This document shows, one piece after another, positions 1-64,000 of a stretch of DNA of 64,000 nucleotides. How positions within the stretch are numbered: the first letter of the stretch is position 1; each line of letters starts with the position of its first letter. Location: NCBI GenBank assembly GCA_022897995.1, contig GCA_022897995.1_4763.1. The stretch is one strand, 5' to 3'. The notes below the pieces were generated by a model that was given only the letters and a program-made list of their open reading frames with translations, was not told the DNA's origin and made no database searches. Both the position numbers and the translations under genes were made by a program. The DNA is from a phage.

Positions 1-959
1 AAAAAAACGTGTATGGTGAGGACCATGCTCAACCTGATTCGACTGGTGTTTACACTTGTCGCGTTTCGGTTGGTTTTGGTGATCATCGTGCGTCTCAAAT
101 GTCACATCCAGCAAGGGTATTAATTAGCGACAATGTTGAGATTGTGCCTAATGACTTACAGGTCACCGCACATCCTCATGATAATGACGTTAAGTATAAT
201 CAGCGTGTTATTTTAACAGCAAGATCTCAAAATAGCATTGGATTAAAACCACACATTCAATGGAAAAAAGATGGTGTGGCTATCCACGGTGCAAATTCAG
301 AGACTTTAGTAATTGAGCACGCAAAACCGTCAGATGCGGGAACTTATACGGCAGAGATCACCGCAGCAGAAAAAACGGTAACAACCAATCCAGCGGTCGT
401 TACTGTAGCAGAGCATAGCAATATCAATATCTTAAAACATCCGGTGGATGTGGTTGCAAAAGAAGGTCAAACCAATGATATTGTATTAGAAGCTCATGCA
501 GAACATGCAGACGGTGAAACCGAAGTTAATTATCAGTGGCATAAAATTAAAGATGGTGTAGACACTGAAATAAGAGATGCAACAAATAAAACTTTAGTTA
601 TCCCTCATGCACAGATCAGCAAGCAAGCTCATCAAGCGACCTATTACGCCGAGATAAAAGAAGAGAATGGACACGTTAAACATAGCGAAAAAGTTCGAGT
701 GGCGTTTACTACCGCGAAATTAAAACGCTATGTACACCCGATCCCGTGGCGTCGAACTTCCTTCCAATATCAGGGTTATTGGGTAATGGATGAAATTGAT
801 CGTTGTAACCGCGAAGGTCTTAACTGGCTTGAGGATTTTACCCACACCAAATACCCAGACGAGATCGAGACTATTGCAGCCTCGTTGCATCACTATTCTA
901 ATACTCATGTATTGGAATCTCGTAATGGTTATCTGGTTGACGGTACTCAACTATTTTAA
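1..959 (+). CDS. hoc: Hoc-like outer capsid decoration protein with Ig-like repeats (5' partial; frame open to window edge, first full codon at 3)
   Basis: No stop upstream in window; Ig-like repeats (DAGTYTAEIT); C-terminal RYVHPIPWRRTSF..WVMDEI..ESRNGY resembles the capsid-binding tail of T4 Hoc. Confidence 0.6.
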   Translation, partial: KNVYGEDHAQPDSTGVYTCRVSVGFGDHRASQMSHPARVLISDNVEIVPNDLQVTAHPHDNDVKYNQRVILTARSQNSIGLKPHIQWKKDGVAIHGANSETLVIEHAKPSDAGTYTAEITAAEKTVTTNPAVVTVAEHSNINILKHPVDVVAKEGQTNDIVLEAHAEHADGETEVNYQWHKIKDGVDTEIRDATNKTLVIPHAQISKQAHQATYYAEIKEENGHVKHSEKVRVAFTTAKLKRYVHPIPWRRTSFQYQGYWVMDEIDRCNREGLNWLEDFTHTKYPDEIETIAASLHHYSNTHVLESRNGYLVDGTQLF

Positions 960-969
960 TTAATTAAAT

Positions 970-993
970 GCCGATCTTCGGATCGGCTTTTCT
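970..993 (+). terminator. intrinsic terminator
   Basis: GCCGATC-TTCG-GATCGGC hairpin followed by TTTTCT. Confidence 0.65.
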
Positions 994-2235
994 ATGGAGT
1001 GGCTTTATATGGCTTTCACAGTATCAATTAAATCTAACAAAAGATGTTTTCTTGCTGGAGATGGTTTCACCTTAACAGCGACTGTAGCAGGTGACGAACC
1101 ATTACCCAGCAATTTGACCTATACATGGACAAAAGACAACAAACCACACGAAAATAACACCGCTACGCTAACCGTAGCAGGTGCAACAAGTGAAAATGCG
1201 GGCAACTATAAAGTCACTGTACAAGATACCGATAGCGGGGAATCGGTAGAATCTGACGTTTTCCGTATGGAAGAAGCTGAATTAATCGTTAAGATCACCG
1301 AACCGCCGCAATTCTACGTACCAACACAAACAGACGTAGAATTACATGCAACAGTAAAATTTTCTGGTGGGAAGACTCCAGCAGACAACTATGAATTGCA
1401 CTATAGCTGGAGCAAGGGCGAAGAAGTTATAGACACAACACAGGATATCACGATCCAAGAATTTACAGCCGATAATAACGGCGTGTATACTGTCAAAGTA
1501 TGGGGCGAATCGGAAGATTCAGCCGATAGCGCATCCACTAAAATTATGCTGGCTACAATGAGCGTAGATCAGGATGTGGTAGAGTCAAAGACCGTAGCAC
1601 TAGGTAAGGAGATCTTACTTAATTATGTTGTGTCAGAGGACATTGTAGGCGATTCTAGCGGTATGCCTAAATTGACTATCAAACATAATTGGTATTTGCA
1701 ACGTGAAGGACAGCCGTCACCGACTCTGATCGGTAGTGAGGTCGGCGAAGCACTGGAAGGATTTTCTATCATGCCAGACGGTCATCTGTTCAAAGAGCGT
1801 GCGACTTACGATGATACAGCCAAATTCTGGTGTGTTGCTAAACTATATCAACAGATCGAAGGCGCAACAGTAGAACTTGCAGCACGTACAAGCAGAAAAT
1901 GTTCAATGGAAGTTGTTGAGTCTCTTCATAAAATGTTTCGTTACGTGCACCCGATCCCGTGGCGCAAAACTTCATTCATCTATATTGGATGGTGGGTATT
2001 TGACGAGATTGTTAAATTCAATGAGGCTGGCTTAGAGTGGCGTCACCGAGAAGTTTATTCAACCAGCAAGTACGCCAAAGATCTGGAGACAATCGCGGCA
2101 GCGGAAGAAAAATATAGTGATTGCACTTGCATGGAATCTCGCAATGGTTTCATGTATCAGTCCAAAGAGTTCCATAAACTGGACCGAGAGACGTTAGAGC
2201 GAGTTCTACACATTCGTGAAACGCCTCCTGCTTAA
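994..2235 (+). CDS. hoc: Hoc-like outer capsid decoration protein, second tandem paralog (alternative start ATG 1009 after GGAG)
   Basis: 413 aa; Ig-like repeats (NAGNYKVTV, NNGVYTVKV); C-terminal RYVHPIPWRKTSF..WVFDEI..ESRNGF shared with the preceding ORF. Confidence 0.6.
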   Translation: MEWLYMAFTVSIKSNKRCFLAGDGFTLTATVAGDEPLPSNLTYTWTKDNKPHENNTATLTVAGATSENAGNYKVTVQDTDSGESVESDVFRMEEAELIVKITEPPQFYVPTQTDVELHATVKFSGGKTPADNYELHYSWSKGEEVIDTTQDITIQEFTADNNGVYTVKVWGESEDSADSASTKIMLATMSVDQDVVESKTVALGKEILLNYVVSEDIVGDSSGMPKLTIKHNWYLQREGQPSPTLIGSEVGEALEGFSIMPDGHLFKERATYDDTAKFWCVAKLYQQIEGATVELAARTSRKCSMEVVESLHKMFRYVHPIPWRKTSFIYIGWWVFDEIVKFNEAGLEWRHREVYSTSKYAKDLETIAAAEEKYSDCTCMESRNGFMYQSKEFHKLDRETLERVLHIRETPPA

Positions 2236-2246
2236 TGAAATCTATC

Positions 2247-2278
2247 AGCCATCCTTCGGGGTGGCTTTTTTGTTTTTA
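2247..2278 (+). terminator. intrinsic terminator
   Basis: AGCCATCC-TTCG-GGGTGGCT hairpin plus T-run. Confidence 0.7.
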
Positions 2279-2282
2279 GTGC

Positions 2283-2310
2283 TTGACAGTGTGATTTAGT
2301 GGCTTATAAT
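2283..2310 (+). promoter_or_regulatory. sigma70-type early promoter
   Basis: TTGACA 2283-2288, 16-bp spacer, TATAAT 2305-2310. Confidence 0.55.
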
Positions 2311-2430
2311 GGCACACATCAACAGGGCGTTACCTTATGAGGAAAATATTATGAATATGGGGTTGAAAATGGCTTTAATAACTGTTACTGTCCTATTCGT
2401 TGTTGTGTTTATGAATGTATGAGGTGAAGT

Positions 2431-2628
2431 ATGAATGAGATTGTACGATTGATCAAAGAAGCACCAATCGAGATGTATTTTCTGGCTTTGGTTGCAACAA
2501 TGGTCTATCAGCTAGTCGCATGTCATGTGTGGAAGTCAGAAAATGCGTTTATCCGGTTTTTTGGTACTGTCATGATCCAGTTTCCGGTACTGATCACTAT
2601 CCTGTTAATCGTCAATGGGGCGAAGTGA
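2431..2628 (+). CDS. small hydrophobic protein (hypothetical)
   Basis: ORF-track ORF, 65 aa, mostly hydrophobic; GAGGTG RBS near 2421-2426; I could not reconcile the first codons with my reading of the sequence. Confidence 0.3.
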   Translation: MNEIVRLIKEAPIEMYFLALVATMVYQLVACHVWKSENAFIRFFGTVMIQFPVLITILLIVNGAK

Positions 2629-2903
2629 TGGACAAGAAAACAGCGTTAATGGTTTACATGCTACGTGAAGACCACGGTCTTAATTTTGTTGATATTGCTA
2701 AAAAGATTGGCGGGATCAGCGGACAAGATGCGGCTAAGGCATGGTTGATGGTAAAAGATGCACGCGAGGCTTACGCCAACCGTGAAAAGGTTGTTTATCG
2801 TAAACACCACATCAACAAAAAATTTAAAAATAAAGTTCAAAAACGTGTTGACAAGCCAAATAACACTGTTATAATGGACGCATTCAAACGGGCAATGTCC
2901 TAA
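2628..2903 (+). CDS. hypothetical basic protein (91 aa)
   Basis: ATG at 2628 overlapping upstream stop (TGATG); ORF track extends to 2520; lysine-rich C-terminus. Confidence 0.4.
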   Translation: MDKKTALMVYMLREDHGLNFVDIAKKIGGISGQDAAKAWLMVKDAREAYANREKVVYRKHHINKKFKNKVQKRVDKPNNTVIMDAFKRAMS

Positions 2904-2949
2904 TTTGTAATTAATATTCTGAATAACTAATCAATAGAGGTGACTAATT

Positions 2950-3387
2950 ATGAAATTCCGTAAAAACCACGTAGCAATGAAAAAAGCAATGTTCGAAGCA
3001 TTCAAAGCAGTTGATCAGGGCGGTGTTACTCTGATTGAGCAAATTAATGTTGATGTTTGGCAATCTCCGGCGATCACTTGCTCACGTCTGGCGACGGCTG
3101 GTCTTCTGAACGTTCACAGCTCTACAGCATACGACGAAGCATTGCAAGTTATTAAGGCTTTCGCTGGAGACGTTACCAGCAAGTGGGTCTATGAGAATAA
3201 AGGTGAAATTGCGGTTGCTCACGTAGGCAACAATATCCAGATGGAAATCAAGATTAAGGAAGGGTCTAAACGCAATCAGATGCTTGTTCGCTTCCAGCCA
3301 TACAAAACTAACGTAGTGCCGGATGATCTGATCATCTCTAAGAGTAATGTTACCATTCGCCGAAATCAGATCGTTATCAACAAATAA
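2950..3387 (+). CDS. hypothetical protein (145 aa)
   Basis: AGAGGTG RBS 8 nt upstream of ATG 2950; terminator follows. Confidence 0.55.
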   Translation: MKFRKNHVAMKKAMFEAFKAVDQGGVTLIEQINVDVWQSPAITCSRLATAGLLNVHSSTAYDEALQVIKAFAGDVTSKWVYENKGEIAVAHVGNNIQMEIKIKEGSKRNQMLVRFQPYKTNVVPDDLIISKSNVTIRRNQIVINK

Positions 3388-3395
3388 TTAACATT

Positions 3396-3422
3396 AGCCG
3401 TCCTTCGGGGCGGCTTTTTTGT
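3396..3422 (+). terminator. intrinsic terminator
   Basis: AGCCGTCC-TTCG-GGGCGGCT hairpin plus T6. Confidence 0.7.
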
Positions 3423-3473
3423 ATCTATTATTGACATAATTTTAGTTTACATGTGCACAATATTAATACTGTT

Positions 3474-3514
3474 TGATTAAATTATGATCAAAACGAAGAA
3501 AGATCTTTAGAACA
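3474..3514 (+). repeat. intergenic repeat copy A (TGATTAAATTATGATCAAAACGAAGAAAGATCTTTAGAA)
   Basis: Near-identical to 3622-3660; AAAACGAAGAAAGATCTTTAGAA also at 43137-43159. Confidence 0.6.
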
Positions 3515-3621
3515 TAGAAAATGTATCTTTGATTAATTATTAATCAATACATATTGTAACACAAATGTTATACTCCGTAGGAGTTCGCGAAGCGATATCC
3601 TTTTGTGTAGTTTTACATGTA

Positions 3622-3683
3622 TGATTAAATTATGATCAAAACGAAGACTTATCTTATAGAATAATAAAAATTTGTTTCGAACA
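3622..3683 (+). repeat. intergenic repeat copy B (extends through TAATAAAAATTTGTTTCG)
   Basis: Shares TGATTAAATTATGATCAAAACGAAG with 3474-3497 and GAATAATAAAAATTTGTTTCG with 43158-43178. Confidence 0.6.
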
Positions 3684-3799
3684 TTTATTAATCAATTACT
3701 GGAAGTGTTTTATTGCTCGCTGTGCTCGCTTCCGCTACGCGGATACTTGTGTTTGTTATTAACTTGTAGTATGATATTGCTTTCTATGGAGGAAATATT

Positions 3800-4387
3800 A
3801 TGTTTGACCAGTTACAAGATCTATTTGGAGTAAAACCACTTCGTAGATGTGCTTTAATCGGCTCTAGAAAAGCGCCTAGCGACATTTTGATAATGGCTAG
3901 TACCATTGGGAGGGTATTGTCAGAAAATCGCGTTGTAGCGCATTCTGGAGGGGCTTACGGTATGGACAATGCTTTCATGAAGTATTACGATCCAGATTAT
4001 AGAAAAATTTTCATTCCAAATTGGAAGTTTTATGACCATAAGCATAACGGTCATGATGTGATTGCATGGCAAACCTTAGAACAAAAGAATCTGGCGATGG
4101 ATGAATTAGAACACGTTTATGATAATCCTCGTTCTATACCGTTATACATGCAAAATTTATTTTCTAGAAATGTTGCTCAAGTCTTAGGTGAGACACTTGA
4201 TGACCCTGTAGATTGTGTGATATTCTGGGCGCAAGAAGTTAATGGTATTGTTTCTGGAGGAACTAGAATTGCTGTCTATGTTGCTCGTAGACATGGGATA
4301 CCATGTTTTAACTTATATCATCAAGAAAATAGATCCGCCGTCGAAAAAATCTTGGGCGGATCTGATTTGTCCTGGTTAGATATTTAG
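3800..4387 (+). CDS. DprA/Smf-like Rossmann-fold (SLOG superfamily) protein
   Basis: GGAGG RBS then ATG 3800; motifs ALIGSRKAP and RVVAHSGGAYGMD match the DprA/Smf-LOG pattern; assignment from motifs only. Confidence 0.45.
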   Translation: MFDQLQDLFGVKPLRRCALIGSRKAPSDILIMASTIGRVLSENRVVAHSGGAYGMDNAFMKYYDPDYRKIFIPNWKFYDHKHNGHDVIAWQTLEQKNLAMDELEHVYDNPRSIPLYMQNLFSRNVAQVLGETLDDPVDCVIFWAQEVNGIVSGGTRIAVYVARRHGIPCFNLYHQENRSAVEKILGGSDLSWLDI

Positions 4388-5629
4388 TTAAGCGTTGTCA
4401 ATCTCAAGCGGTGGCAGTTCGATTCCTAAAATGTAGGACATTTCTGAACGTCCAGCCATTTTACCCCAATCGTCACCCTTAATGACCTGGTGTTCTTCCT
4501 GATCAACTTTTGATGTATATGGGTTGACAGAGAGTGAATAACGATTCATAATAGCTACATGATGCTGGAAACTATTAGGGTCAATTACGCTCTTATACGC
4601 GCCAGCGCCATCGGCTTCTGTGTATGGGGAGTAGAACAGAGAACCTACACTCTCCATATCACCGATCATGTGCTTACAACCAACGAGCATATAATCGAAA
4701 GGTGTTGTCGTGTCTGCGTACACTTCCAGACCGCAACGTAGACGACCTTCGCTTAGAGCGTTGTCGGTTTCTTCCATCCATCCGGTGGATTGCAGGAGGC
4801 CAACCACGCGAGAAGACGCCAAAACGTATGTACCAGCAAAGGAGGAAGTACGCAACATTTGATTGCTCATTTCGCACGCGTAGCGGTAAAGTTCGCGAGC
4901 TTGTTTTGGTGCATCCTGAACGCTAACGAGAGAAAGTACGCCATCAGGGGTGATCCCTTTAATTTTATAGCGAGATGATACAGTGATCAACTTCTGAATA
5001 ATATCTTTGTTGATCTCTTCGGAAGCGACAGTAGCCAGAAGATCAATTACAGAGTTTTCCGAGTTGATTTGGCTTGCTTCAAGATCCTGCATTAATTCAG
5101 TGGTGAACGAGGTTTTCAGTTTACGAGAACCTACATTAACTTGCCACTTGTCAAACTGCATAGAGGTAGACGCAATTTCGGTGTTTTTATCTTCAAAGTA
5201 TTCTACCGATGCACAATCGCTATAGAAACGAATTTTGTTTGTCATTACGCCTTTAAAGATCGCAGCTTCTGGAGTTGCTGCATCTTCACCGACTGTACCA
5301 GCGGTCACAACTTCATATACAACATCGCCAGATTTGAACAATGCGCCTTCATCATAAGATTTTTCTTTTGAAAACTCTTCAATCTCTGTGCGATCACCAG
5401 CCGCGCCACCGTATGTTGCAGCAGTTCGGAAAGTCATCTGACCATCACGATTAAGATAACGTAGGCCGTACAATGCAGATACTGGTTGATCCGTTGGCTG
5501 AATTGCTACCAGATCAGAGAAAATCAGGTTGTTTACCGCGCGAGTTAATGATAATAGTTGCGGTCGCGCTGTCTGGTTAGCTACTGAGGAAGTAGATTCC
5601 CGCAACAGTTCAGTAAAAATATGAGTCAT
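4388..5629 (-). CDS. 24: capsid vertex protein gp24
   Basis: gp23 paralog by similarity, T4 position after gene 23; ATG at 5629 (MTHIFTELL..) chosen over the upstream ORF-track start; late promoter upstream. Confidence 0.85.
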   Translation of the reverse strand: MTHIFTELLRESTSSVANQTARPQLLSLTRAVNNLIFSDLVAIQPTDQPVSALYGLRYLNRDGQMTFRTAATYGGAAGDRTEIEEFSKEKSYDEGALFKSGDVVYEVVTAGTVGEDAATPEAAIFKGVMTNKIRFYSDCASVEYFEDKNTEIASTSMQFDKWQVNVGSRKLKTSFTTELMQDLEASQINSENSVIDLLATVASEEINKDIIQKLITVSSRYKIKGITPDGVLSLVSVQDAPKQARELYRYACEMSNQMLRTSSFAGTYVLASSRVVGLLQSTGWMEETDNALSEGRLRCGLEVYADTTTPFDYMLVGCKHMIGDMESVGSLFYSPYTEADGAGAYKSVIDPNSFQHHVAIMNRYSLSVNPYTSKVDQEEHQVIKGDDWGKMAGRSEMSYILGIELPPLEIDNA

Positions 5630-5666
5630 GTTTATGAATCCTGTATTTGCCTTAATGGATATATCA

Positions 5667-5674
5667 TATTTATA
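5667..5674 (-). promoter_or_regulatory. T4-type late promoter (TATAAATA) for gene 24
   Basis: Plus-strand TATTTATA at 5667-5674, 38 nt upstream of start 5629. Confidence 0.6.
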
Positions 5675-5675
5675 C

Positions 5676-5705
5676 AAAAAGAAAAGGGAATCCCGAAGGA
5701 TTCCC
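5676..5705 (-). terminator. intrinsic terminator (minus strand)
   Basis: GGGAATCC-TTCG-GGATTCCC hairpin followed on the minus strand by TTTTCTTTTT. Confidence 0.65.
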
Positions 5706-5877
5706 AAATAAAAATTACTTCTTCCTAGAAACATTATCAACGCTACGGTTAACTTTGTTTACCAGATTAATTGCATGATCAGAACGAATAATTGCATAAG
5801 CTAATGCTAACATCAATTCGTCGTATTCCTTACGAGTCATAACATAGCTGTTTTCTTTCTTACTCATGCATTCCTCC

Positions 5878-6810
5878 TTATGGAGAATTTGGGGTTAATT
5901 CAGGGAACAGCGTACCAAAACCAAAATTACCGCTAGCGTCACGCTGGAATGTCATAACAAGGTCGACATAAACCGGATCTGTAAATCTATCAAATCTATC
6001 CGACCCAATATCAACCATGAACGCTAATTTAATCTCATTAGAATTTGAGATCGCAGCGTCAGCACATGCACCAAAAATTACCTGAGTATCTTTTGCCGTA
6101 TATGCATTGACCTGTATGTTGGTTGGTTTCATTACATCGTTAGACAAACCAGATAGTTCTACTCGTCCATTAAACGACGCCAGACTTTGACCACCGCCTA
6201 GATAATGAATATGACCACCTTGTGAAGATTGTGTCCAGTCCATTAGCATAACCTTAAATCTAGCCTCAAAACGCCCTTCCACGTAATATCGACCAGTTTC
6301 AAAGTTTTGTCTAATTGGTGTCCATGTGATGTGTGGTTTTCCGCTTACAGGATCGACAAGAGTCACACCTACGGCTGGCTTAATACTGACACTATCAAAT
6401 GAACGTGATAGCCAATTCCATGTTTGATTGTCTAGGTTTGGTAATTGTGGAATATTCAATCCATCTAATCGGCTGTGTGCTCGTGCTGCTTCCGATTCTG
6501 CGGTAGTCGCTTTAGTCAGTGCATCAGTTGCTTTGCTCATGGATTGCCCTGCCGTTCGATCAGCAACGTCCGCAGTTGATTTTGCAATCTCTGCCGTTCG
6601 ATGTGCTGAACTTGCTGTTTCTGTTATTACGTCATCGCACGCAATAACAAAATCAATTACAGGATCGATCAATTGAGTGTTGATTGAGTTGGAAATTCGT
6701 TCAACATCACTTTCCATTAGAGCATTAGATTCATTTCCTGTGAAATGAGTAATTTCACCTTGAACAAAATCATTTTGCAACTTGCTGATCTTTGCTTTAA
6801 TATCGGACAT
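5878..6810 (-). CDS. hypothetical late protein, coiled-coil N-terminus plus globular C-terminus (310 aa)
   Basis: GGGGTG RBS then ATG 6810; Ala/Thr-rich helical N-terminal third; part of the insertion between genes 23 and 24. Confidence 0.6.
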   Translation of the reverse strand: MSDIKAKISKLQNDFVQGEITHFTGNESNALMESDVERISNSINTQLIDPVIDFVIACDDVITETASSAHRTAEIAKSTADVADRTAGQSMSKATDALTKATTAESEAARAHSRLDGLNIPQLPNLDNQTWNWLSRSFDSVSIKPAVGVTLVDPVSGKPHITWTPIRQNFETGRYYVEGRFEARFKVMLMDWTQSSQGGHIHYLGGGQSLASFNGRVELSGLSNDVMKPTNIQVNAYTAKDTQVIFGACADAAISNSNEIKLAFMVDIGSDRFDRFTDPVYVDLVMTFQRDASGNFGFGTLFPELTPNSP

Positions 6811-6825
6811 GAATCACCCCGCTAA

Positions 6826-8544
6826 TTATTGTGCTTGCTCTGGAAGTGCTTGTATATTTTCTATAGTAGCACCCCATTTAACGGCATTTAAACGAGCTTT
6901 GTGCATATCGTCTTCTCCGACTATTGCCGCAAAACCCTTTTTAGCGTGGAAATTCGCCCATGTGTTATATGCTAGTGCACCTACGCGTTTTGCTGTGTCG
7001 TGTTCAACTTCATCAACCATCAGCATTGTGCGGAAAGGTGCAAATGCTACATCTGGGTTATCGTCTTGTGTCCATGAACCACCATTAAACGACACCTGCC
7101 ACCTGAACATCTCACCAGACGGAATTTGATTAATTCTCAACTTTAGAGATCTTGTTTTCTGGTTTTTCTGAGTTACGTCTAGTGGAACCTGATATCTAGC
7201 CGCTTGTCGTTCTCTACCATCATTCATCCTATGCCATGCGGTAACAACAAGCATAACCGGAATTGTGTTTGATGTTTTAATAAAACTAACATCAACTAAA
7301 AGTTCCATATCATAGCTACCAGATTTAGGCGCAACCCACCAATGGTCGGCATCAGCTTGTCGATCTGGCTCTTTAATCTGTGGTGTGCATCCATAGTTAT
7401 CATGAATGACATACTTCCACGGAATGTAAAAAGCACCACCGCCAGTTCCTGGATTTGTAACTTCGAGTAGATTTTGTGCAGTGGTAAACACGCTGGACAC
7501 GCGAGGGAAAGCATAAATGGTAGCACCACCAGTGTGATCGCTGATCTGTAACCATTCGGTCCATCGATCAGTTCTCTTTGTATAGGAACGGTGATACATT
7601 ACGCCATCAATGCTTGTTGCGATCTGCAATACATGATCTTTACATGCATGAACATCTACAGAACCATGCGTTTGTGTTCCATTTGGGCGGTTTGCGGACC
7701 CCTCAAAATAACAGAAACGACCCTGTTTCGTCAAGGAATTTAGGTCTAGCGTTTCTGGCGAAATTTCCGGTAGACGTTTACCCAGACTGGTTAACATCGC
7801 CTCCTGATCACCATTTAAACCACCGCCACCGCTTCCTTCCCCGCTTTGAGAGTTCCACTCACGCCATGCACCATTGTGTCGGATACGAGAGTAAACACCA
7901 CCATCAATAGAACGGACCACTTGAAGAATGCTACCATCGACGACATATACATCTGCGGACCCCTTATTCGCCATCATTGGAGGTTTGCCATAGGTTGCAT
8001 CACCTACCGGATAGCGTCCGGGTGATGTTGTTACATCCAGATTATTAATCGGATTCGTCGTAGTCCATTTTACTTCAATTGCAGATAGACGCTGCGCAAC
8101 GTTCGCTAATACTTCTGGCACTGGAAACACTAACGATTCTTGAGTTTCATCTGAATACGTGATCTCTAGAGTCCAGTTGCGATCGTCCTCGGACAAGTTC
8201 GCTTCGATTCTAGCAATACCACGACCATTTTCGCCCTTCTCACCAGGAATACCCTGTTCGCCCTGAATAACCCAGGTCATATCGACCCATTTGGAATTAT
8301 CGTATGGAGATTGCGACGTTTTACCCGTCCATAATTGGAGTTTAGCACCACAAACAATAATTGTTTTTAGTCGCTCCAATTCTGGAAAATGGGTGTTGAA
8401 ATATGCGTCTCGTTCCCCTTCATTTTCGAAACGGTGAGTATTTTTAATTCCGCTAGGTACGTTAGTTCCGATCTGAATACCGCCACCAGAACAACCACCA
8501 CTCACGGAACCAGCATTAATGATAGCTTGTGGATTTAGCTTCAT
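6826..8544 (-). CDS. collagen-like repeat containing protein, possible fibre or decoration protein (~572 aa)
   Basis: ATG 8544 after GGGGG RBS (ORF track starts at TTG 8568); Gly-X-Y run GEQGIPGEKGENGRG; repeated motif (ILQVVRSIDGGVYSRIRHNGAWREW / VLQIATSIDGVMYHRSYTKRTDRWTEW); Gly-rich linkers. Confidence 0.6.
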   Translation of the reverse strand: MKLNPQAIINAGSVSGGCSGGGIQIGTNVPSGIKNTHRFENEGERDAYFNTHFPELERLKTIIVCGAKLQLWTGKTSQSPYDNSKWVDMTWVIQGEQGIPGEKGENGRGIARIEANLSEDDRNWTLEITYSDETQESLVFPVPEVLANVAQRLSAIEVKWTTTNPINNLDVTTSPGRYPVGDATYGKPPMMANKGSADVYVVDGSILQVVRSIDGGVYSRIRHNGAWREWNSQSGEGSGGGGLNGDQEAMLTSLGKRLPEISPETLDLNSLTKQGRFCYFEGSANRPNGTQTHGSVDVHACKDHVLQIATSIDGVMYHRSYTKRTDRWTEWLQISDHTGGATIYAFPRVSSVFTTAQNLLEVTNPGTGGGAFYIPWKYVIHDNYGCTPQIKEPDRQADADHWWVAPKSGSYDMELLVDVSFIKTSNTIPVMLVVTAWHRMNDGRERQAARYQVPLDVTQKNQKTRSLKLRINQIPSGEMFRWQVSFNGGSWTQDDNPDVAFAPFRTMLMVDEVEHDTAKRVGALAYNTWANFHAKKGFAAIVGEDDMHKARLNAVKWGATIENIQALPEQAQ

Positions 8545-8551
8545 ATAATAA

Positions 8552-8860
8552 TTACCCCCGTTTAGCAAGATACACGGTTACAGTAGAATCATTGGAAACA
8601 GATTTTACTTTTGCCCTAATAAATGACCATAATGTTTCAAACGCTCCACCATCAGTTGCATATTCATTACCATCAGCTTTCAATTCTGAAATAGTGAACC
8701 AACCTTTGCCATCTAAGGAACCTTCTAACGAGGCTTCCGCAATGACTTTTTGCCCTTCCCTTGCACCTTCTACGGTCATTTGTACTGTCATATGCGTACT
8801 ATGAACGCAGTTTACCGACGCGGAAACGGCTGGAGTTTTGGTCTTTATAAGTGTGTGCAT
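8552..8860 (-). CDS. hypothetical late protein (102 aa)
   Basis: AAGGGGAG RBS then ATG 8860; TATAAATA late promoter ~39 nt upstream. Confidence 0.55.
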   Translation of the reverse strand: MHTLIKTKTPAVSASVNCVHSTHMTVQMTVEGAREGQKVIAEASLEGSLDGKGWFTISELKADGNEYATDGGAFETLWSFIRAKVKSVSNDSTVTVYLAKRG

Positions 8861-8898
8861 CTAATTTTCGCTCCCCTTAGAATATAGGCTTGCAACCT

Positions 8899-8906
8899 TA
8901 TTTATA
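8899..8906 (-). promoter_or_regulatory. T4-type late promoter (TATAAATA)
   Basis: Plus-strand TATTTATA 8899-8906 upstream of ORF starting 8860. Confidence 0.55.
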
Positions 8907-8922
8907 ACGGGATATAATACGC

Positions 8923-8951
8923 AAAAAGGGAAGACCCTTTCGAGTCTTCCC
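8923..8951 (-). terminator. intrinsic terminator downstream of gene 23 (minus strand)
   Basis: GGGAAGAC..GTCTTCCC stem followed on the minus strand by T5. Confidence 0.65.
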
Positions 8952-9021
8952 TTTGGAATTAACACTTTACACTGTCATAAGGTTTATGATAAGTCTGGTA
9001 TTGCACCCGACCGGAGTTTAA

Positions 9022-10605
9022 TTAGCAACCTTTAACCCATACACGGCGGAAGTATGCGTTTTTACCTACGCTGTCTTTGCTCAACATACCGGAGGTGATG
9101 CGAGCGGAAGGTGCCTGGGATTTGCTGTCTGCAAACGGGTTAATACCGATGCCATAGCGAGTCTTGAAGCCCAGAACCGGATGGAAAGACTGCGGATCAG
9201 TTGCACGCAGCGGAGTCAGAGCAACATACGGTGCATAGTAGATACCAGCATCCATTTCGTTGTCGCCTTTGTAACCTACAGTGAAGTAGTCCTGACGAGC
9301 ATACTGGTCGATGAATACTTTATACTTACCAGCCAGAACACCAGCGAAAACTGCTTTAGTGGTGTCGGTGTTCAGACCCTGTGCAGCACCCTGCATAGCA
9401 ACACTGATACCCTGATCAGCAGAAGCCAGAATGTTTACAACGTTACGGGAAGCGATAACAAAGTTACCAGCACCGCGACCAGTCTGACGAGCGATTTCAG
9501 CAGCTTCTTTGTCGATCTGGTAGATCAGAGATTTGAAGGATTCACCAGCCCAACGAGCACCGCGAGTATCGATCGGGTCTTGCAGGTCAAATACACCAGC
9601 TTTAGAACCAACGGTCTGAGTCATGCCAGTCTTACCAACCTGAGCGGTAAAGTTAATTACGTCAACGATTTCACGGTTGATTTCCAGCAGAACTTCGTTA
9701 GCCAGAATAGCATTCAGTTCAGCGTCAGCATCCATACCGTGTACAGCACGCAGATCCTGCGCAACTTCGATAGAATAACGAGCTTTCAGTTGGCGAGATT
9801 TCGCTTCAACTACCTGTTTGTCAATACGCATTGACATTTCGTTCCACGGGTTACGCTGAGAACCGTTAAAGCCTTCTTGCAGTTCCGCGATGGAAGTAGC
9901 CATACCAGCAGCAATTTCAGCCAGTTCTCCTTTTTCGATCAGCTTCATTACGCATTCATCGAGGGTATCGCCGGAAATAGTTGGGGTTACGGTAGAACCT
10001 TTAACGTTTTGCAGATATGCAATACCAGTTTCTTCGAATACATGATACACGATATCACCAGCATTAATACCAGTGCTTGCCGTCAGTTTCTGGAATGCAG
10101 TACCAGTCGGAGAGCTTGCTGTTGCATCTTTAGCTGCCAGAGAGCTATGATAAACATCAGGCGCAAACATTGGGTGGAATGCTTCGCGAGCATTACTTGC
10201 CAGAGGGTCGCCGCCGTATACAGAACGGATTGCGAAGATCTGGCTAGTCGGGGTGCTCATCGGCTGAACGCCACAGATATCAAATGCGATCAGGTTAGGA
10301 ATAGCACGGCGAACCATACCAATAACAGCCGGACCTACGTTGGTGATTGCACCAGTAGTTTGACCTGCGGCGATTTTATTTGCATCGTAACCGTGGTCGC
10401 CAGCAACTTCGGCTTCTGCGATAAAGCCACCGAATGCTTCAACAACTTTTTCATCCTTATAGATCGGGTCTACAGCAAAGTCCGCTTCCTGAGATTCCAG
10501 AATTTTAGCAACCAGTTTCTGCTTAGACGCAGTTGCGATTTCCGGCAGTTTTTCATTTTCCAGCAGCGGGGACCATTTTTCCATCAGTTCTTTGGTAGTT
10601 TTCAT
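9022..10605 (-). CDS. 23: major capsid protein gp23
   Basis: 527 aa; length, composition and position (after 22, before 24) match T4 gp23; classic late promoter upstream. Confidence 0.9.
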   Translation of the reverse strand: MKTTKELMEKWSPLLENEKLPEIATASKQKLVAKILESQEADFAVDPIYKDEKVVEAFGGFIAEAEVAGDHGYDANKIAAGQTTGAITNVGPAVIGMVRRAIPNLIAFDICGVQPMSTPTSQIFAIRSVYGGDPLASNAREAFHPMFAPDVYHSSLAAKDATASSPTGTAFQKLTASTGINAGDIVYHVFEETGIAYLQNVKGSTVTPTISGDTLDECVMKLIEKGELAEIAAGMATSIAELQEGFNGSQRNPWNEMSMRIDKQVVEAKSRQLKARYSIEVAQDLRAVHGMDADAELNAILANEVLLEINREIVDVINFTAQVGKTGMTQTVGSKAGVFDLQDPIDTRGARWAGESFKSLIYQIDKEAAEIARQTGRGAGNFVIASRNVVNILASADQGISVAMQGAAQGLNTDTTKAVFAGVLAGKYKVFIDQYARQDYFTVGYKGDNEMDAGIYYAPYVALTPLRATDPQSFHPVLGFKTRYGIGINPFADSKSQAPSARITSGMLSKDSVGKNAYFRRVWVKGC

Positions 10606-10638
10606 GTTCTTTAAACCTTGTTTGTTGTTAACCTAAAG

Positions 10639-10646
10639 TATTTATA
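10639..10646 (-). promoter_or_regulatory. T4-type late promoter (TATAAATA) for gene 23
   Basis: Plus-strand TATTTATA 10639-10646, 34 nt upstream of ATG 10605. Confidence 0.7.
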
Positions 10647-10664
10647 AAGTAGATTTGAATTACA

Positions 10665-11459
10665 TTAGATGAAATTCAGGTAGCGGGATACGCCGGAATC
10701 TACAGTTGCCTTTTTCTCTGATTCTTCGACAGTTTCTGCAATAACATTCAGCTTGTCGGCATCAGTATTTAGTGATTCTTCAATCTTCGCTGGTTTGTCT
10801 TCTTTCTTAGCAACCATTTCGACAATTGCAGTTAATTTCTTATCGAAAGTTTCGCTATATTCCAGACCTTCAATCAGCGCGGTTACTTTTTCTTTCTGGG
10901 TATCGGAAAGATCACGAGTGCTTTCATTGATCGCTTGTTCGCGCTTCATGCCGCGAATTTCGCTTTCAAGTTGCAGTTTGGCATCAAAGAGTTCGGAGGT
11001 TTTTTCTTTTTCTTCTTTGAGTGCTTCGTCCAGTTCAGCAACAACGTCTACAGATTCTTCCGGTACTACAACATTGTGAGTAACGAAAACATCTTTCAGA
11101 GAACCAATCAGGGATTCGCACAGATCCGCTTTAATATTACGGGTAACGGCTTCTTTATTTTCTGCCAGCCATTTAGCGCCTAAGTGATTCAGGAATTTAT
11201 CTGCATCTTCGTACAGTTTGGTTTCAATCTCGGTGCGTGCTTCTTCGACCTTTGATTCTACCAGTTCATCGGCTTTAGCGGCGATTTTTTCAATGTGGCT
11301 TTCTGCCAGTGCAACAGCATTAGCCTTTACCGCCTGAGCGTAGATAGTACCAAAATTTTCTTTTACTTCCGGCGACAGTTCGACGGATTCAAACAGGTCA
11401 TCTAGAGCAACGTCTACGGTGATCTGTTTTGCTTCTTCGAGCAGCATTTCTTTAAGCAT
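10665..11459 (-). CDS. 22: prohead core scaffold protein gp22
   Basis: 264 aa, acidic coiled-coil rich in E/K/A; synteny 21-22-23. Confidence 0.85.
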   Translation of the reverse strand: MLKEMLLEEAKQITVDVALDDLFESVELSPEVKENFGTIYAQAVKANAVALAESHIEKIAAKADELVESKVEEARTEIETKLYEDADKFLNHLGAKWLAENKEAVTRNIKADLCESLIGSLKDVFVTHNVVVPEESVDVVAELDEALKEEKEKTSELFDAKLQLESEIRGMKREQAINESTRDLSDTQKEKVTALIEGLEYSETFDKKLTAIVEMVAKKEDKPAKIEESLNTDADKLNVIAETVEESEKKATVDSGVSRYLNFI

Positions 11460-11490
11460 GGTTATAACCTTCTTGTTGATAACGACGTTA

Positions 11491-12186
11491 TTATTTATAG
11501 CGTTTGGATAACGCTTCTGCGAGCGCCATAAACGCGCTATTATTCGATTCTACGATGTTTTGTTGTGAGGCTGTAGGGTTAGTCACTTTTTTGGTTTTAT
11601 CGCTTTCTGGTGCGTCTGACGCGCTAGAATCGCTATCCGTTGACTCGACCACAGGAGTTACCCACGCATCTGGTGCGCTCGGACCCCATACAACATCAAC
11701 ACCAACCGTCAACACAAAACCTTCCTGTACAATATTGTATCCGCGACCAGAGTCTTTTAAACGACCCAACCCACGGGATGAAACGCCAGGAATCCAGCCA
11801 GCGCGAATCAGTGCAGCAAGTTTATCACCTGCGCCTTTATCCCCTTCAATAACACGGGCTTTACCCATCACGTTATTACCTTCCCACCACAATTTTTCAA
11901 TTATGATGCAAGCATTAGATGGATCTGGCATTGCTCTTGCTGGGTGATTAAGTTCGCCTAGAGCTTGATGTGTCTCAACTTGTTCATGTATGTATTTAGT
12001 AACCGCATTTTCTAGAACGCTGCGAGGATACCAGCGTTTATTACGGTTTACTGTTTCGGCTTGCAGGAAAATCCCTTGAATATAGAGATTTCCTGTAGCC
12101 TTATCATCAAATGATTCAAGCAATGACGAACTACCGCGAGCACAAGGAACGCCCCATTGTTCGATCAGTAATTCGTTCTTTTCCAT
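11491..12186 (-). CDS. 21: prohead core protease gp21
   Basis: 231 aa; GELNHP region typical of T4-type prohead protease; synteny. Confidence 0.85.
   Translation of the reverse strand: MEKNELLIEQWGVPCARGSSSLLESFDDKATGNLYIQGIFLQAETVNRNKRWYPRSVLENAVTKYIHEQVETHQALGELNHPARAMPDPSNACIIIEKLWWEGNNVMGKARVIEGDKGAGDKLAALIRAGWIPGVSSRGLGRLKDSGRGYNIVQEGFVLTVGVDVVWGPSAPDAWVTPVVESTDSDSSASDAPESDKTKKVTNPTASQQNIVESNNSAFMALAEALSKRYK
11492..11499 (-). promoter_or_regulatory. T4-type late promoter (TATAAATA) for gene 22
   Basis: Plus-strand TATTTATA 11492-11499 at the 3' end of gene 21, 33 nt upstream of ATG 11459. Confidence 0.55.
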
Positions 12187-12197
12187 GTTGTTTCCTG

Positions 12198-12605
12198 TTA
12201 TAATCCTAACGCCTTACGTTTACGCATTGCTTTTTTGCGCTTACGTTCCGCATGACGTTCGATAGATGGATTTGCACGTTTGGTTTTTGCAGCACGACGG
12301 GCAATTTGACGGCGTTTAGCTTTGCTTAGGCCAGTAGTCATGTAAGCATTACGCTCACGGGTTTTGCGATCTTTCTTACGTGCAACTTCCCCGCGTGCGT
12401 TTACATGTTTAACCATTGCTTCGTTTACAGTAATTCCGTCGATAATAGACAACATTGCTACAGCCAATTCTGGCTCATCTTCGGCGATACCTTCAACGAT
12501 TTTCAATAGTTCTTCTGACTCAAACATAGCCAACATGTCCAATTTTTCCTGTGCTTCCGGCAGAAAAGTTTCTAAGTCAGCTTTAGGAGTAAAATCTTTA
12601 ATCAT
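12198..12605 (-). CDS. 68: prohead core protein gp68
   Basis: 135 aa, basic C-terminus; position between 67 and 21. Confidence 0.7.
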   Translation of the reverse strand: MIKDFTPKADLETFLPEAQEKLDMLAMFESEELLKIVEGIAEDEPELAVAMLSIIDGITVNEAMVKHVNARGEVARKKDRKTRERNAYMTTGLSKAKRRQIARRAAKTKRANPSIERHAERKRKKAMRKRKALGL

Positions 12606-12617
12606 GTTGGCTTCCTA

Positions 12618-12842
12618 TTATTCGTCGTCTTCTTTGTCTTTTTTATCGTCTTTGCGATCTTCGTCTTCGTCGTCCTCATCATCGCGGTCTTTTTCTTCTT
12701 CACCTTCGATCATGACACTGGATGCGATTTCGACACGCTGGGATTCGATGATCTGGGCTTTTTTAGCCTCCATGATCTTATCAAATTCTTTTTCGATCAG
12801 CGTTAGATCGCGAGTTTTAATTGCTTCGATAAATTGTTTCAT
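12618..12842 (-). CDS. 67: prohead core protein gp67
   Basis: 74 aa with highly acidic D/E-rich C-terminus; position after 20. Confidence 0.7.
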   Translation of the reverse strand: MKQFIEAIKTRDLTLIEKEFDKIMEAKKAQIIESQRVEIASSVMIEGEEEKDRDDEDDEDEDRKDDKKDKEDDE

Positions 12843-14408
12843 TTAAAAATCCTCTATTTCATCGGGAGTTTGTTTAAAGCGCGGATCGTTCGCTTCTTCT
12901 TCGATCTGTTTCTTCTCGGTGTCCATCTGGTCATCGGTATATTTCAGAATGTCACGCATCACTGTCTGGTTAGAGAAATACTTACCAATGTAAGGGGCGA
13001 TACGTTCGATTAGACCGATTCGACGTTCTAAAATTTCCGCGTCTTTAACTTCTGTATAATAAGAGTCCCGATGGAAAACCACCTTGATATTATTTATTTC
13101 ACGATCCCAATCGTCTTCCGTAATTACATTTTTGAGAATCAGATTATATTTAAGCGGATCGCGCAATACTTCCGAAAACTGTGATTGCAGAGTTCTAATG
13201 AATTTCGAAAATTCCAACTCATCGCGAGTAATTTCTGAACCGTCACCACCGATCACCATATTAGCATCGGAGAGATTGCTACGTGACAATGGCACACGCA
13301 ACGCTTCATACAATTTACGGTTAAAGTAGCGAATATCATCGATATCACTCATCCCAGATGCGCCTGGTAAAGTGGTAACATCGGTGATTGCTTTACCATC
13401 TCGACGCTGTAACCAGTAGTCCTCTGTCATTGATAGGTTTGCTTGCTGGTTTTTAAGTTTACCAGTCGATGCATCATAAACAACGCGGTTTTTAAAAGAC
13501 TGTGCCACTGAGTTCATGTGCTGTGCAGCCTTGCGGTTGTTCATGTTTCCGGTATCAATAAAGAATACTCGGCGTTCCGGTGCACGCGTGATACGATAAA
13601 CGACCATTGCGTCTTCCAACAATTTAAGCTGGTTTGCTGGCTTAACAGCCCGATGCAAATAACCAATGATATATTTATCATCGCAATCCATCAAGCCGCT
13701 GTGAGCGTATGTAATAGCACTACGCGGGATTTTAACGCGACTATTGGGAGAGAATACTTGACCACCCGCGCAATAAGAACTATTGCCTACGGTGTAAATG
13801 AAATATTCTTTCGTTGCTTTATAAATTTTACCTTCCGGTGTGTCTTCTGTAATGATCTCGCGAACATATTCAAGATTTCGTGGATCAAGCTGGCGTAATT
13901 CTACGATACCATCTTTTGGATTTTTACCGATGATCTTATGGAAGAAAATACGCGAATCGACATACCAGCGACGGAACATATCCTGACCGCGCTTATCAAA
14001 CTGGATAGTGTTTAAAAGATCTTTAAATTCTTCATGAATGCGCTCTTTTACAGATTCACTAAAGCCAGTCGCCTCAAGATTTAATGAAACAACGTCGTGA
14101 CCTTCTTCAAATACAATCGCATCATTAACGATATTCTGTACAGCGTTTTCGACTTCATGGTTATTCATCAAACCGCGATATGTGTTAACTAATTGCTTAG
14201 TTGTACTGATTTTCTGGTCGGTGCTGTAAAATTGCTGGGTAAGAGAGTTCCACGCGCTAGCAGGTGAATTATCATTAATTTCTACTTCCGTAGCACCATC
14301 ATTGTTTTTAGGTGCGGCGATAGACTCTGCTTTATCTTTAATTTGTTCTTCGTATTTGTCGTTGTCAAAATCAGCCCAACGCGCAAGCATTTTTAATCTA
14401 CTAAACAT
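12843..14408 (-). CDS. 20: portal vertex protein gp20
   Basis: 521 aa; internal conserved stretch GYLHRAVKPANQLKLLEDA..YRITRAPERRV typical of T4 portal; GAGGTG RBS. Confidence 0.9.
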   Translation of the reverse strand: MFSRLKMLARWADFDNDKYEEQIKDKAESIAAPKNNDGATEVEINDNSPASAWNSLTQQFYSTDQKISTTKQLVNTYRGLMNNHEVENAVQNIVNDAIVFEEGHDVVSLNLEATGFSESVKERIHEEFKDLLNTIQFDKRGQDMFRRWYVDSRIFFHKIIGKNPKDGIVELRQLDPRNLEYVREIITEDTPEGKIYKATKEYFIYTVGNSSYCAGGQVFSPNSRVKIPRSAITYAHSGLMDCDDKYIIGYLHRAVKPANQLKLLEDAMVVYRITRAPERRVFFIDTGNMNNRKAAQHMNSVAQSFKNRVVYDASTGKLKNQQANLSMTEDYWLQRRDGKAITDVTTLPGASGMSDIDDIRYFNRKLYEALRVPLSRSNLSDANMVIGGDGSEITRDELEFSKFIRTLQSQFSEVLRDPLKYNLILKNVITEDDWDREINNIKVVFHRDSYYTEVKDAEILERRIGLIERIAPYIGKYFSNQTVMRDILKYTDDQMDTEKKQIEEEANDPRFKQTPDEIEDF

Positions 14409-14466
14409 TATTCACCTCGAATTGGGAGAAATTAAGCGGGGAACTTCTCCCCGCATGATAATATAT

Positions 14467-14961
14467 TTATTCTACCCAATCTATAGCAAAAGTAACTTCA
14501 AACGTTTCAACTTCGTTGTTTTGTTCCCAATCGAGGGTTACTTCACCAACGTTGGTCGGGAAAATACCGTACAATGTTTTTTCGCTAGTTGATTCGGTGT
14601 TACGGTTAAGTTGACGAACAATAGCTTGTTTCTTATATTGTGCAGGAGTTGCACCCGTGATCGCCGAACCAGTGCCATGTGTCTGATCGCTCCATGCAAC
14701 GATAGCATCACGGATCTTGTGTGCGTCATCGTTGAATACAGTGATGGTCCAGTCGTCATATACACGGTCGCCAGCGATGTTAATTTTACGGTTTTGATAG
14801 CCTACAGCAATTTTTTCTACGGTAGCAGCCGGGACAGTAGCAGCCTTACACATCAGCTTGAAGTTTTGCCCCAGATACGGGATCTCAACTTCAAACAGGT
14901 TAGGACGAGCAAAATCGCCAGACTCGAAACCGCGTGTAATATCATTCAAATCGAGTGCCAT
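14467..14961 (-). CDS. 19: tail tube protein gp19
   Basis: 164 aa; ..FESGDFARPNLFEVEIPYLGQNF.. and C-terminal ..NNEVETFEVTFAIDW.. match T4 gp19. Confidence 0.9.
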   Translation of the reverse strand: MALDLNDITRGFESGDFARPNLFEVEIPYLGQNFKLMCKAATVPAATVEKIAVGYQNRKINIAGDRVYDDWTITVFNDDAHKIRDAIVAWSDQTHGTGSAITGATPAQYKKQAIVRQLNRNTESTSEKTLYGIFPTNVGEVTLDWEQNNEVETFEVTFAIDWVE

Positions 14962-15033
14962 AATTGATATTCCTTAATAGAGCGGGGAGAACTCCCCGCT
15001 TGATTTAACTTTTAATCTATGCTAATTTACTGA

Positions 15034-17034
15034 TTATGCCTGGTTAGCTGGACCGATAATTTCGTCAAAATCAGCACCAGTTGCAACAGCAGTGAAATTG
15101 AGCATGATATAGTTGATCGATTTTGCTGGTTTGATGAACATGCTAGCAACAAATTCGTTACGATCAATTACATCCGGCGTGTTGTTCGTGGTGTCGCATT
15201 GTACTCGGAAGTCATAAATGCCACCCAGAGAGCGAATCGTGCTGAGATATTGCGATACCTCCATACGGAAGGAGGCGCGAGTAAAGTTATCGTTGTTTTC
15301 AAACAGTTTGTATTTGCTTGAATCACCGATATTCTTTTTCAGCATGTTAAACAGACGACGAACGTTAATGCGGTCAAACGGGCTAGGAACAGTCGTAGCG
15401 GTTTTATCACCCATCAGGATAAACCCTTCACCACCTGCACCGATTACCGGGTTAATTGCGGCTTGATACAGACGATCACGGTGTGCCTTGCGAGGCTCAA
15501 TAGCCAGCTTAACCACGTTCATGATCTGACCACGGTTATAACCTGCCGGACTCATCCACGGCTGGGATACAACATCAGTACGAGCACACAAGCCAGCAAT
15601 ATCAGCAGCCAACGGAACCCAACGGTTTACGTCGTTATATTTGTCATACTGATATTTGTAGTTACCATCAATAACCGCGTAAGTGGTATTAATGTTCATG
15701 TTGTTGTCTGAATAATTGCTCTTTCCTTCTCGCCATGCGATCAGATTATCGATTGCGGTAGTGACCGGAATATTAACAACAGTGCTACGCGGCGGAGAAA
15801 CCATCACTAAACAATCCTGACGCTCATCACCGATGGAAACAGCATGTTTCTGTACAGTGGAGAATGCATCACCTTCACCCGCACACGCACCAGCAATCAG
15901 CAGGTTTACATGAATAGATTCACGTTCAGCAAACAGATCCCAGCCTTTCATCATTGCGCCAATGAACGGATCATTACGATGGTCCTCGGTTGAGGCTTCG
16001 TTAGCAGACACACCACCGACCAAAGAGATGATACCACTGAAACCATTTACCCAACCCTGAGCGGTTGCATAGATGTACTGACTAGCACCACGAGCAAAGA
16101 AATCGTCCATATAGATAGAATTGCCATAAACGTCTTTATCCCCTTTCAGAGTAGACAGTACATAGGATTCTACCACAACACCACCTCGACGAACAATAAA
16201 CGCATACTGGTTATCATTCTGCGGTGCATATGGAATCAGGTTGCGTGCTGCGGTACGAGTTCCACCGAACGGATACATAGTTAATTCAGGTGCTGCCGCG
16301 CCACTGAACGCGCTACGTGCCAGAATTTCAACTTCCAGAGAGTTTCCGATCTCACCCGCATAGATTGCACTTACCGCTGGCATATCATACTTTTTGAGCT
16401 TAGTCAAAAATTCTTGATTGGTGATATTGGCGCGGGAAGTCTCCAGATCCGTTAAGAGAAGACCAGAATCGGTAACAATTTTAGAAATGGTAATTGCCGC
16501 ATTTGAGTTACCAGTACCGGAAGTGATTTCTACAGTGAAATTCCCAAGATTAGGATACACGCCAACGGATTTAGCCAGAGCAATGATTTTCCCGGTTGGG
16601 ATGAAAATACCTTTAATTTTACCTTCGGTATCAACTTTGGTTACTTTGCCAGCGGTTTCAACTTCCTGACGGTTGTATTTTACTTTAATCGAATCGCCTA
16701 CTTTGTAGTTAGAACCTTCGTTGGTAATATTAAATTCTACGTTACCAGCGAGTGTGGTAGAGTTTTTCGCTTTTTCTGTATTCAGTACGCGAACAACACG
16801 CAGGTCATTGCCATACTGGAGGAAGTTAGCCCCACTCATGAAATAGTCTGCGGTGTTATTATCCGGCTGACCAAATTTATTAACTAATTCAACTTCATTA
16901 GTTACTTGAACAATCTGGAAAGCTGGACCCCATTGGAATTTACCTACCAGTGCCGCGCGACCAGTCGCAGATTGCACAATGGTAGTGGAGAGAGTAGTTT
17001 CTTTCGTTTCGAAACCCGGTGATAATAGAGTCAT
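15034..17034 (-). CDS. 18: tail sheath protein gp18
   Basis: 666 aa; N-terminal MTLLSPGFETKETT and extended similarity to T4 gp18. Confidence 0.9.
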   Translation of the reverse strand: MTLLSPGFETKETTLSTTIVQSATGRAALVGKFQWGPAFQIVQVTNEVELVNKFGQPDNNTADYFMSGANFLQYGNDLRVVRVLNTEKAKNSTTLAGNVEFNITNEGSNYKVGDSIKVKYNRQEVETAGKVTKVDTEGKIKGIFIPTGKIIALAKSVGVYPNLGNFTVEITSGTGNSNAAITISKIVTDSGLLLTDLETSRANITNQEFLTKLKKYDMPAVSAIYAGEIGNSLEVEILARSAFSGAAAPELTMYPFGGTRTAARNLIPYAPQNDNQYAFIVRRGGVVVESYVLSTLKGDKDVYGNSIYMDDFFARGASQYIYATAQGWVNGFSGIISLVGGVSANEASTEDHRNDPFIGAMMKGWDLFAERESIHVNLLIAGACAGEGDAFSTVQKHAVSIGDERQDCLVMVSPPRSTVVNIPVTTAIDNLIAWREGKSNYSDNNMNINTTYAVIDGNYKYQYDKYNDVNRWVPLAADIAGLCARTDVVSQPWMSPAGYNRGQIMNVVKLAIEPRKAHRDRLYQAAINPVIGAGGEGFILMGDKTATTVPSPFDRINVRRLFNMLKKNIGDSSKYKLFENNDNFTRASFRMEVSQYLSTIRSLGGIYDFRVQCDTTNNTPDVIDRNEFVASMFIKPAKSINYIMLNFTAVATGADFDEIIGPANQA

Positions 17035-17065
17035 TAGAATTTCCTCATCTTTTTATGCATTATCG

Positions 17066-20379
<3,314 letters not shown>

Positions 20380-20392
20380 AATAAATTACCTC

Positions 20393-21256
20393 TTAAAATT
20401 CTCTTACAATACGTGGACCCGGTGGAATCGGTGCAACTGGTATTGGAATATCACTAGAATATGATTCTTTGATTGTTCCGTCCCATTCTTCTTGCTCAAC
20501 ATCACGTTTAACAACTTCATGATCCACTGATTCAAAATTACCGCTAGGATTTAATTCACGAGAATTGGCATGAAAATCAAGATAAATCGTTCTAATTTCC
20601 CCCTTAACGTCGGTAGCTGGAGGATAGATAAACCCGATAAATTCAAACATAATGGTCCATTCAAGACGGCGACGAGAAAACTTATCTTCGCCTACCTGTT
20701 CATCTGGGGTAATAGAACTAATTGTGACCTGAATATCTCGATCAATCCATACATCATTACCGTGTAGTTCTTTAATCTTACAGTTAAAATGAGGCTGGAA
20801 GTAAGGAAGAATCTGTTCAATTATCTGAAACATATCATCTTCGTTACGTGTATAAATCCCCAACTCGAAGGTAAACTTATATGGTACAGGGTTATATTGT
20901 GTCACACTCCTGATTCCATCAGCCGTATATTTTGGTACTGTCTTATTTGCAATATTGGTTTTAAAGTTCTGGGCGTATGTCATATCAATCAAAGAAAGAC
21001 ACATGCGCGGTAAAATAGTTTCTACCTTTGCTACGTCTTCCTCACTGGAGATATTGTTATATTTGTCCAGACTCATCATGAATTTTTCTTTCTTTGCGTA
21101 GGTGATAGGAACTTTAATAAAACGCTCACCGTCACTACGCACCCTTTTAATTTGTACGCCGGAGAATAAATTACCCAGCAATACAATATACCGTCTAATT
21201 GACGAATTATAGTGCCAACCGAACATTTGACCCCCTTGTTTATGAGTATTTATCAA
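20393..21256 (-). CDS. 15: tail sheath stabilizer and completion protein gp15
   Basis: 287 aa; ..[40 protein letters not shown].. matches T4 gp15. Confidence 0.85.
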
Positions 21257-21993
21257 AAATCGGCGAAAGGTGAACCCTTGCCATTAATAGGGTCAAACGG
21301 ATCAATAAAATCTTGTCCTTCGCTTTTAAATTGCTTATCTTCTTTGTATTGATCTAAGTTAATGTCTGTTAATCCATCAAGATTAGTGATCGGTGCAAGA
21401 TCCAGATCCGCGAACTCATCAACATTAATTCCCTCATTGCGTTGTAATTCTGGTCGCAATTCCTCGCCGCTATACACGAATTTCTCTGCAATAATTTTAC
21501 GCATGGCATTTTTGCCAGCCTGAAAAAACGGCTGATATGGCTCGACGTAATTGATTTCAAAGAGATCATTACTCATTGGAATATAAATCAAGTCACCTGA
21601 TTTTGGCTCTTGATCATCTACTTGATGCTTGAATAGGTTGGGGTTAACCGTAAAAGTTAGTTCATCATTGGCTTGATAACCGAAACTAGAGAAGAAGTTA
21701 CCAGCGCCTTCATACCCATCAAATGAGTTAATATAAGCCGCAAATTTCCATGCTTTAGTAAATTTGCTTTGAACATCCTCGCCAAAGATCATGTCTGGTT
21801 TGACAAATTCACGAGGGATGTAATATAATTCTACACCTCGCATCTGAATAGCTTCGGCGACCATAACGTCGGCTAACGTCTGAGTATTTGTATATTTGTG
21901 AAAATTCACATAAGGATTAAGAATCTCTGTTTGTCGTGTATTCTCATAATCCTTTTGCGATTCAAGGCGAGCAAAAAGAGTGTTGTTAAACAT
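21253..21993 (-). CDS. 14: neck protein gp14
   Basis: 246 aa; position between 13 and 15. Confidence 0.8.
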
Positions 21994-22029
21994 ATGTTAC
22001 TCCAAACGGGGGAATACTCCCCCAATAAA

Positions 22030-22962
22030 TCAAATCATGAGGATGCCGAACGGAGGATCTAATAATTCTAGTTCTTGTCGCAATTTCTCAATGTCGGCGC
22101 GTGCTTCTTCAATGATTCGGATACCATCAACAGTGACACCACCGGGCAATTGCAGACCTTGATGTTTAGCCATGATTGACCCCCAAACCTCCTTAGTGAA
22201 GGCGGTAGCCATATCTTTCACCCAACGGTTATTATATGCACCCTGTTTGTTTTCTCTAATTGGTCCCATTCCTGCCGAAATCCCGCTCAATCCTGCGGTT
22301 GGGTTATCATAAACGGCGCTAATCCCGCCAGCGGTAGAACATCCTCCCGCATGAGCATAGCCAGCAACCGCTCCCATCATATCAGGAACGTCTACATAGC
22401 TTTTAACATACAATTCAACTACAATGAGATCACCTTCTCGAAAATTACCAGTGATCTTAAGTTGTCCGTTTGCGCTATTATACCAATAATCTGGCAGCGG
22501 ATTGAGCATATTTTGCATAGTGGCTCGATAGCTCATAAGCTGTTCGAAATATCCTAGATCACCGCCCATTGCATTTGGACCATAAAATTTACTACAGCCA
22601 GATCCTAAACCGCCATTTACACCCGCTAAACCCAACAGAAAGTCAGTAAACCACGGATAAACGGCAGTACCATCCATCGTAGCCGCGCTACCTACGTTTG
22701 TTCGAATAATTTTAGTTACTGCGAATATCCCAGAGTCGCTTAAATCAAATACCCCGTGTTGCGCTTGCTCTGCACTAACACGAAATACTTTATATCCTTT
22801 ATTCACACCATCGAAATGATATTCCCCATAGAGTTCTAGTGCTCTCTGAATACAATCGTAAATCTGGTCTTCTGTGACTTCTACGTTAATTACTGGTGCG
22901 CCTAAACGACGTAGAATAGCGTCTTTTAGTTCTCTTGGGTTATTGGTTACATATCCTGACAT
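22030..22962 (-). CDS. 13: neck protein gp13
   Basis: 310 aa; position between wac and 14; length matches T4 gp13. Confidence 0.8.
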
Positions 22963-23008
22963 AATATCACCTATAAACGGAAAAGGGGCTTAACGCCCCT
23001 TTAATTTC

Positions 23009-24772
23009 TTATACCGGAGAAATTCCAAAGAGGAACTCTTTAATTTGTAGCGGTTGCGCTAATGCTTCTTCGGATACGCCCTTAATACGAATATCGATCC
23101 GGTCGCCCTTTTCAATATTTAGGAAAGCACTGGTAGAATAGCTAATTAATTCATCAGTTCCATAATGACCATTTCGTACCTCATGTACAATCTGACCATT
23201 TTTAGCAATACCGACTACGAAAGTAGCGTTATGTGTCGCATGTACAGAACAACGGAAAATACAACGGAATAAGCCTTTGTCGTTAACCGTAACAAGAGAT
23301 TCACTCTTAACCATTCCACGCACAGGAACTTCTGCGGTCATATCGTTTAGCGGGATTCCTTTGTATTGATCTTGTTCGTCGAGAGTAACATCAATCTGAG
23401 CGGTGTTTTTAAATGCACCAGCCGCCCACGCAACTTGGACCCATTCTCCGTGTTTGCGGAGATAGTGGAACCCATCATCAGGAACGTCTGTTACCTTGCT
23501 TGCATTTGACGTGCTCAATGCCTTAACAGTTTTCACGATCCCATCTTGTTCAAGCTGCGTGCTTCCTTCTGGATTGCCGTACATGTCGCTTGACAGCTTA
23601 ATAACCCCAGCGGTTAGACCAGAATCGCGATCGCCGATCATTTGCTCGATATCCTGTACGCTAGCTTCTAGTCGTCCCTGTGTATTTTCTACAATTTTTA
23701 GACGACCTGCGATAGTATGACGCTCACTATCAGTACCAACGGTGTTAGTTATTCGTGCAACCTCACCACGTAGGCCATCAGCACCACTAACACCGACAAT
23801 AGATTTAAGATCTACAAATTCCCGTTCTTGATTAGTCAATCGATAATCAATACTTCCAGCGGCTTGAGGATTGCCGATCTTATTTTCCAGAAGAGTTAAA
23901 CGAGGACGGATACCAGCGTCAACTCCGTTGACTTCATCATTAAGCTGTGTATAATCAGATTGTAGCTTAGTTACTTTAGTACCGATATCAGGAATTGATT
24001 CAAATAGAATCGCTTTCTTTACTTCCTGAACTTCGTTTGATATACTAGCGATATTGCGAGTGTTTGTGCGAAGACGAAGATAAACATTGTCATGTGTTGC
24101 TAGTGATGTGTCGCCTAGCTCGCTTCGCATTTTGTTAACTTGTTTTGTTAGCTCTCCAACGTCAGAATCTTGCCAGTCGTTTTCTAGTTGGTGGATTCGC
24201 TGACCGTGGTTGTTTAATGCTTCCGTATTCTGGATAACTCGATATTTGATACCGGAACCGGAACTACCTGGATCTGGGGAACCGTTGATATTGAAATTAG
24301 GGAAAGCGCCCAATTCTTGTTTGATGAAAGAAATATCATCATATATTGTTCGTGTGCTCGGATCTGCTGCCGGACGAACACCAATTTTCTTTCCTGTCTC
24401 CGCCAGTTCATCTACTGTGGTTTGTAATGTCCTTGAAGTTTCTCCTAAATTTTCAGACTCAACCTTTGCGATAGTCTGATTGACAATATCAATAATACTA
24501 CCATCAGCAACCGCGCCTAAAGTAGTTTTAATATCATTAACTGCTGTAACAACTTCGTTAACTTTTGTTACCGTTGTCTTAGAATTTTCATCCAGACGAA
24601 CAATATTTTCTTGAATCGCATAAGGGGCGCGGTTAAGCGTCCCCTCGTGTCCTGTTTCTGTGGTTGCTGCGCTTAGACATTCACCATTTTTAATCCAGCT
24701 AATAGAATGTTGTCCCTCTCCAGGGACACCATCGACGTTAGGGATCTTTCGAATGTTTAATTGTTCGATCAT
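23009..24772 (-). CDS. wac: fibritin (neck whiskers) with internal foldon-like motif and extra C-terminal domain
   Basis: 587 aa; long coiled-coil; foldon-like DGFHYLRKHGEWVQV about 140 aa before the C-terminus; T4 position between 12 and 13. Confidence 0.8.
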   Translation of the reverse strand: MIEQLNIRKIPNVDGVPGEGQHSISWIKNGECLSAATTETGHEGTLNRAPYAIQENIVRLDENSKTTVTKVNEVVTAVNDIKTTLGAVADGSIIDIVNQTIAKVESENLGETSRTLQTTVDELAETGKKIGVRPAADPSTRTIYDDISFIKQELGAFPNFNINGSPDPGSSGSGIKYRVIQNTEALNNHGQRIHQLENDWQDSDVGELTKQVNKMRSELGDTSLATHDNVYLRLRTNTRNIASISNEVQEVKKAILFESIPDIGTKVTKLQSDYTQLNDEVNGVDAGIRPRLTLLENKIGNPQAAGSIDYRLTNQEREFVDLKSIVGVSGADGLRGEVARITNTVGTDSERHTIAGRLKIVENTQGRLEASVQDIEQMIGDRDSGLTAGVIKLSSDMYGNPEGSTQLEQDGIVKTVKALSTSNASKVTDVPDDGFHYLRKHGEWVQVAWAAGAFKNTAQIDVTLDEQDQYKGIPLNDMTAEVPVRGMVKSESLVTVNDKGLFRCIFRCSVHATHNATFVVGIAKNGQIVHEVRNGHYGTDELISYSTSAFLNIEKGDRIDIRIKGVSEEALAQPLQIKEFLFGISPV

Positions 24773-26175
24773 TATTGTACCCTTATCATGTAGTTTAATG
24801 CAAGGCTTTTAACGCGAGTTTCGCCAGACGTTCTAACCTGTCTTGCGCTGTCAAAGTTAACAATACTACCCCAATCATCGCCGCCACCGTTTTTATAGTT
24901 CGTGCTCCATTGTCCTTGTGTAATTGTGAATGCCCCACCAGTCCATCCGCGCCAACGGTTAGCAACAGGAAAGTTACCTGTCATGTGTTGCATGGTGTCA
25001 TCTTGATATGTGCCATATCCACGGCCTGGGTCTAGTCCTCGACCGTGGTCGCATCCTCTAGCAACAAGCCCTCGCATATCGGGTAGAGCAAAGTTGTCTC
25101 CGCCGTCTCCGCCGTAAGTGAAACCGATTCGTGAAAATAATACTGGATATTGGTGTTTATTTAACCATTGACCGTTACAGATTTTGAATTGTGCGTGGTC
25201 GAAACTGTTAAATGCTGTAAGAATGATGCCACCAATAGGCATACAAAGACCATCCAGTTCATTTTTAATGATAAACTGGTTTCCGTCGCCTCCGCTATGA
25301 CGATAAACATCTCCGCTAACGACACCACCGCTTAGAGACAATACACGAGCATTTGCAGATAGCGCCGAGTTAGGCTCACCAGAACCTGGATTATCTGTTA
25401 GCTTAACAACACCGAATTGTCCAGTGGTTGCTTTAGTGTTTGCAAATTTTTGTGCTGATACTACTACTGTGTTGTCATTTCCGTCAATCATTTGTTGGGA
25501 TGACGCAATTTTAACAGTACCCGCCTGATTTTCATTTGCTCTTGCGTTGGAAAATGCATATGGGCTAACGGCAAATCCTTCTCTGATAGTCCCAGCAAGC
25601 GTTTGTTGGCTTGTCGCCAGTCTAACTAAACCCTCACGGGCTTCTGACGCGGTATTTTGCTCTGGAATCAATCCAGGAACAATCTGAGCAATAGCAGCGT
25701 GCATCTTTTTAGGCGTAACTGCCATAGTGTCGTCGCTACCGATTTTTGCCGCGTCCATAGAACAGATTTTAATTGTACCCTGTACGGTTTCCGTTGCCTT
25801 CTTCTTCGCGAATACGTGGGTTAATGTATCAGGACCAATTGCAATATTTGGAGTATCACCCATAGCTTCATCGTTATTAGCATAGCGAGTGATCCCTTTA
25901 ACAAATTTTGTTGCGTCCGGTCTTGACAGCTTAACAGCCAATGTTTTTGGGGTAACAATTTTAGTTCCATCCAACCCATCATCTACTTCTTTTTGAGTAG
26001 CAATTTCAGCAATACCCGCTGTTTCTTCGGTTGCCGTTGGAAGACCTGCAATAGCAAACCCCTGAATAGCGGCTAATGCCGCTTGTACATTTTTTATATT
26101 GCTAGGCCAATTTCCGGTAGGGTCAAACTTAACATACTGTGCATCGTCTTTTACGTGATTAATAGTGTTATTCAT
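24772..26175 (-). CDS. 12: short tail fiber protein gp12
   Basis: 467 aa; repeated ..TEETAGIAEIATQKE.. type N-terminal repeats; C-terminal collar-like ..FALPDMRGLVARG.. Confidence 0.85.
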   Translation of the reverse strand: MNNTINHVKDDAQYVKFDPTGNWPSNIKNVQAALAAIQGFAIAGLPTATEETAGIAEIATQKEVDDGLDGTKIVTPKTLAVKLSRPDATKFVKGITRYANNDEAMGDTPNIAIGPDTLTHVFAKKKATETVQGTIKICSMDAAKIGSDDTMAVTPKKMHAAIAQIVPGLIPEQNTASEAREGLVRLATSQQTLAGTIREGFAVSPYAFSNARANENQAGTVKIASSQQMIDGNDNTVVVSAQKFANTKATTGQFGVVKLTDNPGSGEPNSALSANARVLSLSGGVVSGDVYRHSGGDGNQFIIKNELDGLCMPIGGIILTAFNSFDHAQFKICNGQWLNKHQYPVLFSRIGFTYGGDGGDNFALPDMRGLVARGCDHGRGLDPGRGYGTYQDDTMQHMTGNFPVANRWRGWTGGAFTITQGQWSTNYKNGGGDDWGSIVNFDSARQVRTSGETRVKSLALNYMIRVQ

Positions 26176-26185
26176 AATTTACACC

Positions 26186-26830
26186 TTACGCAATACGCTT
26201 AAAATAAAATAGTGTTGAACCAAATTTTTCTTCCGTTCCCATTCTGGACCATGCACCATAACCATAACGAGCAGGGGAATTTATTTCCCCACGAACGCTA
26301 ATACCATATTTTTCTACGACCGTTGCTTCGTGTGCATTTGAATCAATATACTGAATCTCTATTTTATCATTACCAGTACCTTTCCGTTCAACTTTAGAGA
26401 ATAAGATACTTTTGTCTTTCAATTCAGTAAATTTTTCTGCAACTGCCTCACACAATGCAAGATTCGATGTTCCAACATTAACAACAAATGGATAACCCAA
26501 AACTTCAATTACAACTTTTTTCGCGGCTGGATCGTGTTTATTTGTTACCGTTCCAGTGAAGGACAGAGTTTCTATTTGTCCTGCCGCTTCCGGTGGAGTT
26601 GAATTTGTAGTTACCAATACATCACCAACATTAAGCATAGAAATGCTATACAAATCATCAATAGCTGATTGTACGTTATTAATAAAAGAACCTTTGCGAG
26701 ATTGGTCTACGTTTAATCCACCGATTGGGCGAATGTCACCAATAATGGGGTCTTTCGACCCCGGATCGTATGAAATGAATGCTGCGTCGCTAGAAAATAC
26801 GCTTGCTTTAGAACGTGTTTTAGAAATCAT
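26186..26830 (-). CDS. 11: baseplate wedge subunit and tail pin gp11
   Basis: 214 aa; synteny 10-11-12. Confidence 0.8.
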   Translation of the reverse strand: MISKTRSKASVFSSDAAFISYDPGSKDPIIGDIRPIGGLNVDQSRKGSFINNVQSAIDDLYSISMLNVGDVLVTTNSTPPEAAGQIETLSFTGTVTNKHDPAAKKVVIEVLGYPFVVNVGTSNLALCEAVAEKFTELKDKSILFSKVERKGTGNDKIEIQYIDSNAHEATVVEKYGISVRGEINSPARYGYGAWSRMGTEEKFGSTLFYFKRIA

Positions 26831-26831
26831 A

Positions 26832-28634
26832 TTAACCTACCCTTAACCAGCGATGAACGGTGCGATATGGAGGAAGAATACCCATCATTGATGGATCAGC
26901 ATTTCCAGAATTAACTTTTACGATATCCTCTCTATATTTCGTAAACGCTGGACCTGCCGCATCAGGATCAACTTGGCAGCCACCAATGATAATTGACCCT
27001 GTATCGTCTTTCACCAAAACACGATCGCTGGATTGTAATTCAGGAATCATATCTTTCTTGATTTGATAGGCAACTTCACCACCAGTACCACCAGCGGTGT
27101 GTGTAGGTTGTCCATGAATATCAAGATCGTTATTGTTTAATGCAAAATTCTGGTCGCTGGCATCGGAAGACCAACCAGCAAGAAATTCTCCTTCCGCATA
27201 CCGAACCCAGATACCAAACCCCATATAGGTCGCTGGGTTAGCTGGGTTATGTGCGTTTTCGTATATCGTGCCGACCGGATGGAAAATATCAAACAGTGAA
27301 TATATATCCATAATTCGACCTGAATACTCTTCTGCTGGACGAGTGTTTTTCTGGCTAGGATTCTGGAAGTCTGTATATTCAATTTGTTTTGTTAAATTAA
27401 CTTCGTCTTCATTATTGAGATAAATCTTGTCTGCTTTTTCTTTAATTCCGCCGACACCATCCCATTCTAATAGAGTTCCGATATCGTTATTAAACCAACG
27501 AATTGTTATAGTATCTCTATTGTCCAACGCTTTAGCTAATTTAATCCCTGTTACAATGCTATTCTCATCAAATACCAGTGAATAATCTTCTCCAGACTGT
27601 ACCCACTGACCGCCAGCAAGTGCGCAACTCTCTTCGGTTTCTCCGTCAGCACCTTCACAGACAAACGAAGGAAGATCAGCATCACCAGCTTTAATCATTT
27701 GAGTACCATTTATTAATAACTCAAATGAATTTGGGTTAATTATATCACGTTTACTAACGCCCAAATCAGCATTGGTAAATTCTTTTTTCTTCGATAAATC
27801 ACCCACCCACACTTCACCAGGAATAGTTTCGAGTGCTGTCATTCCGGTATCATATACTCTAATTGTGTGCGTGATATAACTAGATCGGAATGATGCAATC
27901 CCGTCCATATATGTAATAATTTGAACGGTGTCACCAGCCGAACAAGGAAAACGAAGTTTTATGCTTTTGCCATCAAGTTCAACAAGTGATCCATCCTCAC
28001 CGATTGAACCGTAGTTAGAGTCATTACTAAAAGACTTGCCATAATATAAAAGGTTTCCTCGATAATATACTTCAACATTTCGAGTGTTATATGTGTTAGA
28101 ACCAAATACATTAGGGAAATCTGTTTGCCCTTCTGTGGCAATATAAACTTCCTTAGCTACTGTGCTTAGATCAGACGTGGTGATCGTGTCAACTCGCTTG
28201 TTTTCGATATATTCCCAGCGTCCAGGCGCACAATAAACCAATTCAACATCCATGAAATCTTTATACAATTCTCGGTCGATTGGTGATCCTTTAATTGTAT
28301 CGCCTTGTGCTGGCTTAAGTGTTACGTTATGAGACGCCCAAGAGCGCCAAACATCACGAAGTTTAATTGTCTTGTTATAATCACCAACTCCACCTTTAGG
28401 AAGCTCTACCGACACCGCGTTGTTTGTTGTATTGATAGCCCACGCATCACCAAAATTAGGCTTTAATAATGGATCTGTGTGCGTTTTCCATGCACCGGAT
28501 GCGTGGGGGGTATCGCCATCCCCCAGCTTAGTATAAAGTTCAGAAAAGTTGTCGTTGATCTTTTGACCGCCTTTTCTTAGATAATCACCCGTACCGTCAT
28601 CTACAACGTTACCGATATTAATTAATTGTTTCAT
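26832..28634 (-). CDS. 10: baseplate wedge subunit and tail pin gp10
   Basis: 600 aa; N-terminus GNVVDDGTGDYLRKGGQKINDNF shared with gp9/gp12 N-termini as in T4. Confidence 0.85.
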   Translation of the reverse strand: MKQLINIGNVVDDGTGDYLRKGGQKINDNFSELYTKLGDGDTPHASGAWKTHTDPLLKPNFGDAWAINTTNNAVSVELPKGGVGDYNKTIKLRDVWRSWASHNVTLKPAQGDTIKGSPIDRELYKDFMDVELVYCAPGRWEYIENKRVDTITTSDLSTVAKEVYIATEGQTDFPNVFGSNTYNTRNVEVYYRGNLLYYGKSFSNDSNYGSIGEDGSLVELDGKSIKLRFPCSAGDTVQIITYMDGIASFRSSYITHTIRVYDTGMTALETIPGEVWVGDLSKKKEFTNADLGVSKRDIINPNSFELLINGTQMIKAGDADLPSFVCEGADGETEESCALAGGQWVQSGEDYSLVFDENSIVTGIKLAKALDNRDTITIRWFNNDIGTLLEWDGVGGIKEKADKIYLNNEDEVNLTKQIEYTDFQNPSQKNTRPAEEYSGRIMDIYSLFDIFHPVGTIYENAHNPANPATYMGFGIWVRYAEGEFLAGWSSDASDQNFALNNNDLDIHGQPTHTAGGTGGEVAYQIKKDMIPELQSSDRVLVKDDTGSIIIGGCQVDPDAAGPAFTKYREDIVKVNSGNADPSMMGILPPYRTVHRWLRVG

Positions 28635-29485
28635 GTAGCAACCCCGATTTTAATAGTGTCTGTGGCTTTAACTGCTAAACGAATATTTTCGCCAGTAGCC
28701 TTATACTCTGCATATACTTTATCGCCGGAACCAATGAAATAACGAACCGTGTATAATTCGTCTTCTGTTTTCTGTAAAACCGCATATTCTGTCGCGTAAA
28801 CTTTTCCGGCTCTGGCATCAATCATCAATAGAGTTTCGCTTGAGCGCATTTTTGAACCCGTCGTATTGCTAGCGGTTGTTAGTAGTTTAATTGATACATA
28901 TTCTGTTTTTGCTGCAATAGCAACGTTGGTTGCAACTCCAGTTACATTAACTGTCCTATCTAGTGGTGTGGTTGTGTCGGTAAACATACTTTCGATGCCC
29001 AGCCGCCAGGTAACTCTACTACCTTCGACGGCAGTACACCAGACGGTGACTTTTGAGAAAGGTTGAGTTATTACCGCGTCACCGGAATACCCGCTAATAG
29101 AATCTCCTGCTTGAGTTCTAATGTTTAGTGGTGTTGTTGCCGAAAAGCTACCGTTACTATTTATGAACACAACACCCTCACCAACTTTAGCTTTAGGAAG
29201 GATTGCTATTAATGCGCCTTGAGTTGTGTCAATATCATGCAGACTGCCAATCTCTACCGCCGTTCCTGCATAATTTTGTCGTGGGTGTTTCTGATAGTAT
29301 CCAGTGGCATGAATAACCATTCGACCAGCACCATGATCAATCTCTTTTAGACGTTGGTCCGCAAATGCGTCATAGATCGAATCAAAGTTATCATTAATTT
29401 TAACGCCACCGTCATATAAGATATCACCAGTCGATGGATTGCCGACTGTGCCAGTGTCTATTCTTTTCTTTGGAACTTGTGCCAT
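28631..29485 (-). CDS. 9: baseplate wedge tail fiber connector gp9
   Basis: 284 aa; ..KRIDTGTVGNPSTGDILYDGGVKINDNF.. matches T4 gp9. Confidence 0.85.
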   Translation of the reverse strand: MAQVPKKRIDTGTVGNPSTGDILYDGGVKINDNFDSIYDAFADQRLKEIDHGAGRMVIHATGYYQKHPRQNYAGTAVEIGSLHDIDTTQGALIAILPKAKVGEGVVFINSNGSFSATTPLNIRTQAGDSISGYSGDAVITQPFSKVTVWCTAVEGSRVTWRLGIESMFTDTTTPLDRTVNVTGVATNVAIAAKTEYVSIKLLTTASNTTGSKMRSSETLLMIDARAGKVYATEYAVLQKTEDELYTVRYFIGSGDKVYAEYKATGENIRLAVKATDTIKIGVAT

Positions 29486-29512
29486 TGTTTAATTCCTCAT
29501 GTTATGATGTAT

Positions 29513-29520
29513 TATTTATA
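29513..29520 (-). promoter_or_regulatory. T4-type late promoter (TATAAATA) for gene 9
   Basis: Plus-strand TATTTATA 29513-29520, 28 nt upstream of ATG 29485. Confidence 0.55.
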
Positions 29521-29530
29521 AAATACATAC

Positions 29531-29558
29531 AAAAAAGCCGCCCACGAGGACGGCTTAT
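29531..29558 (-). terminator. intrinsic terminator ending the methyltransferase cassette (minus strand)
   Basis: AAGCCGTCC-TCGT-GGGCGGCTT hairpin plus T6 on the minus strand, directly after stop 29561. Confidence 0.65.
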
Positions 29559-29560
29559 AA

Positions 29561-30400
29561 TTAAATGTCAAACAAGTCTGAGAGCGTCCCAGACGCTGTT
29601 TCCTGTTTCGGTAAGGTAATCTCCTTACTTTCTTCTATTTGTTCGTTAGGACGCGATTTAGGCGCTTCTACGGCTTCTTTCTCGTAATACCGAACCTCAA
29701 CCACTTCTGTTAAAACGTTGGTATTATGCCATTCATCGCGATAGACTGATGTATCGATCCCACATCCGGCATAAGTCACCAAACCAGTTTGTTTGCTCCA
29801 TTTTAGATATTTATTAGACTTCACTGATTCATCATAATAAGGTCTGCCGGAATAGGCAAAACCAGCGGAACTAGAAGGAACAATAAAGTAACCTACATCG
29901 GCAAACTTCTGGCCTAACGTCATAACCTTAAATTCAAACTCACCGCCAGTATATTCAAATACATCCTTTGTGTTGGTAGTATTGATTTTCCCGAAAGGTG
30001 GATTGCTAATTACAACATCGAATTTCTCGTTTGACTCAAATTCGAATACATCGCTGGTGATCCATTCTGCCTCCGGTAATAGTCGCTTGCCAATCCGCGC
30101 AAATTCTGGATTGAGTTCGACGCATACGATCTTTTCTGGCTTACAACGATGCAACATACAAAAAGATAAACGACCGATCCCAGCACAAAGGTCCAATACT
30201 TTTCCGGTGCAGTGTGCGTCAATGGTAAAATCCCAGGCAAGCCATTCTGGGGTAAAGAATGCACCGGAACCACCTAGCCCATCGCCATGATAGTTATTAT
30301 AGCAAAATTCTTTTTCTTCAAATGTCAATGGACGATCTGAATTAATCAACTCCATTGCTCGGTCGTGTAATTTTTGTTCTTGTTTAGAAAGTCGTGCCAT
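29561..30400 (-). CDS. putative gamma-class N6-adenine methyltransferase (TaqI-like motif order)
   Basis: 279 aa; GAFFTP (motif X), VLDLCAGIGRL (motif I, SAM binding), VISNPPFG (motif IV); start overlaps upstream stop (TAATG). Confidence 0.55.
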   Translation of the reverse strand: MARLSKQEQKLHDRAMELINSDRPLTFEEKEFCYNNYHGDGLGGSGAFFTPEWLAWDFTIDAHCTGKVLDLCAGIGRLSFCMLHRCKPEKIVCVELNPEFARIGKRLLPEAEWITSDVFEFESNEKFDVVISNPPFGKINTTNTKDVFEYTGGEFEFKVMTLGQKFADVGYFIVPSSSAGFAYSGRPYYDESVKSNKYLKWSKQTGLVTYAGCGIDTSVYRDEWHNTNVLTEVVEVRYYEKEAVEAPKSRPNEQIEESKEITLPKQETASGTLSDLFDI

Positions 30401-30732
30401 TATTTAACCTTTGCTGTGACGGTAACGCTATGCCCCAGATAAGTATGAGACATAAAGAATACATAGTCCTTAAATTGCTGATTCTTACGAATCCATCGCT
30501 TCAATTTTCGAATGCAAGTTATACGATGGTCATAATTAGAATAACTAAATTCAATACCCTGTTTCATCATCTCGTGCATTTCTTCGTATGTGTGCCATTG
30601 GTTATCATGTTTACAAAACCAATGAGTACCATAGAGTTTAGGATCTTGTGCACGTAGACCATAGTAATGCTTTTGCATTGGGAACTTAGCTTTATTCATT
30701 GTGTAATGCAGTTTAATATTTACGCGTGCCAT
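30400..30732 (-). CDS. hypothetical protein (110 aa), cassette gene 2
   Basis: GGAG RBS then ATG 30732; translationally coupled to the methyltransferase gene. Confidence 0.5.
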   Translation of the reverse strand: MARVNIKLHYTMNKAKFPMQKHYYGLRAQDPKLYGTHWFCKHDNQWHTYEEMHEMMKQGIEFSYSNYDHRITCIRKLKRWIRKNQQFKDYVFFMSHTYLGHSVTVTAKVK

Positions 30733-30977
30733 TTTCTATCACTCCACATACCGAAAGTTGGATTATATACAAAATGTATAGCTTCATCAATAGTCTTGAA
30801 TCGTTTAGTTACGTTAGCGCAATTAATACCCTCCCACAATTCATCGGTGTAATCGGCTAGTGATGAATGAGTATGATCGATAATCTCTCCGATCTTTTCA
30901 CCGTTCGCGATCACATCCCAACCGCAAGGGGATACCTGAATTGCTTCACAATTATCTGTAAATTTACGATGTGCCAT
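30720..30977 (-). CDS. hypothetical protein (85 aa), cassette gene 1
   Basis: GGAGG RBS 8 nt upstream of ATG 30977; sigma70-type promoter immediately upstream. Confidence 0.5.
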   Translation of the reverse strand: MAHRKFTDNCEAIQVSPCGWDVIANGEKIGEIIDHTHSSLADYTDELWEGINCANVTKRFKTIDEAIHFVYNPTFGMWSDRKWHA

Positions 30978-31006
30978 AATTTATCCTCCGTTGTTTAGAT
31001 GTGAGC

Positions 31007-31034
31007 ATTATACCTTACCAGACAAGATTGTCAA
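31007..31034 (-). promoter_or_regulatory. sigma70-type (early) promoter on the minus strand driving the methyltransferase cassette
   Basis: Minus strand reads TTGACA (plus 31029-31034), 16-bp spacer, TATAAT (plus 31007-31012). Confidence 0.6.
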
Positions 31035-31046
31035 CACCCAAAATGT

Positions 31047-31076
31047 AAAAAGCCAACTCTCTCGAATTGGCTTTTA
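31047..31076 (-). terminator. terminator-like hairpin downstream of gene 8 (minus strand)
   Basis: AAAAGCCAA-TTCGAGAGAG-TTGGCTTTT inverted repeat 12 nt after gp8 stop. Confidence 0.5.
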
Positions 31077-31087
31077 AAATCATACAC

Positions 31088-32083
31088 TTAGAACTCAAAC
31101 AATACAGAAACAAGTTCTGTTTGATCTAATGACCGAACGATAGGTTGTCGGTTTTCCATGTAGATCATTTCTCCTGAGTGTGGCTCTAAGTCTTGCGGAC
31201 GGTACTTATCTTTAACCGCTTTAACGTCTGGATCGCTAGGGCGTGCTTTCTTTTCCAATGGGTTAAGGATAATGCTTAACTGACGGAAACCAGTATTACC
31301 CACTAACGCGGTAGTTGGGAATTGCGCAGAGTCCATATAAGCCTGAAAACGCAAAGTTACTACTTTCAGCCGATAAAGCAGATTATAGTCATTATACCAG
31401 GTGATCACATTGTCATAGCCCCAACGCGCCGGATCTTGTCTCAATTCATCCGGGAATGGAACAACAATATGTTCATTGGTGCAACGGTTGATCGCCGCAT
31501 CAGGCGGAATTGTGTACAAATATTCCCAACGATAACCGTCACCCATATCAATAGAATCGCCTTTCCCTACTGGTGGCGCTATTGATTCATGAGTAGGGGT
31601 CCATTTTCCACCCAATTTCAAACACTCTACTTTTGCGTCAATGCTTGAAATAGAACAATAACCGCGATCAGGAACATCTGTCACTCGATATACCATCCAA
31701 CCACTACCAACATCTGTACGGTTATATGGTGCTGAGTTTACGACAACAATGTCATTGATAAAGAACGTGCGCGGGTTATCCTGTCCGGTATCACCCCAAT
31801 CTTTACGAGGGATAACCGCATCAAGAAGTGATTTGTTAATCTTAACCGCCCCCATCATATGGGTCCACATGTCAACAACACCAGCCGTTGAATCGGTCGG
31901 ATAAGGTGGGGCAAAGCCCACCTCTTTTTCGTTTTCTGACCACGGCTCCGAACGTCCAAACGTTCCATAAATTGTAATTTGATTTGCTCCATCGCCTACA
32001 GAATTATAGAAATTCAGAAGTTTCTCTGTCCTGAATTTGCTAGTAATGATTGAGCGATAGATCACACTATTTTCATTAGCCAT
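31088..32083 (-). CDS. 8: baseplate wedge subunit gp8
   Basis: 331 aa; ..SVIYRSIITSKFRTEKLLNFYNS..HSGEMIYMENR.. matches T4 gp8. Confidence 0.9.
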   Translation of the reverse strand: MANENSVIYRSIITSKFRTEKLLNFYNSVGDGANQITIYGTFGRSEPWSENEKEVGFAPPYPTDSTAGVVDMWTHMMGAVKINKSLLDAVIPRKDWGDTGQDNPRTFFINDIVVVNSAPYNRTDVGSGWMVYRVTDVPDRGYCSISSIDAKVECLKLGGKWTPTHESIAPPVGKGDSIDMGDGYRWEYLYTIPPDAAINRCTNEHIVVPFPDELRQDPARWGYDNVITWYNDYNLLYRLKVVTLRFQAYMDSAQFPTTALVGNTGFRQLSIILNPLEKKARPSDPDVKAVKDKYRPQDLEPHSGEMIYMENRQPIVRSLDQTELVSVLFEF

Positions 32084-35000
32084 TAATTTTCCTCTGTGTC
32101 GGATTCTTCGGATCTCGTGGATTTCCTATATTATCCTTCAACCGTTTATCCACGAGTTCACGGAACATAGAGAACGTTACCGCTGATTGGTCAAACAATG
32201 GACTCATATCAAACCGACGTTCGCTTGCTTTCAGACCGTGGAATAGTTCGCTATTTTCCTGATCGTAATCAGGCGGTACAGGGAACTCTTCGCCAATTGT
32301 CGGTGACGTTAAGTATAATGGTTTCCCTGTTAGCGGGTCAATCTTAATATTTCCATCAACATCAAGGTCAGCAACACGATCAGGATACACTCTAGGTAAT
32401 CCGCTGTCAAACTTATAGTTTTTAAGAGTTCTGATTATAGTTTCTACGTGTCTCATACTTAACCCGCTATTAATAAACATTGTAAGAAGAGTAACACCTA
32501 TGAAACCAAAACCTACAGGATGAACAAATCTCATAACGTCATTTGCATATCTGGAAGTAGGTAAAGCACTCTTAATCTTCATGGTGTATTGGCTGCGTGA
32601 GCGGTTGATATAGTCGATTGAACTACTTAACAACTCTTTACCACGTACACCAACAAGGATCATCCCCTCGAATGCAGTTTTCTCTGACTTGATCAATTGA
32701 CCTTCTTCGAACCTTCCGATCAGGTTATGAATGGTTATTCGCCAGCGTAGGCGACCTCCTTCATATTCCCTTTCAAGATACGTCACGTTAGCCCGTCCGG
32801 TTGGAGTATAGATCGTGCGTCCTACGATATCCTCATCAATATTCGTTGAACTAACTACAATATCATACTCTAGTCCGGCTTGTGATTCAACCTCAATTTC
32901 TACATCTTCGTTATACAGTAACTTAAACAGGAACTTATAAGAAGCCTCCACACCCTTAGTGGAATAAAAATCTGATTTACGGGATTCAAAGAATCTTATT
33001 ACCGCATCTCGCTTGTTTTTGTCTGCATAGATATTTCGTTTGTTCATCTCTGACCAAAGATACTCATATGCATCTTGTTCTCGTGGATATTTGTTTTTAA
33101 TCAGATTTTTTAGTTTGTTATAGTATGTTCCTGAACCATCACTTAAGAATTGCAGATAATATTCAGAAAATTTTCTGAAATTTTCATTCTCCAGCAAGAA
33201 ACTGTCTGGTGTCATCTTATTCAATAAAGGCCGTAAATCTGGATCTTGTTCTCTGTCATAGTGAACTGGAACCCAGGGCACTTCACGAACCTGATTCTGT
33301 AATTCTGCAACAAGTGCTACATTTGTAGGCTTCCAATATACACCGACCTGATCGCGAACACGATAATTAAATTGATAAAATCCTATGATCTCCCCTGTGT
33401 TTTTATGGAACATCACACCAGATGCATATTGTTTGAATCCTTCAAATTTAACGTTGTTCAGATAACAGGTTACGGTCCCTTTATCATATACTTCACGGTT
33501 AATTCTGTTTTTATCAAGAATGCCGGAAGTATCAACTTCCTGAGTATAGACAACTTCTGGATAAACAACCAACGGGCGATTATCGTTTGTGATCCATACA
33601 CGAACACCGTTTCGACGCATCCATGTATAATCAGCCTCATTATAATACGCTTGCGATCCTAATTCCCAAATACGCAAATCATCATAACTTGCTCTGAAAG
33701 TAGTTTGATGTATTTTCTTATCAGTTAGATAAGTTGGCTCCTGAGAATATTTTACAGCTTCGCTTAATTCATATTTCGCGGCAGTTTCTGGATCAGGTAA
33801 AATGCTTTCGAAATGATGATTATAATGGCTTATGAATGCCTCATCACCATTGGTTGACATATTACTGAACCCATGCTGAATATATTCCCTTTCCTGCGGA
33901 GTGTTGCCAAATACTCGCTGAAAAGATAATCCATCGCTTTCAATCAAGTATACCCCCGCATCTTCTGACGGGACAACGTTTCCAGGTTTAGTCGGATCTT
34001 GATAACGCTGTTTAACTTCACCCGTAACAAATACAAGTAATTTTCCGTCAACAACATCCATTTTCTGAATAACAGCTTTGTCATTTCCTGTTACTCGGAT
34101 AATGTCAGGGTCAAATATCTTTTCCCCAAATGTAGGCGAACCCTGAACGGTATCAACCGGAGTATTCTTAAGGCGAATCCGGCGAATAACATCCTTAGCA
34201 CCAACCCACAAATAGTCATCACTACACGCCATAGCTTCGGCGTATTTTGTAGTGTCTCCTGTCAGTCTAGCAAGTACACCAAATACTTCAACATCAAACC
34301 CTAAATCGTTTTCGTCACCAACTTTTGCGAATGTGATAGTATCATCACTAAAGCGAACATCGTCCGCGCTCCATCGGGTATCGCTGGCTTGTCGTCCGTA
34401 AAAGATACGGTCATATCCTAAAACGTAAGTAGTAGTCTTAGACTGATAAACGCATGTACGGGAAACCGGATTGCCTACACGGTCGTTAAACGCTTTATAT
34501 GCTTTCCATGATTGACCTTTATCGTTAGACACCTTCACAATTGGCTGGAATCGCTCAAAAAGATATAGCACACCGTTCATTTCCGCTAACATGGTGCGGT
34601 TTATGTCAGTACAGACTTTTTCTATATGATCTTGGATCTCGTGAAAGTTTTCATCAACAATAATTTTGTTAGAAATATTTGTGATGTTTGCATATTCAGG
34701 ACTGAAAACAAAATCTTCCTGCATCAATGATGCTTGAATTAAATCAGTATTGAATTTAATATAATCACGATTATCATATGTAAACTTTTGCTTAACAAAT
34801 TCATTCGCCAGATTAAATTCTCGCATCGTTGAGAAGTTATAAGCATTGGTCTTGAATGTCTGAAACTCTTCGGTCTCAATCCATTTACTTTGTTCAAACC
34901 CTTCTGCGGCTACTGCTACACGAAATTTGTAATAATATTCTGGAAAAAGGTTTTTGTCCTCAAACCAGTTTTGGTCGGCAGTATATCCCAGGTTTACCCA

Positions 35001-35162
35001 GCTTAACTCATCGACGGGGATGATCTCCCCGTCTCGTGTTCTGGTTTCGGCTAACTCCACAAAATAAAAGAAGTTTTCGCCTACGTCATCCCATGTGATA
35101 TACGCCTGATTAGCAGACAATTTTTCTATTGTCAAGCTAGTTACACTAGGCGCTTTAATCAT
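32076..35162 (-). CDS. 7: baseplate wedge initiator gp7
   Basis: 1028 aa (T4 gp7 ~1032 aa); synteny 6-7-8. Confidence 0.85.
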   Translation of the reverse strand: MIKAPSVTSLTIEKLSANQAYITWDDVGENFFYFVELAETRTRDGEIIPVDELSWVNLGYTADQNWFEDKNLFPEYYYKFRVAVAAEGFEQSKWIETEEFQTFKTNAYNFSTMREFNLANEFVKQKFTYDNRDYIKFNTDLIQASLMQEDFVFSPEYANITNISNKIIVDENFHEIQDHIEKVCTDINRTMLAEMNGVLYLFERFQPIVKVSNDKGQSWKAYKAFNDRVGNPVSRTCVYQSKTTTYVLGYDRIFYGRQASDTRWSADDVRFSDDTITFAKVGDENDLGFDVEVFGVLARLTGDTTKYAEAMACSDDYLWVGAKDVIRRIRLKNTPVDTVQGSPTFGEKIFDPDIIRVTGNDKAVIQKMDVVDGKLLVFVTGEVKQRYQDPTKPGNVVPSEDAGVYLIESDGLSFQRVFGNTPQEREYIQHGFSNMSTNGDEAFISHYNHHFESILPDPETAAKYELSEAVKYSQEPTYLTDKKIHQTTFRASYDDLRIWELGSQAYYNEADYTWMRRNGVRVWITNDNRPLVVYPEVVYTQEVDTSGILDKNRINREVYDKGTVTCYLNNVKFEGFKQYASGVMFHKNTGEIIGFYQFNYRVRDQVGVYWKPTNVALVAELQNQVREVPWVPVHYDREQDPDLRPLLNKMTPDSFLLENENFRKFSEYYLQFLSDGSGTYYNKLKNLIKNKYPREQDAYEYLWSEMNKRNIYADKNKRDAVIRFFESRKSDFYSTKGVEASYKFLFKLLYNEDVEIEVESQAGLEYDIVVSSTNIDEDIVGRTIYTPTGRANVTYLEREYEGGRLRWRITIHNLIGRFEEGQLIKSEKTAFEGMILVGVRGKELLSSSIDYINRSRSQYTMKIKSALPTSRYANDVMRFVHPVGFGFIGVTLLTMFINSGLSMRHVETIIRTLKNYKFDSGLPRVYPDRVADLDVDGNIKIDPLTGKPLYLTSPTIGEEFPVPPDYDQENSELFHGLKASERRFDMSPLFDQSAVTFSMFRELVDKRLKDNIGNPRDPKNPTQRKING

Positions 35163-37063
35163 TGAGCAATTGCCTCCAGACTAATAGTTGTGTACTGAGG
35201 ACGGAGATCGTTTTCAAACACGATCAAAGAACCGTCTTTAGTAAAAATGTTATCAGCAATCGGTTTAGCTGTCAACTCAATATATGAACCAGTAAAGCGA
35301 TCGCTATTGATATTCAGTTTACCCAGATCCCATGAAATAAGGTCTTCATAATGCTGAACCTCTCCAACCTCAAAGTATAGGTCCGCACCGTCGATAACCT
35401 CTTTATCAAAATCAGTACCGGAATAATGCGGTAAAGCGATTGTAGAACCAACGGGGAAAGGTCCAACCAGCAATTTAGCTAAACCGGATTCTTTGTTCAT
35501 TTCTGTACTTACATAATGGATCGGGTATTGTTTACCGTCCTTTTCGAAGTTGAACGAACTAGACTTGATTCCGCTCTTATACTGGTTTAAAAACTTGATT
35601 CCAGCCATCGGTGCTTTATAGAAGTTGTCGATCTCTCGCACCATCTCGATTTCTGCACTAGAACCTATCACAGACACGTCAGCTTTGTCAATACGCGCAA
35701 GCATTTTAGACTTACTAAAGGTCTGGTTAAAAATTTCCACTTCGTCGGTATAATATGCATCAATCTGATCAATAACCGCACCGCGCAGCCACTGCTCTGA
35801 TTCTGATAAGTCATTGATTGAATAGGAAACTTTAATATTCTGTTTAATATACAGATAGTTAGGGTCAATGATGCTCGGTGTGATAGGGGCAAGATTATAT
35901 TTTGCCAGATAATCCCGCATATCTTCTTTTTGAACAGTTGTCAAGCGCAAGCCAGATTTAGGCTTAACAGCAACAAAAGCATAACCTGGTTTTTCTCGAT
36001 CGGTGAAACATTGTACCGCCTGAACAATACTACCAAATCGGCTGGAAACAAAAGCCTCATAGTCGGAAGCAGTTACACAACGACGCTGAGATTCACGCAT
36101 TACCGGAGCAAGTTCACGAATACGTTCGATTGATTCAGGATCACCGCCACCATCTGCGCCGACATAATCACGATCATTTGTCGGATTCTCAATAATTTTA
36201 ACAATAGAGATAGATGCAAGGGTATCCGCGTATGTGAAATTGACAGATCCGTTAGCTTCCGCGCCTTTAGTGCTGATATATTCGATAACAATATTTGCGC
36301 CCGTTGATGGTTTAAGACCACCAATATAATTTGCTTCCAGTGCACCGCCAGCAGCCGATAAAGTTGATTCACCTTCGCCAAAGAAAATTTCTGTATGTCC
36401 GTCTACGGTTTCGCGCATATAGAAAATATTACTAGCGCCAGTTGCATTAACAATACTTTCTCGTGTCCAGTCTTTCCATTCAGCACCATCTACCCACAAC
36501 TTAACCTGAGCGCGGTCAATATCTGGATCGCGGATCAGAATTTGTTTCTTCGGATCAAATAACATTTCTGTACGAACAATACGACCTTGTGCGACTTTAA
36601 GCATAGGCGTATATAAACCATTTGAACCTAAAACGCTCACAACGTCTTCTGTAGTGACAAATGGGTAAGAAGTCTGGCGATCCACACTTGCAATAAATTT
36701 AGTTCCTCGTGGGATTCGAATACTTGCCGGATTTCGTGGATGTGATACATGCAACATAATTGTAGTCGATGCACTAGTTTTACTTGCTGGCAAATATCCT
36801 AAATCTTGCGCGGCTTGAACAACTGAACTACGCTTAATTGCCGTTCTGATAAAAGATTCATATAGCGCGGCGTTAGCGAATTGCTGAATATAAAGGGTAT
36901 TATATGCGAGCAAGTCCATCAATACGTTAATACCAGCACCATTAAAATCAAAATCTTTAAATTCTTCCTGGTTTCTCATCCAGTCTGTTAATGCGCTTTT
37001 AATTTCATCGAATGTAGCAGCATTAAAAATATCAGGAATTTGTGTAATCTTTTGCTTTGTCAT
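35159..37063 (-). CDS. 6: baseplate wedge subunit gp6
   Basis: 634 aa; synteny 5.4-6-7. Confidence 0.85.
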
Positions 37064-37353
37064 TTTATGAATACCTTCGGTGATGCCATAGCGACGGTAT
37101 CGCCACAGCTAATACGATCTGCCATTTGAATTGCTTTCTTTCCGGTAACAAATACTTTCGGGGTACTGGCGACCGTAGTTCCCCCGTGTGTATCATAAGG
37201 CTTTGTTGTTTTTGTGTGTGGTGTAATTGGGTCTCCTTCGACTAATACAGGGATACCCTCAACAAATACCTTAGATTGAGTTGCATTAATTACCGTAGGT
37301 GGGTAGTTTCCGTGCCCTGTAGTTTTAGCTTTATCGTAGGATAATCCAGCCAT
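37060..37353 (-). CDS. 5.4: PAAR-repeat spike tip protein gp5.4
   Basis: 97 aa, same length as T4 gp5.4; PAAR-like beta-rich sequence; directly upstream of gene 6. Confidence 0.75.
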
Positions 37354-37919
37354 TAAACACCCCTATGTACATAATCTCTTAGTTGCTGCGCCCACACATC
37401 CCAATTTCCAAAAACGGTTTGAGTATAAACTTTCTCTATTGTGTGTTCGGTTACTACCGGAGGCGGATTAGTTTCACCAGCACCCTCTCGGCTATTGGAA
37501 CCACCACTATTTCCTTCACCGGAACCACCAGAAGACTCTGAAACAGATTGGATATAGGTTAGGGTTACTTTATAAGTATAAACCTCCTGTAGACGTGTAG
37601 GAGCGTTAAAATAATATAGATCTGCGGTAGTTGGATCTGGTAAATCATCAAAACTTCCGGCAGATTTTTTAATTCTATCTTTCGTTATATATTTAAGAGA
37701 ATCCGCGCCAAGCGAAAAACTATCCCGATACTCACCAGATATTTTAGTTTCTTCAACGGTAACGCCCTTATTAGGGCGATACTCGCTGATCTTAAACTCT
37801 TTAATCGTGTATGTGATGTTTGCATCAGGTGGCGTTGCTTTATAAGAGAACACCACCTCAAAGAGTTCTCGCTCGCTGATATCCTCCAATTTTGAACTCA
37901 TCGGAAGAATTTCAACCAT
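37353..37919 (-). CDS. conserved protein in the gene 5.1 position (baseplate region)
   Basis: 188 aa; between gene 5 and gene 5.4; Gly/Ser-rich stretch [16 protein letters not shown]. Confidence 0.5.
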
Positions 37920-37927
37920 TAGTTACC

Positions 37928-39727
37928 TCACCCAAGATCAATACGGCTACCATCAATTTTAACTGTACCCGATGCGATATCTTTAACGCTTGCGCCACAA
38001 TTACGGGACCAGTCACCATTAACCTGATCTGATTTAGTGCCATTGACGGTCATATTAAAATTACCCTCAACGGTTAAATCATAGTTACCTTTAATTGTCT
38101 CGGTAGTGTTACCCTCGATCATTAATTCAGCATTACCCTTGACGTTAGCCGTCAAATTAGCGTCAAGCTGTGCGATAACATCACCGACAACATGCATATT
38201 TGCAGTACCCTCAACGGTCTGATTAACATTACCACGAACAAATTCAGTAACGTTTCCATCAACGGTTTGCATTACATTACCCATATAATAAACTTGCGCG
38301 TCACCTTCAACAACAACTTGCAGATTTCCTTTAACGTTGACTTTGCGGCCTTGCTTAACGATCAAATAGTCATCACCTTCAATCTTTTCTACCCTCGTTC
38401 CGTCCGGTCTGGTTTCTTCAAATGTACCAGAAGGATGTTTGCGGTGATAACGTTCGTGAGAAGGAGTATCATCAATCTCGATAATATGACCGCTCTCTGA
38501 CTCGTACACATGGTTATAAGGATACCTTGCAGAATACGAACTCTTAGGCTCTTTAAACATGATTCGTGTGTCTTGTGGGGTAAATGGTGCTTCTGGGTCT
38601 TCTTCTGCTCTCTGCGTCTTATAGGCAGCAATACGGGCATTTCTCAAACGTGCTCGCGGATCATCAGAAATTGATTCCTCTTTCTTTGGAGCAATTACGC
38701 CATATGATTCTAAGTTACCAGTTAAAATAATTTTAGATACACGGCTTGAACGTCCTGGAGTTTGGTTAGCCCATACCGATTGACGTAATCCATCATAGGC
38801 TTGTTTCCATTCTTCCGCTAACATCGCAGCAAGACTATTCTTAAATTTACCCAATCCACCAACACCCATTTGAAACGCCATATTTTCTAATGCCATACGA
38901 CGAGAAGCATTACACTTATTATAGACAGGTGCAATTCGTGGATGTTTGCGCATATCACGACGAGTCTTTTCTATATCGTCAGCAAATACTTTACTAACTT
39001 CTTCGGCTGTAAGTCTTCCGTTTGTAACTTCACGCCCTACCAGCTTAGAAAGTTCATTATTGATAATACCCAGATCACTGGTTTTCTTATAAATGATCAA
39101 ATGCCCGATGCCTATTGTCGGATATCCTTCTGAATCAAGATACCATTTCTCGCGATATCCCTCATCGCCCCGCAGCATTTTTTCTATTGTGTATTCTGGG
39201 TTATCGTCAACCGGAATTTGGTCTAATGGCTCGTCGTCTGGATTTACTGCAAATCCAGTGTTTTCATCTCGAATATAGACACTATCAGGTTTTGTTGTTT
39301 GTCCGGTTTCTGGGTTAATACCGCCACGAGCAAGAATATTAACATCATTACCAATATAACGAGGATATGCACCAGAAGGGTCGCAAAAACCTTCTGTAGT
39401 GAGTGGTTTCTCTGTATATTGTCCGGCAATAGTACCCAGAATAACGCAGTTTAAATAACGTTCATCTAAAGCCAAACCAAATACCATTGAACCTTCAACA
39501 ATACCAGTAGGACTTTGACCTATACCGGAGATCGCCGCGCTTGTAATATCTTGTACTGGCGTAATCCATAATAGATCTTCGGTTGGAAGACCTTGAATGT
39601 CACCGTGTGCGGATAGCGAAGGATGTATACCATGAATCCTAACCTGAACACGCCCCAGCATTAACGGGTCTTCCCTGTTTTCTACAATTCCGGTAAACCA
39701 TTTAACGGAGTTATTAAACATTAGCAT
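37928..39727 (-). CDS. 5: baseplate hub subunit and tail lysozyme gp5 (cell-puncturing device)
   Basis: 599 aa; lysozyme-domain motif ..SEGYPTIGIGHLI..; C-terminal beta-helix repeats (VNVKGNLQVVVEGDAQV..). Confidence 0.9.
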   Translation of the reverse strand: MLMFNNSVKWFTGIVENREDPLMLGRVQVRIHGIHPSLSAHGDIQGLPTEDLLWITPVQDITSAAISGIGQSPTGIVEGSMVFGLALDERYLNCVILGTIAGQYTEKPLTTEGFCDPSGAYPRYIGNDVNILARGGINPETGQTTKPDSVYIRDENTGFAVNPDDEPLDQIPVDDNPEYTIEKMLRGDEGYREKWYLDSEGYPTIGIGHLIIYKKTSDLGIINNELSKLVGREVTNGRLTAEEVSKVFADDIEKTRRDMRKHPRIAPVYNKCNASRRMALENMAFQMGVGGLGKFKNSLAAMLAEEWKQAYDGLRQSVWANQTPGRSSRVSKIILTGNLESYGVIAPKKEESISDDPRARLRNARIAAYKTQRAEEDPEAPFTPQDTRIMFKEPKSSYSARYPYNHVYESESGHIIEIDDTPSHERYHRKHPSGTFEETRPDGTRVEKIEGDDYLIVKQGRKVNVKGNLQVVVEGDAQVYYMGNVMQTVDGNVTEFVRGNVNQTVEGTANMHVVGDVIAQLDANLTANVKGNAELMIEGNTTETIKGNYDLTVEGNFNMTVNGTKSDQVNGDWSRNCGASVKDIASGTVKIDGSRIDLG

Positions 39728-39738
39728 AATTAATCACC

Positions 39739-40293
39739 TTACACATCAGCCTTTTCCATTTCTCGAATGAATGCGTTAATAAATTGTTTAATTTGTGTAG
39801 GATCTATGATCTTGATCTTGCGTCGTTCCTCATTGCGGAGAATCGCATCTTCCAGTGTGTCTACTGCCGATAATGCACCATGAAACTGCAAATGACGATG
39901 ATGAATATCTCCTTTATCATACCAATTGCTTGATCCTTTCGGATATTCGGCAAGATTCCAATACTTGTTTCCGTCAATATCAACGTGGTATAATACTTGA
40001 TTTCCTCCTACATTTGCATATCGCTGTTCGGCTGATTCATATGCTGTCTCTTGATCGGTGATCCAGTCATGGAATGGATCGTATACGTCATTAAGCATCA
40101 GCAAGATCCAGTAAAGTTGTTGGTTTCCGTATACTTCATATGCAACTTGTTCCGGTCGTGGACTACCTTGAATATAATATGTTTGTATGTTATAATCAGA
40201 AATTATTGCGTTGAAATATGCGCGGTAATTGCGCACAATGTCAGTAATCATCTTGCCGTTGTATTCAATGGCAGGGAAGAAAGAAAAGAGCAT
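39739..40293 (-). CDS. 53: baseplate wedge subunit gp53
   Basis: 184 aa; ..YYIQGSPRPEQVAYEVYGNQQLYWILLMLND.. matches T4 gp53; GAGGA RBS. Confidence 0.85.
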   Translation of the reverse strand: MLFSFFPAIEYNGKMITDIVRNYRAYFNAIISDYNIQTYYIQGSPRPEQVAYEVYGNQQLYWILLMLNDVYDPFHDWITDQETAYESAEQRYANVGGNQVLYHVDIDGNKYWNLAEYPKGSSNWYDKGDIHHRHLQFHGALSAVDTLEDAILRNEERRKIKIIDPTQIKQFINAFIREMEKADV

Positions 40294-40325
40294 TTTAGCA
40301 TCCTCGATTGATAAATAGTATTATG

Positions 40326-40333
40326 TATTTATA
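40326..40333 (-). promoter_or_regulatory. T4-type late promoter (TATAAATA) for gene 53
   Basis: Plus-strand TATTTATA 40326-40333, 33 nt upstream of ATG 40293. Confidence 0.55.
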
Positions 40334-40348
40334 ATAAAGGGTGCTAAA

Positions 40349-40822
40349 ATGGGAGGATCTAACACTTATAAGGGCAAATATGTTCCTGAGAATAAGGAAA
40401 AGTATAAAGGGGATATACGGAAAATCACATACCGTTCAAGCTGGGAATTGCATGTTTTTAAATGGTGTGACCGTAATCCTCATGTGGTTAAATGGGGATC
40501 TGAGACCGTTGTAATTCCTTACAATTCATCAACAGACGGTAAGCGTCACAGATATTTTGTTGATGTTTATGTTAAGTTTGATGATGGAAAAGAGCATTTA
40601 TGGGAAATTAAGCCAGCCAAAGAGACTAGACCACCAGAAAAGCCAAAGCGATTAACGACTAAAACAAAGCAGCGTTATATGATGGAGGCTTGGACGTGGA
40701 CGAAAAATACCGAAAAGTGGGCAGCGGCAGTAGCATTGTGTAAAAAACATAATATGGAATTTAAAATCATAACCGAACACACATTAAAAAAGGTGTTCGG
40801 TTTTAAAGGTTTAAATAAGTGA
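40349..40822 (+). CDS. 4: putative head completion protein gp4
   Basis: 157 aa; T4 position between 53 and 2; RBS AAAGGGTG; assignment by synteny and size. Confidence 0.55.
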   Translation: MGGSNTYKGKYVPENKEKYKGDIRKITYRSSWELHVFKWCDRNPHVVKWGSETVVIPYNSSTDGKRHRYFVDVYVKFDDGKEHLWEIKPAKETRPPEKPKRLTTKTKQRYMMEAWTWTKNTEKWAAAVALCKKHNMEFKIITEHTLKKVFGFKGLNK

Positions 40823-41833
40823 GTTCTTAAAGTCTTTTACTATAGTTTGATAGCATTGGTCGGGATACCCATTCTCGACCGCTATTTTTCTTGTTTTTCT
40901 ATCGCTAGGCATACCATTTTCTTTCCACAGCTTATATATTTCGTCATAATATACCCAGACACCAGAATTTTTTCTGGGATTTAATTTTATTATGTCGTTT
41001 CCATTCTCCTTTATGTACTTATTTTTCATTTCTTTAACGATGTAATCATATGACCTATCTGGGTATCCACGTTTAATGGCCTCGCGCTTGAATACATATT
41101 GACCCGGCATATTCAGATCAATCCATAATGCATATAACTCATCAAATTTTCCCCATGTTTCTTTCGGTTTTTGTGAATCTGAAAGTAGTTTGGCGATTCT
41201 TTGTTTTTCTTCGTCTGACTTTGAGTTTATAGTTTGTAGAAGCCTTTCTCTTCGTAATTTAAGTTTTTCCTCTGATCTATTACTTAACGCCTTTGATATT
41301 TTCTTGCCACGTTCTTTATACTTTCTTTCTCGTTCTTCATCGCTCAAGTTTCTAAAATGTTCTTTAACGGAATCAGTTCTTTTCTTATGGCGACGTTTTA
41401 ATTCTTCTTCATCAAGAGAAGCCATGAAACGTTTTTGTGATTCCGACATTTTCAGTCTAGATTCTTCCGTGTATACATGTTTTCGCTTTGCCTCTTCTGA
41501 TATACCAGCAAGTTTCAACACAATATCTTCTGGCAATTCCTTCATAATATCAATTCGGGTATTAAACATCATAACAACAGACTTCCAAATGGAATTTGTT
41601 GCTTTACTGAAATAGTAGTGTGCCATCATATGACGAACGGTGTTCAAGTGAACAGCATTAAAATCATGAATTTTAAGGTCTTCATATTCCTTCCAAATTG
41701 ATTTTGGTAGAATATGATGCCTCTCTAATTCCCCATCCTTATCTGGGTTTGCACAAATTTCTAGATACTTTTCTAAATACTTGATATCTGCATTCGGAAA
41801 CTGCATCAAAATTTTGTTCTTAATATCTTGCAT
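40811..41833 (-). CDS. free-standing HNH homing endonuclease (Mob-like)
   Basis: 340 aa; HNH motif ERHHILPKS..NAVHLNTVRHMMAH; repeated C-terminal DNA-binding-like modules (RGYPDRSYDYIVKEMKN / NGYPDQCYQTIVKDFKN); AGGAGG RBS; opposite strand between genes 4 and 2. Confidence 0.8.
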   Translation of the reverse strand: MQDIKNKILMQFPNADIKYLEKYLEICANPDKDGELERHHILPKSIWKEYEDLKIHDFNAVHLNTVRHMMAHYYFSKATNSIWKSVVMMFNTRIDIMKELPEDIVLKLAGISEEAKRKHVYTEESRLKMSESQKRFMASLDEEELKRRHKKRTDSVKEHFRNLSDEERERKYKERGKKISKALSNRSEEKLKLRRERLLQTINSKSDEEKQRIAKLLSDSQKPKETWGKFDELYALWIDLNMPGQYVFKREAIKRGYPDRSYDYIVKEMKNKYIKENGNDIIKLNPRKNSGVWVYYDEIYKLWKENGMPSDRKTRKIAVENGYPDQCYQTIVKDFKNSLI

Positions 41834-41959
41834 CTAAGGTTCCTCCTATGTTATAATGATATTTATCAACAAGTATCGCTGTTTATTTTCGTCTGCATTT
41901 TAGCAATAGCAAAGAGGATTGTCAAGTGTGTAACATACATAAACATAGAGGATAATATT

Positions 41960-42781
41960 ATGAGCGTATTTGAAATAATCACAGAAGACGAAAAGCCGTC
42001 TCCCCAAAAACGAAAGTCTAAACAGTGGGTTGAATTGGGTGTAGAATTTGCAAAAGCAAAAGCCAAAGGCATGACAGCTAAAGCATTTGCAGATTCTAAG
42101 GGAATAGCCTATGCGACTTTCACTAAAAGTATGTCTCGTTATGCCAGCGAAATTAAAACAGCAATAGAAGTTGAAAAACTAAAAGGGAAAGGCGCAAAGG
42201 GTCTCAATAAGCAGCAACGCGCAATGATGATGATTAATGATTTTCGTGCGTCTATGCGTGCTGTATCAAAGAGTCGTCCTAAAGAAAAATCACAGGAGTG
42301 GTTTACTAAAACAATAAAAGCGGGAATAAAGGGACACCAGATCGTAAAACCGCAAGTAGGGCGAATCTATACCTTTATGTATGATGCGAAGTATAAAGAC
42401 ACTTTGCCATATTGGGATGTTTTCCCGCTGATCATTTGTCTGGGTGATTCTAAGACAAAGGCGGGTAATACTGTAATGCTTGGTCTTAACTTACACTATG
42501 TAACGCCTAAAGCCCGTCAGCAGTTTCTGGAAGCACTTTTAAAGCAATATGCATCTACTCCAACATTAAGCAATAAAACACGCTTGAAGATTAAATGGAG
42601 CGATGTAAAAGGTATGCGTGGTAGTGATCACATGATCAAAGCATACTTGCCGGGACACATTAAAACAAAACTTGTTGAGATTAGCCCGAAAGACTGGAGC
42701 AATATTATCTATATGCCTACATATCAGTTTATGTCAAAAGGCAAGAAATACGATGCAAGGAAAGTTTGGAAGGATGCATAA
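41960..42781 (+). CDS. 2: DNA end protector protein gp2
   Basis: 273 aa from ATG 41960 after GAGG RBS (ORF track starts at 41828); T4 position and size (~274 aa). Confidence 0.65.
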   Translation: MSVFEIITEDEKPSPQKRKSKQWVELGVEFAKAKAKGMTAKAFADSKGIAYATFTKSMSRYASEIKTAIEVEKLKGKGAKGLNKQQRAMMMINDFRASMRAVSKSRPKEKSQEWFTKTIKAGIKGHQIVKPQVGRIYTFMYDAKYKDTLPYWDVFPLIICLGDSKTKAGNTVMLGLNLHYVTPKARQQFLEALLKQYASTPTLSNKTRLKIKWSDVKGMRGSDHMIKAYLPGHIKTKLVEISPKDWSNIIYMPTYQFMSKGKKYDARKVWKDA

Positions 42782-42784
42782 GAT

Positions 42785-42812
42785 TAAGCCCGTCATTGAC
42801 GGGCTTTTTTAT
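42785..42812 (+). terminator. intrinsic terminator
   Basis: AAGCCCGTC-ATTG-ACGGGCTT hairpin plus T6. Confidence 0.7.
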
Positions 42813-43066
42813 TATAGATCGATAGCATGAGCATAACCATGTAAGAAGTCTTTTAATTCTTCCTTATTGGTAACACGCTGTAAAATCTCTAATGCCTTGT
42901 CGCGATCACGTAATGCACCTGAAAGGGATTTTATTTGGTCATCCCTTTCTGCAATCTGCTTAAGCAGATCTGTATTGCATTTAGACAAATAGAGAACTTC
43001 ACCCCGCAATGTTGCCAATTCGTTGTCCAAACGATCATAGAGTTTTAACAAAATGTCTTCTGTCAT
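42812..43066 (-). CDS. hypothetical coiled-coil protein (84 aa)
   Basis: GAGGA RBS then ATG 43066; opposite strand between genes 2 and 3. Confidence 0.45.
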   Translation of the reverse strand: MTEDILLKLYDRLDNELATLRGEVLYLSKCNTDLLKQIAERDDQIKSLSGALRDRDKALEILQRVTNKEELKDFLHGYAHAIDL

Positions 43067-43136
43067 AAGAAGTCCTCGTATAGTACCCGTTTTATTTATT
43101 ACTGTATAAAAATATAGTTATTGGTTAAAACATAAC

Positions 43137-43179
43137 CAAAACGAAGAAAGATCTTTAGAATAATAAAAATTTGTTTCGG
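43137..43179 (+). repeat. intergenic repeat copy C (AAAACGAAGAAAGATCTTTAGAATAATAAAAATTTGTTTCGG)
   Basis: Matches repeat copies at 3489-3510 and 3641-3681. Confidence 0.6.
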
Positions 43180-43255
43180 TTAAAAAGTAGTCAGTGCCTA
43201 CGGCACGTCGCGAAGCGACAATTGTTAATAAATATTTTCATTTGAGGAATCAGTA

Positions 43256-43846
43256 ATGTCTAATCTCTTTAACTATGCTAACCCTAGCAACTGGCAGATC
43301 AATATTCCAGATGGTCAACTAACAAAAGGCTTTACTTTAAATGCTCAAGGTGTTACACTTCCTGCTATAACCATTCCACCGACTAAGCAAGTTGCTGGTC
43401 AATATGGTTTGGCGGTCGCTGATTATCCGTCTAGTCATGTAGAGTTTGACCCGTTGGTAGTCCGGTTTATTGTCGATGAGCATTTGGAAAGCTATCTAAA
43501 CCTTTACACATGGATGCTTTCTATAGTAGACTACAATAACGGTAACTCCACTGCGTGGAAGGATTCAATGCCGGAAGCCGTTCAAGTTCACATGATGGAC
43601 AATGAACGCCGTAACATTGTATGCACCTTTAACTTTTATGGTTGTTGGTGTTCACAATTGGGGGAACTTGAGTTAACATACACCGATGATATGCATGAAT
43701 CTCTGGTATGTACTGCAATTCTTCCATTTAAAACAATGAGCATTGAACGTGATGGTCAACTGATCGTTCCTCGCCCTGCAATTCAGGCGGCGGAACGTCA
43801 GCGAGTGGAAGGTATTAAAGCTATGCACCCTGCTTTTAGAAAGTAA
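43256..43846 (+). CDS. 3: putative tail completion / tail tube terminator protein gp3
   Basis: 196 aa; GAGGAA RBS; T4 position between genes 2 and 1; assignment by synteny. Confidence 0.55.
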   Translation: MSNLFNYANPSNWQINIPDGQLTKGFTLNAQGVTLPAITIPPTKQVAGQYGLAVADYPSSHVEFDPLVVRFIVDEHLESYLNLYTWMLSIVDYNNGNSTAWKDSMPEAVQVHMMDNERRNIVCTFNFYGCWCSQLGELELTYTDDMHESLVCTAILPFKTMSIERDGQLIVPRPAIQAAERQRVEGIKAMHPAFRK

Positions 43847-43861
43847 TAAGAGGCTTATATA

Positions 43862-44518
43862 ATGAAATTGATTGCACTTTGTGGTAAAAAGCGAGTAGGA
43901 AAAGACACTGCCGCGTTAATCATTGATGGACATAGTTATCAACTGGCAGCGCCTATCAAAGAAATCTTATGCGAATGTCAACCGGAATTAGGACTGACTT
44001 ATCTTGACTTTGACGGGTTAGGGCGTGACAGAGAAGCCGATCTAGGTATTGATACCTATACCGCGCATAAGTGGTTTATTCAGTGTCTGCTTATGTTAGA
44101 TTCGAAGTATGGCGGTAGTTCCTTTACTTGTGATCGTCTGGCTGAGATTTACAAGGTCGTTAATGAGATCGGCGAAAAACATAATAACGTCTGGTCTATT
44201 CGTCTCATGTTAACCACTCTCGGTACTGATATAATGGTTAACTTGATCAATCCGCTTTATTGGTGTAATCTCTTCGTGAATGAGTTTATGAAGCGCAAAA
44301 ATGAAGAAGGGTATTTTGTAGTGGTTGATGTGCGTCAGCCTATTGAAATTGCTCTCATGCGTTCTATGGGTGCTAAGGTGTTGCATATTCAGCGTGATAC
44401 TGGTATTGTATCGACTCACTCCACCGAAAAAGGAATTGTGCCTATTGACGGTGAAACAATTATCATAAATAATGGTACATTAGAAGAATTTGAAAGCGCG
44501 ATTCTCGCGAACATTTAA
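43862..44518 (+). CDS. 1: deoxynucleoside monophosphate kinase gp1
   Basis: 218 aa; P-loop MKLIALCGKKRVGKDT and ..QLAAPIKE.., ..LGTDIMVN.. match T4 gp1. Confidence 0.85.
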   Translation: MKLIALCGKKRVGKDTAALIIDGHSYQLAAPIKEILCECQPELGLTYLDFDGLGRDREADLGIDTYTAHKWFIQCLLMLDSKYGGSSFTCDRLAEIYKVVNEIGEKHNNVWSIRLMLTTLGTDIMVNLINPLYWCNLFVNEFMKRKNEEGYFVVVDVRQPIEIALMRSMGAKVLHIQRDTGIVSTHSTEKGIVPIDGETIIINNGTLEEFESAILANI

Positions 44519-44550
44519 TAAAAAGTTATCAACAAGTAGGAGATGTGAAT

Positions 44551-44811
44551 ATGTCCAATCAGCATGAACAAATGATTAATGTCCTGAAAGTACGTCTGTT
44601 TGACACTCAAGAAAAGGCCGCATTCTTAGAAGGCCAACTGAAAGATCGTGAGCGTGTATTAATGGAACTGGTACGCATTCTTGGTATTCAGCCAGACGAA
44701 AACGGCACTGTTTCCCTTGATGCTATTGTCGAAGAAGTAAAAGCACTTCTCCCTAAAGACGAAGCAGCGGAAGACGCTAAAGAGGAAGTAGAACTGATCA
44801 CGGAGGCTTGA
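44551..44811 (+). CDS. 57A: tail fiber assembly chaperone gp57A
   Basis: 86 aa coiled-coil; AGGAG RBS then ATG 44551 (ORF track starts GTG 44545); T4 position between 1 and 57B. Confidence 0.55.
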   Translation: MSNQHEQMINVLKVRLFDTQEKAAFLEGQLKDRERVLMELVRILGIQPDENGTVSLDAIVEEVKALLPKDEAAEDAKEEVELITEA

Positions 44812-44813
44812 TT

Positions 44814-45278
44814 ATGACCCCGTTTCGAGAATCCGTTAAAGGTACATATGCGGCGGTTAAATTCACTGAGGATACACTAGACCGCATTGAAAAATTGCAG
44901 GAGTTCTACGATCTGCCTAATGCCGTTCCTCGTGATAAACTGCATAGCACTATCTTATATTCTCGTGTTTATGTTCCGTTTATCCCAGAAGAAGGGGAGA
45001 AGTTCTTAGGCTCTCTATGCCATCTGAAAGTGTTTGAAACTCAATCCGGTACTAATGCGCTTGTGTTGGCATTTGAAAGCGACTACATGCAATTCAGACA
45101 CGATATCGGCACTGCTTTAGGTGCGACGTGGGATTATCCTGAATATGTACCGCATATCACGCTTTCTTATGATGTTGGTGCGCGTAAATTTGGCACTGAC
45201 CTAGAGTTCGATTTAGAGATTGTCCGATCTCATGAGTATGTCGAAGATCTAGACCTGGAGTGGACGACCAAACTGTAA
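44814..45278 (+). CDS. 57B: 2H phosphoesterase, 57B/Acb1-like (anti-CBASS nuclease candidate)
   Basis: 154 aa from ATG 44814 (GGAGG RBS); two H-x-T/S-x motifs (HSTILYS and HITLSY); T4 57B position. Confidence 0.6.
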   Translation: MTPFRESVKGTYAAVKFTEDTLDRIEKLQEFYDLPNAVPRDKLHSTILYSRVYVPFIPEEGEKFLGSLCHLKVFETQSGTNALVLAFESDYMQFRHDIGTALGATWDYPEYVPHITLSYDVGARKFGTDLEFDLEIVRSHEYVEDLDLEWTTKL

Positions 45279-45285
45279 TTTTATA

Positions 45286-45316
45286 CCCCGAAATTTTTTC
45301 GGGGTTTTTTGTTTTT
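45286..45316 (+). terminator. intrinsic terminator
   Basis: CCCCGAAA-TTT-TTTCGGGG hairpin plus T-run. Confidence 0.7.
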
Positions 45317-45321
45317 ATGTG

Positions 45322-45350
45322 TTGACAACCATAAACGACTATAGCATAAT
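45322..45350 (+). promoter_or_regulatory. sigma70-type early promoter (PeSL-like cassette)
   Basis: TTGACA 45322-45327, 17-bp spacer, CATAAT 45345-45350; conserved leader ..CATCGAAACGAAACAC..AGGAGAATCAAAATG. Confidence 0.65.
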
Positions 45351-45387
45351 GCACACATCGAAACGAAACACACTTAGGAGAATCAAA

Positions 45388-45765
45388 ATGATGATGATGT
45401 TTAAAGATAAATTCGAATGTCACTACACCCGTAACTTTGACTTAGTATCCCGCTACTACATTCATAAAGAAACTGGCACGCAAGTAGTTCTTGAATCTCA
45501 CAGCGAAGTAGGATTCGATTCAACAAAAGTAGCAATTAGTGCTCGCTTCTGGGATAACGGCAAATTTGCTTATGTTGCTTGGAACGACGACGAAAATGTA
45601 ATTACAGTAGCTTTCGGTGATGACTACTACACTAAAAAGACTTTCGATAGCAAGCCATCAAATGAATACCTGAAAGCGTATGTTCAGCACATGTTCCAAC
45701 GTGTTCTGACCGGAATGGAAATCAATGTCATGAAAGACATTGTAGACGAAGTAAAATATTCTTAA
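45388..45765 (+). CDS. hypothetical protein (125 aa)
   Basis: AGGAG RBS then ATG 45388 (ORF track starts 45319). Confidence 0.55.
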   Translation: MMMMFKDKFECHYTRNFDLVSRYYIHKETGTQVVLESHSEVGFDSTKVAISARFWDNGKFAYVAWNDDENVITVAFGDDYYTKKTFDSKPSNEYLKAYVQHMFQRVLTGMEINVMKDIVDEVKYS

Positions 45766-45772
45766 AAAATAG

Positions 45773-45801
45773 TTGACAACATGAAACGGGGGTAGTAAGA
45801 T
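45773..45801 (+). promoter_or_regulatory. sigma70-type early promoter with spacer hairpin (PeSL-like)
   Basis: TTGACA 45773-45778, TAAGAT 45796-45801; inverted repeat GGGGGTA..TACCCCC 45788-45807. Confidence 0.55.
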
Positions 45802-45832
45802 ACCCCCACAAACAGACGAAAGGAGAATCAAG

Positions 45833-45991
45833 ATGAAATTTATCGGTAAAACTTTTATGTTCGTAGCTGGTACTCTGTTTACTGCAACTCTGTTAGCTGG
45901 TGGCTTAGATATCTTTACTGCCTTTGAAACTTTCGGGTATACTGTAGCATCGGGTGCTCTCTTCGGATTGGGTTTAGCGATTAGCAAATAA
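45833..45991 (+). CDS. small membrane protein (52 aa)
   Basis: AGGAG RBS then ATG 45833; hydrophobic MKFIGKTFMFVAGTLFTATLLAGG..; below ORF-track size cutoff. Confidence 0.45.
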   Translation: MKFIGKTFMFVAGTLFTATLLAGGLDIFTAFETFGYTVASGALFGLGLAISK

Positions 45992-46000
45992 GGTGATAAT

Positions 46001-46204
46001 ATGGAATTGGATATGGTTAAAGCAAAATTTATGGGTAAGGATAAGAAAGGTAAAACATTTGTTATTAATAGAACATTGTTTCGATCTGACCTTAAGTGGG
46101 TAACACAACAATTTGCGGAAGTCAACGAGGCGGTAGTGACCTGCTTTGTTGGTGATAAGAAAGTTTTTGAAATTGACCGTCGTGGGGTGTCTAATGATCG
46201 CTAA
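46001..46204 (+). CDS. hypothetical protein (67 aa)
   Basis: AAGGTG RBS then ATG 46001. Confidence 0.5.
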   Translation: MELDMVKAKFMGKDKKGKTFVINRTLFRSDLKWVTQQFAEVNEAVVTCFVGDKKVFEIDRRGVSNDR

Positions 46205-46391
46205 ACTGTTTAGCAATACTTTGTTTCTGATTGCATTTGTTTTCTTTCTGTGTCTGATCATCGGTGTGATTGCAGTCGGTAGTTATTCCGGTATTACAAT
46301 AGATGATTTTTGTATGTTGGTTTTCTTTTCAAGTGTTCCTACACTCCTGATCGCTGTATGTGGTGCTTTTAGATGGATCTGTGATCTATGA
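46194..46391 (+). CDS. small membrane protein (65 aa)
   Basis: GTGGGGTG RBS then ATG 46194 overlapping upstream stop; two predicted TM helices. Confidence 0.45.
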   Translation: MIAKLFSNTLFLIAFVFFLCLIIGVIAVGSYSGITIDDFCMLVFFSSVPTLLIAVCGAFRWICDL

Positions 46392-46494
46392 CTGAACAGG
46401 AACGAATGATGTTGATAGGTGGACCGGAGTTCACTAAATTTGATGCAATTCTTATTGCGTTGGGGTTTCTTATGATCTGTTGTATGGTGGCGCT

Positions 46495-46719
46495 ATGAGT
46501 AGCATAAAATATTTTGCTTTCTTGTGTTTTATGATGTTCTTTACATTCCTTGCATGTGTTTTCTTTACATGGCTTGCTCATGTTGATAATGCAACCGGAC
46601 CGTTTTACTTCTTCTGTGTATTGTCTGTGTTGACTGGTGCTCTTGTTACGTGGATGATTCGAGATTGTTACGGAATGTATAAGTTTGAAAAGACTCGACC
46701 GAAATGGGGCAAACGATGA
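46495..46719 (+). CDS. small membrane protein (74 aa)
   Basis: ATG 46495 after GGTGG; hydrophobic; ORF track starts TTG 46480. Confidence 0.45.
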   Translation: MSSIKYFAFLCFMMFFTFLACVFFTWLAHVDNATGPFYFFCVLSVLTGALVTWMIRDCYGMYKFEKTRPKWGKR

Positions 46720-46898
46720 AATTATTTGCGTGGCTAATTATTTTAAATGTAATTATTAAGACTGTTCTCGCTGGTTTACTGATGATACATAGCACGGAAC
46801 CAGAAGAAGCATTAACGTATTGTGTTGCTTATGTGTTGGGATTCTTGCTTACTGCGTGGATGTGTGATGAATATCGAAGAATTGAGGTAAAACCATGA
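46716..46898 (+). CDS. small membrane protein (60 aa)
   Basis: ATG 46716 (ORF track starts 46704); hydrophobic. Confidence 0.4.
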   Translation: MKLFAWLIILNVIIKTVLAGLLMIHSTEPEEALTYCVAYVLGFLLTAWMCDEYRRIEVKP

Positions 46899-47113
46899 AA
46901 ATGACCTTTTATATCTTAGCAAGTATCATGCTTGTGATCTCTTCTGCCTTATTTGCATTTCTTACCGTTTGGGGGATCTGCACTGACGCGAAACCGTGGG
47001 ATATAGTAGAAAATACGGTTATGTTTATTATCAGTGTCATGTGTCTTTTTGATGCATTTAACTCTATCAAGGAAGAAGATCAAAAACGTCGCGAGAGAAA
47101 GCGATATAAATAA
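46895..47113 (+). CDS. small membrane protein (72 aa)
   Basis: GAGGT RBS then ATG 46895; hydrophobic N-terminal two thirds. Confidence 0.5.
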   Translation: MKMTFYILASIMLVISSALFAFLTVWGICTDAKPWDIVENTVMFIISVMCLFDAFNSIKEEDQKRRERKRYK

Positions 47114-47261
47114 TAGTGAACTAAAGACAGCGCGGTTAGAATGATTTGGACGTCACCTAGCCGCATTTATTACAGCGTATGGGGTGATCCGGTACGCTAA
47201 AGCATTCACTTGCTAGGCCGCTAGCAGGTTGGAGACAAGGAAGATTCGCTACCTTCCCTAT

Positions 47262-47288
47262 AAGCCACTCTTCGGAGTGGCTTTTTTA
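47262..47288 (+). terminator. intrinsic terminator
   Basis: AAGCCACTC-TTCG-GAGTGGCTT hairpin plus T6. Confidence 0.7.
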
Positions 47289-47313
47289 TTGCCTAAATTT
47301 TTTAAAAAAGTTG

Positions 47314-47342
47314 TTGACACCAGATCACGCCTATAGCATAAT
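47314..47342 (+). promoter_or_regulatory. sigma70-type early promoter (PeSL-like)
   Basis: TTGACA 47314-47319, 17-bp spacer, CATAAT 47337-47342; conserved leader CCATCGAAACGAAACACAC. Confidence 0.65.
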
Positions 47343-47388
47343 ACACCCATCGAAACGAAACACACTTTCTAACTAGGAGAATCAAATT

Positions 47389-47574
47389 ATGGCACGTCGC
47401 ATCACTAAAGCACTGAAAGCAGTAAGCAAAGAAAACGTAGTAGCTATTCTGGTCATCTGGGGTTATAACGAAGAATCCGCTAAACAGAAAGTTGAAGCAG
47501 GGTTTGAACTGGCAGTAAAAGCAATGCCGAATGATGACTCTGTAGGACTGGCAAACTATATTGCATATTTCTGA
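47389..47574 (+). CDS. hypothetical protein (61 aa)
   Basis: AGGAG RBS then ATG 47389. Confidence 0.5.
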   Translation: MARRITKALKAVSKENVVAILVIWGYNEESAKQKVEAGFELAVKAMPNDDSVGLANYIAYF

Positions 47575-47582
47575 TAAAAGTG

Positions 47583-47611
47583 TTGACAGGGGAGGATAAC
47601 TCCCCTACAAT
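47583..47611 (+). promoter_or_regulatory. sigma70-type early promoter with spacer hairpin (PeSL-like)
   Basis: TTGACA 47583-47588, TACAAT 47606-47611; spacer inverted repeat GGGGAGGATAACTCCCC. Confidence 0.6.
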
Positions 47612-47640
47612 ATAACCATCAACGAAACGGGAGGACCAAA

Positions 47641-47862
47641 ATGATTAACTTTAAAGACGCAGCAAAAGAAATTATCGACTTTGAGCGTGAACTGTTTGAG
47701 ATGGAACCAAATATGAGTAAACTGGAATTGGCTAACCAGATCTGGTGCTCTAAGATGAATCCATCCGACCGCTTAGAAGTTATGAACATCGTCGGAGAAG
47801 TGAAAGGTAGTGCATTAATGAAACTCCGCGCTTGTCACGCTTACATCGCTGATCAACTATAA
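47641..47862 (+). CDS. hypothetical protein (73 aa)
   Basis: GGGAGG RBS then ATG 47641. Confidence 0.5.
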   Translation: MINFKDAAKEIIDFERELFEMEPNMSKLELANQIWCSKMNPSDRLEVMNIVGEVKGSALMKLRACHAYIADQL

Positions 47863-47871
47863 GGGGGTAAT

Positions 47872-48066
47872 ATGGGGGATAAACCATTAGTACAACTAAG
47901 AGTACGCTATAACCAGATTTTAGCATTACTTAAAGCTGAGGGTGTAGATCCATCGGACCGCGAGGCTGTAAAAGCGTGTCTATCTGATACGGTACAACCA
48001 AAACAGAACTATGCTTGCTATATGTACTTTTACAATAGGTTTAATAGACCGTTTGAGTTTGAATAA
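47872..48066 (+). CDS. hypothetical protein (64 aa)
   Basis: AAGGGGG RBS then ATG 47872. Confidence 0.5.
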   Translation: MGDKPLVQLRVRYNQILALLKAEGVDPSDREAVKACLSDTVQPKQNYACYMYFYNRFNRPFEFE

Positions 48067-48088
48067 CGTTAAATGCTGAGGTGAGAAC

Positions 48089-48289
48089 ATGGATATTAAA
48101 GAGCAACTTGTATTAGTTCGAGAGTCTGCGAAAGAGCATGGCATGAGCGAAGAATTTGTTGAATGGTTTATCGATAACAAATTTAATCCAAGCCCAAATT
48201 CGACTTTTAACTATTTGGCTATGTCGATCATGTGGGAAGGTTGGAAAGGCGCGGTAGAAACTGTCCTAGAAATTATGAAAAAAGATTAA
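48089..48289 (+). CDS. hypothetical protein (66 aa)
   Basis: GAGGTGAG RBS then ATG 48089. Confidence 0.5.
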   Translation: MDIKEQLVLVRESAKEHGMSEEFVEWFIDNKFNPSPNSTFNYLAMSIMWEGWKGAVETVLEIMKKD

Positions 48290-48297
48290 AAAAGTTG

Positions 48298-48326
48298 TTG
48301 ACACACGAGAGGGTGTATAGCATAAT
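48298..48326 (+). promoter_or_regulatory. sigma70-type early promoter (PeSL-like)
   Basis: TTGACA 48298-48303, 17-bp spacer, CATAAT 48321-48326. Confidence 0.65.
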
Positions 48327-48360
48327 GCACCCATCGAAACGAGAAGATATGGGAGTCAAA

Positions 48361-48504
48361 ATGCCAATTTTTAAATTACAAGCAATGGGTTGTATTGTTG
48401 GTTTGTTCAAAACAAGAGAGAAGCTAAACAATGCCATTGATAAAATCCTTAAAGATAACCCAGATGCAAAGTCTTCTATACAGGTTTGGATTGTCTGGGA
48501 TTGA
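48361..48504 (+). CDS. hypothetical small protein (47 aa)
   Basis: GGGAG RBS then ATG 48361 (ORF track starts 48232). Confidence 0.4.
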   Translation: MPIFKLQAMGCIVGLFKTREKLNNAIDKILKDNPDAKSSIQVWIVWD

Positions 48505-48606
48505 TACATTAAACTAGAAAATAGCACTTTTTGTTAAAACTTAATGAGGTGGCTAGAGTATAGTTACCTCATCGAAACGAAACACGAACTACTAAGGAGT
48601 ATCAAA

Positions 48607-48933
48607 ATGAAACCAGTATCTGTTAAAGTTATCTTCTCTGAATCTTCTGTATTCGCTAACGCAAACGAAGTATTCCACTTCGAAGACTTCGAGCGTAAAG
48701 CACAGGACGCGGCAGCAAAAGCCTATGAAAGCGAATATGACAAAACTCAAATCGAGGTTACTTTCGAAAACGGCACTACTTACGCTTGCCGCCTTGACTT
48801 GGGTGATCGTCTGTCTGGCTTCCGTCACCATGTAGAGAAGACAATCGCTTTCTCTAAAACCGAAAAAGGAAAACACTACTTTTCTGTATTCGGTACTGAA
48901 AATCTGGATTTCTTGAAAACGGTTTCTTTCTAA
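48607..48933 (+). CDS. hypothetical protein (108 aa)
   Basis: AAGGAG RBS then ATG 48607 (ORF track starts 48544); conserved leader CATCGAAACGAAACAC upstream. Confidence 0.55.
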   Translation: MKPVSVKVIFSESSVFANANEVFHFEDFERKAQDAAAKAYESEYDKTQIEVTFENGTTYACRLDLGDRLSGFRHHVEKTIAFSKTEKGKHYFSVFGTENLDFLKTVSF

Positions 48934-48941
48934 GGTATATT

Positions 48942-49124
48942 ATGAAAAAGATTAATTGGTTAGCGAACATAGGCGCGGTATGCGCCTTTAACATCCTCGG
49001 ATGGATAATGTTACATTTTGATGAGCGAGTTTCAAAATGTGACGGTGTATTGATTCTCGGATCGGCTAGCATATTCATTATGCTGTATGCAATTGCTGTT
49101 GACTTAAGCCGCGAGGATTGTTAA
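48942..49124 (+). CDS. small membrane protein (60 aa)
   Basis: AAGG RBS then ATG 48942; hydrophobic. Confidence 0.45.
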   Translation: MKKINWLANIGAVCAFNILGWIMLHFDERVSKCDGVLILGSASIFIMLYAIAVDLSREDC

Positions 49125-49125
49125 T

Positions 49126-49323
49126 ATGACGCTCAAGAGTATGTTTTTCAACTTCATAGGTGCTTCCATTCTTTCAATGCTATATCTTGTGACTGTATGG
49201 ATGGGCGACTATGAATTAACTAACGATGAAAATCTGACCGTGTTTACTGTCTTGACGATGATCATTTACACTGTCTTTCTTGTCTTGGATTTTATTGTGT
49301 TTCTTTACAAAACGGTGACTTGA
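49126..49323 (+). CDS. small membrane protein (65 aa)
   Basis: GAGGA RBS then ATG 49126; two predicted TM helices. Confidence 0.45.
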   Translation: MTLKSMFFNFIGASILSMLYLVTVWMGDYELTNDENLTVFTVLTMIIYTVFLVLDFIVFLYKTVT

Positions 49324-49520
49324 TGACGATTAGGAAAAATGATATTGGTTTTGTTGCGGGTATCGCTAGCGTCTTTACTGTTGTTATTTTGCTAATGCTT
49401 TTACCCGGTGTATTCTCTGACCAGATTGAATTGTATGTAGCTTTTATCTGTTGCATTTATACTTGGCTTGCAATGTTTGTGATTAGTCTAATTATGCAAT
49501 TCGTCGTTAACAAATTTTAG
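49323..49520 (+). CDS. small membrane protein (65 aa)
   Basis: ATG 49323 after GGTGA (ORF track starts TTG 49320); hydrophobic. Confidence 0.45.
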   Translation: MTIRKNDIGFVAGIASVFTVVILLMLLPGVFSDQIELYVAFICCIYTWLAMFVISLIMQFVVNKF

Positions 49521-49541
49521 ATTTAATGTGAGGATTATATT

Positions 49542-49862
49542 ATGAGCAAACTGTTTGAAACTCCGCGTGAAATTCTGATTGATAAGCTGAAAGAACGTGG
49601 TTTTAAAATTAAAGATGCAACCAAATACAGCCGAATTGATGAAATTAAGTTGCATTCTCTTGATGAACTAGTAGAATATGTTGCGGCAGTGGCTGATCCG
49701 CAGTTTGATGTGATTGTAGGTGACGTTGAATATCTCGATAATGTATATTCATTCTTCACTTATGGTAAAATTGTGTCTGTGAAAATTTCATTCTGTGAAA
49801 ATGTGGAGGTGCTTGCTAGTGAACCAGAAAAACCAACTGACAACGGTCCTACGGCAGCGTAA
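49542..49862 (+). CDS. hypothetical protein (106 aa)
   Basis: GTGAGGA RBS then ATG 49542. Confidence 0.55.
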   Translation: MSKLFETPREILIDKLKERGFKIKDATKYSRIDEIKLHSLDELVEYVAAVADPQFDVIVGDVEYLDNVYSFFTYGKIVSVKISFCENVEVLASEPEKPTDNGPTAA

Positions 49863-50133
49863 CAAGGAAGACCGTCTGATTTATGCGCTGGCGGTTATCC
49901 TTGAAAAAGAATTACCGGATCTTGAGGTAGTTTTTACTGACAGACCAGTAGGCCAACGTTACGGAGGATATGATAGCCTAGTTTATCCATCCTATAGCCT
50001 TGAAATGTGGGTAGAAGATTTTAAAAACTTGGCTGATGCATCTAAACCGCTTTATTTGTGGGATGTTGAGTATAATTGCGATCCCACTTGGCCTGGTATT
50101 AATGTTTATGCGTCTATGACTTTAAAGGTGTGA
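49801..50133 (+). CDS. hypothetical protein (start uncertain)
   Basis: ORF-track ORF overlapping the upstream gene by ~60 nt; no clear RBS; true start may be downstream. Confidence 0.3.
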   Translation: MWRCLLVNQKNQLTTVLRQRNKEDRLIYALAVILEKELPDLEVVFTDRPVGQRYGGYDSLVYPSYSLEMWVEDFKNLADASKPLYLWDVEYNCDPTWPGINVYASMTLKV

Positions 50134-50135
50134 TA

Positions 50136-50294
50136 ATGGTTGAACAAATGTTAACTTCACTGGTAATGGCTTTCTGTATGGTTGTTGTTATGATTGCTGT
50201 GATCCCTAAAGAGAGAATGAATCTGCTTGTCGCTGTCTGTGTGGGCGTTGTTTGTGGATGGTTTGGGATCGCGCTAGAACAAGCTCTGCGTTGA
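50136..50294 (+). CDS. small membrane protein (52 aa)
   Basis: AAGGTG RBS then ATG 50136; hydrophobic MVEQMLTSLVMAFCMVVVMIAV..; below ORF-track cutoff. Confidence 0.4.
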   Translation: MVEQMLTSLVMAFCMVVVMIAVIPKERMNLLVAVCVGVVCGWFGIALEQALR

Positions 50295-50356
50295 TTAACA
50301 AAGCGGGTAGGGGTAATTTACTACCCGCATTAAATTAGCTCACTGGAGGGCTTTCT

Positions 50357-50545
50357 GTGGCGTTTTATCTATGGTTGCTTATAGTATGCTTTGTAATGGG
50401 GTTATGCTTCTATACTGGCGTATTCTGTTTGATCGACTGGATAAACGGTGGATTCTCTAATATCATTTTGCTAGCCGGATCAATCGCCTCGTTTCTGTTG
50501 ATATGGCTTTTTTCTTATTTGTTTGGTGAATGGGGTTTATTATGA
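50357..50545 (+). CDS. small membrane protein (62 aa)
   Basis: GGAGGG RBS 6 nt before GTG 50357; hydrophobic. Confidence 0.45.
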   Translation: MAFYLWLLIVCFVMGLCFYTGVFCLIDWINGGFSNIILLAGSIASFLLIWLFSYLFGEWGLL

Positions 50546-50721
50546 ACAAATATATGTTTTGGGCGACCCTTGCCTATGTTGTGATTGCGGTAGTCTGGGG
50601 ATTCTGTGTTATTGTCGCTTCCCTGATCTGGTGGGAATCGCTTGGCGCGGGTTGTCTGATTAGCGGTGCATCCTCTCTTATCATGGGTGTGATTGTTGGT
50701 TTTCTTATTTGGGAGGATTGA
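50530..50721 (+). CDS. small membrane protein (63 aa; alternative start ATG 50542)
   Basis: Overlaps the upstream gene; two predicted TM helices. Confidence 0.4.
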   Translation: MGFIMNKYMFWATLAYVVIAVVWGFCVIVASLIWWESLGAGCLISGASSLIMGVIVGFLIWED

Positions 50722-50723
50722 CA

Positions 50724-50939
50724 ATGGTTTTCTTCGGTCTTATTATAATGGTGCTTAATGTCATTTGTGGTGTTGCTATGTTAGCTATGGCCTTTACTGT
50801 TCCTATGTCTGTTGACAGCGCCGCATCCGTAGGTGTGTTGGGAATTGTAAACCTGTTTACTGCCATAGCATGTTGGATCACCGGACGCGATGAGGTAATG
50901 TATTACTTTTATAAACGTAAACAGAGAAAAGGAAAATAA
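50724..50939 (+). CDS. small membrane protein (71 aa)
   Basis: GGGAGGA RBS then ATG 50724 (ORF track starts TTG 50709); two TM helices. Confidence 0.5.
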   Translation: MVFFGLIIMVLNVICGVAMLAMAFTVPMSVDSAASVGVLGIVNLFTAIACWITGRDEVMYYFYKRKQRKGK

Positions 50940-50940
50940 T

Positions 50941-51132
50941 ATGAGATTTGCATTTGGTTTTACCGTGATGTTGATTATTGCTCTGAGTATGTGTACCGGA
51001 ATGCTTGTATTTGGTCTTGCAAACGGGTTTAGCATTTATAATAATCAGTGGGTTGATTGGGGAATGGTTGCTGTTAATGCGATCCTGATTGGTGCTAATA
51101 CAAGAACTCTATGCAGGATCACAGGAATCTAA
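50941..51132 (+). CDS. small membrane protein (63 aa)
   Basis: AAAGGAAA RBS then ATG 50941; hydrophobic. Confidence 0.45.
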   Translation: MRFAFGFTVMLIIALSMCTGMLVFGLANGFSIYNNQWVDWGMVAVNAILIGANTRTLCRITGI

Positions 51133-51160
51133 ATATTATCACTCACAAAGGGGGTGAATA

Positions 51161-51550
51161 ATGTTTAAATTATCTCAAAGAAGCAAAGATCGGCTTGTTG
51201 GTGTACATCCAGACCTGGTAAAAGTCGTTCATCGTGCATTAGAACTGACTCCGGTCGATTTTGGTATTACGGAAGGTGTGCGTAGTCTCGCAACGCAAAA
51301 GAAATATGTTGCGGAAGGTAAATCTAAGACTATGAAATCTCGTCATCTTCATGGTTTCGCGGTTGACGTTGTAGCGTATCCGAAAGATAAGGATACATGG
51401 AACATGAAATATTACCGCATGATCGCTGATGCATTTAAACAAGCTGGTCGAGAATTGGGTGTTCCTGTTGAATGGGGCGGGGATTGGACCAGTTTCAAAG
51501 ATGGTCCTCATCTACAATTGCCTCACAGCAAATACCCAGATCCACAATAA
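51161..51550 (+). CDS. peptidase M15 family peptidoglycan hydrolase (L-alanyl-D-glutamate peptidase-like, putative endolysin)
   Basis: 129 aa; zinc-ligand motifs SRHLHGFAVDV and DGPHLQL; N-terminal GVHPDLVKVVHRA..VDFGITEGVRS resembles T5-type endolysins; GGGGG RBS. Confidence 0.65.
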   Translation: MFKLSQRSKDRLVGVHPDLVKVVHRALELTPVDFGITEGVRSLATQKKYVAEGKSKTMKSRHLHGFAVDVVAYPKDKDTWNMKYYRMIADAFKQAGRELGVPVEWGGDWTSFKDGPHLQLPHSKYPDPQ

Positions 51551-51611
51551 TTATTAACCATCAACGGGGAGACAATCTAAGGATCTCTCCCCGTTCACTG
51601 GAGACTTGACA

Positions 51612-52097
51612 ATGAATATTGATGTAAAATTAGAAAGTAAAGATTTGATTTATGCTGCGTGTGTTTCTGCCGTAGATGGCATCATAGAACGCCGTAAGCG
51701 ACGCAATTTTGCTGATGACCTAGATTCCATCGTCTCAATCAATTTAGGCCGTCAGACAGGGCATACAGACGCTACAATCAAGTTATATGACCATTATACG
51801 CGAAAAGGCTATAGTGTCTTTATCGTCTCAACGACGCGGGAACATGTCAAAACGATCCGAGATCGCGGTCGCGGTGAAAATGTAAATATTTCAAATGTAG
51901 ATTGCACGTCGATCCGAACTTTCCTGAATCCGATCACATGGCGAGGTCGTAGTCTTGACAGAACAATTTTTATCCTAGATACTACCATGCGCGGATTTAC
52001 TGACAGCGTATTGCAGTTTTTAGAGTTAAATCGACGTAGTGTTGGGGTGGGTAATGTAGAAGACCAACCTATTTTCATTGGCTTAGGTATCAACTAA
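51612..52097 (+). CDS. hypothetical protein (161 aa)
   Basis: GGAGA RBS then ATG 51612 (ORF track starts TTG 51606). Confidence 0.5.
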   Translation: MNIDVKLESKDLIYAACVSAVDGIIERRKRRNFADDLDSIVSINLGRQTGHTDATIKLYDHYTRKGYSVFIVSTTREHVKTIRDRGRGENVNISNVDCTSIRTFLNPITWRGRSLDRTIFILDTTMRGFTDSVLQFLELNRRSVGVGNVEDQPIFIGLGIN

Positions 52098-52232
52098 TGA
52101 AAAATAAAGATAGCGTAGCTCGTCGATTTCGTGCTACAATTAAAAAGAATCGTAAAGTCCAACCTGATAAACTCTATGGTGTTTTGGTTGGAAAAGTTAA
52201 TGACGAACGTCCTGATCTATAAGAGGTGAATT

Positions 52233-52649
52233 ATGGAATTTAAAGCAATTCAAATCATGAAAGGTGAGCATAAAGGTACTATTATCGGTGGATATTTCGC
52301 CCCTATGATTCTGGTATCCGAACCTAAAGCACTGATCGGCGCTAAAGTAATTGTTAGTAAAACTTTCGCAGAAGACCATGTGATCACCGCAGAAGACGTC
52401 GATTCGCTGGCACTGCACACAACTAGCTTCCGTCCTGTTATTGTAGATAATGGTGCTCCTGTTGTCGAGGGAGGCCAGCATTTGAATGTTAACGTATTGT
52501 TACGAGAAATGTTGCTGGACGCGGTTGAACATCCTGAGAAGTACCCGCAGCTTACAATTCGCGTTTCTGGTTACGCAGTGCGCTTCAATAGTCTGACTCC
52601 AGACCAGCAGCGTGACGTTATCGCGCGTACCTTTACCGAATCTCTCTAA
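52233..52649 (+). CDS. grcA: autonomous glycyl radical cofactor (GrcA/YfiD-like; T4 Y06I-like)
   Basis: 138 aa; C-terminal glycyl-radical signature ..[33 protein letters not shown]; AGAGGTG RBS. Confidence 0.75.
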
Positions 52650-52659
52650 TTTTTCATCA

Positions 52660-52688
52660 AGCCAATCCGAAAAGGGTTGGCTTTTTCG
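52660..52688 (+). terminator. intrinsic terminator
   Basis: AGCCAATCC-GAAAA-GGGTTGGCT hairpin plus T5. Confidence 0.65.
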
Positions 52689-52735
52689 TTTTATGATGAT
52701 ATGATGCAATCTCTTAATCAACTGAGGGTTTAATT

Positions 52736-53434
52736 ATGCATACAATGGTTAAAATGGTCTTCGGATCTCACTTATACGGCCTTGATACTGAAAATTCCGA
52801 TAAAGATTATCGAGGTATCTTTGTTCCGACTGCGAAAGAAATTATTTTAGGATCGATGAAAGAACACTATGACCAAAGCACTAGCGGTCAAGGTATCAAG
52901 AACACCAAAGACGATATTGATGTTAATATGTTCAGTCTAAAAAGGTTTATCAATCTGGCATGTAAAGGTGATATTGGCGCTATTGACATGGTGCACGCGC
53001 CTAGTAACATGTTGATTGAATCCTCCAGAGAATGGGAATACATCCGAACACATCGCGATAAATTCTATCATGTTGGTATGTGGGGTTGTTCTGGCTATCT
53101 CAAAAAGCAGGTAGCCAAATCTGAAAAGTATTTCAGTAACTGGAAAGATCTTTCTCATGCTCTGCGTGTTGGTTATCAGCTACTTGAAATCTATCAGACA
53201 GGTGATCTACAATTCCCGCTCGCGCGACGTTCTTCTATTTTAGCGTGTAAGTTAGGAGAAAGAACCTTTGATAATGTGCGGGAAGAATTGAAAGATCTCT
53301 ACGAGCGTGTTAAACTCGCGCGTGAAGAGGCAAAGAAAAACGGTATGCCGGAAGAACCAGATGTTGACTTTTGGAAAGATTTATTAGAATATATTCATCT
53401 GACCGTTGTTCTGGAACACTATACCCGTGGTTAG
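52736..53434 (+). CDS. predicted nucleotidyltransferase (Pol-beta superfamily)
   Basis: 232 aa; N-terminal NTase signature FGSHLYGLDTENSDKDYRG; GAGGG RBS. Confidence 0.55.
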   Translation: MHTMVKMVFGSHLYGLDTENSDKDYRGIFVPTAKEIILGSMKEHYDQSTSGQGIKNTKDDIDVNMFSLKRFINLACKGDIGAIDMVHAPSNMLIESSREWEYIRTHRDKFYHVGMWGCSGYLKKQVAKSEKYFSNWKDLSHALRVGYQLLEIYQTGDLQFPLARRSSILACKLGERTFDNVREELKDLYERVKLAREEAKKNGMPEEPDVDFWKDLLEYIHLTVVLEHYTRG

Positions 53435-53455
53435 TTAATATAGGAGATTAAGAAA

Positions 53456-53650
53456 ATGCAAGTTTATACCAATAGCAATAAAGGCAATGATATCACACCG
53501 GGAAAGATGTATGATTTTACCCCGGCACGAGACGACGAACATCCACCGACTATCGGGTATATTGAAGATGATGCGGGGTTTCGTATTACGATCCTTCTTG
53601 ATGGTGGATGTTCTCATCTTCGCGGTGATCGTTGGGAGTTAGTACCATGA
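53456..53650 (+). CDS. small protein, CSHL-motif paralog 1 (64 aa)
   Basis: AGGAG RBS; motif GYIEDDAGFRITILLDGGCSHLRGDRWELV shared with the next two ORFs. Confidence 0.5.
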   Translation: MQVYTNSNKGNDITPGKMYDFTPARDDEHPPTIGYIEDDAGFRITILLDGGCSHLRGDRWELVP

Positions 53651-53892
53651 TGTATGTGATGACACCTTATAGTAACCGCAAGTATATTACACCAAATGCA
53701 CTGTATGAATATACACCACATGAAAGATTTGCGAATAGTGGTTATATCCGTGATGATAAGGGACACCAGATTTTTATTTGTCTTAAAAATTGTGCACACT
53801 TAGACGGTCGAACATGGACACTGGTCGAAGAACCAAAACAACCTGAGAATAAAGGTCTTTGGAATGTGCTAAAAAAATTCTTGAAAAAGTAG
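53647..53892 (+). CDS. small protein, CSHL-motif paralog 2 (81 aa)
   Basis: ATG 53647 overlapping upstream stop (ATGA); motif GYIRDDKGHQIFICLKNCAHLDGRTWTLV. Confidence 0.5.
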   Translation: MMYVMTPYSNRKYITPNALYEYTPHERFANSGYIRDDKGHQIFICLKNCAHLDGRTWTLVEEPKQPENKGLWNVLKKFLKK

Positions 53893-53921
53893 TTGACAGC
53901 ATGAAACGGGGGTAGTAATAT
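53893..53921 (+). promoter_or_regulatory. sigma70-type early promoter with spacer hairpin (PeSL-like)
   Basis: TTGACA 53893-53898, TAATAT 53916-53921; inverted repeat GGGGGTAGTAATATACCCCC. Confidence 0.6.
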
Positions 53922-53949
53922 ACCCCCATCGAAACAAAGGAGTATTAAA

Positions 53950-54288
53950 ATGAGTGTTAAAGAAGTATTTGTTTATACTGACTATGACAGGTGCGCCTAT
54001 CTCACTGCTGGAAAACTTTACCGTTGTGAGATTATTCATGGTACGCTAGGTCGAATTATGTGCGATCCGATTACAAAATTGTGGAAAAACAATCCTAGTG
54101 AGCGAGAAACTATTATTAACCTAGATTCAGACGGTTGTTCACATTTGGACTATAGAAAATGGCATATCGTGACACATGATGCTTATGGTATTCATCTTGC
54201 TACTAAAGAATTGACTATTGACAAGTTCAAGTTTAAAGAAATCCCGTTTGTATACTGGCTTCGCAATTTGTTTAAGAAAGGAGAATAA
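53950..54288 (+). CDS. CSHL-motif paralog 3 with N-terminal extension (112 aa)
   Basis: AAGGAG RBS; motif ..IINLDSDGCSHLDYRKWHIV. Confidence 0.5.
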   Translation: MSVKEVFVYTDYDRCAYLTAGKLYRCEIIHGTLGRIMCDPITKLWKNNPSERETIINLDSDGCSHLDYRKWHIVTHDAYGIHLATKELTIDKFKFKEIPFVYWLRNLFKKGE

Positions 54289-54289
54289 A

Positions 54290-54712
54290 ATGGAAACAAT
54301 TAATGTACACGTTCGCCGTAGCAAGCTGCGCAGATTCTTCGAAGCTGAAATGCGTAAGACTAACGCACAAATCAAAGAAAAGTGCTTGAATAATGGTTAC
54401 GGTGAGTATATTTTCATTCGCTTTAGTCCGCATATGATCGACCGTCTAACCGACCGCCATATCGATGAACATAAGACAATGGAACTATTCAATAAGGTAG
54501 AAACTCGTTTGCCGGAGATATTCGACTTCCTGAAAATGGAAGACCGACCTAATCGATTAGAAATTACTGACGGTAACATGTGGATCGGGATGACAGTAGA
54601 TCTAATCGAAGACGGTAAACCGTATCACGGTCTATGCTGCCGAATGATTATAGAGAATCCAAAACGACTGGCGGGTAAAATGTCGGCTGTTGTTTTGAAA
54701 GTGGACCAATAA
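54290..54712 (+). CDS. hypothetical protein (140 aa)
   Basis: AGGAGAA RBS then ATG 54290 (ORF track starts 54218). Confidence 0.5.
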   Translation: METINVHVRRSKLRRFFEAEMRKTNAQIKEKCLNNGYGEYIFIRFSPHMIDRLTDRHIDEHKTMELFNKVETRLPEIFDFLKMEDRPNRLEITDGNMWIGMTVDLIEDGKPYHGLCCRMIIENPKRLAGKMSAVVLKVDQ

Positions 54713-54734
54713 TGGAGATTGGTTAAAATAATGC

Positions 54735-54763
54735 TTGACTTTCTGGTGATAGGGCTATATTAT
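54735..54763 (+). promoter_or_regulatory. sigma70-type promoter (possible MotA-box TGCTT at 54732-54736)
   Basis: TTGACT 54735-54740, 17-bp spacer, TATTAT 54758-54763. Confidence 0.5.
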
Positions 54764-54797
54764 GGAATCAGAAAGTTAAGCCAAACAGGAGAAATTA

Positions 54798-55388
54798 ATG
54801 TTAAAAGTTCTAAAAGCGATAGTATTGAGTCTGTCACTAGCCGTTGGTGCTACACACGCATCGACTAGCGCACCGATCAAAAAAGCGCCGATAGACAACT
54901 TTACAGCACACCAACTAGATAATTTACATTTCGCCTATCAATACGGCGAGCAATTCGAGAAAAGCGGTAAGTTGAAAAAGGACCATCCGAATATTCGCTA
55001 TAACGGAAAGGGTTTAGGTCACATCCTGGCGGGTATCGCATGGCAAGAATCAAGCGCGGGTGCAAACTTAGCACCAAAGAAAAATCATCATGCTTATGGA
55101 TTATTTCAAAATTACCTTAAAACGGTGAAAGCGAAAAATGCAAAGCGCGGTGTTAAAATGAGTGATCGCCAGACTATCAACTTTATCATGAATCGCGAGG
55201 TTTCTGCATTCTACGCGATGGATGAGTTAGCATACTGGCTGGATGTTCGAAACGGTAATATCCGACTCGCGCTGGCTTCTTACAATGCTGGATGGAACTA
55301 TAAAGCCGGTTTAGGTTATGCTGATGACGTATTAAAAAAAGCTAACCATCTAAAGAGTAAAGGCATTCTTAAAACTAAACGCTATTGA
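54798..55388 (+). CDS. secreted lytic transglycosylase-like (SLT/lysozyme-like) protein
   Basis: 196 aa; N-terminal signal peptide MLKVLKAIVLSLSLAVGATHA; catalytic-region motif GIAWQESS and ..SYNAGW..; AGGAG RBS. Confidence 0.55.
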   Translation: MLKVLKAIVLSLSLAVGATHASTSAPIKKAPIDNFTAHQLDNLHFAYQYGEQFEKSGKLKKDHPNIRYNGKGLGHILAGIAWQESSAGANLAPKKNHHAYGLFQNYLKTVKAKNAKRGVKMSDRQTINFIMNREVSAFYAMDELAYWLDVRNGNIRLALASYNAGWNYKAGLGYADDVLKKANHLKSKGILKTKRY

Positions 55389-55395
55389 GGAATAT

Positions 55396-55755
55396 ATGAA
55401 AAAGTTGACAATAATTGCTATGATTGCTATGATGTTCTCTGCTGGTGCGCTTGCTAGTAATGAGCGCCCTTATCCAAAGTTCGAATACAAAGGATTTGAG
55501 ATCAACAAAAAGATCATTAAAACCTTCTGTGATGATGATAACATGTGTAGCGATTTTATCGCACTTGAACTCGACGAAGCCTATAAACAAGGCCGAGATG
55601 AAAAACGAAAAAATCGAGCATGGGATCTGAGTATTGCCAGCTTTGCTAAAACAAAACGCAACCTGTGTGATACTGCCCCTGATAAGCAATTATGCTTTGC
55701 TTATCGCGACACACTGTTAAGCCGTTTTATGGCTGGGTTGTCTTCCCGTGACTAA
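55396..55755 (+). CDS. secreted hypothetical protein with signal peptide (119 aa)
   Basis: GAGGAA RBS; signal peptide MKKLTIIAMIAMMFSAGALA; four Cys. Confidence 0.5.
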   Translation: MKKLTIIAMIAMMFSAGALASNERPYPKFEYKGFEINKKIIKTFCDDDNMCSDFIALELDEAYKQGRDEKRKNRAWDLSIASFAKTKRNLCDTAPDKQLCFAYRDTLLSRFMAGLSSRD

Positions 55756-55770
55756 TGAGAGGTTTATATT

Positions 55771-56226
55771 ATGATTATTGATACTGTAAAGGGCGATCTC
55801 ATCGCCCTGTTTAAACAAGGAAACGGTCATTTAATTCATGGTTGTAATTGTTTTCATACTATGGGCGCTGGTATTGCTGCGAAGATCGCGAAAGAGTTCC
55901 CGCAAGCATTGGCTACTGACAAAAAGACACCGAGAGGAACGGCTAGTAAGCTAGGCGAGTTCAATGTTTGGCATCATACCGTTAATGGTTATAACTGGAT
56001 GGGTATTAATCTTTATACGCAATTCCGCCCAGGACCAAATGCTGAATATTCCGCTATCATCCGTGGATTCGAACAACTTAACTTCGCATTTGAAGGTACT
56101 GTTAAGCCGTTCTATATTCCTAAAATTGGTTGTGGGATTGGTGGCCTAGAATGGGAATGCGTAGAAGAAATCATTAATGATTTTACGCCGGATATCAATA
56201 TTGTGGTGGTGGAATATGACAAATAA
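55771..56226 (+). CDS. macro domain protein (ADP-ribose binding/processing)
   Basis: 151 aa; macro-like motifs LIHGCNCFHTMGAGIAAKI and IPKIGCGIGGLEWE; GAGAGG RBS. Confidence 0.55.
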   Translation: MIIDTVKGDLIALFKQGNGHLIHGCNCFHTMGAGIAAKIAKEFPQALATDKKTPRGTASKLGEFNVWHHTVNGYNWMGINLYTQFRPGPNAEYSAIIRGFEQLNFAFEGTVKPFYIPKIGCGIGGLEWECVEEIINDFTPDINIVVVEYDK

Positions 56227-56410
56227 AAATGATCTCTATTCCGGTGATTGGGTGAAACGTCAATCTGTAGAAAACGTAACTTGTTTTCGTTGTTTCACTG
56301 AATACAATATAAAAACCGCTCCTGTTAGTGTTCCAAAGACAGACGGGTATTATATTAAAGAACCGCATTGCCCTAAATGTAAATGTCGATTATATTGGAG
56401 TCATCTATGA
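56216..56410 (+). CDS. zinc-ribbon protein (64 aa)
   Basis: ATG 56216; CxxC..CPKC pairs (CFRCF.., CPKCKC). Confidence 0.45.
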   Translation: MTNKNDLYSGDWVKRQSVENVTCFRCFTEYNIKTAPVSVPKTDGYYIKEPHCPKCKCRLYWSHL

Positions 56411-56625
56411 AGAAGCCTAATACCGCTCACATGAAAGAAAACTGCCGATGTGTTAGATGTGGTTGGCCTATTATCTTCACTTGCTGTAACGACGACATGC
56501 AGCGTTTACCGTGGGGAATGTGGGATTGGTGGATGTATTGTAGCAATAAAGGATGCATCCACCACGAAGGCGAAGGAGTATTTCAGGAAACGCCTGATTG
56601 GGTGGAGGTGATAGAAAATGCTTGA
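56407..56625 (+). CDS. cysteine-rich protein (72 aa)
   Basis: GGAG RBS then ATG 56407; CRCVRCGW..CC..C..C. Confidence 0.45.
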   Translation: MKKPNTAHMKENCRCVRCGWPIIFTCCNDDMQRLPWGMWDWWMYCSNKGCIHHEGEGVFQETPDWVEVIENA

Positions 56626-56911
56626 GACTATCATTAACCTTGTTATGTGGACTTTTAATTTCGTTATTGTTATTGTGGCGGGTATTGAGATTGTCAAGCA
56701 ATATCTGATACAATCCAGAAATAAACATGTTGTAATTGATATGGACTCTCAAGGAAATAAGCTGATCCTGCTAGAAGACGGTCGGGAATATTGGGTAGGT
56801 TATCCAAAGACACTACGCGGATTTATCTTTGCTATGGGTGTTTGCTTCTTTTTCCTTTGTATCTGGGTTTATGTTGGTTTAGGTCTTGCTGGATTTTTGG
56901 AGATTAATTAA
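56618..56911 (+). CDS. small membrane protein (97 aa)
   Basis: GGAGGTG RBS; two hydrophobic segments. Confidence 0.5.
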   Translation: MLETIINLVMWTFNFVIVIVAGIEIVKQYLIQSRNKHVVIDMDSQGNKLILLEDGREYWVGYPKTLRGFIFAMGVCFFFLCIWVYVGLGLAGFLEIN

Positions 56912-57507
56912 TGGCACAACTATACTTCTACTATGCATCTATGAACGCTGGTAAGTCTACTTCCTTATTACAAAGTGCTTATAACTATACAGAACGTGAT
57001 ATGCGAGTATTAATTCTTAAACCAGCGATTGACAATCGAGATTCAGAAAGTGAAGTTGTTTCCCGAATTGGTCTAAGTGCTCCAGCGATCACATTCACTA
57101 AATCGGATGATCTTTTCGATTTGGTTTATCGTGAATCACTAGGTAAGCGTAGACCGGATCGCTGGCGTCCAGATGCTGTATTTGTAGATGAAGCCCAATT
57201 TATGACTAAAGAGCATGTTTTAGGCTTGTGTGCGCTTGTTGATGATGCAAATATCCCTGTACTGTGCTATGGCCTTCGCACCGACTTTCAGGGCAATCTA
57301 TTTGAAGGATCTGCGGCATTAATGGCATTTGCTGATAAACTGGTCGAAATGAAGGGTATTTGTCATTGTGGCAAGAAAGCGACTATGGTCCTTCGCGTAG
57401 ATAAAGATGGTAATGTTATTCGCGATGGTGCTCAAATAGAAGTTGGTGCAGAGGATAAATATGTTTCTGTGTGCCGTAAACATTTTATTGACGGTACTAC
57501 CAACTAA
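56911..57507 (+). CDS. tk: thymidine kinase
   Basis: 198 aa; P-loop SMNAGKSTSLL, ..VFVDEAQF.., zinc-binding CHCGKKAT..VCRKH; matches T4 tk. Confidence 0.9.
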   Translation: MAQLYFYYASMNAGKSTSLLQSAYNYTERDMRVLILKPAIDNRDSESEVVSRIGLSAPAITFTKSDDLFDLVYRESLGKRRPDRWRPDAVFVDEAQFMTKEHVLGLCALVDDANIPVLCYGLRTDFQGNLFEGSAALMAFADKLVEMKGICHCGKKATMVLRVDKDGNVIRDGAQIEVGAEDKYVSVCRKHFIDGTTN

Positions 57508-57534
57508 GAGTTAATCATAAATAAAGCCCCAGAT

Positions 57535-57542
57535 TATAAATA
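57535..57542 (+). promoter_or_regulatory. T4-type late promoter (TATAAATA) on the plus strand
   Basis: TATAAATA 57535-57542, 34 nt upstream of ATG 57576; inside the loop of inverted repeat CCCCAGAT..ATCTGGGG. Confidence 0.55.
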
Positions 57543-57575
57543 TAACTGAATATTTTCAATCTGGGGGAATGACTT

Positions 57576-57878
57576 ATGTCATTTATTCGTAAAACTCTAA
57601 CAGCGGCAATATGCTTGACTGCGGTCGGAAGCGTCAGTGCTGATCAATATGATCCAACTGGTGACTTTACTGATTATTTCGACGGTGCAATGATAGTATA
57701 TGTAAACAAAATATCTCCTTCCATTGAAACCAGCCAGAAATTTCATGCCCATATTATGAAGATGTATGCTCGTAGTAAATGTATGGATTCTAAGCAGTGT
57801 TTTATTATGGGGGAATATGCCGCACAACAATTTGTTATGTTGCATAATGTGGAGAATCGAGAACATGAAATTCAGTGA
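57576..57878 (+). CDS. secreted hypothetical protein with signal peptide (100 aa)
   Basis: GGGGGA RBS; signal peptide MSFIRKTLTAAICLTAVGSVSA. Confidence 0.5.
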   Translation: MSFIRKTLTAAICLTAVGSVSADQYDPTGDFTDYFDGAMIVYVNKISPSIETSQKFHAHIMKMYARSKCMDSKQCFIMGEYAAQQFVMLHNVENREHEIQ

Positions 57879-58263
57879 TTTTCGAAAGACTTCCGAAGAG
57901 GGAAAAGCTAATAAAGTTGACCGCTTTATCGGTGAATGTCTGATGAGTGTTACTTATATGCATTCTGCGCATTTTGGGGTAACTGGTCCTGGATCTTATG
58001 CAAAACATAAGGCTCTAGAAGAGTTCTATCTTGAAATGCAAGAATTGGTTGATAATTTCACTGAAACCAATATTGGGATCACTGGTCGTTATCAGCCAAC
58101 GTTGGTCGTCCGCAAGGAGATTAGCGAAATTGCCTATTTGCAAGAGTTAACGCAAATGGCTAGTGAGATTTATAATGATGTTGATAGCTCGTTACAGAGC
58201 GTTTTAGACGATATCAAAGTTCTATGCTTTAAAACCATTTATAAACTCACTCGACTGGCTTAA
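57865..58263 (+). CDS. hypothetical protein (132 aa)
   Basis: ATG 57865 after GGAGA (ORF track starts 57766). Confidence 0.45.
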   Translation: MKFSDFRKTSEEGKANKVDRFIGECLMSVTYMHSAHFGVTGPGSYAKHKALEEFYLEMQELVDNFTETNIGITGRYQPTLVVRKEISEIAYLQELTQMASEIYNDVDSSLQSVLDDIKVLCFKTIYKLTRLA

Positions 58264-58284
58264 TGCCAGTCACAAGGGGGATAC

Positions 58285-60429
58285 ATGCCAGAAGTAAAAG
58301 AAACTAGCATTAACACAACCATTTGGCTTCCTCATACTTTCGCGTGTTCAATTACTGCCGAATCGGAAGACCCATCTAAGACGAGGAAGGGTTATCATTG
58401 GAAAAAGGATGGTAAATTGGTCACTATGACCGATGCTCCGTCTTTTCCATTGAAGACAGTAAAGGAAGAGGACAAAACAGGCTGGTCTGTTAATGTTCGT
58501 GGGTATGCTCAAGATGACAATGAGTTTACTGGTGATTCTGTTGATATCGGTACGGAAAATTTCACCTTTGAATTGTTTGATAATCCATATGTAGAACATG
58601 TATACCCGCCACGGTCATTTATTGTTGGTGATGAAATAAAGGCAAAGATTGTTTTTCGTAGTCATATCCAGAATAATATTTCTGTAGACCTTTATTACAA
58701 CGATGGTTTGGTTGATTCCATTGATGGTGATCTAGGTTTAGACCATCGTGAATTTAAAATTGCAAAATTTGCGTGGCCTGAATTTTCCGGCACATATCGA
58801 ATGGAATTGAGCGATGAACATGATGATGTAAAATTTGTATATCCTTTCTTTGCTAGTATTGTCGAAAGTAAGGAAGTGTTTAACGTTCAAAAATACGCAC
58901 CTGCTTATTTTACCGTAGAAGATGATGCGCCGAATCAGGCCGAATATACTATTGTCCGCTACCGATTAGAGCGTGGTGATGGTACTTTGGTATATGAATC
59001 TAAAGATAAGACCTTGTATGTAACAAAACATGCTCAAGAGTCTGACGCCGGAGAATATGTTGCTTTTGTGCGTGCATATAAAGTTGTTAATGGTCCTGGG
59101 TCTGGTGAGCAATTCATCGATGGCGATAAACATCGCTTTACGGTAAATGTTAAGGAAAATGAGTTTTTCAGCCATGATTTTAGTGCTGTTGATTTTCGTT
59201 ATCCTTCTGGATCTACTGTAAACCTTGATATGCCAGTGATGCAAGCCGATAGCTCGTGGAACCGCCATTACGGTATGCTTAGTAACAACGTTTACTTTAC
59301 GTGGATGCTTGGCGGTAAGAAACTTCAAAGTAAAAAATATGGTGATGAAGGATACGACCGAATCACCCTATCTGGATTGCAATATGATAACAGCGTTGCG
59401 CTTCAATTGTTGGTTGCTCCTGCCAATCCAGCGGGTGAGCAGGTGATTCCTAACGGTCGTCCACTGTTTTATGACCGTCGTATGCTTGAGATTTATGATA
59501 AAGAGTATGATTATCGTAATATTGAAGTGGGTGAACCGATTGTTCTCAAGATCGTAGATCCTGAACCGCCAGCTAGTGATGATCCTGAACAAACACGAAC
59601 TTTGGTTATCACCAAAAACGACGTTAAAGTAACGGAACTACCGCTAGGCACTAAGGAATATAAGATCACTGACTCCGCTGACCGAGACCATAACGGAATC
59701 TGGGCGCATGAGTATCGTGATAGTCCGAGTAAAGATCCATTTAGTGCACATACCGATTTTGATATTGCTGGTCGCGCAACTTATCATGTTGAAGTTGTGC
59801 CAAATATGGAATTTGATGGTCCTCATCCGGTACAGGTGACGGAAGGGGATACGTTGACTATTGAAGCAACCATGCTTAAACCGCCAGCCTCATATGTTCC
59901 GACTTATGAGTTTAGCAAGAGTGGAGTTAAATTGCCAATTGCTGATGCAAGGACGCCGATTTATCGTAAGGCAAATGTTACCTTAGATGATGCTGGTGTT
60001 TATCGATTTGTTGCATTTGCTGATAAAAACAACAACGAAACTCTAGACCCAGGTGAGATCATCGGCTATACAAAATATGTTCAAGTTGTGGTTAATAAAC
60101 GTCCTGTTCGACCAGATGAACCTAAACCGGAAGTTAAAATTGTTACTCTGTTTAATGATTTTAGTAAAGGCCGATTTAGTCCGTGTCCGTATTGGGTAAT
60201 TGATGAACTTGTCGAACTGATGGAAGATCCGCATGGCTGGATGGGTAAACTTGAAGATGCTGTCTACTATGACTGGCAGATCACTATCTTTAATGAGTTC
60301 TTAAAAGGTAAAGATCTGTATCTTCAAGACTCCTGTAATGGTTATTGGGCTATTGTTCGTCAGAAAGACATGACAATCGAAACTGGTTACGGTCGATTTA
60401 AACACTATCACACAAATGGATTAGAGTAA
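58285..60429 (+). CDS. large Ig-like domain protein with Hoc-like C-terminus (candidate virion surface/decoration protein)
   Basis: 714 aa; AAGGGGG RBS; Ig-like signature DDAGVYRFVAF; C-terminal ..CPYWVIDEL..DSCNGYW.. weakly resembles the Hoc capsid-binding domain. Confidence 0.55.
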   Translation: MPEVKETSINTTIWLPHTFACSITAESEDPSKTRKGYHWKKDGKLVTMTDAPSFPLKTVKEEDKTGWSVNVRGYAQDDNEFTGDSVDIGTENFTFELFDNPYVEHVYPPRSFIVGDEIKAKIVFRSHIQNNISVDLYYNDGLVDSIDGDLGLDHREFKIAKFAWPEFSGTYRMELSDEHDDVKFVYPFFASIVESKEVFNVQKYAPAYFTVEDDAPNQAEYTIVRYRLERGDGTLVYESKDKTLYVTKHAQESDAGEYVAFVRAYKVVNGPGSGEQFIDGDKHRFTVNVKENEFFSHDFSAVDFRYPSGSTVNLDMPVMQADSSWNRHYGMLSNNVYFTWMLGGKKLQSKKYGDEGYDRITLSGLQYDNSVALQLLVAPANPAGEQVIPNGRPLFYDRRMLEIYDKEYDYRNIEVGEPIVLKIVDPEPPASDDPEQTRTLVITKNDVKVTELPLGTKEYKITDSADRDHNGIWAHEYRDSPSKDPFSAHTDFDIAGRATYHVEVVPNMEFDGPHPVQVTEGDTLTIEATMLKPPASYVPTYEFSKSGVKLPIADARTPIYRKANVTLDDAGVYRFVAFADKNNNETLDPGEIIGYTKYVQVVVNKRPVRPDEPKPEVKIVTLFNDFSKGRFSPCPYWVIDELVELMEDPHGWMGKLEDAVYYDWQITIFNEFLKGKDLYLQDSCNGYWAIVRQKDMTIETGYGRFKHYHTNGLE

Positions 60430-60439
60430 AATGTAGTCA

Positions 60440-60466
60440 AAGCCATCCGAAAGGGTGGCTTTTTTA
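60440..60466 (+). terminator. intrinsic terminator
   Basis: AAGCCATCC-GAAA-GGGTGGCTT hairpin plus T6. Confidence 0.7.
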
Positions 60467-60476
60467 TTTTTAGGTG

Positions 60477-60505
60477 TTGACAACCGGACCGTGGTATAGC
60501 ATAAT
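60477..60505 (+). promoter_or_regulatory. sigma70-type early promoter (PeSL-like)
   Basis: TTGACA 60477-60482, 17-bp spacer, CATAAT 60500-60505. Confidence 0.65.
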
Positions 60506-60534
60506 GCACACATCGACAACAAAGGAGAACCAAA

Positions 60535-60744
60535 ATGATTAATCCAGTAGCCGCAGCACTTGCTTCCGAAGAAACTTTGAAGTATATGGTAGAACATGCA
60601 GCAAAGAAAGGAGAAATTGTTACTGCCGATGAGATCGTAGAAACCATGCTCCGCGATCCGAAGGGTAACACGGCAAAGTTTTTCGGTGATCATCTTAAGC
60701 TGGCTTACAAAACAATTATGGAGACTGTAAAGAATGCAAAATGA
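60535..60744 (+). CDS. hypothetical protein (69 aa)
   Basis: AAAGGAG RBS then ATG 60535. Confidence 0.5.
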   Translation: MINPVAAALASEETLKYMVEHAAKKGEIVTADEIVETMLRDPKGNTAKFFGDHLKLAYKTIMETVKNAK

Positions 60745-61072
60745 TGTGATTGAAGTTATTATGAATCAATACCGAAACCGGATTTGGTCTGGACGTATCA
60801 AAGAAGAAAAGGCAAAACGGATCATCGAAAAATATGCTGAAAAGACTAAGCAAGCGCCAACGGCTAACAGAGTTATGATTCTTAAATGTCTGGTGCTTTC
60901 CGGTGACGATATGCCGATTGATGCAGAGACAGCCACCGATTTTCATAAGACCTATCGCCAGTGTGATGTAATTTTTACTTCTGGCTTCGGTAGTTATGAC
61001 TCTATTATGTGGAATTTAATGCACCTTGACGAAACGATCTGGGATGTACTTTCAGAGGAGGGCTACAATTGA
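60734..61072 (+). CDS. hypothetical protein (112 aa)
   Basis: ATG 60734 overlapping upstream gene end. Confidence 0.5.
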   Translation: MQNDVIEVIMNQYRNRIWSGRIKEEKAKRIIEKYAEKTKQAPTANRVMILKCLVLSGDDMPIDAETATDFHKTYRQCDVIFTSGFGSYDSIMWNLMHLDETIWDVLSEEGYN

Positions 61073-61419
61073 ACATTGATATTCAGCGATTAATTGATCA
61101 TCTTCACGCTGGAATACCTTATCATGGCGACGTTACCCGCGATATTCTTGATGTGTTGGAATATACCCAGCAAGTGATCAACGAAAAGCAAGCATTAGAA
61201 TCACGGATCGACGAGGCAATAGGAAACATTGCAACCGAGGATGAATTAGATAATCACTTTGGACCTGTTCTCGATGCTCTTATGGCTGCGCGTGATACTA
61301 AGCTAAAACAGGATAAACAAGAATTTATCCTTGATGGTTTAGCTCGTTATCACAATGCAATTGATATTATGAATAACCAGCATGATTATGCTATTAGTGT
61401 TTTAAGGGGTATGGCATGA
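61069..61419 (+). CDS. hypothetical protein (116 aa), TTG start
   Basis: GAGGAGGG RBS 8 nt before TTG 61069 overlapping upstream stop. Confidence 0.45.
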   Translation: MNIDIQRLIDHLHAGIPYHGDVTRDILDVLEYTQQVINEKQALESRIDEAIGNIATEDELDNHFGPVLDALMAARDTKLKQDKQEFILDGLARYHNAIDIMNNQHDYAISVLRGMA

Positions 61420-61700
61420 AAGACACAAACGAATTTAACGGCATTCAAGTAAGCCCAAATTTTATTGTTCCATCACTGGTGACTAAATTGAATGGTCATA
61501 TGGTCGCTTTGTCTTCCACACCGCCAGAATCAGGAAAGTTTATTACTATCGTAGTTTATGCGGGGCAAATTTTCTCTCATGATTGCTGCATGAAAAACGG
61601 TGAACTGATGGTTGCAAATTATGACTACGGCGACCTTGAGTGGGAAGTTTTAGGACTGGCTAAAGGTGCTGAAATTCTGGGCTATATTCGATTAATTTAA
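61416..61700 (+). CDS. hypothetical protein (94 aa)
   Basis: AAGGGG RBS then ATG 61416 overlapping upstream stop. Confidence 0.5.
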   Translation: MKDTNEFNGIQVSPNFIVPSLVTKLNGHMVALSSTPPESGKFITIVVYAGQIFSHDCCMKNGELMVANYDYGDLEWEVLGLAKGAEILGYIRLI

Positions 61701-61718
61701 AATTTTTCTTAGAAAGTG

Positions 61719-61747
61719 TTGACAGCGATCCGGTGTTATTGCATAAT
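61719..61747 (+). promoter_or_regulatory. sigma70-type early promoter (PeSL-like)
   Basis: TTGACA 61719-61724, 17-bp spacer, CATAAT 61742-61747. Confidence 0.65.
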
Positions 61748-61787
61748 ACACCCATCGAAACGAGATGCACTTTCTAGGAGAATCAAA

Positions 61788-62009
61788 ATGGCAACTGTTA
61801 AAATTATCAAATCTTCCGCTGGCTTCGGTTTCATGCGTGGCGCTAAGTACCCGATGATTATTGAAAACGTTGCCATCGAAGATGGTATGGCTAAAGTGAC
61901 CAGCCGTCAATTGTTCGAAGCTGGTGTTAAAACTGCCGAATCATGGGCGCTTCGCTATCCTAACAAAACTTGGTCCTTCTTCCTGAATGGTGAGGCTGAG
62001 ATCATTTAA
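61788..62009 (+). CDS. hypothetical protein (73 aa)
   Basis: AGGAG RBS then ATG 61788 (ORF track starts 61716). Confidence 0.5.
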   Translation: MATVKIIKSSAGFGFMRGAKYPMIIENVAIEDGMAKVTSRQLFEAGVKTAESWALRYPNKTWSFFLNGEAEII

Positions 62010-62012
62010 TTG

Positions 62013-62040
62013 TTGACACGGGGAGAGATCCCCGTATAAT
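62013..62040 (+). promoter_or_regulatory. sigma70-type early promoter with spacer hairpin (PeSL-like)
   Basis: TTGACA 62013-62018, TATAAT 62035-62040; spacer inverted repeat CGGGGAGAGATCCCCG. Confidence 0.65.
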
Positions 62041-62070
62041 GATAGCCATACCAACTAAGGAGAATCAAAG

Positions 62071-62361
62071 ATGATCACTGAACAATTAATCAAGCATATC
62101 AGAAACATCATCTGGGATCTGTCTGGCGATAAAGAGGAACAAGCTGAACGCATTTTAGCTAAACTCTATAAACGCCGTGACCGTGGAGTATCAGCAAAGA
62201 AAGTAGAAACTTTCAAAGAATTGTCTTTCATCGAAGCTAAAAAGGATGGATTAATTTATCAGTTGACAGATGGTTACTGGTGCTATGATAATACTCGCTA
62301 TGACACCGCGACTGATGCATTAAAAGCATGTAATGACCATCTTCGCAAAACTACCATTTGA
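62071..62361 (+). CDS. hypothetical protein (96 aa)
   Basis: AAGGAG RBS then ATG 62071. Confidence 0.5.
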   Translation: MITEQLIKHIRNIIWDLSGDKEEQAERILAKLYKRRDRGVSAKKVETFKELSFIEAKKDGLIYQLTDGYWCYDNTRYDTATDALKACNDHLRKTTI

Positions 62362-62371
62362 GGATTATATT

Positions 62372-62569
62372 ATGAAGGTTAAAACATTAGCTGATATGGA
62401 TGAGATTGAGACTCAAGTACATGCGGCGTTAGTCGGTTATGAGTTTGGTCGATTCCTTAATAAGTTCCATGACTATAAATGCTTAAATTGTGGTGCTCAT
62501 AACGTAATTGGTGCTTGTTGTCTTAATCCTGTTATAGTACCATATAAAAGAAATGAAACAGAAGAGTGA
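62372..62569 (+). CDS. hypothetical protein with CxxC (65 aa)
   Basis: GAGGA RBS then ATG 62372 (ORF track starts 62333); ..CLNCGAHNVIGACC.. Confidence 0.45.
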   Translation: MKVKTLADMDEIETQVHAALVGYEFGRFLNKFHDYKCLNCGAHNVIGACCLNPVIVPYKRNETEE

Positions 62570-62579
62570 GGAATATAGA

Positions 62580-62798
62580 ATGAAGGCCAACGAATCAGTA
62601 ATACCGCCACCTTTCGGTCGCATTCCTATAGTTATCACAAAGTCAAATACTTCTTTCGTGAAAGTTGGAGAGAAAACGCATATTTCAACCATGCAAGACG
62701 GTACACAATACCTATGGTCTGATTTCTGCCAGCGTTATGAGCGTTTATCATGGGCTACCCGCTTATGGTGTGTTGAGTATAAGGAGATCACAAAATGA
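62580..62798 (+). CDS. hypothetical protein (72 aa)
   Basis: GAGTGAGGA RBS then ATG 62580 (ORF track starts 62553). Confidence 0.45.
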   Translation: MKANESVIPPPFGRIPIVITKSNTSFVKVGEKTHISTMQDGTQYLWSDFCQRYERLSWATRLWCVEYKEITK

Positions 62799-63049
62799 TC
62801 ATCGGATACATCCCATATTCAACAACAAAACATATTGTCGGATTCGAAGACATAGAAAAGTCTTGCTTTCCTCTCAAGGTTGAAGTAGACTTTATTACAG
62901 CGAACGGATGGGCTTACGTCACTGTTTCAGAAATGAAGCGCGTAGGCTGGGAAAATTGCATACACCTACCGCATCTTATCCTAGATGTTCGCGCTGGTGA
63001 AATTGATATTGATGGAAAGATCTATGGAGACAATGTAAATGAAAATTGA
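62795..63049 (+). CDS. hypothetical protein (84 aa)
   Basis: AAGGAG RBS then ATG 62795. Confidence 0.5.
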   Translation: MIIGYIPYSTTKHIVGFEDIEKSCFPLKVEVDFITANGWAYVTVSEMKRVGWENCIHLPHLILDVRAGEIDIDGKIYGDNVNEN

Positions 63050-63296
63050 AATTATTGACCGTGCTGGGTATACTTTCATGGAAAAAGTTAAACTTCCTAT
63101 CATTGTTGAAGGTCGCCCCTTATGTCAAGGATTCATGATAACGACCAGAGAACTACGAAATGCTGGTGTTCCCGTTGAACCATGTTTCGGTGATGATTAT
63201 GAATGGTGTTTCAGTGGTTTTCGTGCACATAAAGCAAAAGAAGCACGAAAAGCATCATGGTTTGCTCGCTTTAATAACTGGTTGAGGAAACTGTGA
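63039..63296 (+). CDS. hypothetical protein (85 aa)
   Basis: GGAGA RBS then ATG 63039. Confidence 0.5.
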   Translation: MKIEIIDRAGYTFMEKVKLPIIVEGRPLCQGFMITTRELRNAGVPVEPCFGDDYEWCFSGFRAHKAKEARKASWFARFNNWLRKL

Positions 63297-63634
63297 TGTG
63301 TGAAATGAAAATGTATATGATTCTAAGTGATTCAGGATACACCTTCTTACAAGGTATTGATAGTGACTCGCGTCCTATTGTTTATGGCAAGGAACATCCG
63401 ACCATTCCTGGGATCATTCTTGTTACGACAACATCACTTCGTAGAGTGTCAGAAAGTCCATACCTACAAAACGTAAAGCAAGACCGAGAATGGGCTTTCG
63501 AGTTAGGTAAAGACCTTGTTGAGTGGGTAAACTGTGAAGACAAGAACCAACGAAATCATGAAAAGAAGATTGCACGACTTGAACATAGAAGAAAACTTGA
63601 TGAAATCAAAAACAGGATTCTACAATCAATGTAA
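63293..63634 (+). CDS. hypothetical protein (113 aa; start GTG 63293 or ATG 63296)
   Basis: GAGGAAA RBS upstream. Confidence 0.5.
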   Translation: MMCEMKMYMILSDSGYTFLQGIDSDSRPIVYGKEHPTIPGIILVTTTSLRRVSESPYLQNVKQDREWAFELGKDLVEWVNCEDKNQRNHEKKIARLEHRRKLDEIKNRILQSM

Positions 63635-63863
63635 CAGGGTATTCATTGTCCTGATGGATTCAGAAAACTATCCCGAACTCGCTAAAACGCGTTTTCCGTG
63701 CGTTGTTGAAGCATATAAGGCAAATGCACCGGATAAACGGTTTATCGTGTTAGCGAGCGAAATAGAGCGATTAGGGGCTATTCCTAAACATGATGAATAT
63801 GTGTTTCGTAAGGTGTACTCTGTACATAATTTTGATGTAGTAGTTAATTCACTAAAATCATAA
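63600..63863 (+). CDS. hypothetical protein (start uncertain)
   Basis: ORF-track ORF 63534-63863 overlaps the upstream gene; ATG 63600 is the first start that limits the overlap. Confidence 0.3.
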   Translation: MKSKTGFYNQCNRVFIVLMDSENYPELAKTRFPCVVEAYKANAPDKRFIVLASEIERLGAIPKHDEYVFRKVYSVHNFDVVVNSLKS

Positions 63864-63871
63864 AAAAGTTG

Positions 63872-63900
63872 TTGACAGGGGATCAGTGATCCCCTATACT
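63872..63900 (+). promoter_or_regulatory. sigma70-type early promoter with spacer hairpin (PeSL-like)
   Basis: TTGACA 63872-63877, TATACT 63895-63900; spacer inverted repeat GGGGATCAGTGATCCCC. Confidence 0.6.
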
Positions 63901-63942
63901 ACACACATCAAAACGAAACACACTTTCTTAAGGAGAATCAAA

Positions 63943-64000
63943 ATGAGCAACCTGTCTTTCGCTAAAGTAGAAATTTCTAAAACTCGCGGTGGCTTTAAAA
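63943..64000 (+). CDS. hypothetical protein (3' partial, runs off window end)
   Basis: AAGGAG RBS then ATG 63943; MSNLSFAKVEISKTRGGFK.. resembles the N-terminus of the ORF at 61788. Confidence 0.4.
   Translation, partial: MSNLSFAKVEISKTRGGFK

Follow-up and report, generated by a model that had tools for sequence, protein, structure and literature searches.

The window analysed here, a stretch of 64,000 nucleotides, comes from an RB49-like coliphage of Krischvirus (RB49/Phi1 group). On its minus strand, a cassette of three genes lies between gene 8, which encodes a baseplate wedge subunit (31088..32083; Pfam Phage-Gp8, E 1e-143), and gene 9, which encodes the baseplate wedge tail-fibre connector (28631..29485; Pfam T4_gp9_10_N, E 1e-40). 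The upstream neighbor, gp8, is 99-100% identical across 59 Krischvirus records. In T4, as an earlier note on this DNA had it, genes 8 and 9 are adjacent, with a gap of 63 bp. The elements named in that note were all present on the minus strand where it had placed them. In order, these are a hairpin, a promoter, a ribosome binding site, three overlapping genes, a terminator, and the late promoter of gene 9.

Organization of the cassette

Directly past the gp8 stop codon, a terminator scan found the stem-loop AAAAGCCAATTCGAGAGAGTTGGCTTTT (31048..31075, minus strand; inverted repeat I1), with a 12-bp stem. This stem-loop is kept in Phi1 and G37-3, and an ARNOLD terminator is annotated at the same position in G37-3. 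Next comes a sigma-70 promoter, TTGACA-16-TATAAT (31007..31034, minus strand), predicted to be early and a perfect match to the consensus at 12/12 positions. The 64-kb window holds 5 perfect TTGACA/TATAAT sites, against 0.07 expected, and the cassette promoter is the only one of them on the minus strand; its counterpart in Phi1 has TTTACA and a 17-nt spacer. The GGAGG Shine-Dalgarno sequence (30985..30989, minus strand), also described earlier, lies 7 nt ahead of the ATG of ORF85 and is invariant in a three-phage alignment.

The three genes, all on the minus strand, are ORF85 (30720..30977; 85 aa; Phi1 ORF140), ORF110 (30400..30732; 110 aa; Phi1 ORF142), and a 279-aa methyltransferase ORF (29561..30400). 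Their stop and start codons overlap: ORF110 shares 13 nt with ORF85 and 1 nt with the methyltransferase start. The cassette ends at an intrinsic terminator, AAGCCGTCCTCGTGGGCGGCTT followed by TTTTTT (29535..29556, minus strand), with a 9-bp stem containing 6 GC pairs; the G37-3 annotation lists it as an ARNOLD terminator of -15.4 kcal. Beyond this terminator lies the T4-type late promoter of gene 9, TATAAATA (29513..29520, minus strand), whose sequence is unchanged in Phi1 and G37-3. These two phages also conserve the cassette promoter and both hairpins. With its own sigma-70 promoter between a hairpin at 31075..31048 and a terminator at 29556..29535, the 1.5-kb module is self-contained, as had been claimed.

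Elements of this kind have been described in this phage group as PeSLs (promoter-early stem-loops), whose promoter and terminator activities were demonstrated in Phi1/RB49 (Arbiol et al. 2010, PMC2839356). A PeSL has a near-consensus TTGACA-N17-TATAAT promoter and a stable stem-loop in one of five positions, and lies in hyperplastic regions flanking variable ORFans; mini-circle formation via PeSL-PeSL recombination is a further trait (PMC2839356). The cassette shares the promoter (12/12 positions, spacer of 16 nt) and the stem-loop, the 12-bp stem of which stands 13 nt upstream of the -35 box, a placement that is one of the five described subclasses. As in PeSLs, a Shine-Dalgarno sequence and then small non-essential ORFs come after the near-perfect promoter and stem-loop terminator, and an ORFan within the cassette, ORF110, is allelically replaced between strains. 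The location does not agree: PeSLs are variable and occupy hyperplastic regions, whereas the cassette is fixed in 59/59 Krischvirus records within the conserved virion module, where core genes 8 and 9 flank it. Its stem also lacks the typical polyG/polyC tracts. Neither Arbiol et al. 2010 (PMC2839356) nor Comeau et al. 2014 (PMC4122927) mentions the gp8-gp9 locus, and no Rfam structured RNA matches the cassette region. Judged by sequence, the promoter and hairpin of the cassette fit the published PeSL elements of RB49/Phi1, and the gp8-side stem-loop is predicted to be the terminator/attenuator half of a PeSL-like element.

Distribution of the cassette and its small genes

Every one of the 59 Krischvirus records has these three genes at the 8-9 junction, and gp8 and gp9 directly abut, with no cassette, in T4, Tulanevirus, Slopekvirus, and Zedzedvirus. 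This distribution makes the cassette, as read from gene order, an old, genus-wide, fixed ancestral Krischvirus insertion and not a strain-specific one. The earlier note had suggested horizontal acquisition, and had named universal presence of the three genes between 8 and 9 in this phage group as the finding that would overturn its reading; universal presence is what we found, in 59 of 59 records. An insertion relative to T4 and the three other genera therefore stands, and a recent one does not. The base composition of the cassette gave no signal of recent horizontal transfer. No direct repeats or insertion scars flank it, the only recurring feature being the start-codon context TAA..ATGGCAC.

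The two small proteins had been put forward as partners of the methyltransferase, a claim that we do not uphold, as the three genes do not form one functional unit. ORF85 belongs to phrog_16603, annotated as of unknown function, and has no match in Pfam, NCBIfam, or PADLOC. Its homologues occur in Krischvirus and Vequintavirus only, and in rV5-like Vequintavirus phages the ORF85-ORF110 pair is adjacent and comes with no methyltransferase. Conversely, methyltransferase homologues in RB43 and Matisse sit beside unrelated small ORFs, and those upstream of the RB43 gene have no homology to ORF85 or ORF110. Allelic replacement within the cassette affects ORF110 only. On these comparisons, ORF85 and ORF110 make up a two-gene module that is mobile in its own right and merely shares the methyltransferase transcript.

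The methyltransferase, its tail, and its family

The catalytic core of the 279-aa protein spans aa 1-238 (29687..30400, minus strand). Motif X (GAFFTP, aa 46-51), motif I (CAGIG, aa 72-76), and motif IV (NPPFG, aa 133-137) do not vary in an alignment of 23 family sequences, and their order X, I, IV with (N/D)PP(Y/F) is the gamma-class order that had been recognized earlier. The fold is similar to those of solved gamma-class N6-adenine methyltransferases. The best Pfam match is MTS (38.7); Eco57I passes (27.2, cut-off 25.3) and N6_Mtase falls below threshold (17.2, cut-off 20.4). In NCBIfam, the PrmC equivalog TIGR03534 matches best and fails, at 37.4 bits against a cut-off of 199.1. PHROG and RefSeq annotate the protein as 'DNA methyltransferase', and the best PADLOC match is mad2, the methyltransferase of the MADS defence system (E 2e-17). 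No target-recognition domain or specificity subunit was found: the protein is a single domain of ~238 aa plus a disordered tail, and the neighboring ORFs are not conserved partners.

By motifs and predicted fold, then, the protein has the features of an N6-adenine amino-methyltransferase. Its earlier identification as a DNA methyltransferase is borne out by the profiles only in part, as Eco57I barely passes, N6_Mtase fails, MTS is the best match, and no discrete domain for target recognition is present. Unlike the gamma-class N6-adenine DNA methyltransferases (M.TaqI, HsdM, the Eco57I family, Listeria lmo1582/2f8l), the cassette enzyme has no C-terminal or partner domain for target recognition, its core is only ~238 aa long, and N6_Mtase is below threshold. 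Fold and profile searches alone did not separate a DNA from an RNA substrate. T4 Dam is likewise an orphan adenine methyltransferase that a phage encodes and expresses ahead of packaging, but it belongs to the alpha class. Krischvirus has a dam of its own (phi1p063), whose product has no clamp motif at its C-terminus.

The best argument for DNA as the substrate, in our reading of the sequence, is the C-terminal peptide of the enzyme, which the earlier note had passed over, as it had the PeSL concept. A disordered, low-complexity linker (aa 239-271; 29588..29686, minus strand; AF2 pLDDT 48-56, and ~50 over aa 240-279), which differs in length and sequence between homologues, leads to the terminal peptide TLSDLFDI (29564..29587, minus strand). 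This peptide is a predicted binding epitope for the gp45 sliding clamp, with ETASGTLSDLFDI as the candidate gp45 ligand of the methyltransferase. The terminal peptide is almost identical to the end of the phage's own DNA polymerase gp43, the protein termini being GTLSDLFDI for the methyltransferase and ASLTDLFDI for gp43 in Phi1, KFS-EC, and 011D4. In T4 and RB69, the C-terminal peptide of gp43 docks in a hydrophobic pocket of gp45. When ~1560 ORF C-termini of the phage were scanned for the clamp peptide, gp43 scored 39, the methyltransferase 32, and the next best 19, making the methyltransferase tail the only strong match to the gp43 peptide in the proteome. The N-terminus of Phi1 RNase H reads TLNDFFDD, and T4 RNase H binds gp45 via its N-terminus (PMC3012046). 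In gp43, gp33, and gp55, hydrophobic/acidic C-termini carried on divergent unstructured linkers serve interchangeably as ligands of gp45 (PMC2988020; RB69 structure 1B8H), an arrangement that the methyltransferase tail shares; the difference is that the enzyme is not a known gp45 client and its binding is predicted. We rejected the idea that the tail was recently copied, as DNA, from the 3' end of gp43: the identity extends over only ~12 nt, different Leu codons are used, and the sequences upstream are not homologous.

Homologues of the methyltransferase occur in phages, plasmids, and integrative elements; chromosomal homologues in Citrobacter have no tail. Among 147 family representatives (50%-identity clusters), 102 have a tail of at least 10 aa and 45 are almost tail-less. 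The last 12 residues contain [LMF]F in 53 of the 102 long-tailed representatives (shuffled mean 10.1, maximum 20), and 22 of the 102 carry a beta-clamp motif of the strict form Q-h-x-L-[FL] (mean 0.2 and maximum 3 after shuffling). The motif is absent from about half of the long tails, and from the homologues of the T4-like phages CC2 and phiM7. Endings of the QLSLF type, a beta-clamp motif when written QL(S/D)LF (PMC9690074), are found in plasmid and temperate-phage homologues far above chance, as in a Pseudomonas megaplasmid (AQLSLFDAA) and a Rhizobium phage (GQLSLFGDAA). In RB43 and Matisse, the gene sits in the replication cluster, between those for the gp41 helicase and the gp61 primase. 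Their homologues end in QNLFTFTIE and SDLFTFTIE, respectively, and their gp43 proteins in SLNTLFGDDW and SLNDLFGDW, a likeness confined to the xLF core.

The type of tail motif thus co-varies with the replication (clamp) system of the carrier element. From these endings we tentatively suggest, as a possibility to be taken seriously, that the proteins form an undescribed, widespread family of clamp-tethered mobile-element methyltransferases with a constant core and a peptide swapped to fit the replicating clamp. The QLSLF type would serve for the host beta clamp in plasmids and temperate phages, and the gp43 type for gp45 in T4-like phages.

Proposed clamp-tethered methylation and competing readings

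On balance, we favor the reading that the cassette is a genus-wide PeSL-type early unit in the late baseplate operon, and that its product would be an orphan, clamp-tethered N6-adenine DNA methyltransferase. The gp43-like tail and the beta-clamp motifs of the family point to replication-coupled action, and since the enzyme and gp43 share the clamp-holding peptide, the cassette methyltransferase probably methylates phage DNA while riding the replication clamp. Host sigma-70 RNA polymerase would fire the cassette promoter soon after infection. Late transcripts of gp6-8 would be kept out of the cassette by the upstream hairpin, and the terminator at its far end would shield gp9, which is served by a late promoter of its own. 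The ~238-aa core, on its disordered linker and TLSDLFDI terminus, would then bind gp45 as gp43 does. Tethered to clamps on replicating phage DNA, the enzyme could methylate adenines in the nascent duplex, with the clamp supplying DNA affinity to an enzyme that has no separate target-recognition domain. The benefit, speculatively, might be that new phage DNA is rapidly protected or marked against restriction by the host or other defences that sense DNA, in a lineage whose cytosines are usually reported as unmodified.

The same enzyme could instead be a stand-alone DNA adenine (or N4-cytosine) methyltransferase, an ordinary orphan anti-restriction methylase whose tail is no functional tether. 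The gamma-class motifs and fold, the PHROG and RefSeq annotation, and the many tail-less homologues that presumably still function (chromosomal Citrobacter, CC2, phiM7) would all be expected of such an enzyme. We nevertheless consider it unlikely, as nothing else in the proteome comes close to the gp43 terminal peptide, the enrichment of the motif at the very end of the protein is strong although the linkers diverge, and its type switches with the resident clamp system.

Less likely again is an RNA N6-adenine methyltransferase (METTL5/PH1948- or RsmC-like) that modifies host rRNA/tRNA or phage RNA early in infection, its tail being coincidental or serving another interaction. Among small single-domain NPPF enzymes, the METTL5/PH1948 18S rRNA m6A methyltransferases are closest in sequence, and they also rank with the top fold matches. 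However, such RNA enzymes align over the generic core only (~80 residues by sequence, 168-172 by structure), whereas the DNA methyltransferases 2f8l, HsdM, and MmeI align over 207-215 residues, including the N-terminal helices. METTL5/PH1948 enzymes are also cellular, with no clamp motif, whereas this family is restricted to mobile elements. The mad2 match points away from an RNA enzyme, for which a polymerase-like clamp peptide and family beta-clamp motifs would make no sense.

It is very improbable that the protein acts mainly via the clamp and not by methylating, for example in competition with gp43, gp33, or gp55 for gp45, or that it is a protein (glutamine/lysine) methyltransferase acting on a replisome component: its tail is the same ligand as that of the polymerase and late-transcription factors, PrmC is its best NCBIfam match, and its gene lies within a late operon, but PrmC scores 37 bits against a cut-off of 199, plasmid homologues have beta-clamp motifs where there is no T4-type late transcription, and the SAM-binding and NPPF catalytic residues are all invariant in a very diverse family, an argument that catalysis on one shared substrate has been conserved. 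Competition for the clamp could modulate replication or the transition to late transcription.

Several observations were counted against clamp-tethered DNA methylation. The phage already encodes Dam; in addition, N6_Mtase is below threshold, there is no target-recognition domain, 45 of the 147 representatives are almost tail-less, and the RB43/Matisse likeness is xLF-only. RB49 DNA has been treated as unmodified and is cut by DraI, HpaII, and NheI (PMC4041780), which argues against dense, non-specific adenine methylation. The DNA modification biology of Krischvirus is currently puzzling (PMC13390438). A link between the methyltransferase and the unexplained cytosine modification in Krischvirus SAP is unlikely, because NPPF enzymes methylate exocyclic amines and not C5.

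A phage orphan methylase in an early cassette is by itself ordinary, such genes being annotated in dozens of genomes and the type of regulatory element having been published in 2010. The clamp tether is what would matter. In our search of the full-text literature, no DNA methyltransferase of prokaryotes or phages came up with a motif for binding a sliding clamp. The precedent is eukaryotic DNMT1-PCNA (PMC9690074), in which a clamp-binding peptide (PIP-box) recruits a DNA methyltransferase to newly replicated DNA. The likeness is one of concept, as DNMT1 is an unrelated, large multidomain C5-cytosine enzyme with an N-terminal, internal motif, and maintains the methylation of hemimethylated CpG. 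If clamp-tethered methylation is true, it would add a new class of clients to the gp45 and beta-clamp "tool-belt", would account for the way in which an enzyme lacking a recognition domain reaches DNA, and would allow so minimal an enzyme to mark nascent DNA processively. It would give a testable handle on Krischvirus DNA modification, and would point to methylation of phage and plasmid DNA at the fork, ahead of restriction enzymes. Prokaryotic mobile elements would then have replication-coupled DNA methylation analogous to that of DNMT1-PCNA.

An early-type unit between gp8 and gp9

Across the 3.5 kb around the cassette, 59 phage records show 92-98% identity, every one of them a Krischvirus (RB49, Phi1, JSE, KFS-EC and others), with KFS-EC the best match (97.7%). 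On the minus strand, gp7 (32076-35162) and gp8 (31088-32083) are followed by ORF85 (30720-30977), ORF110 (30400-30732) and the 279-aa methyltransferase (29561-30400), and then by gp9 (28631-29485) and gp10 (26832-28634). The Phi1 counterparts, ORF140, ORF142 and ORF143, are all annotated as hypothetical. Elsewhere in the window, the large terminase gp17 (17069-19885, minus) has 938 aa, versus 607 aa in Phi1. An in-frame insertion of 331 aa (~18401-19393), absent from Phi1, interrupts its Walker A motif between SRQLGK and TTAV, contains a LAGLIDADG_3 domain and is almost certainly an intein.

The signals described in the earlier note are all in place. A hairpin with a 12-bp stem follows gp8 (31075..31048), and 13 bases past it lies a sigma-70 promoter, TTGACA-16-TATAAT, perfect at 12 of 12 positions (31034..31007). 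GGAGG precedes ORF85, stop and start codons overlap among all three ORFs, a strong terminator lies 3′ of the methyltransferase (29556..29535), and a T4-type late promoter, TATAAATA (29520..29513), stands upstream of gp9. The hairpin, promoter, terminator and late promoter are kept in Phi1 and G37-3. Five perfect TTGACA/TATAAT sites occur in the 64 kb where 0.07 are expected, and the late structural genes share their strand with just one of them, the cassette promoter. A perfect TTGACA-18-TATAAT is found on the plus strand (21800-21829), inside and antisense to gene 14 (21253-21993, minus). The starts of gp9 (29478-29491), the methyltransferase (30393-30406), ORF110 (30725-30738) and ORF85 (30970-30983) share the context TAAA..ATGGCAC(A/G), encoding Met-Ala-(Gln/Arg/His), and a repeat search groups the four as one direct-repeat family.

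Promoter-early stem-loop elements (PeSLs) were first defined in RB49 and Phi1 as a consensus sigma-70 promoter coupled to a stem-loop terminator; both activities were demonstrated experimentally, and one of the five subclasses, distinguished by stem position, has the stem upstream of the -35 box (PMC2839356). The element at 31007-31075 fits this description, but it is atypical in its position within a conserved virion module, its invariance across the genus and its stem without G/C tracts. Neither PeSL paper on RB49 and Phi1 mentions the locus. Early and middle transcripts of T4 share a single polarity (PMC2988020), whereas the predicted early unit here runs in the "late" direction.

The gp8-gp9 spacing is 63 bp in T4 and 9-61 bp in Tulanevirus, Slopekvirus and Zedzedvirus phages. 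The cassette is a genus-defining, ancestral insertion, because it is present in all 59 Krischvirus records having this gp8 and its base composition shows nothing distinctive. The earlier note was right in what it observed and only partly right in its interpretation: it named universal presence of the three genes in the group as evidence against its horizontally acquired module, and they are universal in Krischvirus (59/59 records), a genus-wide ancestral cassette rather than a recent acquisition. As such the cassette is ordinary, an annotated, genus-wide early unit of PeSL type.

By sequence comparison, the cassette is composite in make-up. rV5-like Vequintavirus phages carry adjacent, overlapping homologues of ORF85 and ORF110 (57-70% identity) with no methyltransferase after them. 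Homologues of the methyltransferase (45-50% identity) lie between gp41 helicase and gp61 primase in many T4-like phages, RB43 and Matisse among them, and the small ORFs preceding them show no relation to ORF85 or ORF110. Krischvirus has two ORF110 alleles, at ~95% and ~68-72% identity, the latter in RB49, Whisky, UPWr_E1, MIZ4, LF73P4 and the Makalu phages. On either side, ORF85 and the methyltransferase remain >90% identical, making this a localised replacement within the cassette. Family, fold and context searches gave no clue to ORF85 or ORF110.

The methyltransferase family

GAFFTP, CAGIG, NPPFG and an acidic residue, E95, do not vary across the family alignment, and AF2 models residues 1-238 with confidence and 240-279 as disordered. 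Profile matches are marginal and cover the catalytic core alone (MTS; Eco57I barely over threshold, N6_Mtase under it, PrmC far under). Because of these motifs, the model and the marginal matches, the protein is predicted to be an NPPF N6-adenine amino-methyltransferase of a distinct family (phrog_3820). Its top PADLOC match is the MADS methyltransferase mad2 (E 2e-17). The protein has no separate recognition domain, and the fold alone would suit either DNA or RNA as substrate.

The family, of ~1,100 representative clusters, is a mobile-element family. Members occur in many T4-like genera, jumbo phages and small temperate phages, on Pseudomonas megaplasmids and on alpha-proteobacterial and Streptomyces plasmids; chromosomal members sit in islands adjoining integrases or transposases. 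The gene passed unnoticed in the Slopekvirus papers. In Dickeya phage JA29 (401-1570 of its record) the homologue continues into a second, fused C-terminal domain (389 aa total), and several representatives of 366-395 aa resemble it.

The C-terminal peptide and the sliding clamp

In the family alignment, a conserved terminal peptide follows variable low-complexity linkers. The window methyltransferase ends in ETASGTLSDLFDI, and Phi1 gp43, the DNA polymerase, in EKVASLTDLFDI, as in KFS-EC and 011D4, the most divergent Krischvirus match. When the last eight residues of ~1,560 stop-terminated ORF segments, covering ~155 of 164 kb of one Krischvirus genome, were scored against the gp43 octapeptide, gp43 itself scored 39 and the methyltransferase came second with 32, ahead of the next segment at 19. 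Only ~12 nt are common to the two 3′ ends and the Leu codons differ, so the tail is no recent copy of the gp43 gene end.

In T4, the gp45 clamp accepts the hydrophobic/acidic C-termini of gp43, gp33 and gp55 interchangeably as ligands, and divergent unstructured linkers join these termini to the protein bodies (PMC2988020); a complex of the RB69 gp43 peptide with gp45 is available as structure 1B8H (PMC2988020, PMC3012046). The methyltransferase has the same architecture of linker and terminal peptide, and by analogy T4 supports a clamp-binding reading of its tail. For T4 RNase H, the part that binds gp45 is the N-terminus (PMC3012046). The last residues of the Krischvirus DNA ligase (gp30, Phi1 19134-20630), TVKEVFDV, rank third in similarity to the gp43 clamp peptide, and Phi1 RNase H (rnh, 38764-39708) has TLNDFFDD at its N-terminus; both may be further gp45 clients.

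The family-wide comparison covered 147 representatives (50%-identity clusters) whose core is complete, and 102 of them carry tails of 10 aa or more. [LMF]F falls within the last 12 residues in 53 of these (shuffled tails: mean 10.1, maximum 20 in 1,000 shuffles), the strict Q-hydrophobic-x-L-[FL] in 22 (mean 0.2, maximum 3), and 19 tails have F as the final residue. Typical ends are QLSLFDAA, QLTLF, QLGLF, QLALF and QLDLFGGA, which represent the bacterial beta-clamp motif QL(S/D)LF (PMC9690074). The last residues are AQLSLFDAA in a Pseudomonas megaplasmid copy and GQLSLFGDAA in that of a 52-kb Rhizobium phage. In RB43 and Matisse, the methyltransferase ends in (N/D)LFTFTIE and their own polymerases in SLN(T/D)LFG(D)DW. 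Tail type thus appears to follow the clamp that replicates the element. The tail is absent in about a third of members, the motif is missing from about half of long tails, and the T4-like CC2 and phiM7 copies have no tail. In Rhizobium phage RHph_N28_2, a QLSLF-tailed homologue is flanked by a PAPS-reductase-like gene and another DNA methyltransferase, an arrangement that resembles a DNA-modification cluster.

Proposed DNA modification at the replication fork

RB49 DNA has been called unmodified, and DraI, HpaII and NheI all digest it (PMC4041780), so any methylation there would be sparse or motif-specific. The phage also encodes a conventional Dam. In the Krischvirus SAP cytosines are fully modified, whereas TB34, 99.96% identical, has none, and the pathway genes were not identified (2026, PMC13390438); we consider this modification unrelated to the NPPF enzyme.

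In the literature searched, no methyltransferase of prokaryotes or phages is described as carrying a clamp-binding motif; the conceptual precedent is the eukaryotic DNMT1-PCNA pair (PMC9690074). With moderate confidence, we read the 279-aa protein as most likely a clamp-tethered, replication-coupled DNA adenine methyltransferase, a variant for which we found no earlier description. The apparent correspondence between tail and clamp is difficult to account for unless the enzyme acts on DNA either at the fork or behind it.

What the first reader, a model, noticed from the sequence alone, without database searches (positions are those of the whole stretch)
40811..41833. Free-standing HNH homing endonuclease between genes 4 and 2 on the opposite strand
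A 340-aa ORF with a canonical HNH motif (HHILPKS..N.VHL..H..AH) and repeated C-terminal modules (RGYPDRSYDYIVKEMKN / NGYPDQCYQTIVKDFKN) interrupts the otherwise co-directional 4-2-3-1 gene string. In T4 this interval has no such gene. Together with the terminase intein endonuclease it indicates at least two selfish endonucleases in the window.
Basis: partly seen in the sequence, partly recalled or inferred. Interest (0 to 1): 0.45.

Follow-up and report, generated by a model that had tools for sequence, protein, structure and literature searches.

The report
MobD-like HNH homing endonuclease cassette
A selfish DNA-cutting enzyme gene of a well-known phage type (T4 MobD family) has inserted between two conserved structural genes of an RB49-like coliphage and carries a foreign piece of its neighbour gene with it. 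This is ordinary for T4-type phages, and the gene is already annotated in a near-identical published genome.

Summary
ORF 40811-41833 (-) encodes 340 aa. His39, His40, Asn59, His68 and His72 are invariant in 125 homologues, and two C-terminal ~50-aa modules are 42% identical to each other.

The window is a Krischvirus (RB49-like). In RB49 only 11 nt separate genes 4 and 2, and in T4 the two genes overlap by 1 nt. The window has a 1126-bp, 34% GC insert there (40819-41944). Only 3 of 59 Krischvirus isolates carry it.

Profile comparison links the N-terminal domain to T4 MobD (97% probability), and both C-terminal modules match the MobD C-terminus. The cassette has its own sigma70-type promoter and a strong ribosome-binding site.

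In every genome that has the insert, the adjacent 375 nt of gene 4 are about 22% diverged, mostly at silent sites. Genes 53 and 2 stay 97-99% identical.

The best reading is an active or recently active free-standing homing endonuclease whose target probably lies in the conserved 3' end of gene 4. Cleavage and homing were not tested. Fold searches against solved structures found no HNH structure, and Pfam does not hit the protein.

The identical protein is already annotated as an HNH homing endonuclease in phage Ec_Makalu_002 and mentioned in a paper. Interest is low.

The parts
40819..41944 (.). 1126-bp insert relative to endonuclease-free Krischviruses (34% GC against 41% for the window)
   Evidence: Pairwise alignment with RB49. 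The insert is absent from 56 of 59 Krischvirus records.
40811..41833 (-). 340-aa MobD-family HNH endonuclease ORF
   Evidence: The ORF is intact in 14 independent copies. Among 4 isolates there are 8 synonymous and 4 nonsynonymous variable codons, p=4e-4 for purifying selection.
41474..41833 (-). N-terminal catalytic domain (aa 1-120). The HNH core covers aa 36-79 (nt 41597-41728): strand 36-40 ending in H39-H40, N59, strand 60-64, and helix 65-79 with H68 and H72.
   Evidence: Invariant residues. AlphaFold2 pLDDT 97.1 with beta-beta-alpha topology. hhalign to T4 MobD 97.4%.
41168..41473 (-). Central charged helical linker (aa 121-222) with degenerate S-[DE]-E-x-[KR] repeats. It occupies the position of the NUMOD3 repeats in relatives.
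   Evidence: No Pfam hit in the query. NUMOD3 is found in 35 of 80 homologues. The region aligns with NUMOD3-bearing Vibrio and MIZ3 proteins.
41009..41167 (-). C-terminal module 1 (aa 223-275), a predicted three-helix, probably DNA-binding unit
   Evidence: 33% identical to the T4 MobD C-terminus, E 4e-8. Helices 230-239, 245-254 and 263-277.
40814..40978 (-). C-terminal module 2 (aa 286-340), a tandem duplicate of module 1
   Evidence: 42% identical to module 1, E 2e-13. Matches MobD at E 5e-4.
41897..41925 (-). Sigma70-type promoter TTGACA-17 nt-TAAAAT with a TG extension, inside the insert, reading into the ORF
   Evidence: 11 of 12 consensus positions; tied for the top score in the scanned region and the only site with the TG extension. 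Function was not tested.
41840..41847 (-). Shine-Dalgarno AGGAGGAA, 7 nt upstream of the ATG
   Evidence: Read from the sequence. Also annotated as a ribosome-binding site in Ec_Makalu_002.
41860..41867 (-). GATAAATA box (7 of 8 of the T4 late-promoter TATAAATA), part of a 17-mer shared with the region upstream of gene 4
   Evidence: TTGATAAATAnnATTAT occurs only at 40308 (+) and 41869 (-) in 64 kb, against 0.05 expected. This was a post-hoc pattern.
40448..40822 (+). Foreign allele of the 3' three-quarters of gene 4 that travels with the insert
   Evidence: About 22% diverged from all endonuclease-free Krischviruses and >=99% identical among all carriers. Counted over the whole gene, 50 codons differ synonymously and 21 nonsynonymously.
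40811..40822 (.). 12-nt convergent overlap. The last codons of gene 4 (L-N-K-stop) and of the endonuclease (S-L-I-stop) are encoded on opposite strands.
   Evidence: All four gene 4 codons differ from RB49.
40349..40822 (+). Gene 4 (head completion protein), left neighbour and probable target gene
   Evidence: Hypervariable among Krischviruses.
41960..42781 (+). Gene 2 (DNA end protector), right neighbour. Its ribosome-binding site, ATAGAGGATAATATT, starts exactly at the right end of the insert.

Best explanation
This is a self-contained, free-standing homing endonuclease cassette of the T4 Mob (MobD-like) HNH family. It is inserted in antisense orientation exactly between the stop codon of gene 4 and the ribosome-binding site of gene 2 in a Krischvirus.

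Shown:
- The cassette carries its own sigma70-type promoter-like site and a strong ribosome-binding site.
- It encodes a 340-aa protein made of an HNH catalytic domain (H39, H40, N59, H68, H72), a charged helical linker in the place of NUMOD3 repeats, and two tandem copies of the ~50-aa MobD C-terminal module.
- It is sporadically distributed.
- It is always linked to a foreign allele of the 3' 375 nt of gene 4.

Inferred mechanism: during mixed infection the enzyme nicks or cuts the endonuclease-free allele of a co-infecting relative. The most likely target is the roughly 85 nt at the 3' end of gene 4 and the 4/2 junction. This stretch is nearly invariant in all endonuclease-free Krischviruses but has 19 of 85 changes, plus the insertion, in carriers. 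Recombinational repair from the carrier genome then copies the cassette together with the diverged, presumably uncleavable, gene 4 tail. Crossovers resolve where homology resumes, near 40420-40448 on the left and at the gene 2 ribosome-binding site on the right.
For: Presence and absence at one precise site:
- 3 of 59 isolates carry it.
- RB49 has 11 nt there.
- All 22 metagenomic contigs read that encode the near-identical protein P0001 show the same context (10 displayed, the rest collapsed as similar).

Catalytic residues are invariant in 125 homologues.

Homology to T4 MobD:
- HNH domain: hhalign 97.4%, E 1e-11.
- C-terminal module: E 4e-8 and 5e-4.
- PHROG 655 'homing endonuclease' 6e-15 and phrog_12434 'HNH endonuclease' 4e-6.
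- NUMOD3 in 35 of 80 homologues and Pfam HNH in 5.

The N-domain model is confident and has beta-beta-alpha topology.

The ORF is intact in 14 copies, and purifying selection is indicated by 8 synonymous against 4 nonsynonymous changes, p 4e-4.

The insert has low GC, 34% against 41% for the window.

The flanking sequence is asymmetric:
- Gene 4 is about 22% diverged from 40448 to its end only in carriers, while genes 53 and 2 are 97-99% identical.
- There are 19 of 85 mismatches left of the insertion point and 0 of 55 to the right.
- The same 85 nt are conserved (at most 4 differences across the 140-nt junction comparison that contains them) in 8 endonuclease-free genomes, including those with otherwise diverged gene 4 alleles.

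A parallel case exists in phage MIZ3. A Mob-like HNH gene lies on the other side of gene 4, and the divergence is confined to the adjoining 5' 120 nt.

The carriers belong to different Krischvirus species.

The promoter-like site matches 11 of 12 consensus positions.
Against: - No biochemical or genetic test was possible.
- Pfam, NCBIfam and PDB sequence searches do not recognise the query as HNH.
- T4 MobD itself has never been shown to be active, and its target is unknown (PMC2988022).
- All carriers share nearly the same left boundary. This is compatible with a single acquisition spread by ordinary recombination rather than repeated homing.
- The diverged-tract pattern fixes where homology resumes, not where the enzyme cuts.
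- No donor phage with this gene 4 allele but without the endonuclease gene was found.
Confidence: 0.78

Rival explanations
1. A passive accessory cassette: a once-mobile endonuclease gene that no longer cuts and is now spread or retained only by ordinary homologous recombination and drift.
For: - The left boundary of the linked gene 4 tract is almost the same in all carriers.
- Frequency among isolates is low, 3 of 59.
- T4 MobD, the closest characterised relative, has no demonstrated activity.
Against: - All 14 copies are intact.
- Synonymous changes outnumber nonsynonymous ones against the neutral expectation, p 4e-4.
- All five catalytic-motif residues are retained.
- The cassette occurs in different genomic backgrounds and species.
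Confidence: 0.1
2. A domesticated nuclease or DNA-binding protein that benefits the phage. It might exclude competitors or degrade host or plasmid DNA, or it might regulate genes 4 and 2 by binding DNA or through antisense transcription. In this reading it is not a selfish homing element.
For: - It has its own strong promoter-like site and ribosome-binding site, whereas seven of the free-standing T4 endonuclease genes, mobD among them, are promoter-less cassettes.
- It is antisense to the late genes 4 and 2.
- It shows purifying selection.
- Marker exclusion by homing endonucleases is itself a competitive function.
Against: - It is absent from 95% of close relatives, so it is not needed for growth.
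- The architecture is that of site-specific homing enzymes.
- The tight linkage to a recoded neighbour-gene allele is what self-immunity of a homing enzyme predicts.
Confidence: 0.08
3. Not an HNH nuclease at all: a helical DNA-binding protein whose His/Asn pattern only mimics the motif.
Against: - Five motif residues are invariant across 125 diverse homologues.
- The profile aligns motif to motif with T4 MobD. MobD is placed in group 1 of the His-Me finger superfamily (PMC5714182) and gives a sub-threshold PF01844 hit.
- The motif sits on a strand-strand-helix element in a model with pLDDT 97.
- The spacing N-x8-H-x3-H equals that of colicin E9 DNase (from my own knowledge, not tested here).
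Confidence: 0.04

Closest known systems
T4 MobD (free-standing HNH endonuclease, gene between nrdC.11 and mobD.1)
   Same: - The HNH core aligns motif to motif: E-x-HHI[LI]P ... N-x-V-x-L ... H-x-x-AH.
- The ~50-aa C-terminal module W..YD.LY.LW...P....F...I...GYP...Y..[LI]V..F is shared.
- Both are free-standing between conserved genes.
   Different: - The query has two tandem C-terminal modules, MobD has one.
- The hairpin loop between His40 and Asn59 is 5 residues longer.
- The query is 340 aa, MobD 259 aa.
- It is antisense to its neighbours and has its own promoter-like site, whereas mobD is a promoter-less, co-oriented cassette.
- The insertion site is different.
- MobD's activity and target are undetermined.
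T4 / Aeh1 MobE (HNH, between nrdA and nrdB; experimentally active, targets nrdB)
   Same: - It belongs to the same Mob group of the His-Me finger superfamily.
- It is a free-standing gene next to the conserved gene it is thought to target.
- Mobility is accompanied by co-conversion of flanking sequence.
   Different: - No direct sequence comparison was run here.
- MobE is co-oriented and translationally coupled to nrdA and is regulated by an internal terminator and a hairpin that hides the ribosome-binding site.
- No significant hairpin over the ribosome-binding site was found here (z -0.8).
T4 SegF / SegG 'intronless homing' with marker exclusion
   Same: Working model only. A free-standing endonuclease cuts a neighbouring conserved gene of a related phage at some distance from its own gene, and repair co-converts the intervening polymorphic sequence. 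This matches the diverged gene 4 tract found here.
   Different: SegF and SegG are GIY-YIG enzymes, a different catalytic family and a different locus.
I-HmuI (SPO1 intron HNH nickase, PDB 1U3E)
   Same: The general design is the same: an N-terminal HNH domain, a NUMOD-type linker and C-terminal helical DNA-binding modules.
   Different: - It belongs to a different His-Me group (group 2, HNH_3).
- It was not retrieved by sequence profile or fold search.
- It is intron-encoded.
Ec_Makalu_002 ORF131 (GenBank QGS83736.1)
   Same: The protein is 100% identical and in the same position. It is annotated 'putative homing endonuclease, HNH family' and mentioned in PMC11611945.
   Different: The published mention is one sentence. 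It gives no family assignment, target analysis or flank comparison.

Membership tests
HNH / His-Me finger (beta-beta-alpha-metal) nuclease superfamily | Conserved catalytic His at the end of strand 1, a structural Asn, and metal-binding His or Asn in the following helix | tested here: met
   H39 125/125, H40 124/125, N59 125/125, H68 125/125 and H72 125/125. All are invariant in A3.
HNH / His-Me finger (beta-beta-alpha-metal) nuclease superfamily | Beta-beta-alpha fold that superposes on solved HNH structures | tested here: inconclusive
HNH / His-Me finger (beta-beta-alpha-metal) nuclease superfamily | Match to a curated HNH profile | tested here: not met
   No Pfam or NCBIfam HNH hit for the query even at E<=1. 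The only support is indirect: PHROG families annotated as HNH or homing endonuclease, 5 of 80 homologues hitting PF01844, and T4 MobD scoring 18.1 bits, below the 21.4 cut-off.
HNH / His-Me finger (beta-beta-alpha-metal) nuclease superfamily | Divalent-metal-dependent DNA nicking or cleavage | not testable with these tools
   Needs a biochemical assay.
T4 Mob (MobD-like) free-standing HNH endonucleases | Sequence homology to the MobD catalytic domain | tested here: met
   hhalign of A3 against T4 MobD: probability 97.4%, E 1e-11, 56 columns covering the motif.
T4 Mob (MobD-like) free-standing HNH endonucleases | Homology to the MobD C-terminal module | tested here: met
   BLASTP E 4e-8 for module 1 and 5e-4 for module 2 against MobD aa 198-254.
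T4 Mob (MobD-like) free-standing HNH endonucleases | NUMOD3 repeats between the nuclease and the C-terminal module | tested here: inconclusive
   There is no NUMOD3 hit in the query, but 35 of 80 homologues have one. The query's linker aligns with NUMOD3 regions of relatives but lacks the conserved Gly.
Homing endonuclease gene (functional class) | Sporadic presence at one precise site among close relatives | tested here: met
   3 of 59 Krischvirus records carry it, and the insert has exact boundaries. All 22 metagenomic contigs read for protein P0001 show the same context.
Homing endonuclease gene (functional class) | Flanking sequence co-transferred or diverged next to the element (co-conversion or immunity tract) | tested here: met
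   A 375-nt gene 4 tract is about 22% diverged only in carriers, while genes 53 and 2 are 97-99% identical.
Homing endonuclease gene (functional class) | Site-specific cleavage of the element-free allele and resistance of the carrier allele | not testable with these tools
   A target is predicted in the conserved 85 nt left of the junction, but this is inference only.
Homing endonuclease gene (functional class) | Preferential (super-Mendelian) inheritance in mixed infection | not testable with these tools
   Needs phage crosses.

The most novel reading that the evidence does not exclude
In RB49-like phages the gene 4 neighbourhood may be an arena where several unrelated endonuclease genes compete.

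- At least four separate insertion points occur within about 3 kb: 53|4, 4|2, 2|ORF130 and ORF130|3.
- This competition could be what drives gene 4 into mosaic alleles only 69-90% identical, in genomes that are otherwise 97-99% identical.
- Alleles such as those of JEP8 and phiS, which have no adjacent endonuclease gene, would then be cleavage-resistant 'scars'.

In the window's element the unit of transfer would be an endonuclease gene fused by a 12-nt overlap to a recoded gene 4 tail. The element would also replace the native 4-2 transcriptional coupling with its own divergent promoters.

The duplicated ~50-aa C-terminal module would be an undescribed DNA-binding domain family. It has no Pfam or PDB relative and is shared by HNH proteins and proteins without that N-terminal domain.
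Probability: 0.3. Interest if true: 0.45.

Novelty: already known. Interest (0 to 1): 0.22.

Why it matters
It matters little beyond phage genomics. It is a clean natural example of a free-standing endonuclease gene carrying a piece of its neighbour gene.

It offers a concrete, easily testable target prediction: the last ~85 nt of RB49 gene 4. That could give the first activity and target data for the MobD branch, whose T4 founder is still listed as 'activity not determined, target unknown'.

For people using Krischviruses in phage therapy cocktails, it flags a locus where co-infecting phages will exchange sequence non-randomly.

Tried and rejected
- Pfam and NCBIfam scans of the query found no HNH, NUMOD or AP2 domain.
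- PDB sequence searches found nothing credible. This covers the single sequence, the N-domain profile and the C-module profile.
- I tested for an RNA hairpin hiding the ribosome-binding site, as in mobE and I-TevI. The fold is not significant, z -0.8.
- I looked for a donor phage with the same gene 4 allele. Only the three carriers match; the next best is 80%.
- A DNA-level search for relatives of the insert found none beyond the three carriers.
- The insert has no match in E. coli genomes.
- I checked whether the closest protein relatives share the 4|2 site. They do not. P0007 sits between genes 3 and 1 of another T4-like contig, and P0003 sits in a Vibrio genomic island beside a serine recombinase and an EcoRV-type restriction-modification system.
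- There is no exact T4 late promoter TATAAATA in front of the ORF or of gene 2, only the 7/8 match GATAAATA.
- My first selection test, over 14 copies, was biased because 10 of the contigs were retrieved by exact protein identity. I redid it on the 4 isolates only.
Full report
**What is there.** The window is a Krischvirus, an RB49-like T4-type coliphage. The 4.2 kb around the finding is 98.5% identical to Escherichia phage Ec_Makalu_002 and matches 59 phage records.

Its neighbours are:
- gp53, 39739-40293 (-)
- gp4, 40349-40822 (+)
- gp2, 41960-42781 (+)
- a conserved 84-aa minus-strand ORF, 42812-43066
- gp3 and gp1

In RB49 only 11 nt separate genes 4 and 2, and in T4 the two genes overlap by 1 nt.

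Alignment with RB49 defines a 1126-bp insert at 40819-41944. It lies between the last codons of gene 4 and the gene 2 ribosome-binding site ATAGAGGATAATATT. The insert has 34% GC, against 41% for the window.

**Distribution.**
- Among 50,697 phage records only three carry the insert: Ec_Makalu_002, Cognac and vB_EcoM_PHB13. This holds at DNA and at protein level.
- The other 56 Krischvirus records lack it.
- No E. coli genome has it.
- All 22 metagenomic contigs read for the near-identical protein P0001 show the same context, antisense between gp4 and gp2 (10 displayed, the rest collapsed as similar).
- The three carrier isolates are assigned to different Krischvirus species.

**The protein.** An exhaustive HMMER search found 261 relatives at E<=0.001.

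In an alignment of 125 N-terminal domains, H39, N59, H68 and H72 are in 125/125 sequences and H40 in 124/125. So the other refutation criterion, non-conserved catalytic residues, is also not met.

The motif spacing HH-x18-N-x8-H-x3-H has the same N-x8-H-x3-H tail as colicin E9 DNase. That comparison comes from my own knowledge and was not tested here.

A profile of the domain aligns motif to motif with T4 MobD: hhalign probability 97.4%, E 1e-11. The His-Me finger classification places MobA-E in its group 1 (PMC5714182).

AlphaFold2 models are confident, with pLDDT 90.9 for the full length and 97.1 for aa 1-120. They place the motif on a strand (36-40), strand (60-64), helix (65-79) element.

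The fold assignment remains incomplete:
- Pfam and NCBIfam do not hit the query.
- PDB sequence profiles find nothing.

The central region (aa 121-222) is a charged helical linker. The query gives no NUMOD3 hit, but 35 of 80 homologues do.

The two C-terminal modules are real duplicates, 42% identical with E 2e-13. Both match the C-terminus of MobD, at E 4e-8 and 5e-4. Of those 45, 22 have the HNH domain and 23 do not. It has no Pfam or PDB relative. No AP2 domain is present.

**Is the gene alive?** All 14 copies examined are intact. Among the four isolates, whose retrieval did not depend on protein identity, 8 variable codons are synonymous and 4 nonsynonymous. The neutral expectation is 81% nonsynonymous (p 4e-4). 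This indicates purifying selection.

**Expression signals.**
- The insert contains a sigma70-type site on the minus strand, TTGACA-17-TAAAAT with a TG extension, at 41925-41897. It matches 11 of 12 consensus positions, tying for the top score in the scanned region, and is the only site there with the TG extension.
- AGGAGGAA lies 7 nt before the ATG.
- A 7/8 match to the T4 late promoter, GATAAATA, lies 26 nt upstream of the ATG. It is part of a 17-mer, TTGATAAATAnnATTAT, that occurs only here and in front of gene 4 (0.05 expected). This pattern was noticed after the fact.
- No significant hairpin covers the ribosome-binding site.

Seven free-standing T4 endonuclease genes, mobD among them, are described as promoter-less cassettes co-oriented with their neighbours (PMC2988022). 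So the antisense orientation with its own promoter is a difference. None of these signals was tested.

**The flanks.** This is the most informative result. In every carrier (the window, three isolates, ten contigs), gene 4 from about 40448 to its stop is about 22% diverged from all endonuclease-free Krischviruses. Among carriers it is >=99% identical.
- Counted over the whole gene, 50 codons differ synonymously and 21 nonsynonymously.
- The first 100 nt of gene 4, gene 53 and gene 2 are 97-99% identical in everyone.
- In the 85 nt left of the insertion point the window differs from RB49 at 19 positions. In the 55 nt to the right it differs at none.
- Those same 85 nt are almost invariant in eight endonuclease-free genomes: at most 4 differences across the 140-nt junction comparison that contains them. 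This includes JEP8, phiS and MIZ3, whose gene 4 is otherwise strongly diverged.
- The endonuclease ORF ends inside gene 4. Its last three codons and its stop codon are the reverse complement of the last four codons of gene 4, and all four of those differ from RB49.
- The left boundary varies slightly. The window, Makalu_002 and PHB13 carry the foreign bases at 40420 and 40423, while Cognac and the contigs do not.

**Interpretation.** The unit that moves is the endonuclease gene plus the foreign gene 4 tail. Both are bounded by the points where homology to recipient genomes resumes. This is what intronless homing with co-conversion produces (SegF, SegG and MobE in T4). It is also what self-immunity predicts, because a carrier that regained the sensitive gene 4 allele would cut itself.

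I therefore place the likely target in the conserved 3' end of gene 4 or the 4/2 junction of endonuclease-free phages. This is inference. The pattern alone shows where recombination resolves, not where the enzyme cuts. The near-constant left boundary is also compatible with a single acquisition spread by ordinary recombination.

**Context.** The 53-4-2-ORF130-3 cluster of Krischviruses holds different endonuclease genes at different points:
- A Mob-like HNH+NUMOD3 gene lies between genes 53 and 4 in MIZ3. There the gene 4 divergence is confined to the adjoining 5' 120 nt, a mirror image of the window.
- A 343-aa ORF lies right after gene 2 in Phi1 and Cognac and, judging by an insert of the same size there, probably in other records listed. 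Phi1 and Cognac also have a diverged gene 2 tail. I take this ORF to be the phi1 'segC' gene of Arbiol et al. (PMC2839356), but the paper does not use the ORF number.
- An HNH_3+AP2 gene lies between ORF130 and gene 3 in phiS.
- An HNH gene lies next to 5.1 in GEC-3S.

Cognac carries two of these, one on each side of gene 2. The closest outside relative of the query (P0007, 39% identity) sits between genes 3 and 1 of another T4-like contig. Vibrio relatives sit in a genomic island.

**Comparison with what is known, and verdict.** The element works like, and by sequence belongs to, the T4 Mob group of free-standing HNH homing endonucleases. Its nearest relative there is MobD.

It differs in four ways:
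- it has a second C-terminal module;
- it has a longer hairpin loop;
- it is in antisense orientation with its own promoter-like site;
- it occupies a different insertion site.

The identical protein is already deposited as 'putative homing endonuclease, HNH family' (QGS83736.1). One sentence of the Makalu phage paper notes it as one of two HNH homing endonucleases in Ec_Makalu_002 that are absent from Ec_Makalu_001 and Phi1 (PMC11611945).

The finding is correct but ordinary. What this analysis adds is the family assignment, the linked foreign gene 4 tract, a testable target prediction and the local endonuclease hotspot.

Noticed in passing
window 17069-19885 (-): The large terminase is 938 aa, against about 610 aa in T4 (T4 length from my own knowledge). 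The sequence reads SRQLGK|ALDVN...PTHN|TTAVA, an intein-like insert inside the Walker A loop, with a LAGLIDADG_3 domain at aa 364-422. Only 12 of 89 matching phage records cover the whole gene; most Krischviruses lack about 1 kb.
   Followed up: partly
L021 2258-2953 (MIZ3); L002 2449-3480 (Phi1); L004 6075-7103 (Cognac); L022 4766-5299 (phiS); L006 1-587 (GEC-3S): The Krischvirus 53-4-2-ORF130-3 cluster is an endonuclease hotspot. At least four further endonuclease genes of different families sit at different intergenic points, and Cognac has one on each side of gene 2.
   Followed up: partly
window 40349-40822, compared with L001, L020, L021, L022: Gene 4 alleles are only 69-90% identical among genomes whose genes 53 and 2 are 97-99% identical. 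JEP8 and phiS carry diverged alleles with no adjacent endonuclease gene, which may be scars of earlier invasions or resistant alleles.
   Followed up: partly
window 42680-42800, compared with L002, L004, L005: The 3' 120 nt of gene 2 are diverged in the genomes that carry the ORF130.1-type endonuclease (Phi1, Cognac). PHB13 shows a weaker version of the same pattern although it lacks that ORF.
   Followed up: no
window 40308-40324 (+) and 41853-41869 (-): The 17-mer TTGATAAATAnnATTAT occurs only twice in 64 kb, upstream of gene 4 and upstream of the endonuclease ORF (0.05 expected). It contains GATAAATA, a 7/8 match to the late promoter. It may be a shared promoter element or a trace of the cassette's origin.
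   Followed up: partly
window 41849-41857 (+) and 40857-40881 (+): An extended -10 sequence, TGTTATAAT, inside the insert points at gene 2. A hairpin followed by a T-run lies just after the gene 4 stop. Together they suggest the insertion may have rewired gene 2 transcription.
   Followed up: no
window 40349-40822 (+): gp4 (head completion protein) matches Pfam Tn7_TnsA-like_N, an endonuclease-like fold, at E 5e-21.
   Followed up: no
window 42812-43066 (-): A conserved 84-aa coiled-coil-like ORF of unknown function (phrog_17832, RB49 ORF130) lies antisense between genes 2 and 3 in all Krischviruses examined. A bidirectional terminator-like hairpin is at 42786-42806.
   Followed up: no
L013-L019 (metagenomic contigs): Six of the ten contigs shown (and others collapsed with them) that carry the endonuclease gene break at the same point, 1328 nt upstream of the endonuclease ORF start, beyond gene 2 and the ORF130 homologue. 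This is probably an assembly break caused by strain variation at the site where the Phi1-type endonuclease gene is present or absent.
   Followed up: no

Follow-up and report, generated by a model that had tools for sequence, protein, structure and literature searches.

A probable Krischvirus orthologue of the T4 anti-CBASS phosphodiesterase Acb1 in the gene 57B position of an RB49-like coliphage

Results

Gene order and expression signals at the acb1 locus

The window, i.e., the whole 64,000-nucleotide stretch of phage DNA that was analysed, belongs to a Krischvirus, an RB49-like coliphage of the Straboviridae, and the 3 kb around the gene described here showed 98% identity to UPWr_E1, vB_EcoM_011D4, RB49 and about 55 other phages. 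On the plus strand, positions 44814..45278 contain an intact open reading frame of 154 amino acids plus a stop codon, running from ATG 44814 to TAA 45276-45278, which we assigned as the acb1 (gene 57B) coding sequence from its matches to Pfam, the PDB and T4 57B. A mechanical ORF list placed the start at TTG 44808, whereas the annotated relatives use the ATG. A GGAGG ribosome-binding site was read from the sequence at 44802..44806 (plus strand), 7 nt 5' of this ATG and within the 3' end of gene 57A.

The gene closes a syntenic block that begins with the gp3 tail terminator (43256-43846), followed on the plus strand by gene 1, encoding a dNMP kinase (43862..44518; Pfam DNMK, E 4e-68, and T4 gene order), and gene 57A, encoding the tail-fibre chaperone (44545..44811; Pfam GP57, E 2.9e-6; phrog_1002 tail fiber chaperone, E 7.9e-26). 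Gene 57A may start at GTG 44545 or ATG 44551, either of which is annotated in relatives. A first-pass annotation of this DNA had placed a protein of about 154 residues directly after 57A, in a position conserved with T4. The length and the identity of the upstream gene were both confirmed, and the order gp3, gene 1, 57A, 57B is common to the window, T4 and RB49, whose own 2003 annotation names gene 57B; the gene thus lies where acb1 lies in T4.

The TGA stop of 57A (44809-44811) is separated from the ATG of acb1 by a gap of 2 nt, whereas their T4 counterparts share an ATGA overlap. Because the stop is so close to the start, acb1 is probably translationally coupled to 57A, and we infer that the two genes are also co-transcribed. 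Scans for sigma-70 and T4 late promoters found no convincing promoter directly upstream of acb1: no T4-type late promoter (TATAAATA) was present on the plus strand between 40.3 and 47.1 kb, and the upstream sigma-70-like sites were mediocre, the best of them (44445-44473, 10/12 positions in the promoter scan) falling inside gene 1. In T4, the 57B transcript is middle/late, and Acb1 activity shows about 15 min into infection. The terminator scan revealed an intrinsic terminator at 45285..45313 (plus strand) that closes the gene 1-57A-acb1 unit. Its stem at 45285-45305 (ACCCCGAAA/TTTCGGGGT) has 9 pairs, of which 5 are GC, and a run of T comes after it.

The variable region downstream of acb1

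The conserved block ends with acb1, and a hyperplastic region begins directly behind it. In T4, 57B is followed by ipI and then a tRNA cluster, whereas here it is followed by a PeSL cassette, ORFans and dmd. The PeSL cassette (45285-45385) combines the terminator stem with a near-consensus sigma-70 early promoter of the next gene at 45322..45350 on the plus strand (TTGACA, 17 nt spacer, CATAAT; 11/12 positions in the scan). The variable region starts at this promoter, which plays no part in acb1 expression. PeSL elements have been described as 'mobile regulatory cassettes' in RB49 and phi1 (PMC2839356). A second copy lies at 47262-47388, in which the promoter and 5'UTR are repeated at 47314-47365, and each cassette consists of a GC stem-loop terminator, an AT tract, a sigma-70 promoter and a conserved 5'UTR (CATCGAAACGAAACACAC...TAGGAGAATCAAA). 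We observed that the two cassettes enclose a group of ORFans together with dmd, and that a 41-nt piece of the first (45341-45381) shows 92.7% identity to T4-like phages of Cronobacter, Klebsiella and Enterobacter.

The interval between the cassettes holds a 125-aa ORFan, a 52-aa ORF, dmd and five small ORFs belonging to PHROGs of unknown function. The gene dmd (46001-46204, plus strand; Pfam Dmd, E 1.2e-14; PDB 5HY3_B, E 2.7e-12) encodes the antitoxin against RnlA/LsoA and is found 723 bp downstream of acb1, which brings two anti-defence genes into one small region and is consistent with an anti-defence neighbourhood. This arrangement resembles that of T4, in which acb1 adjoins ipI much as acb1 here adjoins the anti-defence gene dmd. 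The 125-aa ORF (45388-45765, plus strand) falls in phrog_15253, of unknown function, with a sub-threshold match to Pfam Gp30.7 (E 0.0043) and no meaningful sequence match in the PDB; because it directly follows acb1, where T4 has ipI, it can be considered a candidate anti-defence ORFan. The five very small overlapping ORFs (46191-47113, plus strand; 36-75 aa) each belong to their own PHROG, found in relatives; by eye they look strongly hydrophobic and are possibly membrane-spanning.

In a tblastn search of the window, the T4 genes IpI, Vs.4 (Acb2), vs.3, vs.5 and trna.2-4 gave nothing better than E 0.15; this search for other T4 anti-defence genes covered the 64 kb of the window, from a genome about 100 kb longer. 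Scans for tRNA genes and Rfam families returned no match in the whole 64-kb window, whereas the T4 region 3' of 57B/ipI, to which the window is syntenic, carries a cluster of eight tRNAs together with the small RNAs rnaC and rnaD. The early region also encodes an LPD25-domain protein (48544-48933, plus strand; E 2.6e-14), a Peptidase_M15_4 protein (51161-51550, plus strand), whose RB49 annotation reads 'putative endolysin', and a glycyl-radical GrcA-like Vs.6 (52233-52649, plus strand). In addition, three tandem small ORFs of 64, 81 and 112 aa (53456-53650, 53647-53892 and 53950-54288, plus strand) are paralogues with 34-43% identity to one another; they share the C-terminal motif GC(S/A)HL..R.W.(L/I)V, match no Pfam family, and are situated between nrdC.11 and regB, where T4 has vs.3, vs.4 and vs.5.

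Membership in the Acb1 family

To place the protein in a family, we compared it with Pfam, the PDB and T4 57B. It matched the Pfam family PF23474, 'Anti-CBASS protein Acb1', with an E-value of 1.5e-51 and 174.4 bits against a gathering score of 27, and the match extends over residues 9-152 of the protein and positions 1-143 of the 144 in the profile. Two HxT triplets alone could have arisen by chance; because the whole protein fits the Acb1 profile, the match goes beyond chance. Among all PDB sequences, the only match was the Acb1 of Erwinia phage FBB1 (7T26/7T27), with an E-value of 1.8e-43 and 53% identity. In a full-length global alignment, the protein showed 46.8% identity to T4 57B (NP_049750.1). 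The report of T4 57B as Acb1, which the first-pass annotation had mentioned, is correct (PMC9117128).

Conservation of the catalytic and substrate-binding residues

In T4 Acb1, the catalytic tetrad HxT/HxT is formed by H44, T46, H113 and T115, the substrate bases stack on the aromatic residues Y12, W74, F107 and W147, and E141 contacts the adenine N6, which explains the requirement for adenosine (PMC9117128). In the global alignment, all nine of these functional residues corresponded to identical or same-class residues in the protein examined here. The first HxT motif, H44-S45-T46 (44943..44951, plus strand), maps to T4 H44 and T46, and the second, H114-I115-T116 (45153..45161, plus strand), maps to T4 H113 and T115; both align column for column with those of T4 57B and FBB1 Acb1. 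The two motifs had been noticed at first pass as HSTILYS and HITLSY, and indeed these occupy residues 44-50 (His codon 44943-44945) and 114-119 (His codon 45153-45155). However, the spacing of about 80 residues then given for them did not hold, as the histidines are 70 residues apart.

All four catalytic residues (H44, T46, H114 and T116) are invariant in the alignment of 62 family sequences. The pocket aromatics Y12, F74, Y108 and W150 correspond to T4 Y12, W74, F107 and W147, respectively, and E144 corresponds to T4 E141. Among the 62 relatives, tyrosine occupies the Y12 column in 61 sequences, glutamate the E144 column in 56 and tryptophan the W150 column in 47. The column of position 74 holds phenylalanine (41) or tryptophan (21), while that of position 108 holds phenylalanine (42), tyrosine (15), histidine (4) or tryptophan (1).

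In T4 and FBB1 Acb1, a C-terminal lid (residues 145-152) closes over the substrate (PMC9117128). By residue mapping, the corresponding lid segment spans residues 148-154 here (45255..45275, plus strand) and includes W150, the counterpart of T4 W147. The lid sequence LDLEWTTKL is present, although its last four residues (151-154) were modelled at pLDDT <50 in the ligand-free model. The sole structural peculiarity is a two-residue insertion at residues 132-133 relative to both T4 and FBB1 Acb1.

Predicted structure

An AlphaFold2 model built on 62 homologues reached a mean pLDDT of 91.6 and a pTM of 0.84. When it was searched against the PDB with Foldseek, the model superimposed on the crystal structure 7T26 with a target-normalised TM of 0.97 and an RMSD of 0.9 Å over 138 columns; for 7T27, the complex with cGAMP, the TM was 0.93. 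Far weaker matches came next, with a TM of about 0.7 for the 2H phosphodiesterase of a Burkholderia phage and about 0.5 for E. coli LigT. The predicted structure is thus a compact 2H phosphoesterase fold that matches the solved Acb1.

Distribution, selective constraint and database naming

Homologues of this gene were found in more than 1,400 phage records. Within the phage collection, acb1 was present in all 59 Krischvirus records, at 96.7-99.3% nucleotide identity; in tblastn, protein identity was at least 99% in 56 records, while every Acb1 from outside Krischvirus showed less than 60%. Comparison with the RB49 and Skers copies revealed 7 and 9 nucleotide differences, giving 16 synonymous codon changes and no non-synonymous one, a pattern of purifying selection.

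One copy departs from this pattern. In phage Cognac (MZ504877.1, locus 215-680), acb1 carries a single-base deletion of the C at nucleotide 192 of the gene, which splits it between the two HxT motifs into ORFs of 64 and 82 aa, and its six other nucleotide differences are all synonymous. Two explanations offer themselves for the frameshift, a sequencing error and a natural knockout; barring the former, this copy indicates that a phage can do without acb1, at least under laboratory conditions.

The feature itself is known from the databases: the identical sequence bears the UniRef name 'Anti-CBASS protein Acb1 n=16 Tax=Krischvirus', in agreement with Pfam, which places the cluster in PF23474. 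None of the GenBank and RefSeq Krischvirus records listed carries an anti-CBASS label. RB49 gp57B itself is a 'conserved hypothetical protein' in GenBank and an 'RNA ligase' in RefSeq, and the labels of the Krischvirus records include 'hypothetical protein', 'RNA ligase', 'gp57B conserved hypothetical protein', 'Phage protein' and a truncated 'putative RNA 2'. Our literature search turned up no paper that treats Acb1 in combination with either Krischvirus or RB49. The sole connection came from Hobbs et al. (2022): the phage list of their original lysate screen, with 57 phages, includes vB_EcoM-G2494, called an RB49 phage (PMC9117128). The Acb1 of vB_EcoM-G2494 is one residue apart from the one described here (D129N). 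The same search returned no assay of a recombinant Krischvirus Acb1 and no in vivo CBASS test of a Krischvirus.

Discussion

Probable function of the Krischvirus protein

The profile match, the modelled structure, the conserved residues and the synteny all support the earlier suggestion that this phage carries an Acb1-type factor. We consider it very probable that 44814-45278 encodes the Krischvirus (RB49-type) orthologue of T4 gp57B/Acb1, a 2H phosphodiesterase that degrades CBASS signals, although its identity to the characterised enzymes is just 47-53%. From the analogy with those enzymes, we infer its catalytic activity, its substrate range and its anti-CBASS effect in vivo.

T4 Acb1 degrades cGAMP, cUA and cAAA, and the nine further homologues tested by Hobbs et al. 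all cleaved cGAMP and cAAA (PMC9117128). Cleavage takes place 3' of adenosine, requires no metal and proceeds via a cyclic phosphate intermediate; rings of more than three nucleotides do not fit, and the activation of the effectors Cap5, Cap4 and CapV is blocked (PMC9117128). T4 Δacb1 shows a >300-fold defect on CBASS hosts and grows normally without CBASS.

The Krischvirus enzyme is expected to act as T4 Acb1 does. It would be a compact, metal-independent 2H phosphodiesterase that captures cyclic di- and trinucleotide signals containing at least one adenosine (3'3'-cGAMP, cUA, cAA, cAAA and cAAG). The signal would be held in a U-shaped pocket, with its bases stacked on Y12, F74, Y108 and W150, its adenine N6 read by E144, and the C-terminal lid closing over the ligand. 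H44, T46, H114 and T116 would then catalyse a reaction in which the 2'-OH of the adenosine attacks the 3'-5' bond, passing through a 2',3'-cyclic phosphate intermediate to a linear 3'-phosphate product. With the signal destroyed, the CBASS effectors would stay inactive, and the cell would not kill itself before the phage has finished.

Alternative explanations

The protein could have a genuine Acb1 fold and yet act mainly on a target other than CBASS signals, or have a spectrum unlike that of T4 Acb1; for example, it might cleave the cA3 of type III CRISPR or other adenosine-containing messengers, or spare 2'3'-c-di-AMP. Viral 2H phosphodiesterases that share one active site vary strongly in the substrates they accept, and their specificity is set by the protein core rather than the lid (bioRxiv 10.1101/2025.08.21.671373). 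T4 Acb1 is itself promiscuous and triggers Panoptes by degrading 2'3'-c-di-AMP, and the Krischvirus protein combines 47% identity to T4 Acb1 with a two-residue insertion. However, every named substrate-contacting residue of Acb1 is conserved here, F74 and Y108 are shared with FBB1 Acb1, whose crystals showed hydrolysis of 3'3'-cGAMP, and none of the nine other homologues of Hobbs et al. failed to cleave cGAMP and cAAA. We therefore regard a different main target or spectrum as very unlikely.

A related scenario, which we hold to be very unlikely, is that the Krischvirus Acb1 lineage, which is >99% conserved within the genus and shows <60% identity to all other Acb1 proteins of the phage collection, evolved a substrate range shifted from that of T4. 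If this were true, the shifted enzyme might spare 2'3'-c-di-AMP and so avoid guards of the Panoptes type while still erasing CBASS signals, and the Cognac frameshift would reflect counter-selection by guard systems.

The protein could also be a generic LigT-like 2H enzyme, i.e., an RNA 2',3'-cyclic phosphodiesterase or '2'-5' RNA ligase' acting on RNA ends, for instance in RNA repair. Its names point in this direction, since phrog_755 is labelled 'RNA ligase' and many GenBank and RefSeq records read 'RNA ligase' or 'putative RNA 2',3'-cyclic phosphodiesterase'. There are also weak Pfam matches to 2_5_RNA_ligase2 (PF13563, E 0.0011) and LigT_PEase (PF02834, E 0.057), but they score 19.4 bits against a curated cut-off of 27 and 14.1 against 23.3, respectively, compared with 174 bits for Acb1. 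LigT structures do turn up in the fold search, although with a TM of about 0.5, an RMSD of 6-7 Å and 10-13% identity, far from the near-complete superposition on Acb1. Moreover, the protein has the base-stacking aromatics specific to Acb1, the glutamate that reads adenine and the lid sequence at its C-terminus, and the 'RNA ligase' label is older than the 2022 characterisation of the family. Because the LigT and 2'-5' RNA ligase models of Pfam score below their cut-offs, this name in PHROGs and RefSeq is a superfamily-level legacy and not a family assignment, and we find a LigT-like role very improbable.

Finally, a morphogenetic helper of 57A in tail-fibre assembly, as the historical name 57B implies, would suit a gene that adjoins 57A, is probably coupled to it and keeps this pairing in T4-like phages, but it can hardly be entertained for a protein that has the fold of an enzyme and a catalytic tetrad without defects, given that T4 lacking acb1 grows normally without CBASS and that 57B was non-essential on K-12 in a T4 transposon library, in which it was important only on the CBASS host.

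Implications

If the protein acts as Acb1, this RB49-type phage is predicted to resist, like T4, the many CBASS systems whose signals are cyclic di- or trinucleotides containing adenosine, and to be sensitive to guard systems that detect Acb1 activity, such as Panoptes. These predictions may be useful in the choice of therapeutic coliphages, as many Krischvirus isolates have been proposed for therapy. The main practical use of the present result is the repair of annotation in GenBank and RefSeq, as UniRef and Pfam are already right.

Comparison with known systems

The nearest entry in the record is RB49 gp57B (AAQ15381.1, deposited in 2003; UniRef Q7Y455_BPRB4), an identical protein whose DNA differs at 7 positions, all of them synonymous. 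Among the characterised enzymes, FBB1 Acb1 (7T26 apo; 7T27 with 3'3'-cGAMP) is 53% identical and colinear with the Krischvirus protein over residues 10-153. The two proteins share the HxT/HxT tetrad, the pocket aromatics Y, F, Y and W, the glutamate and the lid motif LDLEW; however, FBB1 Acb1 comes from another phage genus, its N-terminal 9 residues differ, and the Krischvirus protein has two extra residues in the 127-135 region. Relative to T4 Acb1, the founding member of the family, W74 is replaced by F74 and F107 by Y108. Both replacements are aromatic, F74 is the majority residue of the family, and FBB1 Acb1, which has been crystallised and is catalytically competent, carries the same two residues. 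The PDE-9 of Burkholderia phage BCSR5 (9Q2G, 9Q2Y) and E. coli LigT have in common the 2H fold and two HxT/S motifs. Their identity to the Krischvirus protein is 10-18%, with a TM of 0.5-0.7 and an RMSD of 3-7 Å, and the lid of PDE-9 is N-terminal, whereas that of Acb1 is C-terminal. PDE-9 and LigT are thus relatives at the level of the superfamily and belong to another family.

Follow-up and report, generated by a model that had tools for sequence, protein, structure and literature searches.

Promoter-early stem-loop (PeSL) units of an RB49-like Krischvirus and a T1-type promoter unit in one small gene cassette

The repeated promoter-hairpin units of the window, i.e., the whole stretch of 64,000 nucleotides of phage DNA analysed here, are very probably (approx. 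0.9) the promoter-early stem-loop (PeSL) cassettes of a Krischvirus, read here as operon starts, insulators and units of recombination. The phage is an RB49-like T4-type coliphage with approx. 95% identity to RB49 and Phi1. Such units are a known feature, already published as PeSLs in RB49-like T4-type phages: Arbiol et al. 2010 (Genome Biol Evol 2:140, PMC2839356) defined and tested them in RB49 and Phi1, describing an AT-rich stretch, a -35, a -10, a variably placed G-run/C-run stem-loop, a Shine-Dalgarno sequence and a start codon. The interpretation, which had been proposed in an earlier note on this DNA, is supported because the phage belongs to the RB49 group, the units occupy RB49/Phi1 positions and their anatomy fits the published definition; moreover, two indels in the window have their junctions within units, in the stretch from the -10 to the Shine-Dalgarno sequence. 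What is new is one detail: in the window phage, a promoter unit typical of unrelated T1-like phages is borne by a small gene cassette.

All twelve promoters listed in the earlier note (Table 1) are near-consensus sigma-70 promoters oriented toward the downstream gene. The pattern TTGACA-N16-18-YATAAT has 11 matches, compared with 0.11 expected by chance, and no shuffle reached 11; two further units (48521-48609 and 54735) bring the total to 14. The full consensus as earlier written is matched throughout by approx. three units, whereas the remaining units match it partially. The leader CATCGAAACGAAACAC is exact in three units and near-exact in two, shortened forms (CATCGAAAC(G)A) occur in most of the others, and the proposed common ribosome binding site (RBS), (A)AGGAG(A/T)ATCAAAATG, was indeed found across units. 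A GGAG RBS precedes every unit-adjacent gene (12/12, compared with 14/43 internal genes; Fisher p = 2e-5). However, the claim that units flank almost every small gene is incorrect: only 12 of the approx. 55 genes in the 45.3-64 kb interval have a unit directly 5' of them, and the operons headed by units comprise 1 to approx. 22 genes. For example, unit 45773 heads an operon of approx. seven genes, dmd among them, and regB (at 54290) lies downstream of unit 53893. In the GenBank record of GEC-3S, promoters are annotated at matching sites, including that of unit 54735, and several have an adjacent terminator. The RB49 early-promoter consensus is consistent with 5'-end mapping (PMC1524935).

Table 1. 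Promoter-hairpin units and associated features of the window
Feature	Coordinates	Strand	Promoter	In earlier list	Details
PeSL downstream of hoc	2247..2353	+	2283	yes	hairpin 2247-2266 + T-run; TTGACA 2283; TATAAT 2305-2310; start codon 2351
Early-type three-gene cassette inside late module	29535..30977	-			ORFs 30977-30720 (85 aa), 30732-30400 (110 aa), 30400-29561 (279-aa SAM methyltransferase); closing terminator hairpin 29556-29535
PeSL heading methyltransferase cassette	30975..31074	-	31034-31007	yes	hairpin 31074-31049 + T-run; TTGACA 31034-31029; TATAAT 31012-31007; RBS GGAGGATAAAT; start codon 30977; between baseplate genes 8 and 9
PeSL	45285..45391	+	45322	yes	terminator hairpin 45285-45305; TTGACA 45322; CATAAT 45345-45350; leader CATCGAAACGAAACAC 45356-45371; RBS GGAGAATCAAA 45377; start codon 45389
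PeSL	45773..45835	+	45773	yes	stem-loop GGGGGTAGTAAGATACCCCC 45788-45807 over -10, z -3.45; start codon 45833
PeSL	47262..47391	+	47314	yes	terminator hairpin 47262-47283; TTGACA 47314; CATAAT; exact leader 47348-47363; start codon 47389
PeSL	47583..47643	+	47583	yes	spacer palindrome GGGGAGGATAACTCCCC 47589-47605, z -2.97; start codon 47641
Resident PeSL promoter	48298..48363	+	48298	yes	TTGACA 48298; CATAAT; stem-loop 48311-48332 over -10; joined via CATCGAAACGA to inserted ORFan, start codon 48361
227-bp ORFan cassette	48343..48569	+			47-aa ORF 48361-48504
T1-type promoter-stem-loop unit	48521..48609	+	48521	no	21-nt-repeat box ATAGCACTTTTTGTTAAAA 48521-48539; TATAGT 48559-48564; stem-loop 48545-48571 straddling -10, z -3.41; leader CATCGAAACGAAACAC 48570-48585; start codon 48607
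G-run/C-run stem-loop without promoter	51565..51593	+		no	CGGGGAGA...TCTCCCCG; downstream of endolysin gene
Terminator hairpin, then weak promoter	52659..52705	+		no	TTGGCT-N17-TATGAT; ahead of nrdC.11
PeSL	53893..53952	+	53893	yes	stem-loop GGGGGTAGTAATATACCCCC 53908-53927 over -10; start codon 53950
PeSL variant	54733..54800	+	54735	no	TTGACT 54735; TATTAT; 15-bp stem 54733-54781, z -4.06; start codon 54798 (vs.1)
PeSL	60439..60537	+	60477	yes	terminator hairpin 60439-60462; TTGACA 60477; CATAAT; z -2.84; start codon 60535
PeSL	61719..61790	+	61719	yes	weak stem 61732-61752 over -10, z -1.12; start codon 61788
PeSL	62013..62073	+	62013	yes	perfect promoter hexamers; spacer palindrome CGGGGAGAGATCCCCG 62019-62034; start codon 62071
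PeSL	63872..63945	+	63872	yes	spacer palindrome GGGGATCAGTGATCCCC 63878-63894; leader CATCAAAACGAAACAC; start codon 63943

The four palindromes quoted earlier are present in units 47583, 53893, 62013 and 63872, and unit 45773 has a near-copy. The hairpin had been placed in the spacer; in only 5 of the 14 units does a G-run/C-run stem lie within the spacer or across the -10, and the others are placed differently. A terminator-type hairpin with a T-run lies upstream of the -35 in five units (2283, 45322, 47314, 60477 and 31034 on the minus strand), a hairpin lies over or directly after the -10 in three (48298, 48537 and 61719, the last of them weak), and in unit 54735 the stem encloses the entire promoter. 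For most units, hairpin z-scores range between -2.3 and -4.1. Alignment of seven relatives revealed that the units are kept at corresponding positions in RB49, Phi1 and five other Krischvirus genomes; the stems are near-invariant, the changes being found in loops and non-stem spacer.

The units had also been regarded as recombination hot spots, a status that is relative. Two cassettes do have their junctions in units, but when these early 19 kb of eight genomes (the window phage and its seven relatives) are compared, only two of approx. eight real structural differences have PeSL junctions. The others involve HNH homing endonucleases, a tandem duplication, the loss of a paralogue by recombination, a deletion within a gene and a 714-aa gene deleted twice independently; in addition, homologous mosaicism is even, i.e., the nearest relative switches every few hundred bp without tracking the units. 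Such a pattern would suit ordinary early promoters and terminators whose similarity reflects selection for transcription and translation strength, recombination at them being incidental and of minor importance for plasticity, particularly as T4-type recombination requires merely short homology anywhere (discussion in PMC2839356). Nonetheless, this explanation is rather unlikely: sigma-70 does not need the leader CATCGAAACGAAACAC, yet the leader is repeated and serves as a crossover site, the junctions of two cassettes fall exactly inside units, and mini-circles with PeSL junctions have been sequenced in RB49 and Phi1, with one crossover placed in the interval from the -10 to the Shine-Dalgarno sequence (PMC2839356). 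A gp38 adhesin cassette, whose right junction lies in that same interval, is found in RB49, Phi1, Brandy, JK32 and GEC-3S where the window phage has unit 62013. Furthermore, the spacer of unit 53893 is near-identical to that of unit 45773 in the window phage and Brandy, and not in five other relatives, which suggests that gene conversion may have occurred between copies.

In terms of the PeSL reading, it is plausible that the methyltransferase cassette in the late module is a product of PeSL shuffling, as had been proposed. It occupies the same place in 5/5 relatives with loci covering the region (RB49, Phi1, Brandy, G2248 and JK32), and past it lies a late-promoter motif for gene 9, TATAAATA (approx. 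29520-29513).

The ORFan cassette occurs only in the window phage and Skers, and the site is a single hybrid unit in six of the seven aligned relatives. Both junctions lie in the repeated leader CATCGAAACGA and, judged from them, the cassette recombined within this common leader. It carries the T1-type unit, the start codon of which belongs to the first gene of an operon of approx. 22 genes. The box agrees at all specified positions with aaATAGCACnnnTTGnTAAAA, the 21/22-nt direct repeat found between genes in the T1-like phages (Drexlerviridae) T1, Stevie (PMC4319613) and TLS (PMC11447400). In the window, too, TATAGT follows at the canonical offset of 19 nt and a stem-loop straddles the -10. 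However, T1-like genomes carry 16-21 copies each, compared with the single copy in this myovirus, where, unlike in T1-like phages, the box sits in the promoter position of a cassette bounded by PeSLs. The function of the repeat is listed as unknown in the T1 literature, in which a stoperator, an enhancer or an UP element has been suggested. The layout is similar to that of the PmSLs of T4-like phages, in which an upstream activator box and a -10 replace the -35.

It is reasonable to assume that each PeSL unit acts as a strong promoter at which the host sigma-70 RNA polymerase initiates an early transcript with a predicted 5' end (AUCGAAAC...) approx. 7 nt past the -10; for published PeSLs, promoter activity reached approx. 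13,000 Miller units and stem-loop termination was comparable to that of rrnB T1 (PMC2839356). Because the stem-loop is upstream of the predicted start, it would occur only in transcripts reading in from the preceding operon, in which it might cause termination or attenuation, or protect the 3' end, and thereby insulate early operons from one another. The spacer/-10 hairpins have no U-tract downstream and thus show no evident sign of canonical intrinsic termination; we infer a terminator function for these hairpins. The stem-loops might instead act mainly as barriers by which the upstream mRNA is stabilised at its 3' end, or mark RNA-processing sites, without stopping RNA polymerase, which the missing U-tracts would fit, as would the hairpins directly after stop codons (e.g., 62009/62019) and the read-through of hairpin 48545-48571 that the 48607 operon would need if the T1-type promoter were weak here. 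This seems improbable given the strong drop in downstream expression that a stem-loop, of whichever hairpin class, caused in the published reporter (PMC2839356), and the canonical terminators in five units. Least probable is that the inverted repeats are DNA operators or cruciform targets of a phage protein (e.g., a repressor of early promoters, a recombination factor or endonuclease VII) rather than RNA terminators: Arbiol et al. do speculate on protein binding to GGGG...CCCC, and the missing U-tracts and the near-invariance of stems among corresponding copies in relatives are in keeping with it, but stem sequence, length and position vary between units, which fits a structural need better than one sequence-specific binder, the arms co-vary in related T1-type units, and in a reporter free of phage proteins a stem-loop was by itself sufficient for termination (PMC2839356).

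For PeSLs as recombination units, the arrangement itself is relevant. Approx. 100 bp of similar sequence in one orientation is repeated about every 0.3-6 kb, and thus crossovers from one unit to another should be possible for the T4-type recombination machinery; these would presumably excise or insert gene cassettes carrying their own promoter and terminator. At the level of translation, the uniform, unstructured A/C-rich leader and the RBS of GGAG followed by A-rich sequence would provide the same strong start for unrelated genes. We also infer that the common RBS might confer the same sensitivity to the RegB endoribonuclease and hence a joint shut-off of unit-led genes: GGAGRAYARAA, the consensus derived in T4 (PMC1702504), is matched with at most one mismatch in 8/14 units, and the site of regB itself is perfect. 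As in the RegB/S1 sites of T4 early mRNAs (Durand et al. 2006, PMC1702504), GGAG lies in the Shine-Dalgarno sequence and is followed by an A-rich tract, whereas most units have C instead of A at position 8; the resemblance is one of sequence only.

Among known systems, the PeSLs of RB49 and Phi1, members of the same genus, are essentially no different: both share the corresponding positions, the near-consensus TTGACA-N17-TATAAT, AT-rich sequence upstream and a GN-loop-CN stem, and in both the units are concentrated in the hyperplastic early regions, a few others being located beside hoc and within the virion module. The window phage adds the 48343-48569 cassette and is without the gp38 cassette. 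Motif discovery, alignment of junctions, reporter assays and PCR for mini-circles have already been published for RB49/Phi1; PMC2839356 mentions neither the RegB-consensus match nor the T1-type unit. The PeSL/PmSL elements of PST/T4 and nt-1/KVP40 (Comeau et al. 2014, PMC4122927) are likewise composites of promoter and stem-loop next to indels, although their promoter consensus and stem sequences differ and they have been described only within T4-like myoviruses. Lambdoid morons and integron gene cassettes are also small accessory genes with their own promoter/terminator or a recurring insertion site; however, PeSLs have neither integrase nor attC, and their mobility is proposed to proceed via homologous recombination of regulatory repeats.

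Two further elements of the early region had been missed earlier (Table 1). The stem-loop without a promoter is located approx. 30 bp downstream of the site at which G2248 and JK32 carry an inserted HNH endonuclease, and the terminator hairpin with the weak promoter adjoins the HNH insertion site of JK32.

Within the flagged region, a 4.8-kb piece matches 75 phage records at up to approx. 95% identity, and its full-length matches belong to the genus Krischvirus (RB49, Phi1, and JSE-like coliphages). Relative to RB49, the window is inverted, its plus strand matching the RB49 minus strand, and its genes run in the order hoc, uvsW/uvsY, baseplate genes 25 to 53, genes 4, 2, 3, 1, and 57, followed by a long run of small early genes that includes dmd, regB, vs, tk, and rI. 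The stretch from 45.3 to 64 kb thus represents one of the "hyperplastic" early regions that mark an RB49-like phage. Neither an Rfam scan at gathering thresholds nor a tRNA scan of the whole window gave a match; the promoter units considered here are not a described RNA family.

The units, each named by a coordinate, are highly non-random. The pattern TTGACA-N16-18-YATAAT has 11 matches in the window, compared with 0.11 expected from shuffles, and a relaxed scan recovered all twelve promoter positions of the earlier note, each intergenic and pointing at a Shine-Dalgarno sequence and a start codon; the palindromes quoted with them are also present. Units 48537 and 54735 had escaped the earlier note, as had a promoter-less G/C stem and a terminator with a weak promoter (see the table). 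In the 14-unit alignment, AT-rich runs such as AAAAAAGTTG or TTTTTAG precede TTGACA, which is perfect in 12 units and reads TTGACT in unit 54735, and the -10 element, with 0-2 mismatches, follows a spacer of 16-17 nt. Folding gives a stem of at least 7 bp in 13 of the 14 units (it is weak in unit 61719), mostly with z-scores of -2.3 to -4.1. All units end in (A)AGGAG... and then ATG, 15-50 nt past the -10 element. Three exact copies of the leader CATCGAAACGAAACAC (45356, 47348, and 48570) and two near-exact ones (61753 and 63906) are present, with shorter versions in most other units, and the predicted 5' end of the transcripts is the A of CATCGAAAC.

Twelve units lie in the 19-kb early region, one after hoc, and one between genes 8 and 9. 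The earlier note described them as flanking almost every small gene; however, when RB49 gene starts are mapped onto the window, a unit directly precedes only 12 of approx. 55 genes between 45.3 and 64 kb, and the units head operons of one to approx. 22 genes each. Similarly, a GGGGA/TCCCC hairpin in the spacer had been presented as a general trait, but a G-run/C-run stem at the spacer or -10 element is found in only five of the 14 units. The observation is real, with the density of the units and the generalisation of the spacer hairpin overstated.

Promoter units and other loci of the window, with the structural differences from relatives that do not involve PeSLs
Feature	Position	Strand	Details
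Unit 2283	2283	+	T-run terminator-type hairpin upstream of -35
Unit 31034	31034-31007	-	T-run terminator-type hairpin upstream of -35
Unit 45322	45322	+	T-run terminator-type hairpin upstream of -35
Unit 47314	47314	+	T-run terminator-type hairpin upstream of -35
Unit 60477	60477	+	T-run terminator-type hairpin upstream of -35
Unit 45773	45773	+	G-run/C-run stem in spacer or over -10
Unit 47583	47583	+	G-run/C-run stem in spacer or over -10
Unit 53893	53893	+	G-run/C-run stem in spacer or over -10
Unit 62013	62013	+	G-run/C-run stem in spacer or over -10
Unit 63872	63872	+	G-run/C-run stem in spacer or over -10
Unit 48298	48298	+	Stem over or just after -10
Unit 48537 (T1-type)	48521-48609	+	Stem over or just after -10
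Unit 61719	61719	+	Stem over or just after -10, weak
Unit 54735	54735		15-bp stem enclosing whole promoter
G/C stem	51565-51593		Promoter-less
Terminator + weak promoter	52659-52705		
ORFan cassette	48343-48569		227 bp; 47-aa ORFan
T1-type box	48521-48539	+	ATAGCACTTTTTGTTAAAA
RegB site	54280	+	Perfect site before regB
RB49 gp38 locus	62009-62047		
HNH homing-endonuclease insertions			Non-PeSL events, two: G2248, JK32
Tandem duplication			Non-PeSL event: JK32
Loss of one of two tandem paralogues	63045		Non-PeSL event
Intragenic deletion	62586		Non-PeSL event
Deletion of 714-aa gene			Non-PeSL event, twice independently: RB49/Skers/GEC-3S; different one in Phi1
Divergent segment	48000-48300		gp55.3-like ORF
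Divergent segment	55800-56100		5' part of tk.4
Insertion	40810-41944		1,135 bp, between head-completion gene 4 and gene 2
Homing-endonuclease ORF	41833-40811	-	340 aa (PHROG 655); own promoter 41925(-)
714-aa ORF	58285-60429	+	Largest in early region
ORF-free stretch	47114-47290	+	177 nt, last gene of 45773 operon to terminator of unit 47314

Both the anatomy and the positions of the units agree with those of the promoter-early-stem-loop (PeSL) cassettes of RB49 and Phi1, as the earlier note had proposed, and the feature is thus already published. According to Arbiol et al. 2010, PeSLs occur in approx. 51 copies per genome; in each, a near-perfect sigma-70 promoter follows an AT-rich stretch, a stem-loop (often GGGG...CCCC) occupies one of five positions, and a Shine-Dalgarno sequence and a start codon complete the unit. 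They cluster in hyperplastic regions, and a few adjoin plastic genes such as hoc (PMC2839356). In that study, promoter activity was shown by lacZ fusions, termination by the stem-loop was comparable to that by rrnB T1, and circular excision products with junctions within units were detected by PCR and sequencing, one crossover lying between the -10 element and the Shine-Dalgarno sequence (PMC2839356). According to Nolan et al. 2006, 5'-end mapping is in agreement with the early-promoter consensus predicted for RB49 (PMC1524935). Most of the checks suggested in the earlier note have therefore already been published for PeSLs, and promoter and terminator activity of the PeSL type can be predicted for the units of the window.

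The 19-kb early region was aligned with those of seven relatives (RB49, Phi1, Brandy, G2248, JK32, Skers, and GEC-3S), and each unit has its counterpart at the corresponding position in them. The stems are almost invariant in the aligned relatives, and changes fall in loops or in non-stem spacer. The GEC-3S record carries annotated promoters at the positions of the units, several with adjacent terminators. As the rediscovery of a published element this adds little, apart from the fact that PeSLs are conserved among the Krischvirus genomes sequenced since the 2010 paper (approx. 60); the alignment here covers eight genomes of the genus.

The claim that the units are recombination hot spots stands only in part. 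Among the gaps of at least 20 bp in the eight-genome alignment, two events have junctions inside units, but these are only two of approx. eight in the region (approx. 25%). The first is the ORFan cassette, which is carried by this phage and Skers (MW748999.1) only, among 50,697 phage records; a search of all phage records for a donor of the 47-aa protein returned no carrier other than Skers. At this site, six of the seven relatives have a single unit, which is composed of the promoter half of window unit 48298 and the leader half of unit 48537. The 11-nt sequence CATCGAAACGA stands at both ends of the insertion, and both junctions fall inside it. Integration of a circle with one ORF and one hybrid unit into a resident unit would be expected to yield this arrangement.

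The second event is the gp38 adhesin cassette of approx. 905 bp, which is present in RB49, Phi1, Brandy, JK32, and GEC-3S and lacking in the window, G2248, and Skers. On the left it is joined at the stop codon of the upstream gene, and on the right between the -10 element and the Shine-Dalgarno sequence of the next unit. The host range of RB49-like phages is determined by the long-tail-fibre adhesin gene gp38 (PMC9569957). This gene does not occupy its RB49 locus in this phage, G2248, or Skers, and neither the whole 64-kb window nor the loci of G2248 and Skers contain a homologue of it. The RB49-type gp38 protein is 75-90% identical to gp38 of Tequatrovirus-like phages. In addition, gene conversion between units 53893 and 45773, 8 kb apart, is suggested because their spacers are nearly identical in the window and Brandy and differ in the five other relatives. 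One apparent event, a 263-bp "insertion" in Skers at window position 50123, was not counted, since an Illumina adapter within it marks it as an assembly artefact; in MW748999.1 it consists of a local duplication joined via the adapter sequence AGATCGGAAGAGCGTCGTGTAG...

Nearest-neighbour identity to the seven relatives in 300-bp windows revealed no recombination breakpoints specific to the units; the mosaic pattern shifts every few hundred base pairs throughout. PeSL-bounded exchange is thus real here, but it accounts for a minority of structural differences. General homologous recombination acts throughout the region, independently of the units. This tempers the published claim for PeSLs. Two segments, in the gp55.3-like ORF and in tk.4, have only 78-82% identity to all seven relatives, compared with 95-99% in their flanks, and are probably allelic replacements from an unsampled lineage.

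On the right-hand side of the ORFan cassette lies unit 48537, which is unlike the other units upstream of its -10 element. A 79-nt query over it matches 1,487 phage records, often three to 12 times per genome; these are mostly 50-kb Drexlerviridae (T1-like), and the others include Klebsiella Slopekvirus. Its box agrees at every specified position with the 21/22-nt direct repeat of T1 (NC_005833.1), TLS, Stevie, and Rtp (0 mismatches to the consensus aaATAGCACnnnTTGnTAAAA) and is the sole exact copy in the window. The box is intergenic, in the direction of the downstream gene, and its first base lies 86 nt ahead of the ATG at 48607; the box-to-start distance in T1 is 70-84 nt (15 boxes for which a ribosome-binding site (RBS) and start codon were found by scan). 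Exactly 19 nt past the box lies TATAGT (48559-48564), as in the canonical T1 arrangement, and the stem is GAGGTGG...TTACCTC. The 19-nt offset and the straddling stem are a regularity derived here from T1 and Stevie rather than a published criterion. Over the whole T1 genome, 16 of 22 boxes have a -10 element at this offset under a loose definition (at least four of six matches, A at position 2, T at position 6), with 11 scoring at least 5/6, and 14 of the 22 precede a hairpin whose strength exceeds the 5th percentile for random T1 segments (Mann-Whitney p = 1.6e-8), usually one that straddles the -10 element.

The stems of T1-type units were further analysed by swapping arms among 26 units from T1, Stevie, a Rogunavirus, a Klebsiella phage, and the window. 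The arms co-vary between copies: native pairs have a mean of -11.6 kcal/mol vs. -6.8 kcal/mol for swapped pairs, a value that 0 of 5,000 permutations reach. Since native arms fold better than swapped ones, the stem itself is under selection. Many T1-type units continue with CATCGA(A/C)AAC and a GGAG-type RBS, as Krischvirus units do. The TTGTTA of unit 48537 was considered as a degenerate -35 element and dropped: both here and in T1, the TTGnTA of the box and the -10 element are 22 nt apart, so that TTGnTA is not a normal -35. The box is more likely to be an UP-like or activator site.

Whereas T1-like phages have 16-21 copies of the repeat per genome, the window has one and the Skers locus one, and no box was found in the loci of RB49, Phi1, Brandy, G2248, JK32, and GEC-3S. 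Unit 48537 is thus best read as a single imported unit and not as a member of a repeat family spread over the phage genome. The most parsimonious explanation is that a crossover in the leader common to both families brought a cassette with a T1-type promoter into a Krischvirus. It should be noted that the small ORFs of T1 and Stevie have no homologue in the window, with no sign of recent exchange of coding sequences, and a Stevie ORF labelled "Phi1 like" is only approx. 40% identical to a Krischvirus ORF, one that lies elsewhere in the genome. The stem, -10 element, and leader of unit 48537 (48544-48585) also match single intergenic sites in 66-kb PB1-like Pseudomonas phages (Pbunavirus) at 84-88% over approx. 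43 nt (e.g., OP310978.1 36078-36120; best E = 3e-5).

PeSLs and T1-type units have three features in common, namely a -10 element straddled or preceded by a selected hairpin, a predicted transcript 5' end AUCGA(A/C)AAC, and an RBS of GGAG followed by an A-rich tract. It is therefore tempting to consider, at a probability of roughly 0.45, that the Krischvirus PeSLs and the Drexlerviridae units with the 21-nt repeat form one cross-family class of promoter-stem-loop cassettes, with the common leader as the crossover point. Gene cassettes could then move through this leader between unrelated phages co-infecting one host, and the T1-type unit, as the right-hand part of a rare ORFan cassette, would be a captured instance. 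Single copies of T1-type units also occur in Slopekvirus and other enterobacterial phages. The role of the 21/22-nt repeat was called unknown in the Stevie announcement (PMC4319613), and the 2024 TLS paper counts its function as an open question for these phages (PMC11447400). If the two families of units are one class, the T1-family repeat would be the upstream half of a promoter cassette, which would answer this question, and, if the principle is general, the leader would be a specific sequence by which genes are exchanged between unrelated virulent phages.

In its sequence, the 3' module of the cassettes resembles a RegB cleavage site. In T4, RegB and ribosomal protein S1 jointly cut early mRNAs inside GGAG motifs that precede an A-rich tract, and the 11-nt RegB/S1 consensus GGAGRAYARAA also fits RB49 sites (PMC1702504). 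GGAG is present in the RBS of 12/12 genes directly after a unit compared with 14/43 internal genes (Fisher p = 2e-5). With this T4-derived consensus and no more than one mismatch, the plus strand of the window has ten matches vs. 2.2 expected; seven are RBSs of units (GGAGAATCAAA), and one is the perfect site before regB. The minus-strand unit 31034 matches as well, which brings the number of units to eight. We infer that the cassette may couple the start of transcription and of translation with later inactivation by RegB, in which case transcription start, translation start, and programmed mRNA shut-off would form one portable unit. The PeSL paper makes no mention of a link to RegB (PMC2839356). 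Both the RegB-like site and the T1-type unit go beyond the PeSL literature, as inferences from sequence.

Between baseplate genes 8 and 9, the window contains a terminator hairpin, a perfect TTGACA-N16-TATAAT promoter, three ORFs, and a second terminator; the last ORF encodes a SAM-dependent methyltransferase (Pfam MTS, Eco57I). Beyond this arrangement lies the late-promoter motif TATAAATA for gene 9. This layout bears out the proposal that an early-type cassette is embedded in the late module. In each of the five relatives with a locus spanning this region, the cassette is present at the same site; its acquisition therefore predates the genus. Homologues with no more than 50% identity at other map positions in other T4-like genera suggest that the cassette is mobile.

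Several other loci of the window deserve mention. The insertion between genes 4 and 2 is found in only three other records (Ec_Makalu_002, PHB13, and Cognac), with at least 99% identity; the remaining 56 records with matches to its flanks lack it. The 714-aa ORF is present in only approx. six of 59 Krischvirus records, with 76-88% nucleotide identity, and the Phi1 "ORFan 84.1" lies within the remnant left by its deletion in that phage. The C-terminal part of the 714-aa protein (190 aa) is similar to the Ig-like end found in Hoc-type head-decoration proteins (PHROG 1149, E = 2e-9; weak PDB hit 9ncf), and the rest of the protein gave no match. Finally, the ORF-free stretch upstream of unit 47314 matches no Rfam family, is approx. 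99% identical in the eight Krischvirus genomes (flanks approx. 95%), and folds into four hairpins and an intrinsic terminator (MFE -63.6 kcal/mol, z = -5.06), which makes it a candidate for a phage small RNA or a structured 3' UTR.
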